NCBI GenBank assembly: GCA_029261035.1
Contig: JAJDCD010000025.1
Coordinates: 2,926 to 66,925, forward strand
Direction: 5' to 3'
DNA: 64,000 bases
Source of the DNA: Candidatus Omnitrophota bacterium
GTDB lineage: Bacteria; Omnitrophota; Omnitrophia; Omnitrophales; JACROU01
The translations under genes and the position numbers were made by a program. How positions within the stretch are numbered: the first letter of the stretch is position 1; each line of letters opens with the position of its first letter. This document shows, one piece after another, positions 1 through 64,000 of this stretch. The notes under the pieces are model-generated. The model was given only the letters and a program-made list of their open reading frames with translations. It ran no database searches and was not told where the DNA came from.

Positions 1-3000
1 ATAATGCGATTGTCTTACCTGCAACACCTGTCCCTCCAATAGAATCAAGTAAGGTCCCTGTAATATCTCCTACAAACAACCAATTGGTATTATTTCCACC
101 ATTAGTACTTGCAGCGTCCGTTGCTTGAATTGCTGTAGCATTAATATTATTACTATCCGTAACTGAAACAGCTAAAATATTTCGAGTTCCTTGAGGATCA
201 ATTCTCCATTGAGTTCCAGGATTATCACTCACAAGAAGTAAGCGGTTGGCTGCATTTTGACCATGGAGTAATAAATCATTCGCAATAACAACCGTTCCAT
301 TATTAGCAGCGAAAGTTAATGTATCACCCGTAGCAGAATCATCATTGGTTAAATCAAAGAAAGTTGTATTTCCTGAAGGAAGTGGTGTAATCGTTTGAAG
401 GGTTCCGTCTAAAATCACTTCTCCGTTATTATGATTAAACGTAGCGTTGGTTCCATGAGTAAAATCCCCACCTACATTTAATGTTGAAGAAGGTGATGTG
501 AAAATTCCATCGGTTAATGTTAAGTCACCATTAACGTCTAAAGCAACGGTTGAAGTGAAAGTATCCTCTGTTCCGTTAGCATCATTGATTAATAAATCAT
601 TATAAGCTGTGGAAACGTTATTAATATTATGCGTTGTTCCACCATTAGTACCTACAAATTCGGTGGTTCCAGAATTTGTATCATAAGTTGTTATACTAAC
701 AGTTTCTCCACCTTGTAATCTAAACGTACCGCTATTATCAAGTACATTTGCTGTTAAGCTTTGCCCCTCAATGCTCACAACGGTATTAGAGCCAATAGAC
801 AATGTTCCGTTAATTGTCGTTGCACCTGCTTGTAGTGTAGCTAATACAGCACTGGTAAATGTTAAGTTACCCAAAGCTGTTGTACCCCCAACAGCACCTC
901 CTAAAGTAACATTTCCAGTTGTACCTCCATAAACATGTAAGTTCTCAGCACTTCCACCAGCAGTACCATCTGTTGTTCCAGTTATTGTAATGTTAGCACC
1001 TGCAGGACTACCACCCGAATTTGTTGTGTCTAAAGAAATACTTAATCCCTCACCAAGTTCAACACTATCACTGATTGTGATAGCAACTCCTGAAGTAACG
1101 ATATCAGCATTTAAAACGGTTGTAGCTCCTGGGCCATCAATGGTTACGGCACCTGTACTAGTCAATTGCCCATCAATAATAATACTTCCACCAGGTTGTG
1201 GGGATCGAATCGTAATAGGGTCATTAAAACTAGTCGCATCCATTGTAATAGTTCCACTACCATCACTGCGACCAATCGTTATAGATGAAAAACCATCTTG
1301 AAGAGCTGTAATATCTGCTGTAGATAATTGTAAAGTCCCTGCCGCTCCACCAATTCCAATAGAAGTAGAAGTAGAAGCTGGTTGAAGAATCAAAGCACCC
1401 GTTCCTGTAACTGAGTTAGCCCCGCCAGTAAAATTAATTCCGTCTCCTGTTAAAGTCAATGTGTTAGTACCTACAATAAGGTTTCCTGAAAAGATAATAG
1501 TCCCAGTTTCTGTGTTAACGGCAACATTATCTCCCAATGTAACATCTCCACTAAAACTAGAATTTTCATTACCTGTATCAATATTGGCTGATAAACTTAC
1601 AGGACCACCGCTTTCGGTGAAACCACCTTCAGCCCCTAAAGTAGATCCAACAGGAACCGTCAATGTTCCTGTATGCGTAATCGATATAGCTCCACCTGAA
1701 GCAGGCACTTGACCAAACTCAGTGAAAATAATATCCGTAATTCCAAGTCCTGTGACACCATCAAAATCACCATTAGATTGACCTATGACATATATCTCTC
1801 CAGTCGATTGAACTCCAATCTGTCCAAATATACTACTAGAATCCGTATCACCTAAAATTACAGACTCTACTGGAGCACCTCCGGTTAGCGCGTGTTCAGT
1901 TAATAAAAGGTGACTATTTGCCGCATCAATATTAGTTAAAACAAATAAACTTGCTCCAACAACTTTAATATCAACACCTTGATAAAACTCCGTACCATCA
2001 CCAAAAAGAGTTGTAAAATCTAATGTTGGAGGTGTTGGGCTGGCTTGAACAAGGTATTTCATTATTAATGTATCTGCACTACCACCACTTGCCGTTTGAC
2101 CATTAAAATCATCATCCGCATAACCCGTCACATAAATATCTTCAGAAGCATCCAAGGTAATAGCATAGCCTCCAACATCAGAGCCATTTCCATCTAAAAT
2201 TGTCCAAACAAGCGCTCCTGTGCTGTTATTAATCTCAACCAATAATAAATCGTAACCACCGCTGCCTGTTTGACCACCAATATCATTATCACTGTAACCA
2301 ACTGAAAAAACTCGATCGTTCGAATCAATAACTAAGTCAAGCAAAGAAACATCTTCTGTGGATGCTCCAGAATAATTAGCCACAAAACGCTCAACACCTG
2401 CACTAGTATAACTAGCTGCAATTCCGAAACCAAAGAAATCATCGTCATCATATGTAGTACCTACAACATAAACATTGCCGGATGAATCTAAATCAATTGC
2501 ATCAGCAAAACCGTATTCAACAGTACCGTCTAACCCATTAATGAGTCGAGTCCACTGAAGTGTTCCACTAGAGTTATACTTGGCTATCATAGCAACTTCA
2601 GAATCTTCCCCAGGAAAACCATTAGACATTGGAAGATCTACATCTGTCAGACCACCGATATATACATCCCCTGCTGCGTTTGCTACTACCGAATAAGCAG
2701 CTGTATAACTGCCATCCCCTAAAAGTCGAGTCCATTGAACAACACCCGAACTATTCATTTTTATAGTAAAAGCATCTATTCCACCAGAATTTGTTTCACC
2801 ATTCAAATCACCATCTGTAAATCCAGTAAGATAAATATTGTCAGAAGCATCAATGAAAATATCAAACCCTGATTCTTCAAATGCAGTTCCAAACAATTGC
2901 GTCAAAACCCTACCCAAACCAGCAGGTGATTGATCTACATCAACAGCACCATTAAAATCAATATTGTTAGCTGAAGAAATCACTAAAGCCTCTAGTGGAG

Positions 3001-6000
3001 TTATTCCACCAACAGCGCCATCAAATTGGACATTTCCTGTTCCAGCCGTAACAGTTAATGCTCTAAAACCATCAATAGTAGAAGTGAAGTGAACATTACC
3101 AATACCCGTATTTGTATTAAACGTAGAGTCTCTTAGCAATACAACTGTTCCCGTAAGCGTAATATTACTGTTAGTTGTACTATGAGAAGAGCCTGGATTA
3201 ATCGTTGTTGCTGTAATACTTTGAACTCCAGTTGTAGTTGTATCAGAAGTAAAGGTAGCTGTTGTAGCTGATGTAATGGTAAAACTTGCTGCGTCTAAAT
3301 TAGCATTAACGCTAACAGCTGAAGCATCGACAACATTAACAGCTGCAAGAGGTGTAGAACCACCCACAACTCCATTCAAACTAATATCTCCTGTACCTGA
3401 ATCTAATGTTAAATCAAACGCCCCATCTATTGTTCCATCAAACCCAATATCTCCTGCTCCAGAACCCGTATCAAAAGTAACATTTCCTAACAAGACCAAG
3501 CTACCAAAACTAGTAATATCGGAATCTGAAGTTGAAAAAGTTCCAGTATTAAATCGATTGGTATCTGCAAAGTATGATTGTGTTCCTGTCGTTGTGACAT
3601 CTCCACTAAACGTAACCTGGTTTACAGAAAATCCTGTATCAATACTTGCTGCTGTGACATCAGCACCAAAATCCACATTATTTGCTCCATTAAAACTGAA
3701 ACTAATGGCTCCTACTGGAGTAGTTCCACCAATTTCTCCTTGAAAATCTACATTACTAGAACCCCCTGCATCAATGGTTAAACTTTGAGCACCATCAATC
3801 GTTCCAGCAATAGTGATATCTGCACCTCCAGTAAAATTATCACTATCCAATGTAGTTGAAGCCCCTAAAACAACAGCTCCTGTTAACGTGATTGCTCCAC
3901 TATTAGTATCATGAGAACCATTAAGATTAATTGTGCTTCCTGTGATGTTTTGCAATCCTGTTGAAGTTACATTTCCAGCAAAGGTAACCGTTCCTGTTCC
4001 CGCATTGATAGTAAGGCTAGTAGAAGAGCCTCCAATTACATCTTGAAAATCAATATCTCCTCCGCCTGCTCCTGTCGTAATCGTTAATACTCCATCCAGT
4101 AAAATATTCAATGAACCGGAATTCATAGTAATATTACTGTTAGTTGTTTGGACGGTTCCACCATTAAAACTTACAGCAAATCCAGTAGCCGTGTAGGACT
4201 GAGCTCCCGTTGTAATCACACCTCCAACATTTGAAAATGAAGACGTGCTTACTGTAACACTCGTTAGAGGAGTAGTACCGCCGACAGCTCCCAACAGCTG
4301 AACGCTACTACCATTAGAAATGTCTAAACTAAAAGCACCATTAATAGGTTGGCTCAACGTTAAATCACCTGACCCCCCTGTAAGATCAAACGTTGTATTT
4401 CCCACCAGTGTTATAGCGCCAGCACCGTCAACACTGATATCTCCAAAATTAGAAGTGAAATTACCTGATAATTGGACAGCTGTTGGAGATCGATACAGTT
4501 GAGTGTCAAACAACCCTGTTGTTTCAAAATCACCCGTAACAATGATTGTCCCCTGAACGGAGCCCAAATTAATATTATCTGTTGTTGTAACATTACCGTT
4601 GATTGTTACATCATTGTGCAAACTATTAAATGATAAAGCTCCAATAGGTGTCACATTACCAATATTTCCTGTTATCGTAACATCAGCTCCTGGCCCATTC
4701 GTAAATGTTAAATTAGATGCTCCATTAATGTCTCCATTAATCACAACGTTATAGTAGGTACCAGAACCAATATCACTAAAAGTAGTTGGTCCCACAAGCG
4801 TGATATTTCCATTGTATGTGTACGTTGCATTGGTTGTAGAACTCAAAATAGTTGTTGGAAGAATAATGGTAGTTGCTGTTACTGTTGGATTTCCTGTAAA
4901 TGTTGAAAAACCTTGAAAATCTACTTCGTTAGCACTAATAACATTCAAGCTATTAATAGTAAAGTTTCCTTGGAATTCAACATTACCGGTTCCTGCTGTA
5001 ATTGTAATATCTTCTAAGCCAGAAATTTGATCTCTAAAAATGACATCTCCGCCACCAGTCGTAAAAGAAACCGCTCCTTCTAAATGAATTCCTCCAATAC
5101 CTGGGGCTGTGTAATCAACATTTCCTCCGGAAGTAGTTACTGCTGCGTAGATATCAAAGGTATCTGAATCAATTGTTTGATTTCCTGTTGTTTCAACATT
5201 AATACTTGTAGGAGAACCAACAGTTCCGCCAAACATACGAACATTATCTGCATTATTAACGGTGAGACTTGCTAGTGGTGTTGTTCCACCAATTTCACCC
5301 TTAAACTCAACATCGGAATTACTATTCAAATTAACTGTAAGATCAAAAGCACCATCAATAGTTTGGTCAAAAACAACACTGCCTGCGCTGGTGGATCCAG
5401 CATCAAACACAGCATTTCCTAGTAACGTAACCATTCCACTAAAATCAATCGTTCCACTTTCTGAAGTGTAAGTACCTGCAGAAACATTGGCTGCCGCCGC
5501 AGTAATAAACATAGAACCTGATGTTGTAATACTGTCTGTTAAATTAGTAACGGAAGAAGAGGTAATATTTAACTGCCCTGGAGCTGTTGATGCACCAATA
5601 ACTCCATTCAATGTGATTACTCCTGTATTGGTACCAGCACTCAGTGTTAAACCTGCTGAAGCACCACCATTAATTGTTCCATTAATCGTTATGTTTCCAT
5701 CAGTTGCTCCACCACCCATACTTAAAATAACAAAAGTAGATGCAGGCAGTTGAACATTAGCATTAATAACAATATCTGCTTCGTCTGTAGTAATACTATT
5801 ATTTAAGTTTATTGTTCCATCTGAGGTTAATGTGATGGATGCATCATCTGAGCTTGTGATCGCAGCATTACCTGTTATTGATCCACCTGAAACAGGAGCT
5901 CTTAATAAGAAAGGATCACTCACAGAAAAAGAACCGTAAGTAATTGCATGTGTTCCATCACTTCTTCCAATTGTAATGGATAAAAACCCATCTTGAAGAA

Positions 6001-9000
6001 ATGCTATTTCGGCTGTAGTCAAATTGAATGTCGCTACTCCACCATCATTGATACCAATAGAAGTTCCAGCGCTAGCAGGTTGTAAAACTAAAGCTCCAGT
6101 TCCAGAAAGATTACCGCCAAGAGCAAGTCCATCGGCTGTAATCGTCATATCACCGCTACCAATAGCAATAGCGAAGGTAGTTGCTATAGTGCCTGTTGTA
6201 GAAGTTAAATCAAGGTTAGCTGTTCCACTCACAACAATCCCTGCTTCTCCATCCACAATCCCTACAGTAAATCCGTCAGAATCAGTAAAACTAAAAGAGT
6301 TGTTCGGGTCATTTATTTCTGCTGCTAAGGCATCCACATCATTAGCTTCGGTAAATGCTACAGTATTATCTGTAGTAATACGCAAAGCATCGACTGTAAC
6401 CGTTGACCCTGCTGTTTGTGTAACAGAATGTCCAGAAGTATTAATCAATGATAATACATCCACATTAGGAGGACTAATCGCTCCACGTACGGTAATATTA
6501 ATTGGATGAAAAACTGATCCTATTCTCAGTATAGGGGTTGTAATTGTGCTTAACTCACTATTATCAAGACTTAATTCACCCGCTTGTTCTAAACCTAAAG
6601 AAATATCTCTAGTTCCTGTAGTAGGAGTAATCTCAACAATGGCTCCTGGTGTTGTTGCTACTGTGTTAGCAGCTAACGACATAATATCAGCTATATAACT
6701 TACACCACCGCCACCCGTAATCGTTTTTGTAGCAGTTGTATTAATCGTTCCATTACTCCCTGCTTGAGATCGAATAAAGACTGTTCCTGTTCCAGCATTT
6801 ATATCTTCATTAACGGTAATAGTTCCTAGAAAACTATTAATGGTAATATTTCCATTATTTGTTGTAATACCACTAACTCCATCAACTGTGCCAATAGTAA
6901 TAAAATTATTATCATCAAATCTAAATTGTCCACTTGCTCCTGTAACATTACCAGCAATTGTTCCAATTTGGTTTTCATCCAATGTTGCTTCTGTTAAGTT
7001 CACGCTCGTCACAGCAGTGGCTCTTAAATTAGTTGCTGTAAGAATAGTGCTAGAACTTTGAGTAATTTGCCCACCAGAAACAAGAACTAACGTTGCTGCT
7101 GGAGAACTAAAATCATTATTAATAATAATATTTCCAGTTCCTTGAGATTCAAAAGACACTGTTGGAGCACTTAATCGAGAGGCTTTTGTGTTATCAAAAC
7201 TAACATCTCCTCCAAAAGTATTTCCCAAAGCAACACTTCCATCAACGCTTGATGGACGTATGGTTATTTTTCCATCACTTCGAATACTAGGAAGACCATT
7301 TAAATTATAATCATCAGCAACAATAGTAATGTCATCAGAACCGATTGTATTCGTAATTTCCATTAAGGAATCAACTGTAATTGTTGAGGTAGGCGCTCCA
7401 ATAGGAAAACTAATATTAATGGCACCTGCTCGGCCATTAAGATCTTGGCTGACCGTCAAAGTACCCGTATCAAGATCAATCGTAACCCCTTCAGCCGAAA
7501 TACCATTAATAGAATTAACGGTATCAACAGTAAGACTATTCGTATCTTTAAACGTTAACCCACCGGTAAAAATACTAGTAGCTAATGTATCTATATCATT
7601 ATCTTCTTGTAAGGTTGCTCCAAAAGATGAAATAGACAGATCATCCACTGTAATAACAGCTCCTGCATTTTGAGTAATCACACCTGTTTGTGATTCCAAA
7701 TTAGCTACAGCACCACTGCCGCCGCTACTAATTCCTGTAACCCCATCCACAATTCCAATCGCATAATTATCGGTATCTCGATAAGTAAGCGTGCCACCCA
7801 AAGAAGCAGCAAAAACAGCCACATTATTACTTGAAGTATCTAAATCAATATTATTCGATGAAATCGCGGCCACTGCTAAGTTAGTTACAACAAAACTACC
7901 AGACCCACTTCGAGTAATACCTCCAGAACCTGAGGAAAGAGAAAGTGTGGATACATTGGCCGGGGTAATAGCCAAATTAATATCAATAGACTGATTACCT
8001 GTAATTCTTAAAATATCTGCCGTAATCGTATCGATTTCTGCATCAGATAAAGCTAAAGTAGATCCAGAGCTACCTAATGTAATATCTCTAGAAGTACTAT
8101 TGGCATCAAGAATAGCAATTCCACCCGTTGCAAGTGTCGTACTAGAGGTGCTAATAGCCATATCATCTGCTGAATAAGTAACACCTCCACTACCACCGTT
8201 CACACTCGCAGTTCCATTTAGATTAAATGTATCTGTAGTAAGACTAACTCCACCACTACCACTGATTGTAATTCCTGTGCTAACTTCTATAATATCCGTT
8301 CCACCCGAAGATTGAAGTGTGACGGTTCCTGTTCCTGCAGTTACATTTTGACCAACCGTTATTGTTCCCGTTGCATCTATTTGGATATCTGCATTATTTA
8401 CAGACACTCCATTAACGCCTCCTAAACTTCCTATAACTAAATCATCTACCTCAACTATATTCAGATCTCCTCCAGCAGCCATCACACGAGCGGCCAATGT
8501 AGGAACATCTGTTTCAATAGCATCCAAACTACCTATCGAAGATTCTCCATCTAACAGAAGAATTCCTGTGCCAGAAATTGCTACATTATTAATTACTCCA
8601 TTAGAGTCACTTATAGAACCTGCAGAAATTAAAGAAAAGTTTTTATTCGTAGCCATGGTAACTAAATGTAAATTTGTATTTCCCGCACGAACAACTAAAT
8701 CATAACCTTCTGAAGATAAATTAGTATCACGGATATCTCCTCCCCCAGAACCAGCCGCTACACCAATAGTAACGGTACCTGTCGAAGCCAAAAGTGTCGT
8801 TAACTCACCCGTATCTAAATTAAAATTACCACTTCCTCCACTGAGAGCCACACCAATATTACCTACGGATGGTTCAAAGTTAACATCTCCTGAACCACTA
8901 TTGATAACTAAATTAAAATTATCAATGCGTGCCGCAATAAGAGTAATCGTAGTATTGTTTGAAGTAATGGTTGCCCCTGAAGTCAAAGCTGAAAATGCTC

Positions 9001-12000
9001 CAGCTCCACTATTATCACTATCAACATCAAAAGTGATTGTTCCCGTCCCCGTGGTACTAATGTCTGCTAATCCGCTATTCATTGAACTCCCATTAGGAGA
9101 ATTAATGGATATATTTCCATTTACTGCTGTAACAGGTCGTGTAATATTAACTATAGCCGTTGACACTCCTGTTCCTGCATTCATCGTAATATCACCGGTA
9201 CCTACAGTTGAAGTTGTTCCAGCAACTGATAAAGTAATTGCATCTCCTGCATTAAAAGTAATAGAACCATTACCACCACTAGCAGTTACATTTGCTTGAA
9301 TTGTTAAGTCATCTGTTGCAGCAGTTCCAGAAGCCGTGAGAACAATATTACCACCACCGGTATCCACAACATCTTTGGTAATAGTTAATGGACTTAAGGT
9401 TACAATTGAAATTCCACCACCATTTGTGAGAACACCAATCGTTCCACTCACTGTATCAACGATCATGCCACCCGCAGTATCCGTAATATCAATCCCTCCA
9501 GATCCTGTGTTAGCAATTGCTATATTAGTTACATTCACATCCACATTAACTGTAGTAGCCGTATTCATGGATAGGTTCGTTACTGTTAGATCAACGGTTC
9601 CGTCCCCAGCGCCTTCTTCAACAACACCTGCTCCAGAAACTAAATTTAATGTAGAAACATTAGATAAAACCAAAGAATCAACTCTGAGGTCTGCTGTACC
9701 CGTATTACCGATGGTAAGGCTTGTTGCCGTAATTTGATCTAATTGAACTTCAGAGAAAGTTAAATCCCCGGTTCCTCCACCCAAACCAATTGTTCCACCC
9801 GTCGTTGATGGTTCTAAAGTCACATTTCCAGAAGTAAAACTAAGAGTACTATTTAATGTAATCGTATCAGAAATTATTGTGGAATCTCCTGTTTGTGAAG
9901 ATAAGCTTCCAGTAGGATCTAAAACAAAAGAACCTACTCCATTATTGTCAGAATCTGCATCAAAAGTTAAATTACCGGCATCTGTTGTTGATACAACATC
10001 ACTAATTGTTATTCCATTATTCGCAGTGAATGACATATTAGAAGTTCCATCAGAAGAAGAAACACCACCTTCTCCCGCTATTATGCCAATGGACCCGCCA
10101 ATACTAACAAGATGAACATCTGCATTCGTTGATCCTTCATCAATTTCTGCTATCGTAACATTGCCTCCAGCAGAAATAGTCAACGCTTCATCCGATGTAC
10201 TCGTATGACTAATTCTTGTACCGGCTCCCATCGTAAAAACACCTGCCGTTGCTGTGATTTGGGTAGACAAAGGTCCAGAAGCTTGAATCAAAGCACTATT
10301 ACCAACAATAATATCTGTTCCTGCAGTTAATATAAGGTCGCCTGTAGAAGAATTAAAATAACTAACAGAAGCATTAATATTTAAATTACCTGACGTAGCA
10401 ACCAAACTAACTCCTAAAGCATCATTTCCTCCATTTGCAGCTGCCTCTATCGTTAAATTACCGGATGTCGTCACATGTAAACCTCCACTTGAAGATAGGC
10501 CTGAAAATCCTAAACCACCGGGGTCTGCAATAATCGTTAAATCACCTGTATTATCAATACTAATCGTATTACCTGCTATTTGAGTTCTTCCAATAATGCG
10601 TTGTATTTGAGTTTCTATTCGATCTGCTTCTGTTCCAAACTTTGTTGTGTTATCAATTACCAGAAGCCCATTCGATCCTGCAATTTGAACATTGTTTAAA
10701 GGGCCATTACCATCTACAATTCCTGTCCCTGTGCTATCCATATCAATAGTTAGTATTTTATCTGTGTTTAAAATAACTTCATTGATAGTGCCTGAGGTTC
10801 CTCTAACCGTTAAATTATAATCCTCACCACTTAAGTCCACATCTCCAAGAAGAATATTAGCTGCAAACCCGCCATTTCCAATAATCAATGTTCCCGTTGT
10901 TGCAAATACATCCAGTTCTGCTTGAGATAAATTAACTGAATTAAATTGTATTGATCCTAATCCATAGCCAATGCCAGAAATAGAAGCCGTAACAGTAATA
11001 TCAGCTGCATCTGCAGTTATTGTTCCTGAAATCGTTACATCATCTGCTCTGATTAATATACCGCCAGAAGCAGAAATAATAGAACCTGCATTATTTTGAT
11101 TAAAATTTCCTGTTCCATTAAAATCACTGTCTGAAAGAAGAGATAAAGCACCTGATGTGGTAACATCAGCGCTTGCTCCATTAAAGGTAATATCTGTTCT
11201 GGAATTAATTGTTATTTGCCCACCATCCGTCGTTAATGGTTGATTGATAAAAACGTCTTGAGAAGCTCCATTCTGAGAAATGGTTAACGTTCCCCCTCCT
11301 ACAACACTAACGCCATCAACACCTCCAACACTACCTATCTCTATATCACCTGTAGAAGTTGGAGTACTTATTGAAACATTTCCTGAAGTCGTAGTACGAG
11401 CTGCTACACTTTCAGTGAAAATATTGGATGGAAACTGAACACCAGAAGCAACACCGGTTACCGCATCAAAAAGAACCCCTCCACTTTGACCTAATGCAAC
11501 ATAGCCCACACCTGCAATATTAGCTGTAGAAATAAGTTGAAGAAATTGATCTGTTCCTAAAGTTATAATTTCTAAACTAACAGGACCTACTTCAATAAGC
11601 CCGCCTCGAATAACTACATCATAGAACTCTGTTGAAAAATTAATCGCCTGTATATCTACCGCCCCGGTTCCTGTAGAAATACCAATTGTTAATGTTCCTG
11701 AAGCGGTAATTTGAGTTGTTAGATCTGCTGTTGACAAACTAAAATCGCCTGCAGCTCCATCGGCAACAGCAATCGTTCTTGTATCCGTTGATGGTTGCAA
11801 TATCACATTACCCGAACCCACACTAATCGTACCCGTCAATGAAACATCTGCGGCTGTAATCGTAACGTTATTATTTGATAAGGTAATGGCGGCACCTGCA
11901 TCATCTAAAGTAAAATCACCTGTTGCGTCATCATTACTGTCTGCATCCGCTGTAAAAACTCCACCTGACGCAGTTACATCAGCTCCTGCATTTGTTAACG

Positions 12001-15000
12001 TAATTCCATCAACAGCAGTCAAGAAAACACTTCCATTCCCGGCATCTAAAAGAGCTGAAACAGTAAGAGCACTTGTTCCAGTTGCTGCTGTTAAGAATAT
12101 ATCTCCTGTTCCTGGTGAATTTAACGCTTGAAGGACACTAAGATTCCCATCAGCATCTACTTGGATAGAACTATTTCCAACTGCTGTAATTCCTGAAACA
12201 CCGTCAACTGTTGTAATGGTTAAATCATCAGAATCTCTAAAGGTAATAATTCCATCAAATGTAGAAACAGCTGCAAAGTCATCAGCATCATTACTTGTTT
12301 GAAATAAACTAATATTCTGTGCTGCTCGAGCGACAATACTTCCTCCTTGAACAGCTCCTCCAGTTTGACTAACACCTCCAATTCCACCTCCCCCACCATT
12401 ATCTGCAGTAATCCGAATCAATCCACTCGTACTAACCGTTCCTGAATTTATAATTACATTATCTCCAGCAAAAAGTTCAATCGTACCCCCCCCCGTACTT
12501 GCAACATTTGCTGCAATTGTTAAATGATCATCTCCGCCACCGTCCCCTGTAGCTGTCAAATTAATAGCTCCGGCTACTGAAATTGCAGAATTTACCGTTA
12601 ATGGCGAAGAAGCTGCAATGGCAATATCCCCAGATGTATTTACAGTAATACCCGTCTCAAAAGCAACAGTTGAAAGGGTTAAAGCCCCCGTATTAGAAAC
12701 AAAAACTCCTACAGTATCTGTTGTAGCTGAAAAATTTGAAACAGCTGTCAAAATAGGAGTTCCGGATAAACCAATCCCATCATCCACATCTATTTCTAAA
12801 CTTTCAACAGTAATAGTAAAAGCTCCACTACGAACAATATCTGCACTTCCACCTATTCTTAATGCGGATGCATTGGCAGGGTTAATATTATCGCTAATCG
12901 TAATTGTTCCTGAGTTAGCAGAATCAATTTGAATTCGAGTTGCTACTGTTATCGTATCTAGTTCCGCATCCGTCAAACCTAGCACGCCTAAAGCATCTGC
13001 CCCTCCCAAATTAACTTGAAGGCTTCCTGTAGGCGAAAGTAAACTAGCAATTCCTGCCGTAGACGTAGTTGTTCCAATTAAACTCATTCTATCTGCATTG
13101 TAGGTTATATTTGTAGCTGCTCTCAAATTTCCAGCAATGGTTAAAGTTCTATTGCTCAAAAAGGCTTCAAGCTGTACATTACCCGTAGTTGCTTCAACAT
13201 CATTGGTTGCAGCCGTATCCAATACTTGCAAATCACCATTAGCAAACACACCTACATTAGCCGTAGCAAGAACACCATTAACACCATCCACAGTTCCAAT
13301 ATTTAAATTAGCATTATTTCTAAATCTAAAAAATGCCCCTAATTTTGTAACAACACCCGCTAAAGTTCCCACTGTATTATCAATGTTGTTATCTAAATCT
13401 GCAGTTCCTGCAGATCGAATCACAAGTGTAGAAGCACTAATAACACCATTCGTTTGAGTCACTACTCCATCTTCTTGCGCAGTTCCCCCATTGTTAGCTG
13501 TAATTCTTACTAACCCACCGGAAGTTGTTATCGATCCAGTCGTATTGATAATGACATCATCTCCCGCCAATAATGAAATAGTTCCTCCCGTGGTACTCGT
13601 GACAGATGCCGCACTAGAAATAGTTAAATGGTCATCATCCCCACCATCATTTACTGCTTCTAAAGTAATTGCGCCAGGTCCAGAAACCGTTTCTGTAACA
13701 TTTAAAGGACTAGAAGCTACAATTTGAATGTCACCACCCGTTGTTGAAACTCCTGTAGTTGCTCCAATACCCCCTATTGTTAATTGACCCGTGTTACTGA
13801 TAAAGATTCCACTCGTGGCACTTCCGACTTCTAAATTACTTGCTGTCGTATTCAAAACTGTTCCTACAGTTCCAACTCCACCACCCGCTGTCGTCAAAAC
13901 AATGTTACTTGCTGTTAACGAAGTAGAAACACCCCCCGTAAGACTTCCTCCTGTGGAAGATAGAGTTAGAGTTCCAGCTCCTGCATTTATGGTTCCAGGA
14001 ACAATAGAAAATGCAGTAATACTAATATTTCCAGAAGTCGTATTAACAATTCCTAAATTATTAAACGAACCCACCATGGTGACCGTTTGATTATTAACAT
14101 TAAAAGTTCCTGAAGAAATGGTTAAGTTTCCATTTAAATTGAGGGCTCCTGCAAGTTGCAACGTTGAAGTCCCTGCGTAAATCAAATTATTAAAGGTACT
14201 ACCCCCCACTTCTAATGTTTGGGAAGAAGCCCCTGTTAATTGAAAAGTACCGCTACCAGGATTGAAGGTACCACTATTATTTAAATTACCTTTTAATGCC
14301 AAAGTTCCTGAATTCGATGCCGTAAAGGATCCTCCTGCATTAATGTTTAAATCGCCATTGATGGTGATGTTTGGATTAAAATTAGTTGCTGTTACATTCA
14401 TTCCAGCACCTACAGTCAGGTTGCCGTTGACTGTTAATGTTTGACCTCCTGCTGTACCCAGACGAATTTCTTTTGTTCCTAAATCAACCTTGATGATCTT
14501 AGCAATATTACTATAGCTTCCAAAGTAAGCGACTCCATTAGCAACATCAATTTCTGCTGTTTGTAAAAATTGTTCCGAACTCTGCAAATTAATAGCTCCT
14601 ACTCGAGTTAGATCAGAAAGTTGAACCTTAACAATATTAGCACCGCCGGAATTCATTCCGACATAACCAAATCCGGAAGCCACATCAATAACGAATGAAT
14701 GAGGGTTATTTTCATCTCCACCAAAATTCAAAGTAAGTTCATCAACTTGTGTAAAAGTGGACAAATCAATTTTGGCTAATTTGCCAGGGCTAGATGACTG
14801 GGCTGCTGTATAAAGAAAACCATTCGTGGTGTCAATGGCTGAAGATCTAACTTGATTATGTCCTGAAGTTAAGGTGATTGCAGAATCCCGCGTAAACGTA
14901 CTTAGATTAATTTTAACAACCACAGATGGATTTGCTTGTCCAAAAAAGTAAGCAAACCCATTAACCGTATCAATCTCTGCATTTCTAAATTGATTTTCAC

Positions 15001-18000
15001 CCACATTTAATGTAATCGTACTATCAATCATAAATGTAGAAAGATTAACTTTAAGTATACTTCCAGGAGAAGCTTGCGTTCCGAAATAAGCAAATTGATT
15101 AGCCTCATCAATAATGGCAGACTGAATATTATGTGAGCCACCCGCAGATAATGCTCCTACTCGAGTAAAGGTAGCTAAGTTTACTTTAACTATTTGAGAT
15201 GGATTTGGTGACTCAGTCGTAAAATAAGCAAACTGATTACCCACATCAATAATCGCTTCACTAATTTGATCTTCACCTGCACCCAATGTTAACGTTCCAA
15301 CTAAAGTAAAATCAGAAAGACGCACTTTAAGAACAACTCCAGGATCTGTATCTGTTCCAAAGTAAGCAAAGCCATTCGTTAAATCTATAGTAGAAGCTTG
15401 GATATTTTTATTTCCAGCATTTAATGTTATTGCTGAAACTCGAGTCATCGTACTTAGGTTAAACTTTACTACGATTCCTGGTTGTGTAGAAGTCCCTATA
15501 TAACCTAAAGAATTTGCATTATCAAGAATTAATCCACGCCCACTATTTTCACCTGCATTAAGTAGCAATCCAGAATCACGAGTAAACGTACTTAAGTTAA
15601 TTTTAACTAGATTAGTGGGTGAGGTGAATGTAGATGCATAAGCAAAAGAATCTGTATTATCAATAACAAGACCAAAAATTATGTTTTCCCCTGCATTTAA
15701 TGTTAACGCGGAGTCCCGAGTAAAAGTAGATAAGTTAACTTTAACTACGATTCCTGGCAGCGTTTGTGTTCCAGCATAAAGAAAAGAATCACTGCTATCA
15801 ATTGCCAACGTACGAGGAGAATTTTCACCTGTATTTAAGGTTAAAGCAGAAACTCGAGTAAAACTGGTTAAATTAATTTTAACAATCTTCCCAGGACTGG
15901 TGAGAATAGAAAAATAAGCGAAACTTCCTGTACTATCTATAACACCAGCTTGAGGTTGGTTTTCACCTGATTGAAGCTGAATTGCTGAAACAAATTGAAA
16001 GGTATTTAAATCAATCTTAGCTATAGAACCAGGAAACGTTCCACTAACACCTAAATAAGCAACTTGATTGGCTAAATCGACAACACTAGATGAAACAGCA
16101 AATAGGTTTAGCGGTGAACTTGGGAGTTCGAGACCATCCACTCGAGTAAAGGTATTTAAATCAACCTTAGCAAGCCACCCAGGTAAACCTCCTCCACCAA
16201 AATAAGCAAAACCATTGGGCACATCAATAAAAGCGGTACTCGCTCCCACTTCATCCAAGCCTAAAACGATAATACCCACTCGAGTAAAAGTAGACAAATT
16301 AACTTTAATCACAACCGCTGGAGACGTTCCGGTTCCAAAATAAATAAATCCATTAACTGTATCAATAACAGATGATGCGATCGTATCCTCTGGGATATTC
16401 CCATAAATTAAATCCGCTTTTTCAAAACCAGTTCCTTCTAATAGAAGATTATTGAAAGCACTTAAAGGACCTGCTGCCGTAATATCCACTGTACCTGAAC
16501 CTGTAAATTGAACTGTGTTTGGTGTGTTTGTTGTAGTGTCTAAAGTTCCAGTCCCCGTCAAAGGAGAACCTGTCCCTGTAATATTAAGCACCCCATTAGA
16601 CCCCATAACGAAAGATCCTGGATTATCAATATTCATTGTTTGGACAGTCGTTGTTCCTGAACCACCATTAACTGTTCCATTCGATTGGTTAAATGCACCG
16701 GATACCGTTAAGTCTCCAGAAAGGGTGAGTGTTCCTATATAAGCGGCTGTCATTGTTAATGAAAGAACACTAAAATTACCATCCATAGTTGAGTTTGCTG
16801 TAGAAGTTCCATCAAATACGATATCATCTCCAGCTCCAGGAGTAGCTCCCCCAAGACCAGACCAATTTGCTGTATTGGACCATAAATTATCTCCTCCTCC
16901 ATTAGTCCAGGTTCCTGTTGGGTCCCAGTTGTAGCTACCATCCCTATTGGTGGACTCCGTCATGATAATTTTATCTGGGCTTAAATTATGAGAATCTTCT
17001 ACCCAGGTGTAGGTAAGGTCTCTAATACCAGATGGATTTACATACCAGGTTCCCTCAGAGTCGTTGGATAGCAATCGGACATGACTGCCGTAAGAACCCT
17101 GAGTCTTCCAAGTCCCTGAAATAGTCTGAACCTCGTCCGATTCAAAATAGATGTACTTGTTTGGTGCTGTAACAGTAAAGTTATAAAATTGGTTACTCTG
17201 ATAAATCGTCGAACTTTGGCTCGAATCTACAAATTCGACGGTTGAGATGCCTGGCTCAAAATGACCCATATTATTCCAGTCTCCAGAAATCAGATAATGA
17301 GCATCTGATCCAGATAATGTGATTCCAGAATGAATCATCATGGACCCACCCACAGAAACAACAGAACCAGATTCTTGAGAATAAGTAATAGGATTAGAAA
17401 GAGTATTTAAAGACAAGTTACCAGAAGTCTCGATGTTACCTAATTGCATGGATTGGTTTGAGGTAAGATAGATGCCACCCGATCCAGAAGTGGCTGTCAA
17501 ATAATTAGCTTGTAGTATTACAGGGTCAGAAGAAGTACCAATAGAAGAGTTAGAAGCGGGTGGCCCGCGGATGTCAATGCTTCCGGCTATTAAAAGTGAA
17601 CTACCCATTTCAGCTCCTACGACAGACCCTTCAGAAAGGGTAAGAACAATATCTCCCGTTTGAGCATTTACCGTTCTAAGAAATATCTTTCCATTTCCAA
17701 CAACCCCATTTCCAATACTAAGACGTATAGGCGCTCCTGAAGAGTTCAGATCCGCACCTGGCATTTGGACAATATTACCTGTTCCTTCCATATCTGCATT
17801 GGCTTGGATGTCAATCACACCTGTGCCAAATGTAACCAATGGGGCTGCCAGAATAACATCCTCATTCGCAGACAAAAACATGGATCCATGGACTCCTATC
17901 GCTGAACTCTGAAGAATAACACTATTAGCCTCGTGAATATAAGACCCTTGAGATCCCACATTCAAACTTAGACTATCGGCATTAATTCCTACGGGGGAGC

Positions 18001-19525
18001 CAGAATCACCCACTCCCGTACTCGCAACTAAACTTACATGAGCACCCTCGACTACAGTAGAAGCAAGACCATCATCCACTAAAGCACCTGTTAACGATTC
18101 TATATATATGTCCCCTAAACTATGAATAGATCCTAAACTCGTATTGTCCTGCTCAACGATATAGACCCCACCCGAACCCGATCTCGCATTCAACAAACTG
18201 GACTGTACTTGAATAGGATTCTCAAGAGTTCCTACAGATGTGGTTCCTGTAGCTCCTGCATTCAGAGTCACAACTTCGGCTGTAATAAGAGAAACTCCTG
18301 GGGCTACTTCCAAAATACTTCCCAACTGAGATTCCAGCGTTATATCTCCATGACTCACCGTCATAGAAGATACTCTAATATTGTCACTCATCTGAATATC
18401 TAAATTCCCATGACTCACTCTAAGTTCTGCTGGAGCCGCCTGAATAAATTCACCTCCACCCGTCATTTCAACCATCCCTTGGAGATGAACATCAGACACT
18501 ATATATATATTCTCTACAGCGTTCACATCAATTTGTCCCTGAGTAGCTCCTACTTGAGCACTTGTATCGACATCACCTTCCATGTAAACATTCTCACCCT
18601 CCATCTTCACTTTACCACCATCGAGAGCATAGATTGTTCCAGAATGTGTAACATCCCCACCAACAGCAAGAAACTCAATAACTCCGTTTTCTTCTACGTA
18701 TGCGTTAGCTTTGATAACACCCTTCTGATTAACTAACATATCAAATACATCACTCACCTGATTAGCCGTCAAAATAACTTTTCCTCCATCAGCCTCTATA
18801 GTACCCACATTTTCTACAGCAGATTCTGTAGATGATGGTGCTGTATCTACATCAATTCCTTCATCAACAACAACACTGACTAAACTGCTTAACCCAGATG
18901 CTCCAAAACTAAGGGTCACTTTATTCCCACTAGCTAAAACCACATTCCCTTTTTCTGCTACAATCACACCTTCATTTGAAACTCGACTTCCAAAAAGACC
19001 TACAAGACCATCCTCAACCACCGAAATTTGCCCCTGATTGATAATCACCCCTGCTGGCAAATTGTTTTTATTCACGAAATTAAAATTACCTGCCATAAAA
19101 TCATCATTTGAGATATCCAAAGCAGAAGCAATTAAATTTCCAACATTAATTTGAGAGGTTGGATCAAATGTAATTCCATTTGGATTTACAATCATCACCG
19201 TTGCATTTGCATTGAGTGCTCCAGAAATAATACTCGCGCCTCCACCAGTAACTCGATTTAAAACTGAGGACGTATCAAAAGGCTGAAAAAAGTTAACCGT
19301 TTCGTTTGAAGCAACATTAAAATCGGTCCAAGAAATAACTGCTTGATGAGAGGTTGTAACATTTAAAGTGGCTGAATCAGGACGATCAAAACTAACACTT
19401 CCTTCTTCAACAGATTCACCGGTAGGCAAAGCATGAACAACAGAGATTGGAAGCAATAAAAGAAGTACCAATCCCATTAAAAACGTTGGTAGAAATTTTT
19501 TATTTCTCAATGTTTTATCAACCAT
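1..19525 (-). CDS. Giant secreted TpsA/filamentous-hemagglutinin-like exoprotein, partial: N-terminus at 19525, C-terminus beyond window start, at least 6,508 codons in window
   Basis: Hand translation of the reverse complement from the ATG at 19523-19525 gives MVDKTLRNKKFLPTFLMGLVLLLLLPISVVHALPTGESV, a signal peptide. The TPS domain follows: ...ISWTDFNVASNETVNFFQPFDTSSVLNRVTGGGASIISGALNANATVMIVNPNGITFDPTSQINVGNLIASALDISNDDF, with the NPNGI hallmark shared with ShlA/HpmA/FhaB. Further downstream are Gly/Thr/Ser/Asn-rich beta-helix repeats and PATR-like motifs (GTLALKGNLNNSGTFNPGSGTFQLTG). The ORF track lists no M-to-stop pieces in this minus frame between 1 and 19525, which fits one continuous frame with no stop inside the window. 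Confidence 0.8.
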   Translation of the reverse strand, partial: MVDKTLRNKKFLPTFLMGLVLLLLLPISVVHALPTGESVEEGSVSFDRPDSATLNVTTSHQAVISWTDFNVASNETVNFFQPFDTSSVLNRVTGGGASIISGALNANATVMIVNPNGITFDPTSQINVGNLIASALDISNDDFMAGNFNFVNKNNLPAGVIINQGQISVVEDGLVGLFGSRVSNEGVIVAEKGNVVLASGNKVTLSFGASGLSSLVSVVVDEGIDVDTAPSSTESAVENVGTIEADGGKVILTANQVSDVFDMLVNQKGVIKANAYVEENGVIEFLAVGGDVTHSGTIYALDGGKVKMEGENVYMEGDVDTSAQVGATQGQIDVNAVENIYIVSDVHLQGMVEMTGGGEFIQAAPAELRVSHGNLDIQMSDNIRVSSMTVSHGDITLESQLGSILEVAPGVSLITAEVVTLNAGATGTTSVGTLENPIQVQSSLLNARSGSGGVYIVEQDNTSLGSIHSLGDIYIESLTGALVDDGLASTVVEGAHVSLVASTGVGDSGSPVGINADSLSLNVGSQGSYIHEANSVILQSSAIGVHGSMFLSANEDVILAAPLVTFGTGVIDIQANADMEGTGNIVQMPGADLNSSGAPIRLSIGNGVVGNGKIFLRTVNAQTGDIVLTLSEGSVVGAEMGSSLLIAGSIDIRGPPASNSSIGTSSDPVILQANYLTATSGSGGIYLTSNQSMQLGNIETSGNLSLNTLSNPITYSQESGSVVSVGGSMMIHSGITLSGSDAHYLISGDWNNMGHFEPGISTVEFVDSSQSSTIYQSNQFYNFTVTAPNKYIYFESDEVQTISGTWKTQGSYGSHVRLLSNDSEGTWYVNPSGIRDLTYTWVEDSHNLSPDKIIMTESTNRDGSYNWDPTGTWTNGGGDNLWSNTANWSGLGGATPGAGDDIVFDGTSTANSTMDGNFSVLSLTMTAAYIGTLTLSGDLTVSGAFNQSNGTVNGGSGTTTVQTMNIDNPGSFVMGSNGVLNITGTGSPLTGTGTLDTTTNTPNTVQFTGSGTVDITAAGPLSAFNNLLLEGTGFEKADLIYGNIPEDTIASSVIDTVNGFIYFGTGTSPAVVIKVNLSTFTRVGIIVLGLDEVGASTAFIDVPNGFAYFGGGGLPGWLAKVDLNTFTRVDGLELPSSPLNLFAVSSSVVDLANQVAYLGVSGTFPGSIAKIDLNTFQFVSAIQLQSGENQPQAGVIDSTGSFAYFSILTSPGKIVKINLTSFTRVSALTLNTGENSPRTLAIDSSDSFLYAGTQTLPGIVVKVNLSTFTRDSALTLNAGENIIFGLVIDNTDSFAYASTFTSPTNLVKINLSTFTRDSGLLLNAGENSGRGLILDNANSLGYIGTSTQPGIVVKFNLSTMTRVSAITLNAGNKNIQASTIDLTNGFAYFGTDTDPGVVLKVRLSDFTLVGTLTLGAGEDQISEAIIDVGNQFAYFTTESPNPSQIVKVNLATFTRVGALSAGGSHNIQSAIIDEANQFAYFGTQASPGSILKVNLSTFMIDSTITLNVGENQFRNAEIDTVNGFAYFFGQANPSVVVKINLSTFTRDSAITLTSGHNQVRSSAIDTTNGFLYTAAQSSSPGKLAKIDLSTFTQVDELTLNFGGDENNPHSFVIDVASGFGYVGMNSGGANIVKVQLSDLTRVGAINLQSSEQFLQTAEIDVANGVAYFGSYSNIAKIIKVDLGTKEIRLGTAGGQTLTVNGNLTVGAGMNVTATNFNPNITINGDLNINAGGSFTASNSGTLALKGNLNNSGTFNPGSGTFQLTGASSQTLEVGGSTFNNLIYAGTSTLQLAGALNLNGNLTISSGTFNVNNQTVTMVGSFNNLGIVNTTSGNISITAFSIVPGTINAGAGTLTLSSTGGSLTGGVSTSLTASNIVLTTAGGGVGTVGTVLNTTASNLEVGSATSGIFISNTGQLTIGGIGATTGVSTTGGDIQIVASSPLNVTETVSGPGAITLEAVNDGGDDDHLTISSAASVTSTTGGTISLLAGDDVIINTTGSITTSGGLVRITANNGGTAQEDGVVTQTNGVISASTLVIRSAGTADLDNNIDNTVGTLAGVVTKLGAFFRFRNNANLNIGTVDGVNGVLATANVGVFANGDLQVLDTAATNDVEATTGNVQLEAFLSNRTLTIAGNLRAATNITYNADRMSLIGTTTSTAGIASLLSPTGSLQVNLGGADALGVLGLTDAELDTITVATRIQIDSANSGTITISDNINPANASALRIGGSADIVRSGAFTITVESLEIDVDDGIGLSGTPILTAVSNFSATTDTVGVFVSNTGALTLSTVAFETGITVNTSGDIAIAASSPLTVNSAISVAGAINLTATGDGGGDDHLTIAANVASTGGGTIELFAGDNVIINSGTVSTSGLIRITADNGGGGGIGGVSQTGGAVQGGSIVARAAQNISLFQTSNDADDFAAVSTFDGIITFRDSDDLTITTVDGVSGITAVGNSSIQVDADGNLSVLQALNSPGTGDIFLTAATGTSALTVSALLDAGNGSVFLTAVDGITLTNAGADVTASGGVFTADADSNDDATGDFTLDDAGAAITLSNNNVTITAADVSLTGTISVGSGNVILQPSTDTRTIAVADGAAGDFSLSTADLTTQITASGTLTIGISTGTGAVDIQAINFSTEFYDVVIRGGLIEVGPVSLEIITLGTDQFLQLISTANIAGVGYVALGQSGGVLFDAVTGVASGVQFPSNIFTESVAARTTTSGNVSISTPTSTGDIEIGSVGGVDGVSVVGGGTLTISQNGASQDVFINQPLTTDGGQITINSRTDITFNGASADVTTSGALSLLSDSDFNGTGNFNQNNAGSIISASGGILIRADDVTISGTITADAADITVTASISGIGYGLGSIQFNSVNLSQAELDVFATTGTLIIGNGGFAANILLGDVDLSGEDYNLTVRGTSGTINEVILNTDKILTIDMDSTGTGIVDGNGPLNNVQIAGSNGLLVIDNTTKFGTEADRIETQIQRIIGRTQIAGNTISIDNTGDLTIIADPGGLGFSGLSSSGGLHVTTSGNLTIEAAANGGNDALGVSLVATSGNLNINASVSYFNSSTGDLILTAGTDIIVGNSALIQASGPLSTQITATAGVFTMGAGTRISHTSTSDEALTISAGGNVTIAEIDEGSTNADVHLVSIGGSIGIIAGEGGVSSSDGTSNMSFTANNGITISDVVSTTDAGNLTFDADSDNNGVGSFVLDPTGSLSSQTGDSTIISDTITLNSTLSFTSGNVTLEPSTTGGTIGLGGGTGDLTFSEVQLDQITATSLTIGNTGTADLRVDSLVLSNVSTLNLVSGAGVVEEGAGDGTVDLTVTNLSMNTATTVNVDVNVTNIAIANTGSGGIDITDTAGGMIVDTVSGTIGVLTNGGGISIVTLSPLTITKDVVDTGGGNIVLTASGTAATDDLTIQANVTASGGNGSITFNAGDAITLSVAGTTSTVGTGDITMNAGTGVSTAIVNITRPVTAVNGNISINSPNGSSMNSGLADISTTGTGTITFDVDSDNSGAGAFSALTSGATITSNNTTITLIAARIDNFNLVINSGSGDVNFEPSVGNIGVALSGGSGNFNLDTGELTTLLASTGTVTIGVAAGSGGGDIRDTNLSSEGYDLVVRAGNTNLHLVTMATNKNFSLISAGSISDSNGVINNVAISGTGILLLDGESSIGSLDAIETDVPTLAARVMAAGGDLNIVEVDDLVIGSLGGVNGVSVNNADIQIDATGTITVGQNVTAGTGTVTLQSSGGTDIIEVSTGITISGSGGVSLTTDTFNLNGTASVNGGSGGVTYSADDMAISTSSTTLATGGIAILDANSTSRDITLGSSGSTLALSDAEIDTITADILRITGNQSIDINLAITPANVSTLSLSSGSGGITRSGSGSFVVTNLAVAAISSNNIDLDTSSNNVAVFAASLGGTLTYRDTDNYAIGIVDGVTGISSGGSGAVANLESQTGVITQNAGAVITVDDLSISSFGATLQEDNDIDTLATSIFTGGLTFKDTNSLTVDTVNSINGISAEGVTIDLDTGTLTVSQDLNGRAGAINISFPIGAPTSTITVDSLMEITNTIGSDDITIVADDYNLNGLPSIRSDGKITIRPSSVDGSVALGNTFGGDVSFDNTKASRLSAPTVSFESQGTGNIIINNDFSSPAATLVLVSGGQITQSSSTILTATNLRATAVTSVNLTEATLDENQIGTIAGNVTGASGQFRFDDNNFITIGTVDGVSGITTNNGNITINSFLGTITVNEDINAGTGTVFIRSQAGSNGTINTTATKTITGGGGVSYIADIMSLAANTVATTPGAIVEITPTTGTRDISLGLEQAGELSLDNSELSTITTPILRIGSVFHPINITVRGAISPPNVDVLSLINTSGHSVTQTAGSTVTVDALRITTDNTVAFTEANDVDALAAEINDPNNSFSFTDSDGFTVGIVDGEAGIVVSGTANLDLTSTTGTIATTFAIAIGSGDMTITADGLALGGNLSGTGALVLQPASAGTSIGINDGGVATFNLTTAEIAFLQDGFLSITIGRSDGTHAITYGSFSVSDPFLLRAPVSGGSITGNAAITSSDDASITLTSDGTINLNNSITTDEADIVINANVQLPASTFVILSMGGGATDGNITINGTINGGASAGLTLSAGTNTGVITLNGVIGASTAPGQLNITSSSVTNLTDSITTSGSMFITAAAANVSAGTYTSESGTIDFSGMVTLLGNAVFDAGSTSAGSVVFDQTIDGAFDLTVNLNSNSDVEFKGEIGGTTPLASLTVNNADNVRMFGGTVGSPTSINVETTGNQTIDSDTFDIYAAVTTSGGNVDYTAPGIGGIHLEGAVSFTTGGGDVIFRDQISGLEDITITAGTGNVEFQGNFTINSLNVISANEVDFQGFSTFTGNPTVTATTIILPTTILSSTTNATYTYNGNITLVGPTTFSDIGSGTYYNVVINGDINGASNLTFTNGPGADVTITGNIGNVTPIGALSFNSLHNDVTINGNVTTTDNINLGSVQGTIIVTGDFETTGLFDTQLYRSPTAVQLSGNFTSNFGDISVDGAGAITLVGNTTFDLTGGSGDLTLSQPINGAFSLDISNGSSVQLLGAVGGTTPLTSVTVSTSSFSNVGGVITTGAQSYTATGFAVSFNGGTVQTTNSNITMNSGSLNILLDGVLTITTGAGGGDIDFQDVIGGSSTSLTINAGTGTVTFAGNVTSTGLQNITGSTINLNGSHDTNSGAITLTGAVVLGASTTLDSDNFTGGADITIAGTIDGAQSLTIDAGGSSNVDFQGEIGGTTPVGAISFSFNGANNVDFGADVTAASIDTGFSVNQVTFSGDVTTTGTQSYFADTNRFNTGTFSTSDSDITSFGSLVLLGNVTFDTGSGAGDIGFDGTIDGAFDLTLDSGTGDISLNGVVGGSTPLAAVNVVDASAVSVNANLDAASFTITSATTATFTSDTTTTGVQSITATTINPGSSHSTTNSNITLTGTVVLLRDSTFNTNTGIGNVHFTSTIDGFRALTVTAGTGNVQFDGAVGGITPLEALVISSANNIDFNGAVDVDQSPAGLGRVLTQLFGTAFEESGFDIFIDASDNIYLTGFTDGDLNGETNSGGIDAFTIKMNSSGVVQWTRLLGDGSYTAAYSVVANAAGDVYIGGLTDVDLPMSNGFPGEDSEVAMIAKYNSSGTLQWTRLINGLDGTVEYGFADAIDLDSSGNVYVVGTTYDDDDFFGFGIAASYTSAGVERFVANYSGASTEDVSLLDLVIDSNDRVFSVGYSDNDIGGQTGSGGYDLLLVEINNSTGALVWTILDGNGSDVGGYAITLDASEDIYVTGYADDDFNGQTASGGSADTLIMKYLVQASPTPPTLDFTTLFGDGTEFYQGVDIKVVGASLFVLTNIDAANSHLLLTEHALTGGAPVESVILGDTDSSSIFGQIGVQSTGEIYVIGQSNGDFDGVTGLGITDIIFTEFGQVPASGGAISITHTGTLTVPVGSTLGAEGGFTESGGPVSLSANIDTGNENSSFSGDVTLGDNVAVNTETGTIIFSGNLIVGTNTLTLTGDGINFTGGANSVTGTGALILQPASTSTSIGIGGAAGTLQLSTADITALQDGFSSITIGRSDGSGTITMDATSFNDPITIRSPQPGGSIIIDGQLTSTGAVTIDGPGATTVLNADIVTSGVAITISDSVELGEGLSISLDTTNSGGSPAGANITITGTTDGTAGGSAENLHVYGGTTGNVTLGGAVGGTTALGNLTFTSAVLATLQAGATTINGTLSIGSNTVVSIEGQSLTANVLDNSGTFRLQGGETVSITTYDTNSGTTEFVGTNGGTTHNINNVSTAYNDLLINDANGTEDTFTSTVALDVNGDLTLTDGIFTSPSSTLNVGGDFTHGTNATFNHNNGEVILDGTLQTITPLPSGNTTFFDLTNDDSATGDTLTFAANNGTVVIANDLLLHGQNAANRLLLVSDNPGTQWRIDPQGTRNILAVSVTDSNNINATAIQATDAASTNGGNNTNWLFVGDITGTLLDSIGGTGVAGKTIAL
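14470..16430 (-). repeat. Array of about 14 tandem 138-bp (46-aa) coding repeats inside the giant gene. Consensus roughly IDxxNGFAYFGTxTxPGxVVKVNLSTFTRVxALTLNxGENxx; probable beta-propeller or beta-sandwich blades
   Basis: DNA-level periodicity of about 138 bp. On the plus strand the motif ctcgagtaaa.gta...ttaa.tttaac recurs near 14600, 14750, 14890, 15030, 15170, 15300, 15435, 15575, 15710, 15850, 15990, 16140 and 16275. The translation shows the repeated FAYFGT...PG.VVKVNLSTFTR...GEN units. Confidence 0.7.
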
Positions 19526-20090
19526 GAATTTGCCCTTTGTAGTTTTAGTAGCTACAAATTAGTTACATAATAAATATAACATATTAAAAGTATTTAAAAC
19601 TATTGCATCTAATTAATAACACCTCCTCATAAGCTAAAACCCCCTATAATTACAAGGGGTTACACTCCATGTAAAAGAGAGAAAAAAGTGTACAAATACC
19701 CCCTATATTGCCTAACTCTCAATTGGAATCACTTTTTTGAAGAAATTTGTAATACCTTAAAAGAGAAGATAAATAGATGAAGAAAATAAGAAAAAATGAG
19801 AGAAAAATTCAAAGGAATAGAGTAAGAATTAAATCTTAAGTTTAAACACTAAACTTAAAACTAAAACAAAAAAATAAGAAAAAAGCAGCAAAAAAAACTA
19901 AAAAATTAAGCCCTTTTTTTTAATAAACACACACAATTAAGTTCAAAACTCTTACTCAAAAGAACATAAGAGTCCCCTCATTTTTAAATAAACTTTTAAG
20001 AGAAAAAAAGAATTAAATGATGAAGAAAAAAAGAACAATTTCTGAAGATATTTTGAATAAATTTAGGAGAATTTTTCGTTAAATGAACTT
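19526..20090 (-). promoter_or_regulatory. AT-rich upstream region of the giant gene, about 560 bp with A-tracts; presumed promoter/regulatory region. A perfect 8-bp-arm palindrome gtacatgg-c-ccatgtac lies just upstream of it at 20095..20111
   Basis: No ORF of 60 aa or more here. Long A-runs (aaaaaaataagaaaaaagcagcaaaaaaaactaaaaaatt). A possible SD (aaaggg) sits 8 nt before the ATG. Confidence 0.3.
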
Positions 20091-20104
20091 CAAAGTACAT
20101 GGCC

Positions 20105-20146
20105 CATGTACCAGACTAAACACTTCGCTACGCTTCGTAGTCGGTG
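20105..20146 (-). repeat. Conserved tRNA-trailer element, copy 1, 3' of tRNA-Tyr. Consensus on the minus strand: ACCGAC..CGAA...GAAGT....T.TGGTCTGGT(A/T)CATGG
   Basis: Similar to 20355..20397, which sits 3' of tRNA-Gly: catgtaccagactaaacacttcgctacgcttcgtagtcggtg versus ccatgaaccagaccaaatattttacttcatttcgcggtcggta. Confidence 0.4.
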
Positions 20147-20245
20147 CAAGGCTCACCACGCATATTTTAATATTAAAGGTTTATTTGGCTTGCCATGCAC
20201 CTAGCTGTGAACCGTTTTTTCAGCGTTCACGTTTAGCATGGTGCG

Positions 20246-20330
20246 TGGTGGGGAGAGCAGGATTCGAACCTACGAAGGCGAAGCCAGCAGATTTACAGTC
20301 TGCCCCAGTTGGCCGCTTTGGTATCTCCCC
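20246..20330 (-). tRNA. tRNA-Tyr (anticodon GTA), long variable arm, CCA encoded
   Basis: Reverse complement: GGGGAGATACCAAAGCGGCCAACTGGGGCAGACTGTAAATCTGCTGGCTTCGCCTTCGTAGGTTCGAATCCTGCTCTCCCCACCA. It gives a cloverleaf with anticodon loop CTGTAAA and closely resembles bacterial tRNA-Tyr. Confidence 0.85.
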
Positions 20331-20354
20331 AAAAGTATTATTTTGATATTTACC

Positions 20355-20397
20355 CCATGAACCAGACCAAATATTTTACTTCATTTCGCGGTCGGTA
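20355..20397 (-). repeat. Conserved tRNA-trailer element, copy 2, 3' of tRNA-Gly
   Basis: See copy 1 at 20105..20146. Confidence 0.4.
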
Positions 20398-20435
20398 ACA
20401 GAGTCGCTTTTCTTTAATGAATATTAAAGAAAAAA

Positions 20436-20509
20436 TGGAGCGGGTGAAGGGGATCGAACCCTCATGACTAGCTTGGAAGGCTAGGGCTCTACCATTGAGC
20501 TACACCCGC
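20436..20509 (-). tRNA. tRNA-Gly (anticodon TCC), CCA encoded
   Basis: Reverse complement: GCGGGTGTAGCTCAATGGTAGAGCCCTAGCCTTCCAAGCTAGTCATGAGGGTTCGATCCCCTTCACCCGCTCCA, with anticodon loop CTTCCAA. Confidence 0.85.
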
Positions 20510-20679
20510 TTGTGTTTTTCGTGTAGCGAAAGAGCTACGAAGGCATGGATGCTAAGTGCCGATTTTATGCCATGGATGGCATGCTTTTTATCGGCCACCC
20601 GCCTCTCTCTTCACTACCGGGTACTACAAAATCGCTTATTCTTCTAAATCTCAACCTTACGCCTCTATTGCTAAACCAC

Positions 20680-21036
20680 CTATTCTTTCTCATACTCACA
20701 AGTAACCGTCGTATGAATTCCGCCTCTTACAAGAAACTCCCCACAAACTTCCATATATCTAGGTTTAATTGCTTCTACTAAATCATCCAATATCTTATTC
20801 GTAACAGCCTCATGAAAAGCCCCCTCATTCCTATAGGACCAAAGGTACAGCTTAAGAGACTTCAACTCAACACACAATTTATCGGCAGTATAGCTAATAT
20901 ATATAGTAGCAAAATCTGGCTGTCCTGTTTTAGGACAAACACAAGTAAATTCAGGACATTCAAACTCTATTGTATAGTCCTTCTCTGGGTTCGGGTTCTC
21001 AAATGTATCTAATTCTTTGCTTGGCTTTGTAGACAA
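20680..21036 (-). CDS. queF: NADPH-dependent 7-cyano-7-deazaguanine (preQ0) reductase QueF, type I
   Basis: 118 aa. [24 protein letters not shown]... and [21 protein letters not shown] match the QueF catalytic Cys and the QueF motif. Confidence 0.85.
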
Positions 21037-21064
21037 AACACATCACCTATCTATTATTATCAAA

Positions 21065-21140
21065 TGGAGCTGGCAGAGGGAGTCGAACCCACGACCTACT
21101 GATTACAAATCAGTTGCTCTACCAACTGAGCTATGCCAGC
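21065..21140 (-). tRNA. tRNA-Thr (anticodon TGT), CCA encoded
   Basis: Reverse complement: GCTGGCATAGCTCAGTTGGTAGAGCAACTGATTTGTAATCAGTAGGTCGTGGGTTCGACTCCCTCTGCCAGCTCCA. Confidence 0.85.
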
Positions 21141-21209
21141 ATCCGGTTTGTTACATAGCTCATTTACAACTGATAATCAAGTTGCTCCCTGCCTACCGGC
21201 AGGTAGGTA

Positions 21210-21232
21210 CCAACTGAGCTATGCCAGCTTCA
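21210..21232 (-). other. Direct duplicate of the first about 22 nt of tRNA-Thr (GCTGGCATAGCTCAGTTGGTA), located 70 nt upstream of the intact tRNA and followed by unrelated sequence with a hairpin (cctacctgccggtagg). A tRNA fragment or recombination scar
   Basis: Exact match of accaactgagctatgccagc to the 5' part of tRNA-Thr at 21121..21140. The fragment overlaps the last 4 codons of the adjacent GIY-YIG ORF. Confidence 0.6.
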
Positions 21233-21464
21233 TATTTCTAATCTTCTCTTTAATCAATTCTCTACCACAACCTGATTTGTAATACTTTTCCCGTTCTCTA
21301 GCTTTTTCTCTATCCTTAACCTGTTCAGTAAAGATCAACTCAAAGGGCCGTCGATTCTTTGTCGACTGAGTCATACCCAAATTATGGTGTTTTAATCTCT
21401 TTTGAGGATCTTCAGACATTCCAATATAAAGGAATTCGTCTTTCGTGCTTCTTAACGCATACAC
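21219..21464 (-). CDS. Small GIY-YIG domain nuclease-family protein
   Basis: 81 aa. MYALRSTKDEFLYIGMSEDPQKRLKHHN has the GIY...YIG spacing with a downstream R/E. Tiny GIY-YIG proteins are often tRNA-adjacent. Confidence 0.7.
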   Translation of the reverse strand: MYALRSTKDEFLYIGMSEDPQKRLKHHNLGMTQSTKNRRPFELIFTEQVKDREKAREREKYYKSGCGRELIKEKIRNMKLA

Positions 21465-21541
21465 ATAGAAGCCTATATGTACCTCACCTCATAAGCCGCG
21501 TATTGTACCTAAAAATGGTTGAAAAATAAAGGGGGAATATT

Positions 21542-22402
21542 TCAATTTCTTAACTTCTGAAAGGCTCTAGGTAAAAGATCCAAGATATCGCTAGGAACAA
21601 GAGAAATAACTCCTTTTTCCTTCTTGGCTAAATCACCCGCAAAACCATGAATGTATACTCCAACTTTAGCTGCATCGAATGGCTTTAATCCTTGAGCCAG
21701 CAAAGATGCAATAACTCCTAGAAGAATATCGCCACTTCCCCCCGTCGCCATTCCAGGATTGCCCGTTCGGTTTATACTGACTCTCCCTCCTGGGTCAGCA
21801 ACAACCGTTTGATGTCCTTTCAAAACTACCGTGGCACCATATTGAGAAGCTATCTTTTTTGCAGCATTCTTTCTTTGAACATCTGACTGAATAGGAATAT
21901 TCTTAAATAATCTTTTGAACTCTCCTGGGTGTGGTGTAATAATCAAAGGAACCTTGATTTGTTTTAAGACATTCACATTGCCACTAAAAGCATTTAATCC
22001 ATCAGCATCTAGAACTAAGGGAATAGCACAGAATAGAGCTACTCTTCGTATCAAAGACTGCGTTCCCTTTTCCTGGGATAATCCTGGCCCTATCCCTAAA
22101 ACATCTTTTTTCTTTAACAGTTGTTTTATTTTGGGGTATGCAGAAATACTCAACGAACCTGTCTTAGATTCTGGAAGAGGATGAACCATAATTTCAGGAT
22201 ATCTTTTTAATATAAGAGCTGCAGATGATTCAGGAACCCCTAAAGAAATAAGACCGACTCCTGAACGAAGAGCTGCTACAGCAGATAAGAGCGCCGCTCC
22301 CGTCATTGTTCGAGAACCTGCAATAATACACAAATGCCCAAATTGGCCTTTATGAGCTTTTATCCCTCGATGGGGTAAATAAGATTTTATCTGCTTCTTC
22401 AT
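21542..22402 (-). CDS. ADP-dependent NAD(P)H-hydrate dehydratase (YjeF C-terminal domain, Nnr)
   Basis: 286 aa. KGQFGHLCIIAGSRTMTGAALLSAVAALRSGVG and GGSGDILLGVIASLLAQG are typical of the YjeF_C carbohydrate-kinase fold. Confidence 0.8.
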   Translation of the reverse strand: MKKQIKSYLPHRGIKAHKGQFGHLCIIAGSRTMTGAALLSAVAALRSGVGLISLGVPESSAALILKRYPEIMVHPLPESKTGSLSISAYPKIKQLLKKKDVLGIGPGLSQEKGTQSLIRRVALFCAIPLVLDADGLNAFSGNVNVLKQIKVPLIITPHPGEFKRLFKNIPIQSDVQRKNAAKKIASQYGATVVLKGHQTVVADPGGRVSINRTGNPGMATGGSGDILLGVIASLLAQGLKPFDAAKVGVYIHGFAGDLAKKEKGVISLVPSDILDLLPRAFQKLRN

Positions 22403-22426
22403 TCCTTTTCCTTACTATCATCTGTC

Positions 22427-22462
22427 ATTGCGAGACAGCTACAAATGAGTCGTGGCAATCTC
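22427..22462. repeat. Intergenic repeat family 3, copy 1: cattgCGAGACagCTAcAAATGAGTCGTgGCAATCTC
   Basis: Near-identical about 37 nt also at 56370..56406 (catttCGAGACtaCTAtAAATGAGTCGTaGCAATCTC). Both are intergenic within minus-strand operons. Confidence 0.55.
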
Positions 22463-22565
22463 AGGTATCAATATCTGAGATCCTTCGTCCGCACTTGGCC
22501 GTGCTTCCTCAGGATAAATTCGTACGGACAACTTGAGTCTCACTGTGTGAGCCTAAGTTGTGTAC

Positions 22566-23285
22566 TCATTTATTTTTAATAATTCGGACCATATCCTTTA
22601 CGGCTTGTTTCATTCCAACAAATACCGCTCTTGCAACAATACTATGTCCTATGTTTAATTCTTCTATATATGGGACTTCTTGACAAATTTGCTGTGTATT
22701 TTCATAATTCAAACCATGCCCCGCATTCACTCCTACTCCTAAAGAGTACGCAAGCTCTGATCCTATTCTAAGACGCTTAACTTCTTTGTTTCTATTCGAT
22801 TTTGACTTAGCATTTGCATACACTCCAGTATGAAGCTCTATATAATTCGCTCCTACTTTCTTAGCTGCTTTTATTTCTTTCTCTATAGGGTCAATAAATA
22901 AACTGACCACAATTCCTTTTTTCTTTAATTGGCTCACGACCTTATCGATCTGCTTCATTTGCTTGCTTACAGCTAAACCACCTTCTGTTGTTAACTCTTG
23001 TCTTTTTTCAGGAACCAAACATACTTTTTCTGGCTTTATCCTTAAAGCAATCTTTACTATTTCACTTGAAGCAGACATTTCTAAATTAAGAGGAAAAATT
23101 TTTTTGTTTAAAAGAAAAACATCTTTATCCTGTATGTGACGTCTATCCTCACGTAAATGAACTGTTATACCATGAGCCCCTCCACCCAAAGATTCTAGAG
23201 CAGATTGTAATACATCTGGTTCATCCGCAAGCCTCGCTTGTCTAAGAGTAGCTATATGATCTATATTCACACCAAGCTGAATCAT
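22566..23285 (-). CDS. pdxJ: Pyridoxine 5'-phosphate synthase PdxJ
   Basis: 239 aa. MIQLGVNIDHIATLRQAR...EPD is the canonical PdxJ N-terminus. Confidence 0.9.
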   Translation of the reverse strand: MIQLGVNIDHIATLRQARLADEPDVLQSALESLGGGAHGITVHLREDRRHIQDKDVFLLNKKIFPLNLEMSASSEIVKIALRIKPEKVCLVPEKRQELTTEGGLAVSKQMKQIDKVVSQLKKKGIVVSLFIDPIEKEIKAAKKVGANYIELHTGVYANAKSKSNRNKEVKRLRIGSELAYSLGVGVNAGHGLNYENTQQICQEVPYIEELNIGHSIVARAVFVGMKQAVKDMVRIIKNK

Positions 23286-23357
23286 TGTTTTCCTTTGTTA
23301 ACTTACAGATTCTTAGGAGTATAACGAAGAAGAATCTCTTAAACTCAATACCTTCCG

Positions 23358-24296
23358 CTACCTTTTTACTTCTTCCATGATGACACGAATAATAGGAGAT
23401 TCTCCCTTTAACGATATTTCTTCTGGAAGATTTAACTTCAGCTCAAGCTCGTACTTTCCCTTTTTTAAACCAGAAACATCGACATAAGATATAAAGTCTT
23501 CTTCCTTTAAATCTTCTAATGCTCTTAAAGGTCCTTTTAATTCAATATTTATTTTTGAAGGATCTAAGTAAATGGAAAAGGTCTTCTCTGGAATTCCAAG
23601 AACTCGAACAACTATATTCTCATAGGTTTTTGAAGAAAACTGCTCAACCAATGGAACTAAAACTTCTACAGATTCATGATTAACAGGTTTAACAGAATGA
23701 GATTTAAAATCAATTTTAATCTTTTTCTTGAATGATCGAATACGACCAACAATATCAATAGGTTCTGTCTGAATCACTTCCAACTCTTCAAGTCTTGATT
23801 GAGCCCCCTGAACCAAAACAACATTAGGGTCTATTAATATTTCAGACTCTATATAAGAAAAGCCTGTAGCAGGTTCCCCTTGAATATTTGGAATAACTTT
23901 CAACTTTTTAGTCACACGCTGATCTAACGTGACTCTAAAAGTTCTTGGGTATATTTCTTGTATGCGAACATTGCTTGAAGGTAATTGAAAATTCTCACGG
24001 CCAACTTGAAAACTATATTCTCCGCTTTCAACGCCATAATCCACTTGGTGATTGGCTCTTATATCTTGAGAAGACAACAAGTTGATATCACTTTTAGGGC
24101 CCTGAAAAACAACTCTCAAAGACTGAGTTACTCCTTTAGTTAAAATCATATTTTCGTTTTTAACATTAATATCTAAAGGAACTCTTAAGGTAATTTGCTC
24201 CGTGCCTTCTCCGCTCGCATAAAACCAAACAACCATGGCTATGATTAATGAGACTATTTTTAGACCCCAGTTTTGGACTAGCCAACTAACGTTCAT
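23358..24296 (-). CDS. cdaR: YbbR-domain protein CdaR, regulator of diadenylate cyclase
   Basis: 312 aa. N-terminal TM helix, YbbR-like repeats, and it is translationally coupled (overlaps) with the upstream cdaA. Confidence 0.7.
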   Translation of the reverse strand: MNVSWLVQNWGLKIVSLIIAMVVWFYASGEGTEQITLRVPLDINVKNENMILTKGVTQSLRVVFQGPKSDINLLSSQDIRANHQVDYGVESGEYSFQVGRENFQLPSSNVRIQEIYPRTFRVTLDQRVTKKLKVIPNIQGEPATGFSYIESEILIDPNVVLVQGAQSRLEELEVIQTEPIDIVGRIRSFKKKIKIDFKSHSVKPVNHESVEVLVPLVEQFSSKTYENIVVRVLGIPEKTFSIYLDPSKINIELKGPLRALEDLKEEDFISYVDVSGLKKGKYELELKLNLPEEISLKGESPIIRVIMEEVKR

Positions 24297-25077
24297 TTCT
24301 AAACCCCTTAATTAAATCTATAAAAGAAAGCTTTCTCACTTTAGGCTTAATTAGATTCCTCATGACTCTTTTTAAAGCTTCTCCATCTAAATTACGTGTC
24401 AGTTTTCCGTTTATAGAAACAGAAATTCCTCCTGTTTCTTCAGAAACAACAATACACACAGCGTCCGTCTCTTCCGTAATTCCAATAGCAGCCCGATGCC
24501 TCGTTCCAAGAGCACGGCTGACATTCGTATTTAGGGTTAATGGGAATAAAGATCCGCAAGAAGCAACACGATTCTCAATAATAATGACCCCCCCATCATG
24601 AAGAAGAGATTGAGGATGAAATAAAGTCAGTAATAAATCTGAGGATACTTCGCTGTCTAAAGAAACTCCACTTTCCACATAATTTCTAAGCCCCAAGTCT
24701 CTTTGGATTGCAATCAAAGCGCCAATTTTTTTTTCAGACAAAAGAACGCAAGCATTTACAATTTCATCAAGAATGCCTCCCTCTTTAGCCATGGAACTTA
24801 ACATGGCATTTTGTCCCAATCGAGCAAGCCCTCTTCTAAGTTCTGGCTGAAAAATAATGAGAAGAGCAATAACACCAATAGCTAACAACCTCTCAATTAG
24901 CCACTTGATACTTTGTAATCCTAAGAGATTAGCAAACTCAAATACCAAAAGGAAAAGGATCAATCCCATAAGAACCTGTACCGCTCTAGTCCCTTGAACT
25001 AAACGGAACAGAACATATATGATCCACCAAATAATGGAAATTTCTAAGATAGGTCTCCAGAGGGAAAATAAATCCAT
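24286..25077 (-). CDS. cdaA: Diadenylate cyclase CdaA (DisA_N/DAC domain, 3 TM helices)
   Basis: 263 aa. Three N-terminal TM segments, then a DAC domain: DGGVIIENRVASCGSLFPLT...GTRHRAAIGITEETDAVCIVVSEETGGISV. Confidence 0.85.
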   Translation of the reverse strand: MDLFSLWRPILEISIIWWIIYVLFRLVQGTRAVQVLMGLILFLLVFEFANLLGLQSIKWLIERLLAIGVIALLIIFQPELRRGLARLGQNAMLSSMAKEGGILDEIVNACVLLSEKKIGALIAIQRDLGLRNYVESGVSLDSEVSSDLLLTLFHPQSLLHDGGVIIIENRVASCGSLFPLTLNTNVSRALGTRHRAAIGITEETDAVCIVVSEETGGISVSINGKLTRNLDGEALKRVMRNLIKPKVRKLSFIDLIKGFRNER

Positions 25078-25183
25078 AATAAAGTTAAGGTACTCCTAAT
25101 TTAAAGAAATAGATATCAGTTATCAGACATCAGAATAAAGGAAGTGTATGATGAAAAATTTATTGCTTTGTAAGCTTAAATTT

Positions 25184-26200
25184 CTAAAGTAAGTTTTCTT
25201 GTTTTTTGTTTGATTTCATTTGCATGTGTTCATAAGCTAACTTGGTAACAACTCTTCCAGATTGAGTTCTCTTAATAAATCCTCTTTGAATTAAGTAAGG
25301 CTCATAAATCTCTTCTAACGTTTCAGCCTCTTCCCCTACAGCAACAGCCAAAGTTCCAACCCCTACAGGACCTCCTTCAAACTCATTCATAATATAACTC
25401 AATATCTTTCGATCCATCATATCCAAACCTTCATGATCTACTTCCAACATTTGAAGAGCGTCATCTGCTACTTTCTTAGTAATAACACCATCTGCTTTTA
25501 CTTGGGCAAAATCACGTATTCTCTTTAGTAATCGATTCGCAACACGAGGAGTTCCCCTAGAACGCCTAGCGATTTCTTCACTTCCTTCTGCATCTAATTG
25601 CACATTCAATATTTGAGCCGAACGCTTTACAATCTGAGCCAATTCTTTTGATTCATAGAAATTAAGTCTTTCAACAATACCAAAACGAGCTCTTAAGGGT
25701 GAAGTTAACAGACCTGTCCTTGTAGTTGCTCCAATTAAAGTGAATTTGGGTAAATTAATTTTCACAGAACGAGCACTAGGACCTTTATCAATCATAATAT
25801 CCAGAAAGTAATCCTCCATCGCCGGATACAAATATTCTTCAACAACAGAGCCTAAACGGTGAATTTCATCAATGAAAAGAACATCCCCTTCTTCAAGATT
25901 GGTTAAAAGCCCAGCCAAATCTCCAGCTCTCTCTAGAACAGGCCCTGAAGAAGTTTTAATATTAGCTCCCATCTCCTTAGCAATAATATGTGCCAAAGTT
26001 GTCTTTCCCAAACCTGGAGGACCAAAAAACAGAGTATGATCTAATGGTTCTTTTCTCTTTAACGCGGCTTCAATATAAACAGATATATTTTCTTTGATTT
26101 TGGATTGCCCTACAAAATCATTAAGACATGGGGGACGTAAATTAATATCTAAATCCATGTCTTCATCTTTAAATTCATTTGAAAGTACCCGATCGTCCAT
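25184..26200 (-). CDS. ruvB: Holliday junction branch migration ATPase RuvB
   Basis: 338 aa. Walker [25 protein letters not shown], and a RuvB C-terminal winged helix. Confidence 0.95.
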
Positions 26201-26225
26201 AAATTATCCTTTGTCTATTAGTGCA

Positions 26226-26347
26226 TAGCGGGTAGCGTTTAGCGAATAGATTTTGGCCACCCTCATCCTAACCTTCTCCCTCCACCGGAGGGAGAAGGAA
26301 ATAAAGATAAAAGACCTATCCGCTCCACGCTCCACGCTATCCGCTAT
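26226..26347. repeat. Intergenic nested-palindrome element family 1, copy A, between ruvB and ruvA. Outer imperfect inverted repeat (tagcgtttagcg ... cgctatccgcta) around a perfect 12-bp hairpin ccttctccctcc-accg-ggagggagaagg
   Basis: The same about 125-bp architecture recurs at 27489..27615 and 28376..28500. The shared core is ccaccctcatcctaacctt(c)ctccctcc...ggagggagaagg. Confidence 0.7.
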
Positions 26348-26348
26348 T

Positions 26349-26948
26349 TTATATATTTTTCAGAGATTCTTTTAGTAGCTCTTCAACAGAAATATCTTTC
26401 CCTTGCTTCTCAATAACTTTACGCATTGCTTTATCTGCCTCTACTCTTTTGTACCCCAATTGAGTTAATGCGGCTAAGCCTACGTTGAAAACTTCGTCAA
26501 CATGAGAGCCTGGCTTTAACAGCTTATCTCTTTGGATCTTTCCATCCACAACAATTTTTTCTTTTAATTCCACAATCAACCGTTCGGCTGTTTTCTTACC
26601 AATCCCTGGAATTTGTGTCAAAAAGCTAACATCTTCACTCACCAAAGCCGATTTAATTTCAATCGCTTCAAAACTGGACAACATAGCTAAAGCCACCTTA
26701 GGTCCAATCCCAGAAACAGACAATAACACTCTGAATAATTCTTTTTCATCCTTTGTAAAGAAACCAAACAGTTGCTGGTTATCTTCCCGAACGTGAAAAT
26801 GAATTTGAAGCTTCACTTTATCATTCAGCTCAGGTAAGTTCTGAAATGTAGAAAGAGGTATAGATATTTCGTACCCTAAACCACCCACATCCAAAACGAT
26901 AGAAGTTGGCTGCTTCACAGTTAAAATTCCAGAAATATAATTAAACAT
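26349..26948 (-). CDS. ruvA: Holliday junction DNA helicase subunit RuvA
   Basis: 199 aa. MFNYISGIL...VGGLGYEI, and the HhH motif GIGPKVALAML. Confidence 0.9.
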   Translation of the reverse strand: MFNYISGILTVKQPTSIVLDVGGLGYEISIPLSTFQNLPELNDKVKLQIHFHVREDNQQLFGFFTKDEKELFRVLLSVSGIGPKVALAMLSSFEAIEIKSALVSEDVSFLTQIPGIGKKTAERLIVELKEKIVVDGKIQRDKLLKPGSHVDEVFNVGLAALTQLGYKRVEADKAMRKVIEKQGKDISVEELLKESLKNI

Positions 26949-26958
26949 AGAATCCCTT

Positions 26959-27471
26959 TTATTTTAAATTAAGAACTACTTCTTTACTCTCTCTAAGAGA
27001 CTTCATTTGATGATTTTGATAATGACAAAATGCAATTGCAAGAGCATCTGCAGTATCAGGAAGCGGTGTTTGTTTAAGCTCTAATAAACTACGAATCATA
27101 AACTGAACTTGATTTTTCCCCGCTCTACCATTACCACAAACAGCTTGTTTCACTTTTGTTGGAGCATACTCACTAATAGGAATAGAATGCTGTGAAGCAA
27201 CTAGCATAGCAATCGCTCTAGCCTCACCTATCTTTATTGCTGCTTTAGCATCTTTACTGAAGAACACATTTTCAACAGCAAATTGTTCAGGGCGGAAAAT
27301 TTGAAAAACTTCTGACAAAGCATCAAAAATAAATTTTAGTCGTTCTGGAAGAGGTTGATGAGCGCGCGCTTTAATCGTTTCGGCATGAATCAACTGAACT
27401 TTCTTCGATGATGTTTCTATAATCCCAACACCCATTCGAATTGTTCCAGGATCAATGCCAACTATCCTCAT
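26959..27471 (-). CDS. ruvC: Crossover junction endodeoxyribonuclease RuvC
   Basis: 170 aa. MRIVGIDPGT..GVGI, with catalytic D/E positions conserved. Confidence 0.9.
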   Translation of the reverse strand: MRIVGIDPGTIRMGVGIIETSSKKVQLIHAETIKARAHQPLPERLKFIFDALSEVFQIFRPEQFAVENVFFSKDAKAAIKIGEARAIAMLVASQHSIPISEYAPTKVKQAVCGNGRAGKNQVQFMIRSLLELKQTPLPDTADALAIAFCHYQNHQMKSLRESKEVVLNLK

Positions 27472-27488
27472 CGCTAACCCTCATTTAT

Positions 27489-27615
27489 TAGCGAATAGCA
27501 AATAGCGTTTAGCGGATAGTTTTCAACCACCCTCATCCTAACCTTCTCCCTCCACCGGAGGGAGAAGGAATAAAGACAAATAATCTATCCGCTCCACGCT
27601 ATGCGCTATACGCTA
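27489..27615. repeat. Intergenic nested-palindrome element family 1, copy B, between ruvC and yebC
   Basis: ttagcgaatagcaaatagcgtttagcggatag...ccaccctcatcctaaccttctccctccaccggagggagaagg...ctatccgctccacgctatgcgctatacgcta. Confidence 0.7.
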
Positions 27616-27616
27616 G

Positions 27617-28357
27617 TTACAAAAGTTCTTCCGGTATATCTATATTCGTGTATACATTTTGAACATCGTCTTGCTCTTCAAGGGCTTCCAACAAACCCAT
27701 AGCAGATTTAGCAGCACTTACTTCTACTTTAGACAAATCTTTTGGCAACATTGTTAAGACAGCGGTCTCAATTTTTAAATTAGCTTCCTCAATACCTTTT
27801 CTAACCAAATCAAAATCTTGAGGGTTGCAAGTAACTTCAAATTTATTGGTATCATTATCTTTGGTTAGGTCGTCCGCTCCCGCTCCAATCACAATCTCCA
27901 TAAGAGCATCTTCTTCACATACATCTCCAGGAATCACAAACAATCCCTTTTTTTCAAACTGCCAATTCACAGCTCCACTTCCTGCCATGTTTCCACCACG
28001 TTTACTAAAAATATTTCTAATTTCAGCAGCCGTTCTATTTTTATTATCTGTCAAACACTCTACCATTATCGCTACTCCACCAGCGCCATATCCTTCATAA
28101 ATAACTTCATCATAGACCACACCTTCAAGTTCTCCTGTACCCTTCTTAATTGCACGATCAATATTGTCTTGCGGCATATTGCTGGACTTCGCATTAGACA
28201 AAGCTAAACGCAATCTAGGGTTCATAGAGGGGTCTCCACCACCGTTACGAGCCGCTACAGTCAATTCTCTAATTAGCTTTGTGAATATTTTTCCTCTTTT
28301 AGCATCAACGATTGCTTTTTTATGCTTAATAGAAGACCACTTTGAATGTCCAGACAT
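27617..28357 (-). CDS. yebC: YebC/PmpR family DNA-binding transcriptional regulator
   Basis: 246 aa. MSGHSKWSSIKHKKAIVDAKRGKIFTKLIRELTVAAR is the canonical YebC N-terminus. Confidence 0.9.
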   Translation of the reverse strand: MSGHSKWSSIKHKKAIVDAKRGKIFTKLIRELTVAARNGGGDPSMNPRLRLALSNAKSSNMPQDNIDRAIKKGTGELEGVVYDEVIYEGYGAGGVAIMVECLTDNKNRTAAEIRNIFSKRGGNMAGSGAVNWQFEKKGLFVIPGDVCEEDALMEIVIGAGADDLTKDNDTNKFEVTCNPQDFDLVRKGIEEANLKIETAVLTMLPKDLSKVEVSAAKSAMGLLEALEEQDDVQNVYTNIDIPEELL

Positions 28358-28375
28358 AACTTCTCCTTTGTCGAT

Positions 28376-28500
28376 TAGCGTTTAGCGTTTAGCGGATAGT
28401 TTCAACCACCCTCATCCTAACCTTCCTTCTCCCTCCCTCGGAGGGAGAAGGAAGAAAAGACAAAAAATCTATACGCTAAACGCTCTACGCTCTACGCTAT
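28376..28500. repeat. Intergenic nested-palindrome element family 1, copy C, downstream of yebC. Its right arm overlaps the 3' end of folP. The central hairpin is extended to a 15-bp stem: cttccttctccctcc-ctc-ggagggagaaggaag
   Basis: tagcgtttagcgtttagcggatag...ccaccctcatcctaaccttccttctccctccctcggagggagaaggaag...ctatacgctaaacgctctacgctctacgctat. Confidence 0.7.
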
Positions 28501-29329
28501 TTCCATCTATTGCTTCAAAAACTTTAAATGCGTCTCGAAGCGCTTCTACATTATGAACCCTAAAAATACGGACGCCTTTTTGAAGACCCAACAAACAACT
28601 GGCAACGGTACCATAGTCTCTGTTCTGAGGTTCCTTGTTTAATATTTGACCTAAAAATGATTTTCTAGAAGTTCCTAACAAAATAGGTAATTTAAATTCA
28701 CTGAATTCTTCTAAGCGTTTTAAAATTTCGATGTTCTGCTCATAAGTCTTCGCAAATCCAATGCCGGGATCCAAGACTATATTCTCTAATGGAATATGTG
28801 CTAATTTTGCAATCTGAATACTTTCATCAAGCTCGCGCTTCACATCACAAACAACATCATTGTATGTCGTTTGGCTTTGCATATCTTGAGCATCGCCTCT
28901 GCGGTGCATCAAGACAACGCCTGCTTTATAATCACTAACAACAGCAGCCAACTCGGGGTCATCTTTCAAACCACTCACATCATTAACTACAGCAACCCCT
29001 CGTTTCAATGCCGCTAAAGCAACTTCAGAAGAAGTTGTATCAATCGATAAAGAGATAGAAACATTATCTTTAAGAATGTCTAAAACAGGTAATAATCTCT
29101 CTAATTCTTTCTGAGGCGTTATCGATTCTGCTCCTGGTCGAGTGGACACAGCCCCAAGATCAAGAAAATCAGCTCCATTCTTTTCTAATAAAAGAGCCTG
29201 TTCCAAAGCTCGTTTTGGATCTAGAAAATTACCCCCATCTGAAAAAGAATCAGGAGTCACATTAAGGACTCCCATAATTAATACTTTTTGAGAAAGATCA
29301 AACAAATGCTCACGAGCTTTGAAAATCAT
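28469..29329 (-). CDS. folP: Dihydropteroate synthase FolP
   Basis: 286 aa. ILNVTPDSFSDGG...DIGAVSTRPG (pterin-binding domain). The last about 10 codons (NSVERRAFSV) are encoded by repeat copy C. Confidence 0.9.
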   Translation of the reverse strand: MIFKAREHLFDLSQKVLIMGVLNVTPDSFSDGGNFLDPKRALEQALLLEKNGADFLDLGAVSTRPGAESITPQKELERLLPVLDILKDNVSISLSIDTTSSEVALAALKRGVAVVNDVSGLKDDPELAAVVSDYKAGVVLMHRRGDAQDMQSQTTYNDVVCDVKRELDESIQIAKLAHIPLENIVLDPGIGFAKTYEQNIEILKRLEEFSEFKLPILLGTSRKSFLGQILNKEPQNRDYGTVASCLLGLQKGVRIFRVHNVEALRDAFKVFEAIDGNSVERRAFSV

Positions 29330-29368
29330 ACCATTTCACCAAAGATCTGTTTAAAGCAAGCCTTAAAC

Positions 29369-31303
29369 TTAATCTCCTTTTTTTTCGCTTTCACCATCAC
29401 TCGAATCAGCATCGCCAACAAGCCCTTCTAACTGAACTAAATCTATCACTTCTTTCGCTGACATGGTTTCTTTTATCAAAAGTTCATCAGAAAGTATTTT
29501 TAATTTATCTTGGTGTTTAAGTAAAAGTTTATGTGCACGCTCATAACATTCGTTTGTCAATTTCCTCACTTCTTCATCAATAATGATTGCCGTATTTTCA
29601 GAGTAATCTTTTTCTTTAGTTAAATCTCTCCCTAAGAAAACTTGACGGTCTTTTTTTCCAAAGGTGAGATTTCCTAATTTTTTACTCATTCCGTACTCAC
29701 ACACCATTTTCTGAGCATATCCTGTCGCCACTTCCAAATCATTTTGGGCACCTGTTGTAATTTCATTAAAAGTAATTTGTTCAGCCACACGTCCACCCAT
29801 TAAAATAATCATCCGATGCACAATTTCTGTCTCCGTCATCATGTAACGATCTTCTAATGGAAGTTGCATCGTGTAGCCTAAAGCACCGTAACCTCTAGGA
29901 ATAATAGATACTTTATGCAAAGGATCTACACCTTCTAAAATAAGAGTTAGTAGCGTGTGTCCCGACTCATGAACCGCAACCACTTCTTTTTCTTTTTTTG
30001 AGATAACCTTACTTTTTCTTTCAGGGCCAGCCATAACACGTTCTATTGAAGCTTCTAGTTCCGCCATTGCAACAGAGTCTTTATTATATCTAGCAGAAAG
30101 CAAAGCTGCTTCATTAACCAAATTAGCTAAATCTGCTCCAGAAAATCCAGGAGTTTGCCTCGCTAATTTAGACAAATCAACACCTTCTGCTAACTTCACG
30201 TTTTTAGTATGAATTTTTAAGATATCTTCTCGACCACCAATATCTGGTTTATCCACAACTACCTGCCTGTCAAAACGACCAGGACGAGTCAAAGCCGGAT
30301 CCAAAACATCAGGGCGATTTGTAGCTGCAATTAAAATAACACCCAAAGACCCGTCAAAACCATCCATCTCAACAAGAAGAGCGTTTAAGGTTTGTTCTCT
30401 TTCATCATGTCCACCACCAATACCTGCAAAACGTTGACGCCCCACAGCATCCAATTCATCAATAAAAATAATACAACCCTTTCCACTTTGCTTTGATGCC
30501 TTCTTAGCCTGTTCAAACAAATCTCGAACACGAGCCGCACCCACTCCAACAAACATCTCTACAAAGTCAGAGCCACTAATGGAATAAAAAGGCACTCCAG
30601 CTTCCCCTGATATTGCTTTAGCCAACAAAGTCTTCCCTGTTCCTGGAGGCCCCATAAGCAAAACACCTTTAGGAATTCTTCCTCCCAAAGTCTGAAATCG
30701 TAATGGATCTTTAAGGAAGTCAATAATCTCATTAAGCTCTTCTTTAGCTTCATCACAACCAGCAACATCCAAAAAAGTAACCATTTCTTTGTCTTTACTT
30801 AATTTAGCTCGAGATTTACCAAAGGACAGCAACCGGCCACCCCCTTGTTGAGCTCCTCTGTAAACGAAAAACCAAAAAAATCCGATCAAAAGCAAAACCG
30901 GCAACATGGAGTAAATCATATTCTTCAGAAAAGTTCTAGGAGGACTAATTGAAAAGTTGGAAATATTTCTTCTTAATAAAGGAATTAATTCTAAATCATT
31001 CATAGGAATGTTTACTTGAAAAAAAGATCCCGACTGCAGCTTTCCACGAACAATTGTGTCAATCAATTCACAAGAAGCAATTTCTTGAGTTTGAGGATTT
31101 TGAGATACCATGTCAAAAAACTCACTGTAGGTCATTTTCTTGACATCAATTTCTGGAAACACAAAAAATTGAAGCACAACAAAAAACACCATAGCTATAA
31201 GTCCTAGAATTAAAAGTCGAGACTTATCTCCGTCTAGCTTAAAGCCCGGCTTGTTATTCGGATCTGAGTCTGGATTTAAATTCTTATTTTTAAATTCATT
31301 CAT
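29369..31303 (-). CDS. ftsH: ATP-dependent zinc metalloprotease FtsH
   Basis: 644 aa. TM segments, AAA Walker [17 protein letters not shown] region, HEXXH HESGH. Confidence 0.95.
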
Positions 31304-31327
31304 TCTAAATTCCTTTAAGTTATTTCT

Positions 31328-32872
31328 CTATGGTTTTGGCTTAGTAGGAGCTGAAGTTTTGGGAGTAGATTCTTTACGTCGGTAACCCTGACGATCCGAA
31401 TTATTCCTTCTTTGCCCTTGATAAGACCCTCTTCGATTTGATGGCCTTTTGTTTGAATAAGTACGCTTAGCAGTATATGGCTCAAAGGAACTCAATTTTA
31501 AGAACCGTTTTGTTTTACTAGTTACACAACAATGCTCCGCAATTCCTAAACCGTAAACCCAAATAATTTTTCCTGCGGAAATAATTAACGGAAGATACGC
31601 TTTGTCTCTTGCAGAAACTTTCTTATCAATAAAAAAGTCTTTTAATTTTTTCTTCCCCTCCATACCCAGAGACTGAAACACATCTCCTTTTCTTCTATTC
31701 CTAATGGTTAGAGGAAATTTCAATTTATCATAGTCGAAAATCTCATACCTACGATCGTCTTTCTTTACTTTATAAATTCTCTTTTCAAACAACTCTGCCC
31801 CAAAGTTTAAATTCATTTCTTTAACAAGGATCTTCTCACCTTTTTTTAGTTGATATTGATACTGAGGAATTTCTTCTACTAGCTTTTTATTCACCTGAAT
31901 TTCTTTACGCTCAAAGGTAACAACTAAATCTTGAGGTAATGAAATTTGAAAATGAGTTTTATCTACAATTCCTTTTCTTATTTGGCTCCAATGAAAATAA
32001 TCCAAATCAACTTTTGGCTCGACCATTGAAATTGCTTTTTGAAAAACACGGTATTGAATAGCCTGAGGCAAATCTTCTATAATGTTTTTTTTCAAAAGCA
32101 CTTCATCTTCCTTGTCAGAATTTTTAATACAACGATCAAACTGCTGTTCTGTAATCTCATCTAAAAAGCTCACATCCATACCAATCGACTCTGGAAGCCT
32201 AGCTAAAACTTGTTTAATTCTAGGATTGTAGTTTTTTTCTATTTCTGGCATCAACTCTAATCGGACGCGGTTGCGCATAAAACGTGTGGAATAGTTAGAA
32301 GAATCAATTCGATATGTTAAATTTTCTTGCTTCAAATAACGAATAACTTCCTCTTTCTCAAGTTCAATTAATGGCCTTATAAAGGATGTCTCTGGATACT
32401 TCAATACAGGACGAATTGCTTGGAAGCCTTTCAGGCCCGCTCCACGAATCATTCTCATCAAAACAGTTTCAGCCTGATCATCCAACGTATGCCCCAAAGC
32501 AATAGTAGTAATACCTCGTCTCTTTGCTTCTCTACGAAAATATTGAAAACGGCCAATTCGAGCGGCCTCCTCTAAAGAATAACGATAGTTTCTTTGAATA
32601 TCTCTAACATTTACTTTCCCTAATATGTAGGGTGCTTTTAATTGCTTCGCAAAAGTTTCAACAAATTCCTGATCTTTTTCAGCTTCTTCATCTCTAAGCA
32701 GATGATTCACATGAAAGATGCCTACTTCTTTCAACCCCAACTCTTTTTTCAGACTAAACAAAATATGGAAAAGAGCTATTGAATCAGAACCACCTGATAC
32801 TCCAACATACACCGTAGAACCCGTTGGCAACATTTGATACTTTTTGAGTGTATCTAAGAATTTTTGTTTCAT
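31328..32872 (-). CDS. tilS: tRNA(Ile)-lysidine synthetase TilS with an unusual basic C-terminal tail
   Basis: PP-loop SGGSDS (VYVGVSGGSDSIALFHIL). The likely true start is M17 (ATG at 32872, preceded by aaggaaaaaca); the track ORF starts at 32920. The C-terminal 50 aa are a Lys/Arg/Pro-rich low-complexity tail (RGSYQGQRRNNSDRQGYRRKESTPKTSAPTKPKP). Confidence 0.85.
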   Translation of the reverse strand: MKQKFLDTLKKYQMLPTGSTVYVGVSGGSDSIALFHILFSLKKELGLKEVGIFHVNHLLRDEEAEKDQEFVETFAKQLKAPYILGKVNVRDIQRNYRYSLEEAARIGRFQYFRREAKRRGITTIALGHTLDDQAETVLMRMIRGAGLKGFQAIRPVLKYPETSFIRPLIELEKEEVIRYLKQENLTYRIDSSNYSTRFMRNRVRLELMPEIEKNYNPRIKQVLARLPESIGMDVSFLDEITEQQFDRCIKNSDKEDEVLLKKNIIEDLPQAIQYRVFQKAISMVEPKVDLDYFHWSQIRKGIVDKTHFQISLPQDLVVTFERKEIQVNKKLVEEIPQYQYQLKKGEKILVKEMNLNFGAELFEKRIYKVKKDDRRYEIFDYDKLKFPLTIRNRRKGDVFQSLGMEGKKKLKDFFIDKKVSARDKAYLPLIISAGKIIWVYGLGIAEHCCVTSKTKRFLKLSSFEPYTAKRTYSNKRPSNRRGSYQGQRRNNSDRQGYRRKESTPKTSAPTKPKP

Positions 32873-32989
32873 TGTTTTTCCTTGCGTTGATGACAGAGGT
32901 GAAAATCTTTCCTTTGTCAATAGAGCCTTGGCAACATGGCCTTATGGCTGACATGAGAATAAATAAAAATAAAAAAGCCTTTTAAAAAC

Positions 32990-33066
32990 TGGTAGCGGTG
33001 CAGGGACTTGAACCCCGGACACACGGATTATGATTCCGTCGCTCTAACCAGCTGAGCTACACCGCC
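32990..33066 (-). tRNA. tRNA with CAT anticodon: elongator Met or, given the adjacency to tilS, possibly tRNA-Ile2 (lysidine substrate). CCA encoded, G1-U72 wobble
   Basis: Reverse complement: GGCGGTGTAGCTCAGCTGGTTAGAGCGACGGAATCATAATCCGTGTGTCCGGGGTTCAAGTCCCTGCACCGCTACCA. It lacks initiator features (no 3 G-C pairs in the anticodon stem, no C1xA72). Confidence 0.8.
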
Positions 33067-33355
33067 ACAATTAAATCTTTTTCTTATACCCCCCCCTGTT
33101 AAAAGAGGGGTTTTTTGTTATAAACGACTGCTGCTTGCCATACATTTCACTGTGAAGCACTTGCTTGATGTTCAAGTTCAGCATGGTTTGTAGAGCTGCA
33201 CGTTACTATATAGAAGATAATAGCCTATATAAACGGTTGATTTTATCATGAGGAATGTGAATAGACAAGAGGAGAAATGAGGTGGAAATAGCTTTAAGTT
33301 ACTTCCATCAAACAACTTAAGCTTAAAATGGAGTGCCTCAAAAGCACTTCAAAAC

Positions 33356-33547
33356 CTAGATTTCTACCTGAAAGTCTTTGTCAAGAACGTGAAGTTCATA
33401 TGCTTTCAGTATAGCTTCTTGCTTAATCCAGTTAAGGCCTGTTTGTAAATACAAGGAGTAAACATCTAAAAACTCATCCTGTTTTTCTTTGATATTTTTC
33501 TTTATGTCTTTTTTCGGTTCAATTTTTACTACTAAGTTTCCATCCAT
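33356..33547 (-). CDS. Hypothetical small protein (63 aa), co-oriented and 31 nt downstream of the 259-aa hypothetical
   Basis: ORF only. MDGNLVVKIEPKKDIKKNIKEKQDEFLDVYSLYLQTGLNWIKQEAILKAYELHVLDKDFQVEI. No motif recognised. Confidence 0.35.
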   Translation of the reverse strand: MDGNLVVKIEPKKDIKKNIKEKQDEFLDVYSLYLQTGLNWIKQEAILKAYELHVLDKDFQVEI

Positions 33548-33578
33548 GACAACACCCTCCGTTTACAATGCCCTAGCC

Positions 33579-34358
33579 CTATTTTTCTCCCAGCAAAAAA
33601 TTAAAAGCCGGATCTTTTTGTTTGATCGCCTCAATTAGAACATGAATTCTTGCAACCAAATCTGGATTCGAATCTTCTAACCATTTTGCATACAAATCCA
33701 AAAACTCATTCATCAATTCTTTATACTCTATATCTTGCTCAAACTTCTCTAACGAACCTACAAAATGCTTAAAATCATCATCTTGAAATTGGTTCATGAA
33801 ATGAAAATAGTCTCTTCTTGTTTGCTTTAGAAGATCTCTATAATCATCAAAATGATCTGCAATTTTAATTAACACATCTTTAACTGCTGTTTTTTTTCTA
33901 TAAATCTTTTGATTATAAATTGCTGCTTCTTGATAATAGTTAATCGCGTTCTGAGTAAAATACTCTTCCGGTTGCTCTATCTTTAATTGCCCAAACCGTA
34001 TTGTTCCCTTTACGTTTTGAAATACACCTAATTGAATCAACAAATAATCTGCATTTGCTTTATAAATAAAATACCGTACATGCCGGTCATTTGAATTTTC
34101 TATCAACATTCGAATGTCTGAATCATAGATGGACAAGTATTTAGCCACCATCGTCTGATAAGTTTGTGTTGCAAAAGCCAACATTAAATGAGCTAAATAA
34201 ACATTCACATCTTCATCAAAGCCATTTTTATTAGAAGGAGTTACAGAACTATTCCTTGAACGAATGAGCGATTCTAGAAGAAAACTAATCGCAGATTCCT
34301 TCTCCTGCTTATCCAAATTGAAATAAGTCTTTATATCCTTATCCATCATCTTATCCAA
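33579..34358 (-). CDS. Hypothetical protein (259 aa), predicted all-helical, no recognisable family. Contains an Rx4H stretch (RRDYFH)
   Basis: Long ORF with AT-typical codon usage, flanked by long non-coding regions, sited between the CAT tRNA and recO. Confidence 0.5.
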   Translation of the reverse strand: MDKMMDKDIKTYFNLDKQEKESAISFLLESLIRSRNSSVTPSNKNGFDEDVNVYLAHLMLAFATQTYQTMVAKYLSIYDSDIRMLIENSNDRHVRYFIYKANADYLLIQLGVFQNVKGTIRFGQLKIEQPEEYFTQNAINYYQEAAIYNQKIYRKKTAVKDVLIKIADHFDDYRDLLKQTRRDYFHFMNQFQDDDFKHFVGSLEKFEQDIEYKELMNEFLDLYAKWLEDSNPDLVARIHVLIEAIKQKDPAFNFLLGEK

Positions 34359-34606
34359 CCTGTAGCTCTTGAGGAGCTATGTAATTTAAACTCTTTAATA
34401 AAGTTTTTTTATCCTTAAATTAACTTCAATTTAAAGCTAACATGACATATCTGGAGTGTCAAACAAGGTGGCTTTGCCTAAAGAGGGCTTGGGAGATTAG
34501 TTATATTACATAACTTATTAATAACAATAGATTTACGGAAATATCAAAAAATAAAGCTTTGCTTCTTAAATGCCGATGATATAAATCAGCAGAGGAGAGA
34601 TTAAAT

Positions 34607-34678
34607 ATGGGTATTTTAGAGTTTTTTCAAATATTTTTGATGGTTTCACTAATCATGTTTCTGAGCCTGCTCGAGTAA
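34607..34678 (+). CDS. Candidate 23-aa hydrophobic small peptide (MGILEFFQIFLMVSLIMFLSLLE) with a strong SD (gaggagag, 7 nt spacing). Possible small membrane peptide, type I toxin-like or leader peptide
   Basis: ATG at 34607, TAA at 34676. It lies in a 364-bp intergenic region, divergent from the 259-aa hypothetical and convergent with recO. Confidence 0.25.
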   Translation: MGILEFFQIFLMVSLIMFLSLLE

Positions 34679-34722
34679 TCATTCCCTAGAAATCTGTTCC
34701 GCAGCTCACGAGACACAAATCC

Positions 34723-35523
34723 TTAAACTTCCAATTCTGATACTTTGTTTTCTCTTATAAAAATTTGGCTTTTGCTTAGAAAACGTTCTGTCTTTAGAGG
34801 CCTATCTAATCGATAATGGATGAATTCACGTATCACTTTCTCTATAGCTCTGAGATGGGCTGAGTCCGCTAAAGGCTCCATCACATCCTGAAAAACCCTA
34901 GAATTCAAATCACGAAGCAATTCCAAATGCTCTTTTTCTAAATTCCATGCATTCGTTGAATTAATTGGAGAGTCCAAAAAAACAACCCCTCCTTGTTCAG
35001 AACTCCAAACAATTTTGTGTTCATCTGCATGTTTAACATCGATCTCTTTCCCAAAGTTAGGAAACCAACCAACCTCCTTGAGAAATCTTAATTCGAAATA
35101 AAGAATCCAAAAATAAAAAACATCTTTCTCCATATTTTTTAATGTACAATAAAAGGAATCATAAATATTTTTGGATATTTGATGAGGTTCAAAAGTAGCA
35201 TCGACAAGCTCTGCTAAGTAAGCTCCAAAGACTAAATTTCTAAAAGAAGATCTCGAAGACAACATTGGATCTTGAAGGAACGATTCGGATAATAAATGGA
35301 GTTCTGTTTTTTTCTTTTCATAGAAGACAACATTCAGCTGATTTAGTATTTCAAAATGCACTAAATCAGAAGACGATTCCTTCCGAACTCCTTTAACAAC
35401 AACTTTTACTTTTCCAAAATCTCGAGTGAACAGAGTTACAATCAGAGATGTGTCTCTAAAATCCATTTTCTTCAAAACTATAGCTTCTGTTTTATGAATA
35501 GCCAAGCAAATCTCCCTGAACAA
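34723..35523 (-). CDS. recO: DNA repair protein RecO
   Basis: 266 aa. The N-terminal OB-fold region AIVLKKMDFRDTSLIVTLFTRDFGKVKVVVKG matches RecO. It sits in a conserved phoH-pgpH-ybeY-recO neighbourhood. Confidence 0.8.
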   Translation of the reverse strand: MFREICLAIHKTEAIVLKKMDFRDTSLIVTLFTRDFGKVKVVVKGVRKESSSDLVHFEILNQLNVVFYEKKKTELHLLSESFLQDPMLSSRSSFRNLVFGAYLAELVDATFEPHQISKNIYDSFYCTLKNMEKDVFYFWILYFELRFLKEVGWFPNFGKEIDVKHADEHKIVWSSEQGGVVFLDSPINSTNAWNLEKEHLELLRDLNSRVFQDVMEPLADSAHLRAIEKVIREFIHYRLDRPLKTERFLSKSQIFIRENKVSELEV

Positions 35524-35689
35524 AATTTAAAATTAAAAAGTATAAAGAAAAAACCATAATTTAAAAACCAAAATTACTTCTCTCTGTCTTAATGTCATTT
35601 GGATCCACTGTCCTTTAGATCCTTCGCTTCAGTCAGGATGACACTTTAACTTACTTTTTTTAATTTTTATCTATGGTTTTTATTTTTGA

Positions 35690-36154
35690 TTATTTATTTT
35701 TCACTAAATGACAAAAGATTCGGTCTTGCATTAGAAACATTTTCTTTTTAGCTTCAGGCTCAACATCATCATAACCTAATAAATGGAGTATTCCATGAAT
35801 AATACAGTAATACAGCTCTTCCTTAGGTTTCTGATTATATTGCTTTGCTTGTTTACATACCTGATTCCAACATACAAATACATCCCCCAATAACCTAGAT
35901 GCCTTTACTCTTGTACCTTCATATTGACTAAAAGAAATACAATCCGTATCTGAAGGGTCATTAAAAAACTCTCGGTGCAGCTTCTTCATTTTACTAGAGC
36001 CCACAATATAAACAGAGACTTCGTATTCTGATTTTTTTAGATAAAATAGAACATCAGCAATAAACTCAGCAACCTTCTCTTTAACGAAGGGCCACTTTGC
36101 TGAACTGATCTCGACGTTGATCTTTGGGAGTGTTTTCAAGGTTTTTTTCTTCAT
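35690..36154 (-). CDS. ybeY: Endoribonuclease YbeY (rRNA maturation factor)
   Basis: HGILHLLGYDDVE has the H..H...H zinc motif. The track ORF is over-extended; the probable start is MKKKTLKTL at 36154. Confidence 0.8.
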   Translation of the reverse strand: MKKKTLKTLPKINVEISSAKWPFVKEKVAEFIADVLFYLKKSEYEVSVYIVGSSKMKKLHREFFNDPSDTDCISFSQYEGTRVKASRLLGDVFVCWNQVCKQAKQYNQKPKEELYYCIIHGILHLLGYDDVEPEAKKKMFLMQDRIFCHLVKNK

Positions 36155-38318
36155 CTTTTTCTGGGTAAGGAATTCGAGTATGGTAAACCGCAACTAAAGT
36201 TCTAACAAAACTTTTTCTAATAAAATCGATGTCTCGAATGGTTAGCTCTGACTCATCAAATTGACCATCTTTTAACTTATCAAAAATAATTTTTTCTACA
36301 AGTATTTCTATTTTTTCTTCATTGTATTCTGGCATAGATCTTGATGCCGCTTCTATAGAGTCCGCCATCATCGCAACTGCTGTTTCTTTCGACTGGGGTT
36401 TAGGGCCAGGATATCTAAAATCATTTGGATCCACCTCTTCACCTGTTTTTTTATTTTCTAATGCCTTACGATAAAAGAAATAAACAACTCCCGTCCCTTG
36501 ATGCTCTGGAATAAAACTAATAATCTTATCCTTTAGTTTATATTTCTTAGCCAAATCTATTCCGCCTTTAACATGATTTAAAATAATCATCGTACTCATT
36601 TCAGGACTTAAATCATTATGTTTTGTTTCTTCCTTCTTGTGCTGATTTTCTGTAAAATAATCCGCCTTAGCCATCTTCCCTATATCATGAAAGTAACAGC
36701 CAACACGAGCTAAAAGAGCATTGGCTCCTATCACCTTACAAGCTTCTTCAGAAAGGTGGCTTACAATTAAACTATGGTGGTAAGTCCCAGGAGCTTCAAT
36801 AACCATTTTTTTCAAGAGAGGATGGTTTAAATCTGAAAGCTCTAAAAGGGTAATGTCTGTTGTTAAATTAAATAAGTGTTCGAATAAAGGCAATAACAAA
36901 CTAAATAAAGGCGTGGTTACAAGCAACCCGCTAAAAACACCAAGCAAAGCAATGGAGAATGCGTCAGATAGATTGCTTCCTTGAAAAATCATCATTGCAA
37001 AAATGATCAAAGCTTGAGAAAAACCAACACAAAGCCCTACTGTCACAAATTGAATTCTTTTACGAAGTCCAATTACAGCAAAAATACCAATAAACGATCC
37101 TAATACACCAAAGAGACAAACTTCAACAGACCAGTCACTCAACAAGCAGGCCAACACAGACATTATCAATCCAATTGGAAATCCAAACCGTGATTTTGTT
37201 AATGCCGAAACTAAAAGAGCTGCCAAAGGTATGGGCAGCAAGTAAGGATTCCACTCAAAAAATAAAATGAATTTACAAGATGCCAAAGTAACAAACAAAA
37301 CTGAATGAATTAAAATTAAATATCGCAAAGAAGAAACAATCTTCTTTTCAAAAACAACTAAATAAGCAACTAAAAATATAAATAAAAGAAAAACAACAAT
37401 CGCTTGAGAAAATGCTTTTTTCAAAAACTCTCTGCTTTTAGTTTGTTTCTGAATAACTTCAAGAGCGTTTAAACCTTGCAACGTCACTCTACGCCCTCTT
37501 AGAATAACCATCTCTCCTTTTTTAATTTCTTCTACAACTTCTGGAACGCCCCCTCCCGCTTCCGCTTTCTTTTCTTCCATCCTTTCTTCATTAAAAGACA
37601 AGTTTGGTTCTAAAACTGCTGATATTACCTTAAAAAGAACCTCTCTAAGCTTCCTATCTTTTCTTAGTTTCTCTTTTAATTCATTAGCAATATTTTCTCT
37701 AACTTCTTCAATCGTTTTTAATTGGCTTAGTGCAAAAATTTCTTCTTGCTTACCTTCGACAATTTGGATCTTATTTTGAAGACTTGCCAAAATCGAAAAG
37801 CGATCCTGAGTTGTGATAATTCCTGATTGAAAAATCAGATTCAAAATACCTTCAATCTCTACTTCCCAAACCGTCAAATCCGCCTCTTCCATCAAAGTCT
37901 TAATTTCAAATTCAGAAAGAGCAGAACTGAAATTTTCGTAGAAGTAAGGCCCTAATTCAACTTCCCCATTCAATTTACTTACTCTAACTTCTTCTAAAAA
38001 ATTTTTTACTTTATTAATAGCCTCTTTTCTAACATTACTATCTATTTGATATACAGGAGGAACTTGAGATATTGCTTTCTGGCGAGATAATTCTGTGGCT
38101 TGTGTGTCTACATACGAAAAATCAAATGGTGCATATATTGTTTTGGAAGAAGGAATCCCCTCCTCTAGTTGGAGGTCGGAAAAATCCTGTGTTTTATCAT
38201 GGCTGAGCAAAAGCATGATTGCAAAAAATGAAATGATAAAAACAGCAATATGAGGAAGGTAATCAACCCAGCTCTGCTCTTTTTTATTCTGCGGCGTAAC
38301 GTTCATAAGCTCTAACAA
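36081..38318 (-). CDS. pgpH: 7TM-receptor HD-domain phosphohydrolase (PgpH/YqfF family; candidate c-di-AMP phosphodiesterase)
   Basis: 745 aa. Extracellular N-terminal domain, 7 TM helices, then a cytoplasmic HD domain (HHSLIVSHLSEEACKVIGANALLARVGCYFHDIGK). Confidence 0.8.
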   Translation of the reverse strand: MLELMNVTPQNKKEQSWVDYLPHIAVFIISFFAIMLLLSHDKTQDFSDLQLEEGIPSSKTIYAPFDFSYVDTQATELSRQKAISQVPPVYQIDSNVRKEAINKVKNFLEEVRVSKLNGEVELGPYFYENFSSALSEFEIKTLMEEADLTVWEVEIEGILNLIFQSGIITTQDRFSILASLQNKIQIVEGKQEEIFALSQLKTIEEVRENIANELKEKLRKDRKLREVLFKVISAVLEPNLSFNEERMEEKKAEAGGGVPEVVEEIKKGEMVILRGRRVTLQGLNALEVIQKQTKSREFLKKAFSQAIVVFLLFIFLVAYLVVFEKKIVSSLRYLILIHSVLFVTLASCKFILFFEWNPYLLPIPLAALLVSALTKSRFGFPIGLIMSVLACLLSDWSVEVCLFGVLGSFIGIFAVIGLRKRIQFVTVGLCVGFSQALIIFAMMIFQGSNLSDAFSIALLGVFSGLLVTTPLFSLLLPLFEHLFNLTTDITLLELSDLNHPLLKKMVIEAPGTYHHSLIVSHLSEEACKVIGANALLARVGCYFHDIGKMAKADYFTENQHKKEETKHNDLSPEMSTMIILNHVKGGIDLAKKYKLKDKIISFIPEHQGTGVVYFFYRKALENKKTGEEVDPNDFRYPGPKPQSKETAVAMMADSIEAASRSMPEYNEEKIEILVEKIIFDKLKDGQFDESELTIRDIDFIRKSFVRTLVAVYHTRIPYPEKDEEKNLENTPKDQRRDQFSKVALR

Positions 38319-39219
38319 TATCCTTTACAAGTGAATGTCGAACAATATCTGAATCTTTAAGTTGAATAAACTTAATGCCTTTTATCGTTTTTAAAATTTT
38401 TTGCCCCTCAATCAATCCCGACTTCTTACCTCCTGGAAGATCCACCTGAGTCACATCTCCTGTAACAACCACCTTTGATGTTTCTCCCATTCGAGTTAAA
38501 AACATCTTCATTTGCTCATGAGTTGTATTTTGACCTTCGTCCAAAATTATAAAAGAATTGTTAAGCGTACGTCCTCGCATATAAGCCAAAGGCGCAATTT
38601 CTATAATCTTTTTCTCCACATAATGATTTACCTCTTCAACATCCATCATATCGTAAAGAGCATCATAAAGAGGTCTTAAATAGGGATCTAATTTATCCTG
38701 TAAATCCCCTGGTAAAAACCCCAAACTTTCTCCAGCCTCTACCGCAGGACGAGTTAATATAATCCTTGAAACCTGACGTTTTTTAAGGCTATCCACAGCT
38801 TGAGCAACTGCCAAATAGGTCTTTCCAGTTCCTGCGGCACCTATCGCTATCACAACATCATATTTACTCATTGCAGCTAAATACTCTTCCTGATGCTTTG
38901 ATTTAGCTTTAATCAACTTTCCCTTGTGATGAAATTGAAGATTGCCATACACGGTTTTCAAAGACCCTTTTTGAGACTCTTTAGAATCATTGTGTCCATC
39001 ATCATTTTTTAAAGCCCTTAATTTATCTTTAAAGAAAGATAAAGCAGAATCCACATCTTCAGACGTACCCTTTACAGTAAGTTTATGATTTCTAGCAGAA
39101 ATTTTGACACGATATTCGCTTTCTGCGTAACGCAAATTTTCATCTAAAGAACCAAATAGCTTTATCGCTTCTTCATCCGAGTTTAATTTTAAATACTTCG
39201 TAATTAATTCTTTGCTCAT
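38284..39219 (-). CDS. phoH: PhoH-family ATPase
   Basis: 311 aa. Walker A IGAAGTGKTYLAVAQAV. PhoH-like C-terminal region. Confidence 0.85.
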   Translation of the reverse strand: MSKELITKYLKLNSDEEAIKLFGSLDENLRYAESEYRVKISARNHKLTVKGTSEDVDSALSFFKDKLRALKNDDGHNDSKESQKGSLKTVYGNLQFHHKGKLIKAKSKHQEEYLAAMSKYDVVIAIGAAGTGKTYLAVAQAVDSLKKRQVSRIILTRPAVEAGESLGFLPGDLQDKLDPYLRPLYDALYDMMDVEEVNHYVEKKIIEIAPLAYMRGRTLNNSFIILDEGQNTTHEQMKMFLTRMGETSKVVVTGDVTQVDLPGGKKSGLIEGQKILKTIKGIKFIQLKDSDIVRHSLVKDIVRAYERYAAE

Positions 39220-39235
39220 TAATATGATTTTTCCT

Positions 39236-41026
39236 TTAAGCTTTTCTGATTTTTAAGCTCAATTCATCGAGCTGTTTTTCAGCAACACTGGAAGGAGCTT
39301 CTGTTAAGGGGCATGATGCTTTTTGTGTCTTAGGAAAAGCAATCACATCTCGTATAGAATCCAACCCTAAGAGTTCTGCAACCAACCGATCCAACCCCAA
39401 CGCAATTCCACCATGGGGAGGAGCCCCAAACTCAAGTGCTCTCAATAAAAAACCAAATTTTTCTTCCGCTTCTTCTTTATCAATACCCAAACACTCAAAA
39501 ACGAATTTCTGCATATCCTGTTCGTGAATACGAATACTTCCACCACCAATCTCAGTCCCATTGAGGACAAGATCATAAGCTTTTGCTTTTACTGTTAAAG
39601 GATCTGTTTTTAGCTTATCCACATCTTCATTTTTGGGAGACGTAAAAGGATGATGGAGTGCAATATAACGCTTATCTTCCTCACTAAATTCTAATAATGG
39701 AAAATCAACCACCCAAGCCAGTTCAAACTTATCTTTCTCAATTAAATTTAATCTCTTAGCCAAATTCAATCTTAAAGCTCCTAAAGAAAAACAAGTTGTA
39801 TTCAACGATGAAGCGACAATCAAAATAGCATCCCCTACCTGCACAGAAAGTTTTTCTTTTAAAGACTCCAAAGACCCCTCGCCTAAATGCTTAGCCACCG
39901 GAGATTCCCATTTCCCTGCTTCTGGATATTTAATCCAAACAAGCCCCTTTGCCCCATAAGTTTTTACATACTCCGTTAGATCATCAAAGTCTTTACGCGA
40001 AAAAGAGGCCCCTCCTGGAACTACAAGCGCTTTAATAGCACCCTTATTTTGAAGCACATCTTGAAAAACTTTAAAAGAAGTACCTTCAAAGACCGTGTTC
40101 ACATCCTGAAGTTCTAATTCAAATCTCAAATCTGGTTTATCAGAACCATAACGCTTCAGAGCCTCATCATAAGGAATTCTTTTTAATGGCAAAGAAATGT
40201 CTTTGCCTAACATTTGTTTAAAAATAAGGGAAACCATATTTTCAATTAAACTCATAACATCCACCTCTTCAACAAAGGACATCTCAATGTCTATTTGAGT
40301 ATGTTCCGGTTGACGGTCCGCCCTGAGATCTTCATCCCGAAAACAACGAGCTAACTGAAAATAGCGATCAACACCAGAAACCATCAGCATTTGTTTGAAT
40401 AACTGAGGCGATTGTGGAAGAGCATAAAAAGATCCTTCTTGCACTCGAGAAGGAACCAAATAATCTCTAGCACCTTCGGGTGTACTTCGAGTTAAATAAG
40501 GTGTTTCAACTTCTAAAAAACCATTTTGATCTAAGAAATCACGGACTAATTTAGAAATTTGATAACGAAACCTCATATTATGAACCATAGAACGACGTCT
40601 TAAATCTAAATAACGATATTTCAAACGAATATCATCAGATACAAAATCTTCTTCAGAAATTTCAAAAGGAGGAACTTCAGATACATTCAAAAGGTTTAAT
40701 TCACTCACATGAATCTCAATTTCACCTGTAGGCAACTTTTTATTTACAGTTCCGTCAGGGCGTTTTTCTACAATACCATGAACCTGCAGCACGTATTCCG
40801 AACGCAAACTCTCAGCTTGTTTATGAAGCTCTGGGTTTTGTTCTGGGTTAAAAACCAATTGCGTCAATCCTAAACGATCTCTTAAATCAATAAAAATCAA
40901 TCCCCCATGATCTCTTCTCTTATCAACCCAACCACAAAGAGTCACCGTTTCGCCTAAATGAGTACTGTTAATTTCGCCACAATGATGTGTTCTATATGTT
41001 GTCTTTAACCGGCTCTGCTGTTTCAT
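39236..41026 (-). CDS. aspS: Aspartate--tRNA ligase
   Basis: 596 aa. N-terminal OB-fold anticodon-binding domain, class II motifs (FRDEDLRADRQPEHTQID; GGGSIRIH). Confidence 0.95.
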   Translation of the reverse strand: MKQQSRLKTTYRTHHCGEINSTHLGETVTLCGWVDKRRDHGGLIFIDLRDRLGLTQLVFNPEQNPELHKQAESLRSEYVLQVHGIVEKRPDGTVNKKLPTGEIEIHVSELNLLNVSEVPPFEISEEDFVSDDIRLKYRYLDLRRRSMVHNMRFRYQISKLVRDFLDQNGFLEVETPYLTRSTPEGARDYLVPSRVQEGSFYALPQSPQLFKQMLMVSGVDRYFQLARCFRDEDLRADRQPEHTQIDIEMSFVEEVDVMSLIENMVSLIFKQMLGKDISLPLKRIPYDEALKRYGSDKPDLRFELELQDVNTVFEGTSFKVFQDVLQNKGAIKALVVPGGASFSRKDFDDLTEYVKTYGAKGLVWIKYPEAGKWESPVAKHLGEGSLESLKEKLSVQVGDAILIVASSLNTTCFSLGALRLNLAKRLNLIEKDKFELAWVVDFPLLEFSEEDKRYIALHHPFTSPKNEDVDKLKTDPLTVKAKAYDLVLNGTEIGGGSIRIHEQDMQKFVFECLGIDKEEAEEKFGFLLRALEFGAPPHGGIALGLDRLVAELLGLDSIRDVIAFPKTQKASCPLTEAPSSVAEKQLDELSLKIRKA

Positions 41027-41028
41027 GA

Positions 41029-42303
41029 TTATGTTAATATTCCTTTCAAAACTTTTTTAATAGAATCGTATTGAACTTTCTCTTGAGTTCCAGTTTTCAT
41101 ATCTTTAATTGACACTTGACCTTCTTTAAACTCGTCTTCTCCCTGAAGAATCACAACCCTTGCGTTCAAACGATCAGCTCGTTGAAAATGCTTCTTCATC
41201 TTTACCTCTTTAAACGATATCTCCTCTACACTAAAATTATCTTTTCTCAATTCAGACTGAATTTCTAGAGCTTTCTTCTTAATATCTGGGCTATCACCAA
41301 AAACACACATATAAACCAATGCATTTTGAAACTGATTTTGCCCCCACACGCCATCACCTTCTAGAGCAACAATCAAACGCTCAATACCTAAAGCAAACCC
41401 ACAGGCTCCGCAGTCTTTAGAACCACCCAATTCACCCACTAAAGAGTCATACCTTCCTCCGGCTCCAATCGCATTTTGAGCCCCCAAAGCAGGATGAGTG
41501 ATTTCATAAACAATGTCATTATAATAATCCAAACCCCGAACTATTTTAGTGTTAATCCGGTAAGGAATATTTCGTTGCTCTAAAATCTCTTTAACTTGCT
41601 CTAGATGCTCTTTAGACTTTGGCAAAAGAGACTCTAAAATACTGGGTGCTTTCTTAATAATTTCTTGATCCCTTGGGTCTTTTGAATCTAAGACTCTAAT
41701 CACATTTGTCTCAATGCGCCTCTGGCTATCTTCAGACATATTTGAAATATAAGATTGCAGATAATCCTTAAGCTTCTTCCTATAACCTGCTCGAGATTCC
41801 TTGCAACCTAACGAATTAATTTCCAAAACATAATCTTTAAGACCTAACCCCATTAAAAGCCCTTGCATCAAAGCCAATATAGCCACATCATCCTCAGCTC
41901 CTTTTGCACCAATAAACTCAGCGCCAATCTGATGAAATTGTCTAAAACGGCCTGCCTGAGGCCTTTCGGCTCTGAAGCTTGCTCCTATATAAAAAAGTTT
42001 GTCTACGGCTAACTGGTGCTCTATATAAGCACGTACAACGGATGCTGTGACTTCCGGTCTTAAAACAACATTTCTTTGCCCTCTATCTTGGAACTGAAAC
42101 ATTTCTTTCTGAACAATATCTGTTTCTTGACCAATAGAACGTTGAAATAGGTCCAAAGACTCTAAAATGGGAGTCCTGAGCTCCGTATAATTAAACTGAC
42201 GAAAGACATTACGTACCGAAGACTCAATATACTGCCATTTCCACACGTCCTCAGGAAGAATATCCGGCATTCCCTTTAAAGATTTAAATTTAGTTGAAGC
42301 CAT
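41029..42303 (-). CDS. hisS: Histidine--tRNA ligase
   Basis: 424 aa. Class II aaRS motifs (LRPE; GGRYD) and a C-terminal anticodon-binding domain. Confidence 0.95.
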   Translation of the reverse strand: MASTKFKSLKGMPDILPEDVWKWQYIESSVRNVFRQFNYTELRTPILESLDLFQRSIGQETDIVQKEMFQFQDRGQRNVVLRPEVTASVVRAYIEHQLAVDKLFYIGASFRAERPQAGRFRQFHQIGAEFIGAKGAEDDVAILALMQGLLMGLGLKDYVLEINSLGCKESRAGYRKKLKDYLQSYISNMSEDSQRRIETNVIRVLDSKDPRDQEIIKKAPSILESLLPKSKEHLEQVKEILEQRNIPYRINTKIVRGLDYYNDIVYEITHPALGAQNAIGAGGRYDSLVGELGGSKDCGACGFALGIERLIVALEGDGVWGQNQFQNALVYMCVFGDSPDIKKKALEIQSELRKDNFSVEEISFKEVKMKKHFQRADRLNARVVILQGEDEFKEGQVSIKDMKTGTQEKVQYDSIKKVLKGILT

Positions 42304-42378
42304 CGCAGTTTTATCTCACAAAATTAGGTTAGATTCATATTGAATTAAATTAATTGGCTCTTTTAGTTATGTACCTTA

Positions 42379-42406
42379 GTGTGCGGGGTCTTTAGACCTG
42401 GCACAC
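42379..42406. repeat. Intergenic palindromic repeat family 2, copy 1: gtgtgcggggtctttagacctggcacac (outer stem gtgtgc/gcacac, inner stem ggtct/agacc), in the hisS leader
   Basis: The reverse-complement copy sits at 54577..54605 (gtgtgccaggtctttcagaccccgcacac), in opposite orientation relative to local transcription. Confidence 0.6.
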
Positions 42407-42619
42407 CTCTCCTTAGTAAGCCTTTCCAACAGGGCCATAAAAACAGGTATCATAGCATAGCTAACGAAGGGATTCAAACAAGGGTTTAATAGGTCAATTT
42501 AAGGAAATTGTAGGATGTATAAAGTGAGTCAAAAAGACACAAAAATACTTATAAACGTAATAATCCATGTCAATTTAAGGTAAATCTGAAACGAGAAAAA
42601 CAAAAGGCAGGAAAGCTAA

Positions 42620-42805
42620 TTAGAACTTAGCTTGAGCTTTTTTCTTAGCAGAATTTCTCTTTTCACGCCTTTTAATTTCACTAGGTTTTTCATAGTGTTT
42701 GCGTTGTTTTAAAATCTTAAGAATACCTTCTCTTTCGATTTTCTTCTTAAGGCGTCGCAAAGCTTTATCTAAATTCTCATTTTGTCCAACAAGTACTTTT
42801 GTCAC
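42620..42805 (-). CDS. rpsU: 30S ribosomal protein S21
   Basis: True start is GTG at 42805, preceded by aaaggag with 5 nt spacing. It yields 61 aa: MTKVLVGQNENLDKALRRLKKKIEREGILKILKQRKHYEKPSEIKRREKRNSAKKKAQAKF. The track ORF (95 aa) is over-extended at the N-terminus. Confidence 0.8.
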   Translation of the reverse strand: MTKVLVGQNENLDKALRRLKKKIEREGILKILKQRKHYEKPSEIKRREKRNSAKKKAQAKF

Positions 42806-42891
42806 GTGAGCTCCTTTATTAATTTTGATTATTATATCCAAGAGACTCTTATTGTCAACAAGAGTCTCCCAGATATTATAACAGGCTCTGA

Positions 42892-43671
42892 TTGCTGGAT
42901 TTATCACCCCATTTCGTGTATATTGATTGGCTTATGAAGACACTATTTCACACTCAAATGCTCATAAAAGCAGCCCTAAATTGCTTATACCCTACAGTCT
43001 GTGCCTTATGTCAAAAAGGTCTTCTTCTGACTGAGGACCATATTTGCAAAAGTTGCTATAGTACGCTGGAATCCACAAGCCAGCACTCTTGCTATCAATG
43101 CGCTAAAGATCTTCCTCGTTGGGCACCGTCCGGATCGAAGTGTACCCATTGTAAAAATGATGCTTGGTTTGTAGATGAAACTATTTCTCTTTTTCGATAC
43201 AACTCCTCTTTTAAAACTTTACTTCATTTGATTAAATTTGACGATCAAGATTGGATTATTAACAACTTTAAGCGCCGAATAAAAAACAGATTGAAAAACT
43301 CAGGCTTCGAAACCCACGCCCCTTCCATTGTCGTTCCTGTCCCCTTAGATCCTAAAAGGTATAGAGAGCGTAAATTTAATCAATCAGAAATTATTGCTAA
43401 TACCGTTTCTGAAGATTTTCTAATTAAAAAACAATCATCGATTATCAAACGAAAAAAATGCTTATACCCTCAAAGTTTCTTACGTAAAAACGAAAGAAAA
43501 GTAAATTTAAAGAATGTATTTTCTATTCACAAAAAAGCTTCCATTGCCGGACAGTGGGTTTTACTTGTAGATGATGTTATTACAACAGGAACAACCATCA
43601 ACGAATGTGCCAAAGTCTTAAAAGAAGCAGGCGCTTCTAGAGTAACCGCACTTTCTTTAGGTAGAGCATAA
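42892..43671 (+). CDS. comF: ComF/GntX-family phosphoribosyltransferase-domain protein
   Basis: 259 aa from a TTG start. N-terminal Cys-rich zinc ribbon (CALCQK...CKSCY...CYQC...CTHC) and a C-terminal PRT motif VLLVDDVITTGTT. Confidence 0.75.
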   Translation: MLDLSPHFVYIDWLMKTLFHTQMLIKAALNCLYPTVCALCQKGLLLTEDHICKSCYSTLESTSQHSCYQCAKDLPRWAPSGSKCTHCKNDAWFVDETISLFRYNSSFKTLLHLIKFDDQDWIINNFKRRIKNRLKNSGFETHAPSIVVPVPLDPKRYRERKFNQSEIIANTVSEDFLIKKQSSIIKRKKCLYPQSFLRKNERKVNLKNVFSIHKKASIAGQWVLLVDDVITTGTTINECAKVLKEAGASRVTALSLGRA

Positions 43672-43674
43672 TTT

Positions 43675-44769
43675 ATGAAGATATTAGACCGATATATTAT
43701 TAGAGAACTTTTAGCCCCTGTTATTTTTTGTTCCATCAGCCTTGTTGCATTGGTTTTGATTGCAGATGTTTTCGATAATTTAGACGAAATGCTAAAAAAC
43801 AAGACAGAAGCTAACTTTATCTTGGGTTACTATCTCAATTTGATTCCAATGGCATTTTCTCAAACTATAAATTGGGCAACACTCCTTGGAACTATTTATC
43901 TGCTTTTTAACTATAATCGATATAATGAAATCTTAGCTATGAAAGCTGCCGGAATGAACATTGAAACCATCATGATTCCCCTGCTTTACGTAGGCCTCAT
44001 GATCGGCATCGTCACATTTTTTGTGAATGACCAAGTAGTTCCCCGAACCTTTCTTCTAGCTCGAGATATTAAAGTGTCTCAAATAGAGAAAAATACAATC
44101 AAAGAAGATGGGCTAACGTTATATGATGTTACTTACTTTAGTCCCGACAATGAGATTTTTTATATTCGTAGCTTAAATACAGTGAAAAAACAAATGAAAA
44201 ACATGGTTGTTGTTTTTCTTAATCCTGAAAAGAGAGCAGAGCGAAAGCTTATTGCAAGAGAAGCCAATTGGGATGGGAATGTTTGGAAATTAAAGCAAGT
44301 TACTAGTTATAATATGAATGACCAAGGACGCATGCTTAGTGACCCGCAAGTTCTTACTGAAAAAGATTTCACTGAAACAAAAGTAACCCCTACTGAACTT
44401 ATTGAAACCAGCCGAGAAGGAGTATTTTTAAGTTACAAAGAACTTAAAAATCAAATCAGAAAACTTAAAGAACATCAATTCAAACTCAATACAGAAGAAG
44501 TTGAGTTAAGCAACAAGTTAGCAGCTCCTTGGCACAACCTCATCATGATTCTAATTGCAGTCCCCTTACTATCAGGAACTGCAAAAAGAAAAATGTTTGC
44601 CGTCAATCTTCTAAAGTGTTTTGGTGTTGTACTCGCCTTTCATTTCGTCACAGCCATCTCTCTCGCATTAGGAAAGTCCGGCGTCTTCTGGCCACCACTT
44701 GCAGCCTGGCTCAGCACCTTCATCTTCGGAGCCACCACCATCTTCTACCTAGACCACGGAAATAGATAA
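43675..44769 (+). CDS. LptF/LptG-family LPS export permease (YjgP/YjgQ)
   Basis: 364 aa. MKILDRYIIRELLAPVIFCSISLVALVL... 6 TM segments with a periplasmic beta-jellyroll insert. Confidence 0.75.
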   Translation: MKILDRYIIRELLAPVIFCSISLVALVLIADVFDNLDEMLKNKTEANFILGYYLNLIPMAFSQTINWATLLGTIYLLFNYNRYNEILAMKAAGMNIETIMIPLLYVGLMIGIVTFFVNDQVVPRTFLLARDIKVSQIEKNTIKEDGLTLYDVTYFSPDNEIFYIRSLNTVKKQMKNMVVVFLNPEKRAERKLIAREANWDGNVWKLKQVTSYNMNDQGRMLSDPQVLTEKDFTETKVTPTELIETSREGVFLSYKELKNQIRKLKEHQFKLNTEEVELSNKLAAPWHNLIMILIAVPLLSGTAKRKMFAVNLLKCFGVVLAFHFVTAISLALGKSGVFWPPLAAWLSTFIFGATTIFYLDHGNR

Positions 44770-44939
44770 AAACAGTTATTAGTTTTTGGCTATTAGCTTT
44801 TATTCCATTCTGAGATTCCCACAACTCCTTAACCAAGGTCTCGCAATGACAGAAATTAGACTACTCCCCTTAAATCCTAAACCAACTCATACTTCTAACG
44901 AATGCCTTTATCCCTGCACCCAGTTTAAATCCATAATAA

Positions 44940-45190
44940 TAAAAATGCGTTTCGTTATTAATACAATAACGAAACACCTTAGACTTCTGTAATAAGATGG
45001 GCTCGATGTCCATCTTATTACAACCTCCCACACCCCCACCCACGTTAACGACTTTAAGGAAAAGGGTGCAGCCTCGCCGCGAGTTCACAAAAATCGCATT
45101 TAAATTTTTGTGCTGTCTGAGCGCTGAGGCTACACCCTTTTCCGAGCAAAACCCCACAACTCTTGAGATTGCTACAACCTTCAGCAAAAC
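44940..45190. other. Hairpin-dense, relatively GC-rich convergent intergenic region. Candidate structured ncRNA of unknown class
   Basis: Perfect hairpins at 44949..44975 (gtttcgttatt/aataacgaaac) and 44988..45022 (tgtaataagatgg/ccatcttattaca). A nested long-range stem at 45062..45139 (aagggtgcagcctc ... gaggctacaccctt) encloses cacaaaaat/atttttgtg. No convincing protein ORF. Confidence 0.25.
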
Positions 45191-45228
45191 AAAAAAAAGG
45201 CCAAGCCGAATAAATCGACTTGGCCTTT
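45186..45228 (-). terminator. Rho-independent terminator downstream of ahcY (bidirectional architecture: A-run, hairpin, T-run)
   Basis: aaaaaaaa-ggccaag-ccgaataaatcgac-cttggcc-tttt. Read on the minus strand, the hairpin is followed by about 9 T. Confidence 0.6.
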
Positions 45229-45260
45229 TCCCTTAAATCTATAACTCTATCTTAAAACTA

Positions 45261-46535
<1,275 letters not shown>

Positions 46536-46616
46536 TTAATCTCTTTCATCAAAAAAAAGTGACAGCCCTAAAATTAGTTCAGAGCTGTCACCTTTTGAAT
46601 CAGAGAAACCTGACTT

Positions 46617-47810
46617 TTAAATTAATTTTTTTAAATCTTCTACTCGGTCTAACTGCTCCCAAGTAAACCCTTCTTCAGAACGACCAAAATGTCCGTATGC
46701 TGCTGTTTGTTTAAATACAGGGCGCTTCAATTGAAGTTTTTCAATAATAGCTTGGGGAGTAAAATCAAATAACTCACCCACTTTTTCAGCTATTACTTGA
46801 TCAGAAAGCTTACCCGTACCATAAGTATTAACCATAATACTTACAGGTTCTGCAACACCAATTGCATAAGCAACTTGTATTTGACATCTCTTAGCTAACC
46901 CGCTAGCAACAATATTTTTAGCAACATAGCGTGTAAAATAAGCAGCAGAGCGATCCACCTTAGAAGGATCTTTTCCACTAAAAGCTCCTCCACCGTGAGA
47001 CCCTACACCACCGTAAGTATCTACAATAATTTTACGCCCTGTTAACCCTGTATCTCCATGAGGCCCACCAATTTCAAAACGTCCTGTTGGATTAACCAAA
47101 AGACGGGTATTTTCATCAAGATATTTTTCAGGAATCACACTAGGAATTAGTTTTTCTCTAATGTCATTTTCGATTTGCTTTTGTTCAACGTCCGTATCAT
47201 GCTGAGTACTAATAACAACCGTATCCACACGAACAGGAACACCGTTCTCATACTCAACCGTAACTTGAGATTTTGAATCTGGTCTTAAGTAAGACAAGGT
47301 TCCATCTTTTCTCAATTTTGCTAACTCACGCACTAATTGATGAGAAAGTTGGATAGGAAGAGGCATGAAAGAATCAGTCTCGTCTGTAGCGTAACCAAAC
47401 ATCATACCTTGGTCTCCGGCTCCACCTGTATCTACACCCATTGCAATGTCAGGAGATTGAGTTTGAACAGTTTGCAGAACCGCACAAGTTTTGTAATCAA
47501 AACCCATCTTTGCGTCTGTGTAACCAATTTCTTTAACTGTTTCTCTTACTATTTTAGGAATATCAATAGTTGCTGTTGTTGTAATTTCACCAGAAACATT
47601 TACCAAACCTGTGGTAATTAAAGTTTCACAAGCAACTCTTCCATTAGGATCTTGTTCAAAAATTGCATCCAAGATTGCGTCAGAAATTTGATCACACATT
47701 TTATCCGGATGTCCTTCACTTACAGATTCAGATGTAAATAAGTTTCTCAACTTAGTTGCGTCACTCAAATCTACATCCCCCTTACTTGCTAAAAGAGTCT
47801 CTTCACTCAT
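46617..47810 (-). CDS. metK: S-adenosylmethionine synthase
   Basis: 397 aa. [46 protein letters not shown] aaggag 8 nt upstream. Confidence 0.95.
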
Positions 47811-47875
47811 ATTATTTATCTCCTTAAAAGATTGAATTTTAGTACTATAAACGAGCTATTTTCTATAATTACTAG

Positions 47876-47903
47876 AGTATACCTCAATATAAGGCTATTG
47901 CAA
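47876..47903 (-). promoter_or_regulatory. Candidate sigma70-like promoter for metK: TTGCAA, 16 nt spacer, TATACT
   Basis: On the minus strand: ttgcaatagccttatattgaggtatact, about 65 nt upstream of the metK ATG. This leaves a short leader, so no riboswitch. Confidence 0.35.
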
Positions 47904-48008
47904 GTTGACTATGATACCACCCCTTGGGGGAGCGTCCAAGAACTAATTTATTAGCATTCGATAGGCTGTTTAAGGTGTTTACTACCAATAAGATAAGGAT
48001 CTTTCTCT

Positions 48009-49109
48009 TTATGAGCGGGCCAACTCATTTCTCAGCTGGTTGGTAACATCAATAGGAGTTGGGTCTACTTCGTAGAGCATTGCTAAATAGAAACTAACAA
48101 AATCGCTTAAATAAGCTAAAGAAAACATTCGAGTCAGAAACGAGGATCCTTGAGAAGATAGCGTTACAATTTCAGCTCCTGTTTTTTCAATAACTTTTTT
48201 TGAAAAATCGACATGCTTTTGAATACGGGAGTGATCCTCTTTATCTAGTAAAAAAATAGCTGAAAAGTTTTTAAGCAACTCCTCCGGATTCTTCCATCCA
48301 ATCATCTCGTTATGGGCCATTTCAGGTAAACTATGATGACTTGCTAAAAGTTTTGCATTTTCTTCGAACTGCTGTCTCCATCTTAAAGCAATCGATTCAA
48401 TCATAGTCGAAGCATAAATAATAGGATACGTCCCATATATTTGTCTCGCAATTTGCTTGGCAACATTATCTCTTTCTGGGACATCAAAAGAATACTGTTC
48501 CCTTGCTAATAAACTTAAAAGCTCTGATGTTTCAGAAATATCTTTAAAATCTAATGAAAATAAATTTAAATTATTAAGCAACGTCAGCTGTGATACAACA
48601 GAGTAACCCAATGTCGTACGAGGAGGATAACCTGAAGGAAATTTAATAAAAGGAATTTTGTTTTTGGAGGCAAAGGATTCAATTTCTCCACCCGAAGAAA
48701 ATATAACTAAAGGACAACCTCTTTCAAAGGCCTCTTTGCAAGCTGAGATTGTTGCATCTGTATTGCCCGAATAACTAATAGCAATGACCAAAGTTTCTTT
48801 TTGTGCACTGTGAGGCAAATGATAATAACGATTTACTTGCAACGGTTTCGTAGAAACAGGCATCAATAAATGGCGGACAAAATCAGCCCCAATCGCTGAA
48901 CCTCCTAATGCGGTAAAACAAATTGAAGAAATTGGCTTGTCTTTAATTGAAGACAGGTCAACATCCTCAAGCAACTCTACTCCCAATTGAAATTGACTAG
49001 GAAATTCAGCAATAGTTTTTCTGAGATTACTTGCATCCAAGCATTCTATAGATTTTATATCATCTAAATTAATCATTTTTTCCTTTTTCATTGGAGAGGA
49101 GTATTTCAT
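48009..49109 (-). CDS. Bifunctional phosphoglucose/phosphomannose isomerase, SIS-domain (archaeal-type PGI/PMI) family
   Basis: 366 aa. SIS motifs: LVIAISYSGNTDATI; a second SIS half with GTYPIIYAS. Confidence 0.75.
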   Translation of the reverse strand: MKYSSPMKKEKMINLDDIKSIECLDASNLRKTIAEFPSQFQLGVELLEDVDLSSIKDKPISSICFTALGGSAIGADFVRHLLMPVSTKPLQVNRYYHLPHSAQKETLVIAISYSGNTDATISACKEAFERGCPLVIFSSGGEIESFASKNKIPFIKFPSGYPPRTTLGYSVVSQLTLLNNLNLFSLDFKDISETSELLSLLAREQYSFDVPERDNVAKQIARQIYGTYPIIYASTMIESIALRWRQQFEENAKLLASHHSLPEMAHNEMIGWKNPEELLKNFSAIFLLDKEDHSRIQKHVDFSKKVIEKTGAEIVTLSSQGSSFLTRMFSLAYLSDFVSFYLAMLYEVDPTPIDVTNQLRNELARS

Positions 49110-49110
49110 C

Positions 49111-50868
49111 TTACGACAGGTATTCTTCTTCGAAGCCAGGAATTATTTTTTTAAACTCCGCTTTAGAAAACTGATTGATATCTTCTGCTGTGTGATAATT
49201 TAATAAAGCTTTTTCAGCAATACGTTCCACATCACTCATATTTACAGATCGAATAGCTTTTTTAACTTTAGGCAACAAAAACGGGCTCATACTTAACTCA
49301 TCCACTTTCATTCCAAGTAACAATAAAGAAGATATAGGATCCCCTCCCATTTCCCCACAAGCACCAACCCATATGTTGTTTTTATGCGCACTTTCGATAG
49401 TCTGTTGGATCAATTTTAATATAGCCGGATGCGTCGGTTGATAAAGATAAGCAATTTTTTCATTTACACGATCCACAGCTAAAGCATATTGAATTAAATC
49501 ATTTGTTCCTATTGAAAAGAAATCTACTTCCTTAGCTAGACTATCGCTAATCAAAGCCGCAGAAGGAATTTCAATCATAGCACCGACTTTAATATCTTCA
49601 TCAAACTCGATACCTTCTTTTAAAAGCTCTTCTTTACATTCTTGCAATAACTCATTAGCTCTTCTTAGCTCTTCTAAATTTGAAATCATAGGGTACATAA
49701 CTTTTAAATCACCAAAGTGGGAAGCTCTCAGAATAGCACGAAGTTGTTTTTTGAAAATATCTACGCGGGTTAAACAAAACCGAATAGCTCTCCAACCTAG
49801 AAAAGGGTTCATTTCATTTGATAGATCTAAAGACGATAAAAACTTATCCCCTCCCAAATCAAGCGTTCTAACAATAACTGATCTAGGACTCATTTGATCA
49901 ACAACCATCTTGTACGCCTGAAACTGTTCTTCTTCTTCAGGTAAATCAACTCTATTCATATAAAAATATTCGGTTCGATAAAGCCCTATAGCCTCAGCAC
50001 CATGAGAGATCACAGACGCAATCTCATCCGGAAACTCAATATTTGCTGCCAGCTCAACTCGATGCCCATCTTTAGTCTCAGCCTTTAAATGTCTTAACTT
50101 TTCAAGTTCTAAAATATAAGCAACAAACTTTTTCCCTTCGGACAAATACTTTTCAATCGTTGTCTGATCTGGATTAATAATAAGGAGCCCATGAGTTCCA
50201 TCAATAATAAGCTTATCGCCACTCTTAACTTCTTTACTAATATTTTGCAATCCAACAACGGCAGGAATTTCCATTGAACGTGCCATAATAGCCGTATGAG
50301 AGGTAGGGCCTCCGATATCTGTTGCGAAACCAATAACATTTTTACGATCCATCGTAGCCGTATCTGATGGGGATAAGTCATGAGACACAACAACTACCTG
50401 CTCACTTAAATTAGAAAGGGTTTCTCTTTGACGACTGGTTAAATGGTGAAGAACTCTCCGACCAATATCATGAATATCTGAAACGCGTTCTCTTAAATAC
50501 TCGTCATCAATCTGTTGAAATGCATGTAAGTAACGCTGAAGAACAACACTGAAGGCATAATCCGTTGCCACTTTCTCCGCTTTTATCTGCGCAATAACAT
50601 CTTCGATGAGAGTTCGATCTTCCAAAATAAGTAAATGGGCATTAAAAATATCAGAATGCTCTCTTCCCATCTCAGAAGAAATCTTTTTTCTAATCCCTAA
50701 TAACTCTGCTCTAGTTTTAGTTAAAGCATCTTCAAAGCGAGCAATCTCATTAGGAATATAAGACTCTTCAATCTCAGTTCTTGGCACATCAATTTCGTCT
50801 GCATGGAGTAGTTTAACTTTACCTATAACAACTCCAGGAGAAACTCCTATACCTTTAAGTGTTTTCAT
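49111..50868 (-). CDS. ptsI: Phosphoenolpyruvate-protein phosphotransferase (PTS enzyme I)
   Basis: 585 aa. Phospho-His region GGPTSHTAIMARSMEIPAVVG, and a PEP-utilising TIM barrel. Confidence 0.9.
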   Translation of the reverse strand: MKTLKGIGVSPGVVIGKVKLLHADEIDVPRTEIEESYIPNEIARFEDALTKTRAELLGIRKKISSEMGREHSDIFNAHLLILEDRTLIEDVIAQIKAEKVATDYAFSVVLQRYLHAFQQIDDEYLRERVSDIHDIGRRVLHHLTSRQRETLSNLSEQVVVVSHDLSPSDTATMDRKNVIGFATDIGGPTSHTAIMARSMEIPAVVGLQNISKEVKSGDKLIIDGTHGLLIINPDQTTIEKYLSEGKKFVAYILELEKLRHLKAETKDGHRVELAANIEFPDEIASVISHGAEAIGLYRTEYFYMNRVDLPEEEEQFQAYKMVVDQMSPRSVIVRTLDLGGDKFLSSLDLSNEMNPFLGWRAIRFCLTRVDIFKKQLRAILRASHFGDLKVMYPMISNLEELRRANELLQECKEELLKEGIEFDEDIKVGAMIEIPSAALISDSLAKEVDFFSIGTNDLIQYALAVDRVNEKIAYLYQPTHPAILKLIQQTIESAHKNNIWVGACGEMGGDPISSLLLLGMKVDELSMSPFLLPKVKKAIRSVNMSDVERIAEKALLNYHTAEDINQFSKAEFKKIIPGFEEEYLS

Positions 50869-50870
50869 TT

Positions 50871-51170
50871 TTACTCTCCAAAATTATCCAAAACTAATTT
50901 TTCAATCTCATTCAAAGCATTATCTGCATCTGAACCACACGCTTCTATAGTCAGATTCGTTCCAGGGCCAGCCGCTAGCATCATTAAACCCATGATGGAC
51001 TTTCCATTCACCTTTTGCTTACCCTTTTTAACAGTAATCTCACTTTCAAACTTACTTGTTAATTGCACAAATAAGGCAGCTGGTCGAGCATGCAAACCAA
51101 GCTCATTCTTAATTAAAACTTTTTTATGTTTTGTCTCTTTATTATGAGACTCTTGCGACTTGTTTATCAT
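50871..51170 (-). CDS. ptsH: Phosphocarrier protein HPr
   Basis: GLHARPAALFVQ has the active His15. A Ser46-region GKS is present, consistent with the hprK partner. The N-terminus is possibly over-extended (99 aa). Confidence 0.8.
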   Translation of the reverse strand: MINKSQESHNKETKHKKVLIKNELGLHARPAALFVQLTSKFESEITVKKGKQKVNGKSIMGLMMLAAGPGTNLTIEACGSDADNALNEIEKLVLDNFGE

Positions 51171-52419
51171 TTTGATTTCTTATCTCCTCAAACCGTTCAA
51201 AAATCACTTGGCATAATTTTTCTGAATGATGCCTAACTTGGCCATCTACTTGTATTACTTCACCCGTTAAAACTTCATAACCTTCTTCAATCACTCTTTC
51301 AATATCTAAATCTACAGGTGAAGCCCCTTGTTTTTCATAGTGCTTTACTAAATCACTTGGCACTTCTCTCGTATTAACCACACAACTGTCTATCAAGTCT
51401 TTTGAAGTATGTTCAACGATAACACGTACATGATCATAAAGCGAAAACCTCTCTGTCTCACCAGGTTGAGTCATCACATTAGCAATATAAACCTTATAAG
51501 CGTCGGACTCCAAAATTTTCTGCTGAATGTCTTCAACTAACAAGTTAGGCAATACACTTGTGTACAAACTACCAGGCCCATAAATAATAATATCCGCATT
51601 CTCAATTGCATCCAAAGCTTCAGGGCTTGCTTTCACATCCGAAGGTTTAAGTTTAAGCTCTCTAATTTTTTTGCATTCATCCGTAATATTTGTCTCACCT
51701 TCAGAAATAGTTCCATCTTCAAATTCAGCAACAAGAGTAACTTTATCCAAACAGGTAGGGATCACTCTCCCTCGAATAGCTAACACTTTACTGGACTCTT
51801 TGATTGCTTGATCAAAATCACCAGTTACTTTTGATAAAGCTGTAATAAATAAGTTACCAAAACTATGTCCCTTAAGACCATCCCCTTGTTCAAATCGATA
51901 TTGAAACAACTTTCCCATCAAAGGTTCCTGGTCAGCCAAAGCAACCAAACAACTCCTAATATCCCCAGGAGGCAACATATCTAATTCATCCCTTAAACGC
52001 CCCGAGCTTCCCCCTGTATCTGTCACCGTAACAACGGCTGTAATATTAGTCGTAAATTTTTTAACTCCTTGTAAAAGAACACTCAACCCTGTGCCGCCCC
52101 CCATCACAACCACTCTTGGAGCTCTTTCCAAAACACGTTCATTTCTATTTTGGTAAACAATATCTACGAGTTCTTCATTTTTAGCTCTTGGCATCAAAGC
52201 ACGTACAAAGGTGCGAAGCATATTTTTTACAGCCACAATAACTAGAAATACCCCTATAATCAAAACGGCCGTAGCAAATGACGCTAACAACAAATTAGAA
52301 TGAGCAATATTCTTAACAGCTCCTAATGCTACCAATACAAGAAGAGATAACCCAAGAGAGCACAAAAAAACCCATCGTTTCACGCCCATCCCCGGATACA
52401 ACCACTTAAAAAAATTCAA
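51142..52419 (-). CDS. yvcK: YvcK/UPF0052 (CofD-like, gluconeogenesis factor family) protein with an N-terminal 2-TM membrane anchor
   Basis: 425 aa. About 75 N-terminal residues are hydrophobic helices, then VVVMGGGTGLSVLLQGVK (the YvcK family G-rich motif). Confidence 0.8.
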   Translation of the reverse strand: MNFFKWLYPGMGVKRWVFLCSLGLSLLVLVALGAVKNIAHSNLLLASFATAVLIIGVFLVIVAVKNMLRTFVRALMPRAKNEELVDIVYQNRNERVLERAPRVVVMGGGTGLSVLLQGVKKFTTNITAVVTVTDTGGSSGRLRDELDMLPPGDIRSCLVALADQEPLMGKLFQYRFEQGDGLKGHSFGNLFITALSKVTGDFDQAIKESSKVLAIRGRVIPTCLDKVTLVAEFEDGTISEGETNITDECKKIRELKLKPSDVKASPEALDAIENADIIIYGPGSLYTSVLPNLLVEDIQQKILESDAYKVYIANVMTQPGETERFSLYDHVRVIVEHTSKDLIDSCVVNTREVPSDLVKHYEKQGASPVDLDIERVIEEGYEVLTGEVIQVDGQVRHHSEKLCQVIFERFEEIRNQNDKQVARVS

Positions 52420-52440
52420 ATTTTCTCTCCTTTAAATTTA

Positions 52441-53391
52441 CTAATCACTACCATCTGCCTCTGCCATTTTTTGAATTAACTCTTCGTTAAAACGTTTAGC
52501 AGAATGAATTCCCATTCTTTTAAGCCTTTGGTTCAACGCCGCAACCTCAACTAAAACAGGGATATTCCTACCAGGAATTACAGGAATTACCATATGAGGC
52601 AATGAGACGCCTAAACAATCATACTTACCTTCCTCTAATCCCACACGATCATATTCAATATTTTTATCCCATTGTTCCAAAGTCACAGCCAACAAAATTC
52701 TCTTTTGGTTTCTGACCGACCCAACACCAAACAAAGTCATCATGTCTATAATTCCCAGACCTCTAATTTCCATATGATGTCGAATAACTTTACTAGAAAA
52801 ACCAATCAAAACTTCTCCAGGAGTCAGCTTTATTTCCACACTGTCATCAGCCACTAAACGCTGCCCTCTTTCGACTAACTCCAAAGCCGTTTCAGACTTA
52901 CCCACTCCACTTTTTCCCAAAAGCAAAGTTCCTACACCGTACACGTCTAAAAGAGTCCCATGCACCACTCTTCTTGGAGCTAATTCCTCATCAATATACT
53001 GAGTTATTTTACTGATCAGAGTCGTAGTCTTCAGTGGAGACCTAAAAACAGGAACTTTATATCTAAGTGCATATTCTAAAAAAACTGGAGACAAAGTTTG
53101 GTTCTTTGCACAAACAATACACGGCATTTTGTAACCAAAAAACCGCTTTAAAATCTCTTCAAATTTACCAGATTTTTGCTTATTAATATAACTCACTTCC
53201 GTTCTTCCTAAAATTTGAACACGGTCGTAAGAAAAGTAATCTAAATAACCCGCTAACGCTAATCCTGGACGATGAATTTCTGAGGATTTAATTTTGCGAC
53301 TGAGAGAAAGCGCAGGGGTACTTAATTTAAGTTTAAGAGCATCTTTAAGATTGTCAAATAGGTCTTTGACAAGACATGATGGAGTAGACAT
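52441..53391 (-). CDS. hprK: HPr kinase/phosphorylase
   Basis: 316 aa. Walker A GKSGVGKSETALELVERG. The HprK signature region is present (...GLGIIDMMTLFG). Confidence 0.85.
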   Translation of the reverse strand: MSTPSCLVKDLFDNLKDALKLKLSTPALSLSRKIKSSEIHRPGLALAGYLDYFSYDRVQILGRTEVSYINKQKSGKFEEILKRFFGYKMPCIVCAKNQTLSPVFLEYALRYKVPVFRSPLKTTTLISKITQYIDEELAPRRVVHGTLLDVYGVGTLLLGKSGVGKSETALELVERGQRLVADDSVEIKLTPGEVLIGFSSKVIRHHMEIRGLGIIDMMTLFGVGSVRNQKRILLAVTLEQWDKNIEYDRVGLEEGKYDCLGVSLPHMVIPVIPGRNIPVLVEVAALNQRLKRMGIHSAKRFNEELIQKMAEADGSD

Positions 53392-53408
53392 AACGGGTGA
53401 TTAAGGAA

Positions 53409-53873
53409 TTAGACTTTCCTTTCCTCTTCCTTCACAACGAGATCATAAACAGCAGTCTCTGAGTCTGATTTTCGAATCAAATCGCAAAAATAGTTATCTC
53501 TTAGTAAACGAGATACCTTAGCCAACGCTTTTAAATGAGGGCCCGCTGAATTCTTTGGGGCAATCAACAAGAAAAAGATATAGACCAGTTCACCATCTAA
53601 TGAATCAAAATTTACACCATTTCTACTAATTCCCAAGCAGGCAGATAACTCTTTAACTTTATCTGTTTTACCATGAGGGATTGCAATACCCTGACCGATT
53701 CCTGTGGAACCCAAATTCTCTCTTTCAATTAAAGATTTAACGATAGCTTTTTTATCACCAACATCTTTAACTTTAGATAAATGAGCCACTAATTCTTGCA
53801 AAACACCTTCTTTATCTGTTGACTGTACATCTATTGCAATTGCTTTAGGATCTAAAATATCTGTAATCTTCAT
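53409..53873 (-). CDS. ptsN: PTS EIIA-Ntr-type protein (PtsN-like)
   Basis: 154 aa. Active-site region GIGQGIAIPHGKT, typical of the EIIA-2 (Ntr/fructose) family. Confidence 0.75.
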   Translation of the reverse strand: MKITDILDPKAIAIDVQSTDKEGVLQELVAHLSKVKDVGDKKAIVKSLIERENLGSTGIGQGIAIPHGKTDKVKELSACLGISRNGVNFDSLDGELVYIFFLLIAPKNSAGPHLKALAKVSRLLRDNYFCDLIRKSDSETAVYDLVVKEEERKV

Positions 53874-53974
53874 GTGGACTCACTTACCCCTTTCAAGCCG
53901 TTTAATATTTTTAATATTTAGAACATTATATCTACTTCAACCACTAAAAACAGGTTTTTTAATCAGAAATACAC

Positions 53975-54505
53975 TTACGCTTCTGGTTCAATCAAACCAA
54001 AATCACCATTTTCTTTCTTAAACAACACATTAATCCATTCTGTTTCTGCATTCTGAAATACCCAAAGATCTTTATTAGACAGATCAAACTGCATTTTCGC
54101 TTCTTCTAGACTCATAGGCTTAGTCTCATAAGTTTCACGAATCAACTTAGGAGATTCCTCCACATCACCCACTAGAGTATTTTCCTCAACAACATCTGCC
54201 GCTCGAGGAGCTTTATGCTCCGTAATACGCTCTCGTTTTTTCTTTAATTGCGTTTCGATACGATCACAAGCACGGTCTAATGCAACATACAAATTCTCTT
54301 CACTAGATCCCTCAGCGTATAGATGAATATTCTGTCCATTTACAGAAACTTCAGCTGTGCTTAAATACTTTTCAACTTTCAAAACAATATGAGATTCGTC
54401 CACTGCAGAAAAGAAATGCTGCATCTTCAAAATCCTTTCTTCAATATATTCTTTTAAACCCGATTGGACTTCCAAATGTTGTTTTCCGGTAATTGATATT
54501 TGCAT
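53975..54505 (-). CDS. hpf: Ribosome hibernation promoting factor (long HPF)
   Basis: The likely start MQISITGKQ at 54505 is preceded by ggagg. It has the S30AE N-domain plus a C-terminal dimerisation domain. The track ORF begins 5 codons earlier. Confidence 0.85.
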   Translation of the reverse strand: MQISITGKQHLEVQSGLKEYIEERILKMQHFFSAVDESHIVLKVEKYLSTAEVSVNGQNIHLYAEGSSEENLYVALDRACDRIETQLKKKRERITEHKAPRAADVVEENTLVGDVEESPKLIRETYETKPMSLEEAKMQFDLSNKDLWVFQNAETEWINVLFKKENGDFGLIEPEA

Positions 54506-54576
54506 TATATGCCTCCACACTTATTAATACTTAAAACGTTTGTAAATTAAATCAGCTTTGTGTGCCCCATGTTATT

Positions 54577-54605
54577 GTGTGCCAGGTCTTTCAGACCCCG
54601 CACAC
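54577..54605. repeat. Intergenic palindromic repeat family 2, copy 2 (reverse orientation), with a partial duplicate tgtgtgcccc at 54559..54568
   Basis: gtgtgccaggtctttcagaccccgcacac, between the lptB stop and the hpf start. Confidence 0.6.
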
Positions 54606-54677
54606 TCGACACCTAACTTTGTGGTTCCATATAAGCCTATATGATTTGAATCTAACTCATTACTTTGAGATCAGAAG

Positions 54678-55403
54678 CTAGGCCAATTGAAACTTCTCTC
54701 CTAAATAGATCTCTTTAGCTCTTTTATCTGTAGCCAAGAAATCTGAACTCCCTGATGTTAAAATTTGACCATCTGCAATAATATAAGAACGATCTGTGAT
54801 TGCCAATGTCTCTCTTACATTATGATCCGTCAGCAATATGCTCAACCTTTGAGTCTTTAAACGTAATAAAATCTTTTGAACCTCAAATACAGCTATAGGA
54901 TCCACACCACTAAATGGCTCATCCAACAAAATCAATGAAGGGTTCGTTACTAATGCTCTGGTAATCTCCAACCGTCTTCTCTCTCCACCAGAAAGAGTGT
55001 ACGCTTTATTCTTAGCTAAATGTGTAATATCGAGTTCCTGAAGCAATTTCTTGAGGCGAACTTCCCTTTCCTTACGAGTAATATCTAAAGTTTCTAGAAT
55101 TGCCATAATATTATCTTCAACAGAGAGCTTACGAAAAATAGAAGGTTCTTGAGCTAGATACCCTATCCCTAAACGAGCCCTCTTATACATAGGTAAAGCT
55201 GTTATATTCTCTCCTCTAAAAAAAATATCCCCTGCTTCAGGCTTAATAACACCAGTAATCATATAAAATGAAGTTGTTTTCCCGGCACCGTTAGGCCCCA
55301 AAAGACCAACAATCTCACCTGGCTTAATGTTAATAGAAACCTTATTAACAACCGTTCTTCCTTTATACGACTTAACTAACTGCTTTGTCTCTAACAAAAA
55401 CAT
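54678..55403 (-). CDS. lptB: LPS export ABC transporter ATP-binding protein LptB
   Basis: 241 aa. Walker A GPNGAGKTT, signature LSGGERRR, Walker B ILLDEPF. Confidence 0.85.
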   Translation of the reverse strand: MFLLETKQLVKSYKGRTVVNKVSINIKPGEIVGLLGPNGAGKTTSFYMITGVIKPEAGDIFFRGENITALPMYKRARLGIGYLAQEPSIFRKLSVEDNIMAILETLDITRKEREVRLKKLLQELDITHLAKNKAYTLSGGERRRLEITRALVTNPSLILLDEPFSGVDPIAVFEVQKILLRLKTQRLSILLTDHNVRETLAITDRSYIIADGQILTSGSSDFLATDKRAKEIYLGEKFQLA

Positions 55404-55428
55404 ACAAACTCTTTTCTGTTGAAAATAA

Positions 55429-56340
55429 TTAAGATGTACTACCCGGAGACATCATTGTATCAAAGTCTTTCATGCCCTTAGAATCGCTTCCCATAAAATA
55501 AAGAGCTTCTGAATTCCCCCCTAAAATAATACGTCCTTCTTCTGCCATATACACAACATTGTCACTATATGTTTCATTGCCATTTTCATCAATAATAATT
55601 ACATTACCTTCAGCAACTATCTTAGCAACCCGTTTAGTCTGTTTGTTATAAAAAACTTCCATTTTATCTGCAATAAGCTTTCCTCTAGAGTCCACAGCAA
55701 CCACATTATCATAAAAACGCGCTATATTGTTATCATAATCAATATCCAAAGGACCCTCACATGTAATCTTTGTGGGTACGCTTTTTCCATCATCATCATT
55801 TTGAATCACAACCGTAACATTCTTTTTGAATTGCACATTTTTAATCTGAGAATCTCCGTAAACTCCATCACCCTTCACATTGATATTGTCTTTTTCAACA
55901 ACGGCTGTTGATTCACTCTCTATCAAACGTTCATTAGGAGTAATATCTAATGTATCTGTAATTAAACGAGCGCCATTTTCGGCTGTCGCAACAACATTGT
56001 TTTCTAAATAAACTTTTCCTGTACCTTTATCAAAAACCCCATCATCTGCTGTTAAAGTCACCGGCTGTTCATCCGCATAAGCTTTCGCAATAATGTTATT
56101 CAAAACAACTCTTCTAGAAAAAATATCTGCAGAATCACCATCAATTTCGAGCTCTTTGTTTCCATTAGTGGCGTATTTAGAAAAGCTAAAGGTATAAACT
56201 TTATGCCCTTCTTCTAACGCAACTTCTTCCTTAATTATTTCGGGAATAGGGTTATTTGAAGAAACATAAACCTTAAATACCACAGAACCAATATAAAAGA
56301 CACCCACAACCAAACTAAAAAATATAAACCGTTTTATCAT
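55429..56340 (-). CDS. LptC/LptA-family (OstA-like beta-jellyroll) periplasmic LPS transport protein with an N-terminal TM anchor
   Basis: 303 aa. N-terminal TM helix, then repetitive beta-rich OstA-like sequence. It lies between lpxL and lptB. Confidence 0.65.
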   Translation of the reverse strand: MIKRFIFFSLVVGVFYIGSVVFKVYVSSNNPIPEIIKEEVALEEGHKVYTFSFSKYATNGNKELEIDGDSADIFSRRVVLNNIIAKAYADEQPVTLTADDGVFDKGTGKVYLENNVVATAENGARLITDTLDITPNERLIESESTAVVEKDNINVKGDGVYGDSQIKNVQFKKNVTVVIQNDDDGKSVPTKITCEGPLDIDYDNNIARFYDNVVAVDSRGKLIADKMEVFYNKQTKRVAKIVAEGNVIIIDENGNETYSDNVVYMAEEGRIILGGNSEALYFMGSDSKGMKDFDTMMSPGSTS

Positions 56341-56369
56341 TAAAACAACTCCTTATATAAAATATTTCT

Positions 56370-56406
56370 CATTTCGAGACTACTATAAATGAGTCGTAGC
56401 AATCTC
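56370..56406. repeat. Intergenic repeat family 3, copy 2. It overlaps the last codons of lpxL
   Basis: catttcgagactactataaatgagtcgtagcaatctc. Confidence 0.55.
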
Positions 56407-57309
56407 TGAGGCCTCACTCTCAGGCCTGGTTTTCCATCTTCGATGCATCCATGCCCATTGTTCTGGGTACTTCAATACATATGCTGCAATTTGATCATTC
56501 CACAAACGAGTGATTCGATCTATTTCTTCTGTTCTATCCGCATCCTTATTCGGATAAATAGGCTCTTCTACTTTCAAACGATAATGCTTTCCATCTCTTA
56601 CCATAAAAGCAGGAACAATTGGAGCTCCTGTAGCCAAACTCAGTCTTGCCGGCGAATCTGGCGTATAAGCCAACTTTCCTAAAAACGGAACAAAAATACC
56701 TTCAATCGTATTTACATCTTGATCAGCAACAATTCCTAAAATCTGATTATTCTTCAACAGTCTCAACAAAGGTCTTGGAGAATCATCTCGATAAAAAGTT
56801 TTAACTCCTTTAGATAACCTTGTATTAACAATTAGACTATTATACGGTTCATAATAGATTCGACGGCCAACAACAGCACCTTCGTAACCTAAAATTGAAA
56901 AAGTTGCCGCAAGCATTTCCCAATTCCCAAAATGACCCGTAACAAGAATTGCGCCTTTTCCCTGATCTAATATCTTCTGAACACGATCTACTTCATCCGT
57001 CCAATAAACTAATTTTTTCCAGTTATCCTTACTAAACCTAGGATACAAAATCCAGTCAACAGCACTCAGGGCCATATTCACAAATACGCCTCTAGCTATT
57101 TTTTGGATTTCAACATCCGTCTTTTGGTCACCATAAACTTGCTTCAAATGAGCTTCTGTCTTTAATCTTTCTTTTTTAACTAAAAGACACGACAAAGAAC
57201 CCAAAACACTCCCAATGGCCAAAGCCCAAGTTCGAGGGAGCATCCTAAAAACAAATATCCATAGCCTCAACAATAGATATAAAGGGTAACGGTACGGCTT
57301 CTTCTTCAA
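56383..57309 (-). CDS. lpxL: Lipid A biosynthesis (Kdo2-lipid IVA) acyltransferase, LpxL/HtrB family
   Basis: 308 aa. N-terminal TM, HX4D-like region (VTGHFGNWEM), C-terminal ...YPEQWAWMHRRWK is typical of HtrB/MsbB. Confidence 0.8.
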   Translation of the reverse strand: MKKKPYRYPLYLLLRLWIFVFRMLPRTWALAIGSVLGSLSCLLVKKERLKTEAHLKQVYGDQKTDVEIQKIARGVFVNMALSAVDWILYPRFSKDNWKKLVYWTDEVDRVQKILDQGKGAILVTGHFGNWEMLAATFSILGYEGAVVGRRIYYEPYNSLIVNTRLSKGVKTFYRDDSPRPLLRLLKNNQILGIVADQDVNTIEGIFVPFLGKLAYTPDSPARLSLATGAPIVPAFMVRDGKHYRLKVEEPIYPNKDADRTEEIDRITRLWNDQIAAYVLKYPEQWAWMHRRWKTRPESEASEIATTHL

Positions 57310-57337
57310 TTCTCTGTTTACCTCTTCAAATTAAAAT

Positions 57338-58318
57338 CTAAACAAAACCTGCTTTCAATAAATCTTGAACATCCAATAAACCAACCACTTTTTCCGCCGC
57401 ATCAATAACAGGAAGTTCATCTATTTTTCGATCTCTTAAAATCTGTAACGCTTCAGCAGCTAAACCATCTTCAGAAATAGCTAAGGGCTGTTTTGTAGCA
57501 ACGTCTGCTATCCTCTTTCTCAAAATATCAGCACCCTCTTGCTCTAAGTGCCTTCTCAAATCTCCGTCAGTAAAAATCCCTAAAAGTTTTCCTTCTTTAT
57601 CACAAATAGCACAACTTCCTGCTCTAGATTGAGTAATAACCAATAAGGCTTCTTGAACTGTAATATCTTCTTGAACAACTGGGTTCTCTGCATTTTTACG
57701 CATAATATCTTTCACTTTAAGCAATTTACGCCCCAAACTTCCCCCTGGGTGTAAAGCCGCAAAATCTTCTGACTTAAACCCTTTGCTCTCATAAACGGTC
57801 ACAGCTAAAGCATCCCCCATCGCTAAGGCCGCTGTCGTTGACGCCGTAGGGGCTAATCCCAACGGACATGCTTCTTTATCGATTTCGATATTGAGAATCA
57901 CATCTGAATGTTCAGATAATGTAGATTCTAAATTACCCGTAAGAGCAATAATCTTTGCTCCAATTTTTTTCAAATGTGCCAACAAACCTGTAATTTCTTC
58001 GGTCTCACCACTATTGGATATAGCAATAACAATATCTTCTCGTGTCACCATCCCTAAATCACCATGAATAGCTTCTGCCGGATGAAGAAACAAACTAGGA
58101 GTCCCTGTTGAAGCAAAAGTTGCTGCCATTTTCCGAGCAATAAAACCAGGCTTTCCCATTCCTGTAATCACAACCCTTCCTTTACATTCAACAATTAATC
58201 GCACTGCAATTTCAAATTGCTCATCCATATGCTCAATCAACCGACTAATAGAAAGCGCCTCGATTTCCAAAACCTGTTTTCCACTCTCAATAACTTTTGA
58301 TTCTGTTTTTTGACTCAT
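57338..58318 (-). CDS. kdsD: Arabinose-5-phosphate isomerase KdsD (SIS plus tandem CBS)
   Basis: 326 aa. SIS domain (VVITGMGKPGFIARKMAATF), two CBS domains. Confidence 0.85.
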   Translation of the reverse strand: MSQKTESKVIESGKQVLEIEALSISRLIEHMDEQFEIAVRLIVECKGRVVITGMGKPGFIARKMAATFASTGTPSLFLHPAEAIHGDLGMVTREDIVIAISNSGETEEITGLLAHLKKIGAKIIALTGNLESTLSEHSDVILNIEIDKEACPLGLAPTASTTAALAMGDALAVTVYESKGFKSEDFAALHPGGSLGRKLLKVKDIMRKNAENPVVQEDITVQEALLVITQSRAGSCAICDKEGKLLGIFTDGDLRRHLEQEGADILRKRIADVATKQPLAISEDGLAAEALQILRDRKIDELPVIDAAEKVVGLLDVQDLLKAGFV

Positions 58319-58358
58319 TATATTTCCTTTACCTCTAACATTTAGCTGATAGCTATTT

Positions 58359-60924
<2,566 letters not shown>

Positions 60925-60931
60925 CTATCCT

Positions 60932-61666
60932 CTATCCTACTGTTGTACTTAAAATTTTCTCAACAATTTGCAAATCTTCTTCTGTATCTACTCCGATAGA
61001 ATCTTTTTCTGTTTCGATTACCTTAATAGAAATACCATTATCTAAAAAACGAAGTTGTTCTAATTTCTCGCTCTTTTCCAAGAAAGATTCTTTCAAACCA
61101 GCAAAACGGCTCATAAATTCAGCCCGGTATGCGTAAATACCTAAATGTTTCCAAAACACAACCTCAGCTCCCGCTTCTCTAAAATGCGGCAATGAAGAAC
61201 GCGAGAAACAAAGAGCTTTTCCAGCTTGATCAAAAACAACTTTAACAGCATTAGGATTTAAATACTCTTGCTCATCTGTTTTTTTTACTGCAAGTGTTGC
61301 TACTAAAAACTCAGGCTCATCTTTAAAATTCTGAACCAAGCTATCAATACTTTGAGGATCCATCAAAGGCTCATCCCCTTGTATATTGACATATATATCT
61401 GCTTTTATTTTCTGAGCTATTTCATGAATGCGCTCTGTTCCACTTTGATGATTCACAGAGGTTAATAAAGCTTCTCCTCCAAAACCTTCTACAACATCTA
61501 CAATCTCTTGATCGTCACAAGCTACGATAACATCACTCAAACAACTCGCTTTTTTTACATTTTCATACACATACTGAATTAAAGGCTTGCCACAAACTTT
61601 ACGTATAAGCTTTTTGGGCAATCGTGTTGAGTCCAATCGTGCAGGAATAACACCTAAAACATTCAT
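60932..61666 (-). CDS. kdsB: 3-deoxy-manno-octulosonate cytidylyltransferase (CMP-Kdo synthetase)
   Basis: 244 aa. VIPARLDSTRLPKK, VNIQGDEP. Confidence 0.9.
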   Translation of the reverse strand: MNVLGVIPARLDSTRLPKKLIRKVCGKPLIQYVYENVKKASCLSDVIVACDDQEIVDVVEGFGGEALLTSVNHQSGTERIHEIAQKIKADIYVNIQGDEPLMDPQSIDSLVQNFKDEPEFLVATLAVKKTDEQEYLNPNAVKVVFDQAGKALCFSRSSLPHFREAGAEVVFWKHLGIYAYRAEFMSRFAGLKESFLEKSEKLEQLRFLDNGISIKVIETEKDSIGVDTEEDLQIVEKILSTTVG

Positions 61667-62697
61667 CCGAGCGTTTTTCCACTCTGAATCACTTGTATCA
61701 ACTCATCTGGAAGACACACAGCAACACCCACTTTAGAGACAACAACACCTGCCGCCAAATTAGAAATCATAGCCGCTTCTTTCATAGTTGCTCCAACAGC
61801 TAATGCTAAAGAAAACACAGAAACAACGGTATCACCCGCTCCAGCTACATCATAAACCTCTTGGGCTGCCGCCTTCACTTGAGTTACGCTTCCATCCTTT
61901 TCAAAAAGAGCCATCCCATCTTTTCCTCTAGTTAACAAAACACCATCACACCCTAACTTGTCTAATAGCTTTTGACCTACTTCTTCGATAGTTAAGTTTT
62001 GATTTTCGTGATCTTTAACGGCACCAATAGCTTCATGGTGATTTGGGGTAATTGCAGTAACACCTTCATAGTAAGAAAAGTGTTTTTCTTTGGGATCTAC
62101 AACGATTTTCTTTTTATGCTCTTTGGCAATTCCAATTACTTCTTTAAGAAGTTCTTTGGTTATTAAACCTTTACCATAATCCTCAATAATAACAACATCT
62201 ACTTGATCTATTTTCTTTGAAACAAAATCGACAATTTGCTTTGCATCTTTTTCTAAGATAGGTGAGACATTCTCTCGATCAAATCGAACCACTTGTTGAG
62301 AATGCGCAATAATTCGTGTCTTTAATGTTGTAGGTCTTTCCTTATCATAAATAATACCGTCCGTTTGAATCCCTTCTTTTCGCATCTCTTTGGTTAACAT
62401 TCTACCGTAAAGATCTCTACCCAAAACACCACAAGGATAAACTTGAGCCTTCATACACTGAATATTATGAGCTACATTCAAAGATCCCCCAGGCATAAAA
62501 GACTGTTCTTTAACATTAACAACTGGAACAGGTGCTTCTGGGGAGATACGGTTAACGTCACCCCAAATAAATTCATCTAAAATGAAGTCACCAATAACCA
62601 ATATTTTAGCTTTGGAGAAACTACGCACAATTTCACTAAAACGTGTACTTGTAGCCTCATCTAATGTTAATGATTTTTCTTCCATTGTACTTTCCAT
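61663..62697 (-). CDS. hldE: D-glycero-beta-D-manno-heptose-7-phosphate kinase (HldE/RfaE domain I-type, PfkB family)
   Basis: KILVIGDFILDEFIWGDV aligns to the HldE N-terminus. PfkB C-motif DVAGAGDTVVSV. The probable start is M24 at 62697; the track ORF starts at 62766. Confidence 0.75.
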   Translation of the reverse strand: MESTMEEKSLTLDEATSTRFSEIVRSFSKAKILVIGDFILDEFIWGDVNRISPEAPVPVVNVKEQSFMPGGSLNVAHNIQCMKAQVYPCGVLGRDLYGRMLTKEMRKEGIQTDGIIYDKERPTTLKTRIIAHSQQVVRFDRENVSPILEKDAKQIVDFVSKKIDQVDVVIIEDYGKGLITKELLKEVIGIAKEHKKKIVVDPKEKHFSYYEGVTAITPNHHEAIGAVKDHENQNLTIEEVGQKLLDKLGCDGVLLTRGKDGMALFEKDGSVTQVKAAAQEVYDVAGAGDTVVSVFSLALAVGATMKEAAMISNLAAGVVVSKVGVAVCLPDELIQVIQSGKTLG

Positions 62698-62812
62698 ATA
62701 AGGTTGCCCCGATTTTTGCTTCAAATTTAAACTGCCCATTATACTAGAAAACCTTGTAAAAGACACCTAAATGGCTTGATTTTGAGATGGCTTTGCTAGG
62801 ATTTAGGACCCA

Positions 62813-63712
62813 TTATGCTGCTTTTCCAGCATATATGTTCTCTCTAGACTCCATAACGATATGCAAAGACCCTGCAAAAATCACTTTCATTTTAGCCATA
62901 ATAGGGATTCTCTCTGGGCTTGCCGTAACCAAAACAGACCCTCTTCCCTTCATATAATCTTTATCCCCTTTTTTCACTTTCGGCTCAATAACAAAAACCG
63001 GGGTTTTTTCTTCATTTTTCAGATTATCCTTACCTCTCACATGAAAGGTAACTTCATAGTTTTTCTGGTCAGAATGAACTATGGTTCTAAACTGTTTTCC
63101 AATTTCAAAATCTTGATATCGATACCAATAACAAACAGAAATAATATCTCTCATATCTTCAGGCATATCGTATTCTTTAACTTGATCTTTATCTCTATCT
63201 GTAAATGTTACTTTTTTATTTTTATAATCAAAGTCATAAGTTTCATTGTAGACATGTCGCCCTTCAGATGCATTCCGAATATATCTTAAGGTATACAAAT
63301 TTTCTGCATCAATATAAGTTTCATGAACATCTCTAACTTTATAAACCAAATCTACAACAGAGCTCGTTTGAGCCAACGCTTCAACGTGATATGCTTTTCT
63401 TCCATTAATCTCAACAAGATCTTTAACCGTAATCGTTGCCTTTCCAGCCTCAACTCCCCACCAACGAATACTCATAGTAACGCTTTCCCCAACCTCTAAA
63501 AGCCCTTTTCCATCGTCTTCTATTTTCTTAATATCATACTTTTTAGACGTTTCTTCTAAATTTTTCTTTAATTTATCCGAAAAAATTTCTTCGGAATACA
63601 GCTCTTCAGTGCTAAGAGAAGATGCGTTCTTATGCCATCGCGGTTGAAATGAACAAGCACTTATCGTAAATATTAAAACCAACAAACAAATTGATAGTAA
63701 TTTTTTTTTCAT
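62813..63712 (-). CDS. Putative lipoprotein of unknown function within the LPS core cluster
   Basis: 299 aa. Signal peptide with lipobox MKKKLLSICLLVLIFTISAC. Beta-rich. No motif recognised. Confidence 0.55.
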   Translation of the reverse strand: MKKKLLSICLLVLIFTISACSFQPRWHKNASSLSTEELYSEEIFSDKLKKNLEETSKKYDIKKIEDDGKGLLEVGESVTMSIRWWGVEAGKATITVKDLVEINGRKAYHVEALAQTSSVVDLVYKVRDVHETYIDAENLYTLRYIRNASEGRHVYNETYDFDYKNKKVTFTDRDKDQVKEYDMPEDMRDIISVCYWYRYQDFEIGKQFRTIVHSDQKNYEVTFHVRGKDNLKNEEKTPVFVIEPKVKKGDKDYMKGRGSVLVTASPERIPIMAKMKVIFAGSLHIVMESRENIYAGKAA

Positions 63713-63713
63713 T

Positions 63714-64000
63714 TTATTTTCTCTTTTTTGTGTTTAATTTTATTTTAGCTTTTTCTAAAAGATCTGATTTTCGAATTTCTTCTGCAACATTATTTGGCAT
63801 CAACCCTCTTAAACAATCAATCGTCTGACATTCAGAATTGTATCTAAAACTCGAATAACAAGGCTGACATTCCAAGTCTTTCCGATGGATTGTAACATCA
63901 TCTAGAGTCTTAGGGAATGGGCCGTAAACCATCGGGTCTACAGGGCCATAAAAAGCTATCACAGGCGTTTTTAATGCCTTTGATACATGGCAAATCCCAC
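63714..64000 (-). CDS. Glycosyltransferase family 9 (LPS heptosyltransferase-like), C-terminal part only; the gene continues past the window end
   Basis: C-terminal ...YGPVDPMVYGPF....C.PC.....C......CL..I....V resembles the GT9 C-terminus. Its position beside hldE and the kds genes fits that call. Confidence 0.6.
   Translation of the reverse strand, partial: GICHVSKALKTPVIAFYGPVDPMVYGPFPKTLDDVTIHRKDLECQPCYSSFRYNSECQTIDCLRGLMPNNVAEEIRKSDLLEKAKIKLNTKKRK

Follow-up and report, generated by a model that had tools for sequence, protein, structure and literature searches.

The first 19.5 kb of the window, by which we mean the whole 64,000-nucleotide stretch of DNA analysed here, hold the 5′ part of a giant gene. 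Its product is probably an exoprotein of the TpsA type (type Vb, two-partner secretion). The host is an uncultured diderm, probably Omnitrophota-like, going by which named relatives score best. The protein would form a fibre that likely serves in attachment and leaves the cell through a TpsB encoded downstream or at a remote locus. Membership of the TpsA class is supported by the sequence of the N-terminus. The protein is an oversized member of that known class and represents no new mechanism or system.

On the minus strand, a single frame starting with the ATG at 19525 ran without a stop to base 1, through 6,508 codons, and continued past the window edge, as had been read from the sequence alone; the other five frames contained 190–712 stops over the identical 19.5 kb. 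From base composition, the ln P of such a frame lacking a stop was computed as about −467. The encoded part has a mass of 653.5 kDa, a pI of 4.05 and no Cys, and contains no TM segments. Absence of Cys and a low pI are typical for type V passengers. In an exhaustive search against cluster representatives, the best match was 53% identical. A syntenic ortholog, L040, was found in an independent assembly; it is collinear, 52–72% identical, without a stop over at least 3,754 aa, and has the same architecture, including the 14 blades described below. The dN/dS between the two genes was 0.18–0.19. The giant gene is real, conserved and under purifying selection. Its internal module duplications, proposed in the sequence-only reading, were recovered by self-comparison. 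Tandem Repeats Finder returned no repeats in the DNA of the gene and repeat copies were only 62–81% identical at the DNA level; the repeats are therefore not assembly artefacts, and the earlier concern that they might be collapsed was not borne out. The features of the gene, from the N-terminus onwards, were as follows.

1..19525, minus strand: giant tpsA-like gene, 5′ part, 6,508 codons, open at the edge
19430..19525, minus strand: Sec-type signal peptide, residues 1–32 (MVDKTLRNKKFLPTFLMGLVLLLLLPISVVHA, followed by LP), read by eye
18635..19357, minus strand: TPS secretion domain with NPNGI motif, residues 57–297 (PF05860, TIGR01901, TpsA structures)
17504..18634, minus strand: proximal shaft, residues 298–674, continuous with the TPS domain (self-comparison)
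16925..17503, minus strand: cartridge copy 1, residues 675–867 (profile E = 1.5e-24)
16421..16924, minus strand: W/G-rich linker and partial cartridge, residues 868–1035 (profile match 905–1016)
14474..16420, minus strand: array of 14 blades of ~46 aa, residues 1036–1684 (repeat count, homologues, AlphaFold, Foldseek)
13889..14473, minus strand: two partial cartridge copies, residues 1685–1879 (profile matches 1691–1784, E = 9e-12, and 1787–1875)
5936..13888, minus strand: main shaft, residues 1880–4530 (diverged full and partial super-module copies)
2924..5935, minus strand: distal shaft, residues 4531–5534 (self-comparison and direct reading)
1736..2923, minus strand: SBBP-type beta-propeller, residues ~5535–5930 (PF06739, CylK, NF047494)
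797..1735, minus strand: further shaft, residues 5931–6243 (self-comparison)
74..796, minus strand: cartridge full copy 2, residues 6244–6484 (profile E = 7.8e-90)
1..73, minus strand: start of a further domain, residues 6485–6508 (VGDITGTLLDSIGGTGVAGKTIAL), the protein running on past the window

The class assignment is carried by the N-terminus. Residues 1–32 show a basic n-region, a Leu-rich h-region and, as read by eye, cleavage between VHA and LP; the N-terminus of the L040 ortholog has the same layout (MKIKSCKNYLLIIGVLGLLFFPVTLLA, then LPTGE after the cleavage site). Residues 57–297 matched PF05860 at E = 1.4e-28 (101 bits against a cut-off of 33.5). TIGR01901 was matched at E = 5e-22 in the half-protein scan and at 7e-23 in a 650-aa piece (80.4 bits against a cut-off of 29.1), and the solved TpsA structures EtpA, HMW1 and HxuA were matched at 8.8e-36, 1.4e-27 and 1.5e-21, respectively, so that three independent libraries support the domain. 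The signal peptide, the TPS domain and an NPNGI region as in ShlA, HpmA and FhaB (here MIVNPNGITF) had all been recognized from the letters alone, and each held.

Downstream of the TPS domain, shaft regions make up much of the protein. The proximal shaft is 52–59% identical to that of the ortholog, contains an internal repeat (residues 346–479 against 571–710), and may be a beta-helix, given its continuity with the TPS domain. The main shaft is built from a super-module of ~340–370 aa, copies of which are 25–46% identical to each other. One such module was modelled as a right-handed beta-helix from a shallow alignment of 11 rows, and Foldseek with this model gave nothing significant (best E = 0.07). 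Sequence searching of residues 331–3400 against the PDB produced no match, and a homologue search with the shaft module found four weak relatives only, a low number that probably stems from the search covering proteins of up to ~1.2 kaa. The distal shaft consists of ~100-aa periodic repeats with the motif ...IDGAxxLT...GxIGGTTPLxSLTV..., and residues 5931–6243 contain a paralog of residues 4437–4668 at 43% identity. The passenger as a whole is predicted to be repetitive and right-handed beta-helical, as modelled for the one shaft module.

Interspersed with the shafts is a module of ~238 aa that lacks a family model, here termed the cartridge, which was traced with a profile built from relatives. 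It recurs widely in large surface proteins from Omnitrophota, Patescibacteria, Planctomycetota, Actinomycetota and further phyla. Copy 1 ends with a W-rich ...YNWD motif and had no Pfam match at E ≤ 10. Copy 2 ends with ...GGNNTNWLF and is 35–48% identical to modules in at least 34 loci from many phyla. For the last 300 aa, the matches listed from genome contigs were all relatives of this module, with an identity of at most 48% in alignments of substantial length and one 42-residue fragment at 55%. The closest of the matches listed, L001, shares the junction GNNTNWTF...ISISGTLFNDKG... and then continues with FG-GAP-like repeats.

The repeats had previously been described as hemagglutinin-type with PATR-like ones among them, in a hybrid TPS plus PATR plus 46-aa-repeat architecture, and neither of the first two repeat labels survived. 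PF05594 (Fil_haemagg) and PF13332 (Fil_haemagg_2) had no match at E ≤ 1, whether the protein was scanned as halves or as ten 650-aa pieces. The PATR models PF12951 and TIGR02601 were likewise absent from the 650-aa pieces at E ≤ 1, and from the very stretches that had prompted the label even at E ≤ 10. These stretches belong to the cartridge module: GTLTLSG falls within residues 868–1035, and GTLALKGNLNNSGTFNPGSGTFQLTG corresponds to residues 1685–1879, where DUF7305 gave a weak, sub-threshold match. PATR and Fil_haemagg repeats were hence rejected by HMM scans at three granularities.

The suggestion of a 14-unit array of 46-aa propeller blades was, by comparison, well founded. Fourteen units were counted, and the AlphaFold model was a tandem double seven-bladed beta-propeller (pLDDT 91.4, pTM 0.81). 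Top Foldseek matches for this model were tandem-WD double propellers (E ~ 1e-24), to which the array has a sequence identity of ~10%. WD40, YVTN, LVIVD and lactonase-type models were run against the array, and only Lactonase responded, at E = 0.061. Homologues numbered 486 (best E = 5e-209), which points to a widespread family without a Pfam model. A further propeller, at residues ~5535–5930, had been missed in the sequence-only reading. There, PF06739 matched in six stretches (E = 1.6e-12, 47.6 bits against a gathering score of 20.5), the CylK propeller structure matched at E = 3.4e-22, and NF047494 matched at E = 6.7e-23, under that model's family cut-off.

The neighbourhood on the 5′ side was examined for a transporter and for regulatory elements.

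19526..20245, minus strand: leader, 720 bp, 71% A+T
20246–20330, minus strand: tRNA-Tyr, upstream neighbour
20436–20509, minus strand: tRNA-Gly, upstream neighbour
20680–21036, minus strand: queF, upstream neighbour
21065–21140, minus strand: tRNA-Thr, upstream neighbour

The leader is longer than the 560 bp first estimated. Known RNA families were sought in it and only tRNAs matched in the scan; a riboswitch or other known RNA was accordingly rejected. One sigma-70-like match lies at 19675–19646, in a promoter scan that gave fewer sites than shuffled sequences, and conservation with the 1,043-bp leader of the ortholog is patchy. Housekeeping genes follow beyond tRNA-Thr. The tRNA/queF set also precedes the ortholog, in slightly different order. 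The tRNA genes are unlikely to mark a genomic island, as GC is uniform and the gene is syntenic in the relative, whose RuvB and PdxJ are 82% and 71% identical. When housekeeping proteins were compared with those of the named loci, only L040 was close. The window also encodes lptF/G, lptC/A, lptB, a lipid A acyltransferase, kdsD, kdsA and kdsB, and the host therefore has an LPS outer membrane.

TpsB, with its POTRA domains and ShlB-type barrel, is usually encoded in the same operon as TpsA. No TpsB was found in the 64-kb window, 44 kb of which lie on the 5′ side, by tblastn (best E = 0.24) or HMM, nor in the 10 kb upstream of the ortholog; the earlier observation that tRNAs and queF, rather than a TpsB, stand upstream was thereby confirmed. 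Since none is encoded on the 5′ side, the putative TpsB would have to sit downstream or elsewhere in the genome. Non-operonic arrangements exist, and some TpsBs serve several TpsAs (PMC5422565). An adjacent TpsB was present in all nine of the other relatives examined. Among these organisms, L018, L024 and L011 (Omnitrophota, Planctomycetia) encode smaller TPS-plus-cartridge proteins with a POTRA_2+ShlB TpsB adjoining. These three loci, and also L036, show that TPS secretion machinery exists in such organisms.

Together, these features suggest the following route. The signal peptide would take the unfolded chain through Sec, and the TPS domain would then dock onto the POTRA domains of its channel, a TpsB of the Omp85 family and the assumed partner encoded downstream or elsewhere. 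The Cys-free, acidic, G/T/S/N-rich passenger would be threaded out, folding stepwise into a right-handed beta-helical shaft. Two globular propellers would be carried on the fibre, the double one of 14 blades close to the base and the SBBP one far out. About 5,400 of the residues encoded in the window lie outside the propellers, which would put the fibre length on the order of 100 nm. The repeated cartridge modules and the propellers are likely the putative ligand-binding parts, a role that for the propellers is conjecture. The most likely function would be that of an adhesin, whose target would be a surface, polymer or other cell. The sequence-only reading had offered either a giant adhesin or a contact-dependent effector; the adhesin stands as the most reasonable function, while the 6,508 aa held no positive evidence of a toxin.

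Other explanations would account for parts of these data. A TPS domain followed by a very long beta-helical passenger is also the layout of CdiA-like toxin delivery, in which a receptor-binding shaft would bear a polymorphic C-terminal toxin, with its immunity gene, beyond the window edge; the frame clearly continues, leaving room for a toxin tip. This we consider improbable. No FHA-1/FHA-2-type Fil_haemagg repeat occurs in the 6,508 aa, nor does any pretoxin domain (PT-VENN or otherwise) or toxin domain, and L002, L018 and L024, the closest proteins with visible ends, terminate in the cartridge or in short low-complexity tails rather than in toxin domains. A cdiB is also absent upstream, where the typical cdiBAI order of cdi loci would place it (PMC5422565). 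There is a similarly slim chance that beta-helical modules tile the cell surface as a structural coat or S-layer-like sheath, instead of forming a discrete adhesin fibre. The match of the giant protein to RsaA reflects a generic beta-solenoid fold, and a monomer of more than 650 kDa with two propellers would be atypical as a lattice subunit. Moreover, S-layer proteins of the RsaA type are exported by type I secretion, directed by a signal at the C-terminus, which disfavours this reading for a protein with an N-terminal TPS domain.

A weapon for predation or epibiosis, like the 'Archaeovorin/Dockerin-type' giants of Omnitrophota and with cell-wall- or polysaccharide-degrading activity, is just as hard to credit. 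Pfam scans of the 6,508 aa found no C39 or S8 peptidase, SecA domain or dockerin, and no catalytic domain was detected; TM segments are absent, as noted, and no T2SS-like locus was found upstream of the gene. Matches to lyases and tailspikes rank under those to TpsA proteins and denote a common fold only. Finally, the gene comes from a contig of metagenome type and is repetitive at the protein level, as might be seen if an artefact of assembly, or a pseudogene in decay, were read as one frame by chance. The computed probability of an open frame of this length and the lack of near-identical repeats in the DNA make this exceedingly improbable, and the collinear open ortholog from an independent assembly, with dN/dS of ~0.19, rules it out. 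A more specific proposal is that the giant gene and L040 represent a lineage of giant 'orphan' TpsA fibres conserved among Omnitrophota-like nanobacteria, served by a shared or remote TpsB or another Omp85 channel in place of a dedicated adjacent TpsB, with the 14-blade propeller as the head by which a fibre of ~100 nm or longer recognises a host or prey. As a whole, this is rather unlikely.

If a TpsA-type fibre is the correct explanation, type Vb secretion is used beyond the Proteobacteria for surface fibres of very large size, and the 14-blade family, which lacks a model or known function, gains a context in extracellular fibre display. Discussion of the giant proteins of Omnitrophota has so far centred on T2SS-like loci and on SecA domains within the proteins themselves; were the orphan-lineage proposal true, type Vb secretion would be an overlooked route behind the giant-protein phenotype in the phylum. 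Caution is also warranted in annotation. Pfam and NCBIfam were blind to most of this 650-kDa protein, and the TPS domain went undetected when it was scanned as 3-kaa pieces.

Among known systems, the giant protein resembles the TpsA adhesins EtpA (ETEC), HMW1 (H. influenzae) and FHA/FhaB (Bordetella) in belonging to type Vb. It differs from them in size (at least 6,508 aa, 653.5 kDa and incomplete), in lacking Fil_haemagg repeats and a 5′ TpsB, in the two beta-propellers embedded in its shaft, and in its non-proteobacterial, uncultured lineage. Its singularity had nevertheless been overstated: complete TpsAs range from roughly 100 to 650 kDa and non-operonic TpsBs are described (PMC5422565), hemagglutinins form an established category of bacterial proteins of >5,000 aa (PMC11573180), and far larger proteins are known from Omnitrophota, the likely source phylum. 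With CdiA it has in common the TPS domain and the long beta-helical stick; neither FHA-1/FHA-2 repeats nor a pretoxin motif were detected in its 6,508 aa, and the locus order is not cdiBAI. Like the Omnitrophota giants, it is very long, repeat-rich and probably surface-exposed, with a proposed role in attachment, and its DNA repeats are diverged rather than recent tandems. Those proteins, of the Archaeovorin/Dockerin type (West-Roberts et al. 2023) and the tandem-repeat scaffold class (Nielsen & Lui 2026), are, however, far longer, at 10–147 kaa, the Archaeovorin/Dockerin-type marks (C39/S8 peptidase, TM helices, SecA, dockerin, T2SS-like locus) are absent here, and neither of the two studies mentions a TPS domain.

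The smaller TpsAs from L018, L024, L011 and P0012 (GCA_028707125.1) have TPS domains ~33–47% identical to that of the giant protein (BLASTP or phmmer), and the first three carry the same ~238-aa cartridge. They are 1,028–2,553 aa long, with a POTRA_2+ShlB TpsB adjoining and no 14-blade propeller. Stand-alone 14-blade proteins from Bathyarchaeia, Patescibacteria, Acidobacteriota, Sumerlaeota and others (e.g. P0108–P0131) are 650–1,190 aa long and combine the blades with Ig-like, BACON or PKD-type domains rather than TpsA parts. They align at ~40% identity over ~94% of the array, and share with the giant protein the same 2 × 7 blade count.

The minus strand was read from position 19525 to base 1 as 6,508 codons without a stop, in agreement with the single open frame described in the sequence-only reading; each of the other frames across these 19.5 kb, five in all, was interrupted by 190–712 stops. 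Given the base composition, an open frame of this length has a log-probability of about −467. An in-frame stop lies only 11 codons upstream of the ATG at 19525, with no start codon in between. The encoded portion has a mass of 653.5 kDa and a pI of 4.05, with no cysteines and 37% Gly+Thr+Ser. That the repeats might be assembly artefacts, one of the grounds on which that reading would have withdrawn its proposal, was also checked. Tandem Repeats Finder reported none in the giant gene, and copies within its DNA repeat families were only 62–81% identical. The repeats are therefore of old origin and have since diverged; they did not arise by collapse or expansion during assembly.

Features of the encoded protein (residue i = window position 19525−3(i−1))
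Residues 1–32, minus strand: Sec signal peptide, MVDKTLRNKK-FLPTFLMGLVLLLLLPISVVHA/LP, by direct reading only
Residues 57–297, minus strand: TPS secretion domain (PF05860, TIGR01901, TpsA structures)
Residues 298–674, minus strand: proximal shaft
Residues 675–867 (window 16925–17503), minus strand: full cartridge copy, by relatives' profile
Residues 905–1016, minus strand: partial cartridge copy, by relatives' profile
Residues 1036–1684 (window 14474–16420), minus strand: 14 × ~46-aa array, predicted double propeller
Residues 1691–1784 and 1787–1875, minus strand: partial cartridge copies, by relatives' profile
Residues 1880–4530, minus strand: main shaft, full and partial copies of a ~340–370-aa super-module
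Residues 4531–5534, minus strand: distal shaft, ~100-aa periodic repeats
Residues ~5535–5930, minus strand: SBBP-type propeller (PF06739, CylK propeller, NF047494)
Residues 5931–6243, minus strand: further shaft, followed by the second cartridge
Residues 6244–6484 (window 74–796), minus strand: full cartridge copy, by relatives' profile
Final 24 residues to the window edge, minus strand: start of a new domain, VGDITGTLLDSIGG...

The two-partner secretion (TPS) domain proposed at the N-terminus was borne out by HMM searches, with PF05860 matching residues 57–297 (E = 1.4e-28, 101 bits, cut-off 33.5) and TIGR01901 the N-terminus (E = 7e-23). Solved structures of TpsA proteins, the exported passengers of such systems, were also matched (EtpA, 8.8e-36; HMW1, 1.4e-27; HxuA, 1.5e-21). 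The 101-bit score was obtained once the domain was scanned within a 650-aa piece. Pfam hmmscan of the protein as two 3.3-kaa halves did not detect it, and the 3,300-aa N-terminal half (window 9626–19525) returned no family whatsoever. Giant proteins of low complexity should be split up before scanning.

The passenger combines beta-helix modules, with the fold modelled for one shaft module, and two propellers. Structure models covered two segments, the 14-blade array and residues 1880–2250. For the array, AlphaFold2 with a 45-row alignment gave four strands per unit (pLDDT 91.4, pTM 0.81), and the top Foldseek matches in the PDB were tandem double seven-bladed WD propellers such as Utp21 (E~1e-24, ~10% identity). 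The earlier proposal of propeller blades is thus confirmed, the units modelling as a 2 × 7 double propeller. No Pfam family covers the array and NCBIfam holds no model for it, yet it has 486 database relatives (best E = 5e-209), many of the top matches being roughly 40% identical across ~94% of its length. Their sources include Bathyarchaeia, Patescibacteria, Pyrinomonadaceae, BRC1/Sumerlaeia and Schekmanbacteria; judged from these matches, the family is widespread in Archaea and many bacterial phyla, without an assigned function. A precomputed 'PF11073' label is attached to many of the database members but was not reproduced on this array.

Super-module copies in the main shaft were delineated by iterated profile searches. 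The copy at residues 1880–2250, modelled with paralogs and four outside relatives, formed short beta-strands (pLDDT 86.4, pTM 0.88), and Foldseek returned nothing significant for it. Hemagglutinin-type repeats had been proposed for the protein, but Pfam scans of halves and pieces detected no classical Fil_haemagg repeats in it. The SBBP-type propeller, absent from the earlier description, was matched by PF06739 (E = 1.6e-12, six stretches), the CylK propeller (3.4e-22) and NF047494 (6.7e-23).

The stretches previously likened to passenger-associated transport repeats (PATR) are instead partial copies of the cartridge, a ~238-aa module without a model in Pfam or NCBIfam; a PATR protein was rejected, as PF12951 and TIGR02601 found no match there even at E ≤ 10. 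The cartridge ends in the motif ...GTQWRIDPQG...DSxNxNA...GNNTNW. With the last 300 aa as query, it was found in at least 34 loci (L001–L034), mostly at 27–48% identity, and in up to 13 copies within single ORFs of large surface proteins. Among the matches listed were Omnitrophota, Patescibacteria, Actinomycetota, Planctomycetota, Bdellovibrionales, Nitrospirota and others. The closest relative of the window-edge end among the matches listed, Omnitrophota locus L001 (42% identity), continues past the equivalent junction with a beta-sandwich-like start and then FG-GAP-like repeats. By this comparison, the giant protein almost certainly runs on past the window edge.

Exhaustive HMMER searching of 1.84 billion representatives gave 17,185 TPS relatives, the best 53% identical; among the best 150, the longest was 4,485 aa and most were 1–2.9 kaa. 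Among named relatives, the TPS region is matched best by Candidatus Omnitrophica proteins, labelled by NCBI 'filamentous hemagglutinin N-terminal domain-containing protein'. In nine relatives with readable context (L036, L038, L039, L011, L016, L018, L024, L041, L042), a POTRA_2+ShlB TpsB transporter gene directly adjoins the TPS gene. At L038:3517–16820 (ENA ERZ25039540 contig_58142), TpsB is spread over two ORFs, one of 271 aa and one of 317 aa, and downstream of a 511-aa TPS ORF, in the same orientation, lie ORFs of 2,055 and at least 3,709 aa; these may represent another giant TpsA split by frameshifts or sequencing errors.

An ortholog was found at the syntenic locus L040 (JGI Ga0315338_1000074, 462-kb contig, range 408564–429769), which shares yebC-ruvCAB-cdaA-ybbR-pdxJ-nnrD, the same three tRNAs, queF and the TPS gene (L040:9944–21206). 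That gene has no stop between its ATG and the end of the sequence read (at least 3,754 aa). Its product is collinear with the window protein at 52–72% identity, with 14 blades in both and ~1 kaa of additional shaft modules inserted in L040; RuvB and PdxJ are 82% and 71% identical between the genomes. The dN/dS between the two genes was 0.18–0.19. The gene is intact and under selection: the ortholog's existence rules out a pseudogene and effectively refutes an assembly artefact, and its synteny argues against recent island acquisition at the tRNA genes. The tRNA/queF block itself is rearranged between syntenic flanks, Thr-queF-Gly-Tyr (window 20246–21140) vs Thr-Tyr-queF-Gly (L040:7331–8900). 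The L040 contig extends ~32 kb beyond the range read, so it probably contains the complete gene together with the genes that follow.

Upstream of the giant gene lie a 720-bp leader (71% A+T), tRNA-Tyr, tRNA-Gly, queF and tRNA-Thr, then nnrD, pdxJ, ybbR, cdaA, ruvBAC, yebC, folP, ftsH, tilS and more housekeeping genes. Gene calls thus agree with the earlier account of tRNAs and queF, and no adjacent TpsB, on this side. A TpsB HMM had zero matches over the window, and tblastn with three relatives' TpsBs gave a best E of 0.24. L040 also lacks a TpsB in the 10 kb upstream, so the TpsB-free 5′ side is a conserved property of the lineage. GC content is uniform over the giant gene and its neighbours. 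Rfam searches found tRNAs only, and a promoter scan of the leader nothing remarkable. The final ~120 nt of the leader (window 19526–19650) share short conserved blocks with L040:9820–9943, without an Rfam match (e.g. GTTATAyTTAkTwTGTAAC...TTGTAGC and CCTTGT..TTA.AG...GGGGT), which might be promoter/operator elements.

The window encodes lptF/G, lptC/A, lptB, a lipid A acyltransferase, kdsD, kdsA and kdsB. The host therefore has an outer membrane, as an LPS-bearing diderm; two-partner secretion requires such a membrane. At window 51142–57309, lptC/A-lptB are directly followed by hpf, PTS EIIA-2 (ptsN-like), hprK and a CofD/YvcK-like gene; rpoN is absent between lptB and hpf, in contrast to the common proteobacterial order lptB-rpoN-hpf-ptsN. 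A 259-aa ORF between tRNA-Met and recO (window 33579–34358, minus strand) had no Pfam match at E ≤ 1e-5.

Export would proceed by Sec and then through a TpsB whose gene lies downstream or in another part of the genome; non-operonic arrangements, and TpsBs serving several TpsAs, are on record (PMC5422565). The passenger would fold vectorially into a fibre. FHA-type helices rise roughly 0.02–0.025 nm per residue, and the ~5,400 non-propeller residues would give a length on the order of 100 nm, with propellers and cartridges in an adhesive role. A CdiA-like toxin carrier is improbable, as neither FHA repeats nor a pretoxin motif was seen in the first 6,508 aa. An S-layer-like coat seems just as unlikely: RsaA was matched at the level of fold only, and RsaA-type S-layer proteins rely on a different secretion signal. 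We give equally little weight to a predation protein like the Omnitrophota 'Archaeovorin/Dockerin' class, whose marker domains and T2SS-like locus are absent from the window.

Compared with known systems, the giant protein shares with TpsA proteins the signal peptide, TPS domain and beta-helical passenger, but the TpsB partner is lacking within the window. It lacks the hallmarks of PATR proteins, of FHA/CdiA-type repeats and of the described Omnitrophota giant classes. TpsA proteins span ~100–650 kDa (PMC5422565), and the in-window size alone (653.5 kDa, incomplete) reaches the top of this range. Documented Omnitrophota proteins measure 10–147 kaa. Bacterial proteins >5,000 aa include hemagglutinins as an established group, and Cand. 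Omnitrophica is one of the phyla with the strongest tendency towards proteins of this length (PMC11573180). In two papers on Omnitrophota giant proteins, neither TPS nor hemagglutinin-type secretion is mentioned for the phylum, and our literature search did not find Omnitrophota paired with 'two-partner secretion' or 'filamentous hemagglutinin'. Because of the traits shared with TpsA proteins, and because large hemagglutinins and giant Omnitrophota proteins are already on record, we rate the gene product as an oversized member of the TpsA class, mildly unusual in its two embedded propellers and the conserved absence of a 5′ TpsB.

What the first reader, a model, noticed from the sequence alone, without database searches (positions are those of the whole stretch)
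14470..16430. In-frame array of about 14 tandem 138-bp repeats encoding 46-aa units (FAYFGT..PG.VVKVNLSTFTRV..LTL..GEN) inside the giant gene
The DNA is periodic at about 138 bp and the protein is periodic at 46 residues, with conserved aromatic/Gly and NLSTFTR motifs. This is the size range of beta-propeller blades (Kelch/YVTN/NHL-like). Fourteen units could form two 7-bladed propellers embedded in a beta-helical fibre. Such near-identical tandem coding repeats are hotspots for copy-number variation and phase-variable surface structure, and for assembly errors.
Basis: seen in the sequence. Interest (0 to 1): 0.55.

Follow-up and report, generated by a model that had tools for sequence, protein, structure and literature searches.

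The report
Double seven-bladed propeller in giant adhesin
The 14 repeats are real but old and diverged; they fold into two seven-bladed beta-propellers of an unannotated repeat family, forming a probable binding head inside a giant secreted fibre protein of an Omnitrophota bacterium, and the copy number is fixed, not variable.

Summary
There are 14 in-frame units of 45-50 aa (last one 35 aa) on the minus strand, nt 14453-16372 (aa 1063-1702). They lie in a stop-free reading frame of at least 6,508 aa that runs off the window.

The gene starts with a signal peptide and a TPS domain, so it encodes a two-partner-secretion (FHA-like) passenger. Neighbouring genes place the genome in Omnitrophota.

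AlphaFold (pLDDT 94, pTM 0.87) gives four strands per unit. Foldseek matches tandem 7+7 double propellers (TM up to 0.72).

No Pfam or NCBIfam model detects the repeat. Even so, about 3,300 protein clusters carry it, mostly proteins with signal-peptide-like N-termini, and nearly always in arrays of 7, 14, 21, 28 or 35.

The "near-identical, copy-number hotspot" reading fails:
- The units share 42% aa and 52% nt identity.
- The longest shared exact word is 17 nt, and Tandem Repeats Finder reports nothing.
- Synonymous sites are close to saturated.
- The syntenic ortholog in a related genome also has 14 blades.

The leader-propeller-flank cassette is the most diverged part of the gene between the orthologs (45% against 59-69%). 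I read it as a ligand-binding head on the fibre; this function is inferred, not shown.

The parts
2..19525 (-). Giant gene (5' part only; the frame is open to the window edge), at least 6,508 aa from ATG 19525. It encodes a TpsA/FHA-like two-partner-secretion passenger.
   Evidence: Stop-free frame 19558..2. TPS domain PF05860, 99.7 bits, and TIGR01901, 79.5 bits.
19427..19525 (-). Predicted Sec signal peptide (MVDKTLRNKKFLPTFLMGLVLLLLLPISVVHA|LPTGE).
   Evidence: Read from the translation. Basic N-region, hydrophobic core and an A-x-A-like site; no predictor was run.
18635..19357 (-). TPS (two-partner secretion) domain, aa about 68-308.
   Evidence: Pfam PF05860 E 3e-28. 59-67% identical to the syntenic ortholog.
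16424..16921 (-). Leader segment (aa about 880-1045, W..NW...PG..D..F-type short-strand repeats). It also lies directly upstream of the propeller array in 37 of the 224 retrieved family proteins, so it is part of a mobile cassette.
   Evidence: phmmer of the flanks against family proteins. A2 consensus. AF2 pLDDT 45-90 with short strands.
16373..16423 (-). Closing ('velcro') strand plus loop (aa 1046-1062, KADLIYGNIPEDTIAS). It is a D-strand equivalent that precedes blade 1.
   Evidence: Strand E7-13 of the model. Strand count is 1 + 13x4 + 3 = 56. The same D-strand + GE(N) loop precedes the 7-blade array in L001.
15395..16372 (-). Blades 1-7 (aa 1063-1388), assigned to the first seven-bladed propeller.
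   Evidence: The split into 7+7 is inferred from the Foldseek matches and from the quantisation in sevens; coordinates of the model could not be inspected.
14453..15394 (-). Blades 8-14 (aa 1389-1702), assigned to the second seven-bladed propeller. Blade 14 has only three strands.
14039..14452 (-). Post-array flank (aa 1703-1840). It is shared with the other TpsA proteins that carry the cassette.
   Evidence: P0243 aa 2912-3051, E 8e-16. Ortholog aa 2652-2969, 46% identity. AF2 confidence is low.

Best explanation
The array encodes a tandem pair of seven-bladed beta-propellers. Each 46-aa unit is one four-stranded blade, and a strand ahead of blade 1 supplies 'velcro' closure. The blades belong to a widespread repeat family that no Pfam or NCBIfam model detects; its consensus is AVIDxxxGFAYFGTxTxPGxVVKVxLSDFTRVGxLTLxxGE[ND]. 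Together with a leader of about 170 aa and a trailing flank of about 140 aa, the array forms a cassette inserted about 1,000 residues into a giant TpsA (filamentous-haemagglutinin-like) exoprotein of an Omnitrophota bacterium. SHOWN: the periodicity, the blade count, the fold, the family, the TPS domain, blade numbers in multiples of seven, the old age of the duplications, and the same count of 14 in the syntenic ortholog. INFERRED: the protein is exported by a TpsB partner that lies outside the window and forms a long fibre on which the double propeller sits as a globular ligand-binding (adhesion) head. The cassette's faster divergence would then reflect changing target specificity. Copy number is constrained by ring closure, so this is not a slippage or phase-variation locus.
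For: Periodicity and 14 units.
Fold: AF2 pLDDT 94, pTM 0.87, 56 strands. Foldseek best hits are tandem 7+7 WD40 proteins (SSU-processome chains at TMq 0.72, rmsd about 5 A over about 715 columns; the Utp21 tandem WD domain 4nsx at TMq 0.54; FAP52 at about 0.50), all at about 10% identity.
Family: more than 523 hits down to E 1e-200, almost none with an informative name. A profile search found 3,288 cluster representatives at E<=1e-3 among 1.84e9. Array sizes are 7 (43 arrays), 14 (117), 21 (4), 28 (1) and 35 (1).
Secreted context of relatives: 75 of 108 have signal-peptide-like N-termini by a crude test. Partner domains are Ig-like, PKD, BACON, dockerin, SLH and an S8 peptidase-like region in Micromonospora.
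TpsA identity: TPS domain. Four other TpsA genes carry the array: P0243/L004, which has a TpsB directly upstream; L005 with two genes (35 and 14 blades); and the ortholog L007.
Stability: 52% nt identity and a 17-nt longest shared word. Same-codon fraction 0.535 against 0.477 expected, and no lag-322 peak. GC3 of the array is 0.20, like the rest of the gene at 0.185-0.23 downstream of the TPS part. The syntenic ortholog (YebC through QueF, 55-82% identical, same tRNAs) has 14 blades.
No catalytic signature: of the 104 columns conserved at 80% or more in 14-blade homologs, all but one (a Glu ahead of blade 1) sit at the repeating consensus positions.
Cassette divergence between orthologs: 45% identity, against 59% for the TPS part and 69% for the shaft.
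Against: No binding partner or function was tested; the adhesion role rests on analogy with other TpsA proteins and surface propellers.
No TpsB gene lies in the 44 kb upstream, and the 3' end of the gene is outside the window.
The beta-helical nature of the flanks was not confirmed.
The 7+7 split was not checked on model coordinates, which the tools do not expose.
The very high conservation of D4, Y11, K23 and E41 in every blade could be purely structural.
The lower identity of the cassette between orthologs could reflect replacement by recombination rather than fast evolution.
Confidence: 0.8

Rival explanations
1. Contingency locus: near-identical tandem coding repeats expand and contract by slippage or recombination, giving phase or size variation of a surface structure, or causing assembly errors.
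For: It is a tandem in-frame array in a surface-protein gene. Shaft-repeat content around the cassette does differ between orthologs by about 930 aa.
Against: Units share 52% nt identity, the longest shared exact word is 17 nt, and TRF reports nothing in the array. Synonymous sites are close to saturated. The ortholog also has 14 blades. The family is quantised in sevens, so single-unit changes would break the fold.
Confidence: 0.03
2. The double propeller is an enzyme (a lactonase-, PQQ- or hydrolase-type propeller) delivered by the fibre, for example to attack a prey cell envelope.
For: There are weak sub-threshold hits to the 7-bladed Lactonase family (PF10282, 13 bits, E 0.058; PRK11028, E 0.077; YbhE, E 0.087). 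One relative (Micromonospora) carries a subtilisin (S8)-like region next to seven blades; this was read from the translation, not tested with a family model. Omnitrophota giant proteins have been linked to cell-wall degradation (bioRxiv 10.1101/2023.11.21.568195).
Against: No family threshold is met. All but one of the strongly conserved columns are the same repeating positions in every blade, with no blade-specific His/Cys/Asp/Glu constellation. Partner domains in relatives are mainly binding or anchoring modules.
Confidence: 0.07
3. A purely architectural element: a rigid knob, spacer or oligomerisation platform that shapes or bundles the fibre without binding an external ligand.
For: The blades are extremely uniform, with conservation concentrated in strands. 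The two propellers have a defined mutual orientation (pTM 0.87). Tandem WD40 pairs, the best structural matches, are scaffolds.
Against: The cassette is the fastest-diverging part of the gene between orthologs, which is unexpected for a pure scaffold. The same module occurs in about 1-kb secreted proteins that have no fibre.
Confidence: 0.1

Closest known systems
Tandem seven-bladed WD40 double propellers (Utp21 4nsx, other SSU-processome chains, Pwp2, FAP52)
   Same: 14 four-stranded blades in one chain folding as 7+7. These are the best Foldseek matches, with TMq up to 0.72 over about 700 columns.
   Different: About 10% sequence identity and no WD40 HMM hit. They are eukaryotic intracellular scaffolds, whereas this is a bacterial secreted protein. 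These blades are far more uniform.
Lactonase-like / YbhE 7-bladed propellers (PF10282); by my own recollection the related YVTN-type surface propellers
   Same: Seven blades. They give the only propeller-family hits in sequence space, all weak: PF10282 E 0.058, PRK11028 E 0.077, YbhE 1ri6 E 0.087. [quoted passage not shown]
   Different: All hits are below the curated cut-offs. TIGR02276 (YVTN) did not appear in the NCBIfam scan at E<=1. No catalytic residues are conserved.
YWTD / LDL-receptor class B propellers (LRP2, LRP6)
   Same: The blades have the same logic...vD...g.lY[WF].[DT]......I.r..l.g.....l. The family profile hits the LRP2 YWTD region at full-sequence E 5e-6.
   Different: The best single-domain E is only 0.013. 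By textbook knowledge YWTD propellers have six blades. There is no PF00058 hit. They are eukaryotic.
TpsA exoproteins (FHA, HMW1, CdiA, HxuA)
   Same: N-terminal signal peptide plus TPS domain. Relatives sit next to a POTRA_2+ShlB TpsB gene. In CdiA, a central receptor-binding domain within a long fibre is the established model; this comparison rests on my own knowledge.
   Different: No TpsA with an embedded beta-propeller turned up in the literature search. None of the 120 closest TPS homologs, and only 1 of 36 metagenome TPS loci, carries the blades. The protein is much larger, at more than 6,500 aa.
WRAP (Npun_R6612), 14 near-identical blades forming two 7-bladed propellers
   Same: 14 blades folding as 2 x 7, an example of propellers amplified from a single blade (PMC9218822).
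   Different: WRAP blades are almost identical with no synonymous changes, so the amplification was recent. Here the blades share 42% aa identity with nearly saturated synonymous sites.

Membership tests
Beta-propeller fold | Repeats of about 40-50 aa, each forming a four-stranded antiparallel blade, closed into a toroid | tested here: met
   AF2 pLDDT 94 with 56 strands = 14 x 4. 1,837 PDB matches at E<=1e-3; all 50 listed are propeller proteins.
Tandem 7+7 double propeller | 14 blades folding as two seven-bladed rings rather than one large ring | tested here: met
   TMq 0.72 to tandem WD40 pairs. Array sizes across the family are 7, 14, 21, 28 and 35. Model coordinates were not inspected directly.
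   No such hit at E<=0.01 for the window protein or for 41 homologs. None at E<=10 for the window array or for a consensus 7-mer.
YVTN repeat (TIGR02276) | Match to the NCBIfam repeat model | tested here: not met
   The NCBIfam scan at E<=1 returned only PRK11028 at E 0.077, 12 bits against a 370-bit cut-off.
Lactonase 7-bladed propeller (PF10282) | HMM score at or above 21.7 bits | tested here: not met
   13.0 bits, E 0.058.
YWTD / LDL-receptor class B | PF00058 match; six blades per propeller | tested here: inconclusive
   No Pfam hit, but the family profile hits LRP2 at E 5e-6, best domain 0.013. The blade number here comes in sevens.
TpsA (two-partner secretion passenger) | N-terminal signal peptide followed by a TPS domain | tested here: met
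   PF05860 at 99.7 bits against a 33.5 cut-off; TIGR01901 at 79.5 against 29.1. The signal peptide was read from the sequence.
TpsA (two-partner secretion passenger) | Cognate TpsB (POTRA + ShlB-type barrel) gene, usually adjacent | not testable with these tools
   None lies in the 44 kb upstream. The 3' side of the gene is outside the window, and the source contig could not be fetched. Relatives L002, L003 and L004 have an adjacent TpsB.
Contingency / phase-variable tandem repeat locus | Near-identical DNA copies that allow slippage or homologous recombination; copy number differing between close relatives | tested here: not met
   52% nt identity, 17-nt longest shared word, no TRF row in the array. 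14 blades in the syntenic ortholog.
Diversity-generating retroelement target | Template repeat elsewhere matching the variable region; nearby reverse transcriptase | tested here: not met
   No DNA repeat links the array to any other part of the window. The neighbouring ORFs that were read or scanned against Pfam are housekeeping genes. Only the window was searched.

The most novel reading that the evidence does not exclude
An unannotated and unusually blade-uniform propeller family, always built in sets of seven, serves as the exchangeable or fast-evolving receptor-binding head of giant TpsA fibres in Omnitrophota, bacteria described in the literature as host-dependent or predatory, and it sets which partner or prey cell surface they attach to. 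Two observations fit a specificity cassette under diversifying selection or recombinational swapping: the cassette is only 45% identical between syntenic orthologs whose shaft is 59-69% identical, and it shows almost no blade-by-blade orthology (permutation p about 0.06).
Probability: 0.2. Interest if true: 0.55.

Novelty: new variant of a known kind. Interest (0 to 1): 0.36.

Why it matters
It gives a fold and a likely role to a piece of "dark" sequence in one of the giant genes for which Omnitrophota are known.

It identifies a widespread 46-aa propeller repeat family (about 3,300 clusters at 50% identity) that Pfam and NCBIfam do not detect. A family model could be built directly from the blade alignment made here.

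It corrects a tempting misreading. Protein-level tandem repeats here do not mean unstable DNA. The repeat number is locked in multiples of seven by ring closure, while the surrounding shaft repeats are what differ between orthologs.

If the cassette is the specificity determinant of the fibre, it is the obvious fragment to express for finding the host or prey ligand of these uncultured bacteria.

Tried and rejected
- TRF on 12000-19000 found nothing in the array because the copies are too diverged.
- Exact look-ups of the window RuvB and of the 100%-identical AspRS P0352 failed to retrieve the source contig. The gene's 3' end and any downstream TpsB therefore stay unknown.
With the single protein, the genome collection gave only a Micromonospora locus.
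I reached the ortholog instead through a metagenome scan with the TPS domain.
- The second AF2 job, on aa 880-1850, did not resolve the flanks: leader pLDDT 45-90, C-flank below 40. "Embedded in a beta-helix" therefore remains an inference.
- A consensus 7-mer scanned against Pfam gave above-cut-off totals for CBD_PlyG and DUF5650. These arise only by summing seven identical fragments of about 19 aa, and no stretch passes on its own. I rejected them as artefacts of the artificial query.
- Block duplication of 7 blades to 14 was rejected because there is no autocorrelation peak at lag 322 aa.
- Recent foreign origin of the array was rejected because its GC3 equals that of the rest of the gene. 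The lower total GC reflects amino-acid composition.
- I first thought the N-terminal strand closes blade 14, which would bring the cassette termini together. I dropped this because 7-blade relatives have the same D0 + 6xABCD + ABC layout. The simpler reading is two self-closing modules in series.
- A literature search for the motif AYFGT found nothing relevant.
Full report
**1.

The region lies inside a stop-free frame on the minus strand, from nt 19558 down to nt 2. The frame is open to the window edge, giving at least 6,508 aa from ATG 19525.

- DNA self-identity peaks at lag 138 nt: 0.463, against 0.30 +/- 0.023 for other in-frame lags.
- Protein self-identity peaks at lag 46 aa: 0.345, against 0.073 +/- 0.031. 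Flanking stretches of the same protein show no comparable peak.
- A motif anchor finds exactly 14 units with spacings of 45-50 aa.
- A blade HMM finds 14 domains (E 1e-12 to 1e-24) and none elsewhere in the protein.
- The units span aa 1063-1702, nt 14453-16372.
- The copies are not near-identical. Mean pairwise identity is 42% aa and 52% nt, with maxima of 65% and 64%. The longest shared exact word is 17 nt.
- TRF reports nothing in the array. The repeat finder recovers only 65-86-nt fragments at 62-75% identity, spaced in multiples of 138 nt.

**2. The host gene and organism**

The protein starts with a signal-peptide-like N-terminus followed by a TPS domain (PF05860, 99.7 bits; TIGR01901, 79.5 bits). 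That makes it a two-partner-secretion passenger of the filamentous-haemagglutinin type.

Near aa 5550-5950 there are SBBP propeller repeats. The long middle part contains several families of diverged shaft repeats.

The upstream 44 kb holds housekeeping genes: QueF, PdxJ, CdaA, RuvABC, YebC, FolP, FtsH, TilS, AspRS, HisRS, LptF/G and others. It also holds four tRNAs. It holds no TpsB.

The AspRS has a 100% match on an NCBI contig of 387,951 nt. Its named relatives at 59-66% identity are nearly all Candidatus Omnitrophica/Omnitrophota. The closest named TPS-domain relatives are also Omnitrophota. Giant genes are a known feature of this phylum (bioRxiv 10.1101/2023.11.21.568195 and 10.64898/2026.06.07.730766).

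**3. The fold**

I modelled aa 1040-1706 with a 41-sequence alignment. AlphaFold2 gave mean pLDDT 94 and pTM 0.87. The model is all-beta with 56 strands: one strand ahead of blade 1, then 13 x 4, then 3. That is 14 four-stranded blades with a "velcro" strand.

Foldseek against the PDB returns tandem 7+7 WD40 double propellers as best matches, all at about 10% identity. SSU-processome chains reach TMq 0.72 at rmsd about 5 A. The Utp21 tandem WD domain (4nsx) reaches TMq 0.54, and FAP52 about 0.50.

**4. The repeat family**

No Pfam or NCBIfam propeller model reaches threshold, either for the window protein or for 41 homologs.

The nearest sequence signals are all weak:
- Lactonase PF10282: 13 bits, E 0.058.
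- PRK11028: E 0.077.
- YbhE (1ri6): E 0.087.
- A family-profile hit to the YWTD propeller region of LRP2: E 5e-6, best domain 0.013.

The family is nevertheless large. One search returned more than 523 hits down to E 1e-200, almost none with an informative name. They come from Patescibacteria, Bathyarchaeia, Acidobacteriota, Sumerlaeota, Gammaproteobacteria and Actinomycetota. A profile search found 3,288 cluster representatives among 1.84 billion.

The blade consensus from 2,656 blades is very sharp: A-V-I-D(99%)-x-x-x-G-[FY]-A-Y(95%)-F-G-T-x-T-x-P-G-x-V-V-K(86%)-V-x-L-S-D-F-T-R-V-G-x-L-T-L-x-x-G-E(87%)-[ND].

Array sizes are quantised: 7 blades (43 arrays), 14 (117), 21 (4), 28 (1) and 35 (1). 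The off-values 8 and 13 are explained by a partial extra hit or a missed blade.

Most relatives have signal-peptide-like N-termini (75 of 108 by a crude test). They combine the array with Ig-like, PKD, BACON, dockerin or SLH modules, or with an S8 peptidase-like region.

**5. A cassette, not just an array**

The roughly 170 aa directly upstream of the array (aa about 880-1055) are homologous to the segment directly upstream of the array in 37 family proteins.

Four other TpsA genes carry the cassette:
- P0243 (3,990 aa, 14 blades), with a POTRA_2+ShlB TpsB gene directly upstream.
- Two adjacent TpsA genes in L005, with 35 and 14 blades.
- The syntenic ortholog L007 (below).

None of the 120 closest TPS homologs carries blades. 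Only 1 of 36 metagenome TPS loci does. The combination is therefore uncommon.

**6. Age and stability**

- At residues identical between blades, the same codon is used in 53.5% of cases, against 47.7% expected from codon usage. Synonymous sites are nearly saturated.
- There is no extra autocorrelation at seven units, so there is no sign of a recent 7-to-14 block duplication.
- GC3 of the array (0.20) matches the rest of the gene.
- A metagenome contig, Ga0315338_1000074, carries the same gene order: YebC, RuvC, RuvA, RuvB, CdaA, YbbR, PdxJ, NnrD, GIY-YIG, tRNAs, QueF, then the giant gene. Its housekeeping proteins are 55-82% identical to those of the window.
- Its giant gene also has 14 blades, at aa 1992-2644.
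- What differs is the shaft. About 930 extra residues of shaft repeats precede the cassette in the ortholog.

Copy-number instability of the blades is therefore not supported.

**7. An unexpected detail**

Between the two orthologs, identity varies strongly along the gene:

| Segment | Identity |
|---|---|
| TPS plus helix part | 59% |
| Downstream shaft | 69% |
| Leader | 45% |
| Propellers | 45% |
| Post-flank | 46% |

Blade i of the window is barely more similar to blade i of the ortholog than to any other blade: 0.45 against 0.425 overall. At variable positions the figures are 0.29 against 0.255, permutation p about 0.06.

The same lack of positional orthology holds against 40 more distant homologs: 0.403 on the diagonal against 0.401 off it.

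Two explanations remain open. Either the non-consensus positions evolve fast enough to be saturated, or the cassette has been exchanged by recombination.

**8. Mechanism**

Shown: a secretion-type N-terminus, a double propeller, membership of a mostly secreted-protein family, and no blade-specific conserved residues that would mark an active site.

Inferred:
- The protein is exported through a TpsB partner and forms a long fibre.
- The double propeller is a globular ligand-binding head on that fibre.
- Its rapid divergence reflects target specificity.

Rivals are an enzyme, a pure scaffold, a contingency locus and an assembly artefact. The first three are listed with their evidence. An assembly artefact is very unlikely, given diverged copies that assemble unambiguously and the same count of 14 in an independent assembly.

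**9. Verdict**

The "unstable near-identical repeat" reading is wrong.

This is a new, unannotated repeat family of a well-known fold, found in a known type of secreted fibre protein. That is moderately interesting. The most useful leads are the family definition and the cassette's fast divergence.

Noticed in passing
window 26205-26349, 27475-27618, 28425-28502: Three copies of an intergenic element in the RuvA/RuvB, RuvC/YebC and YebC/FolP gaps. Each has a perfect 12-bp-stem hairpin, CCTTCTCCCTCC-NNN-GGAGGGAGAAGG (0 expected by chance), flanked by short TAGCG/CGCTA-type tandem motifs. Copies are 67-84% identical. It could be REP/MITE-like or terminator-associated.
   Followed up: partly
window about 1679-2929 (-), aa about 5544-5960 of the giant protein: A second, unrelated propeller-type region with SBBP repeats (PF06739, 28 bits against a 20.5 cut-off) and internal repeats of about 175 aa.
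   Followed up: no
window about 2900-14000 (-), aa 1894-5540: Several families of diverged shaft repeats: about 367-aa units (aa 1894-2121 against 2261-2487, 44% identical), aa 2533-2750 against 3506-3718, and about 110-120-aa units across aa 4637-5540. The syntenic ortholog has about 930 aa more of such repeats upstream of the propeller cassette, so the shaft varies in repeat content, not the propeller.
   Followed up: partly
window about 16920-17340 (-) (aa about 740-880) and about 70-750 (-) (aa about 6270-6495): A domain of about 150-220 aa (motif ...W..DP.G.R....V.V.DS.N...) occurs twice in the giant protein and also in P0243 (aa 372-580 and 3435-3675). No Pfam match.
   Followed up: no
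L005 10001-28560 (NCBI GCA_964467905.1, CAYXSY010000017.1): Two adjacent TpsA genes (3,600 and 2,580 aa) carry 35 and 14 blades of the same family. The 35-blade array would make five propellers in a row.
   Followed up: partly
L001 7814-11404 (Micromonospora sp. NPDC002717): A 1,196-aa secreted protein combines a subtilisin (S8)-like region (read from the translation, no family scan run) with seven blades of this family. Its blades look much more alike than those in the window (by eye, not computed), suggesting a younger amplification.
   Followed up: partly
window 19525-21464 compared with L007 7081-9950: The tRNA cluster just upstream of the giant gene is rearranged between the orthologs. 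In the window, tRNA-Tyr lies between tRNA-Gly and the giant gene. In the relative it lies between tRNA-Thr and QueF.
   Followed up: no
whole window / protein databases: The window's AspRS is in the protein collection at 100% identity (P0352, NCBI contig of 387,951 nt). The giant protein itself was not returned by either protein search, and exact look-ups of RuvB and AspRS found no gene record. The giant gene may be unannotated or split in the public record.
   Followed up: partly
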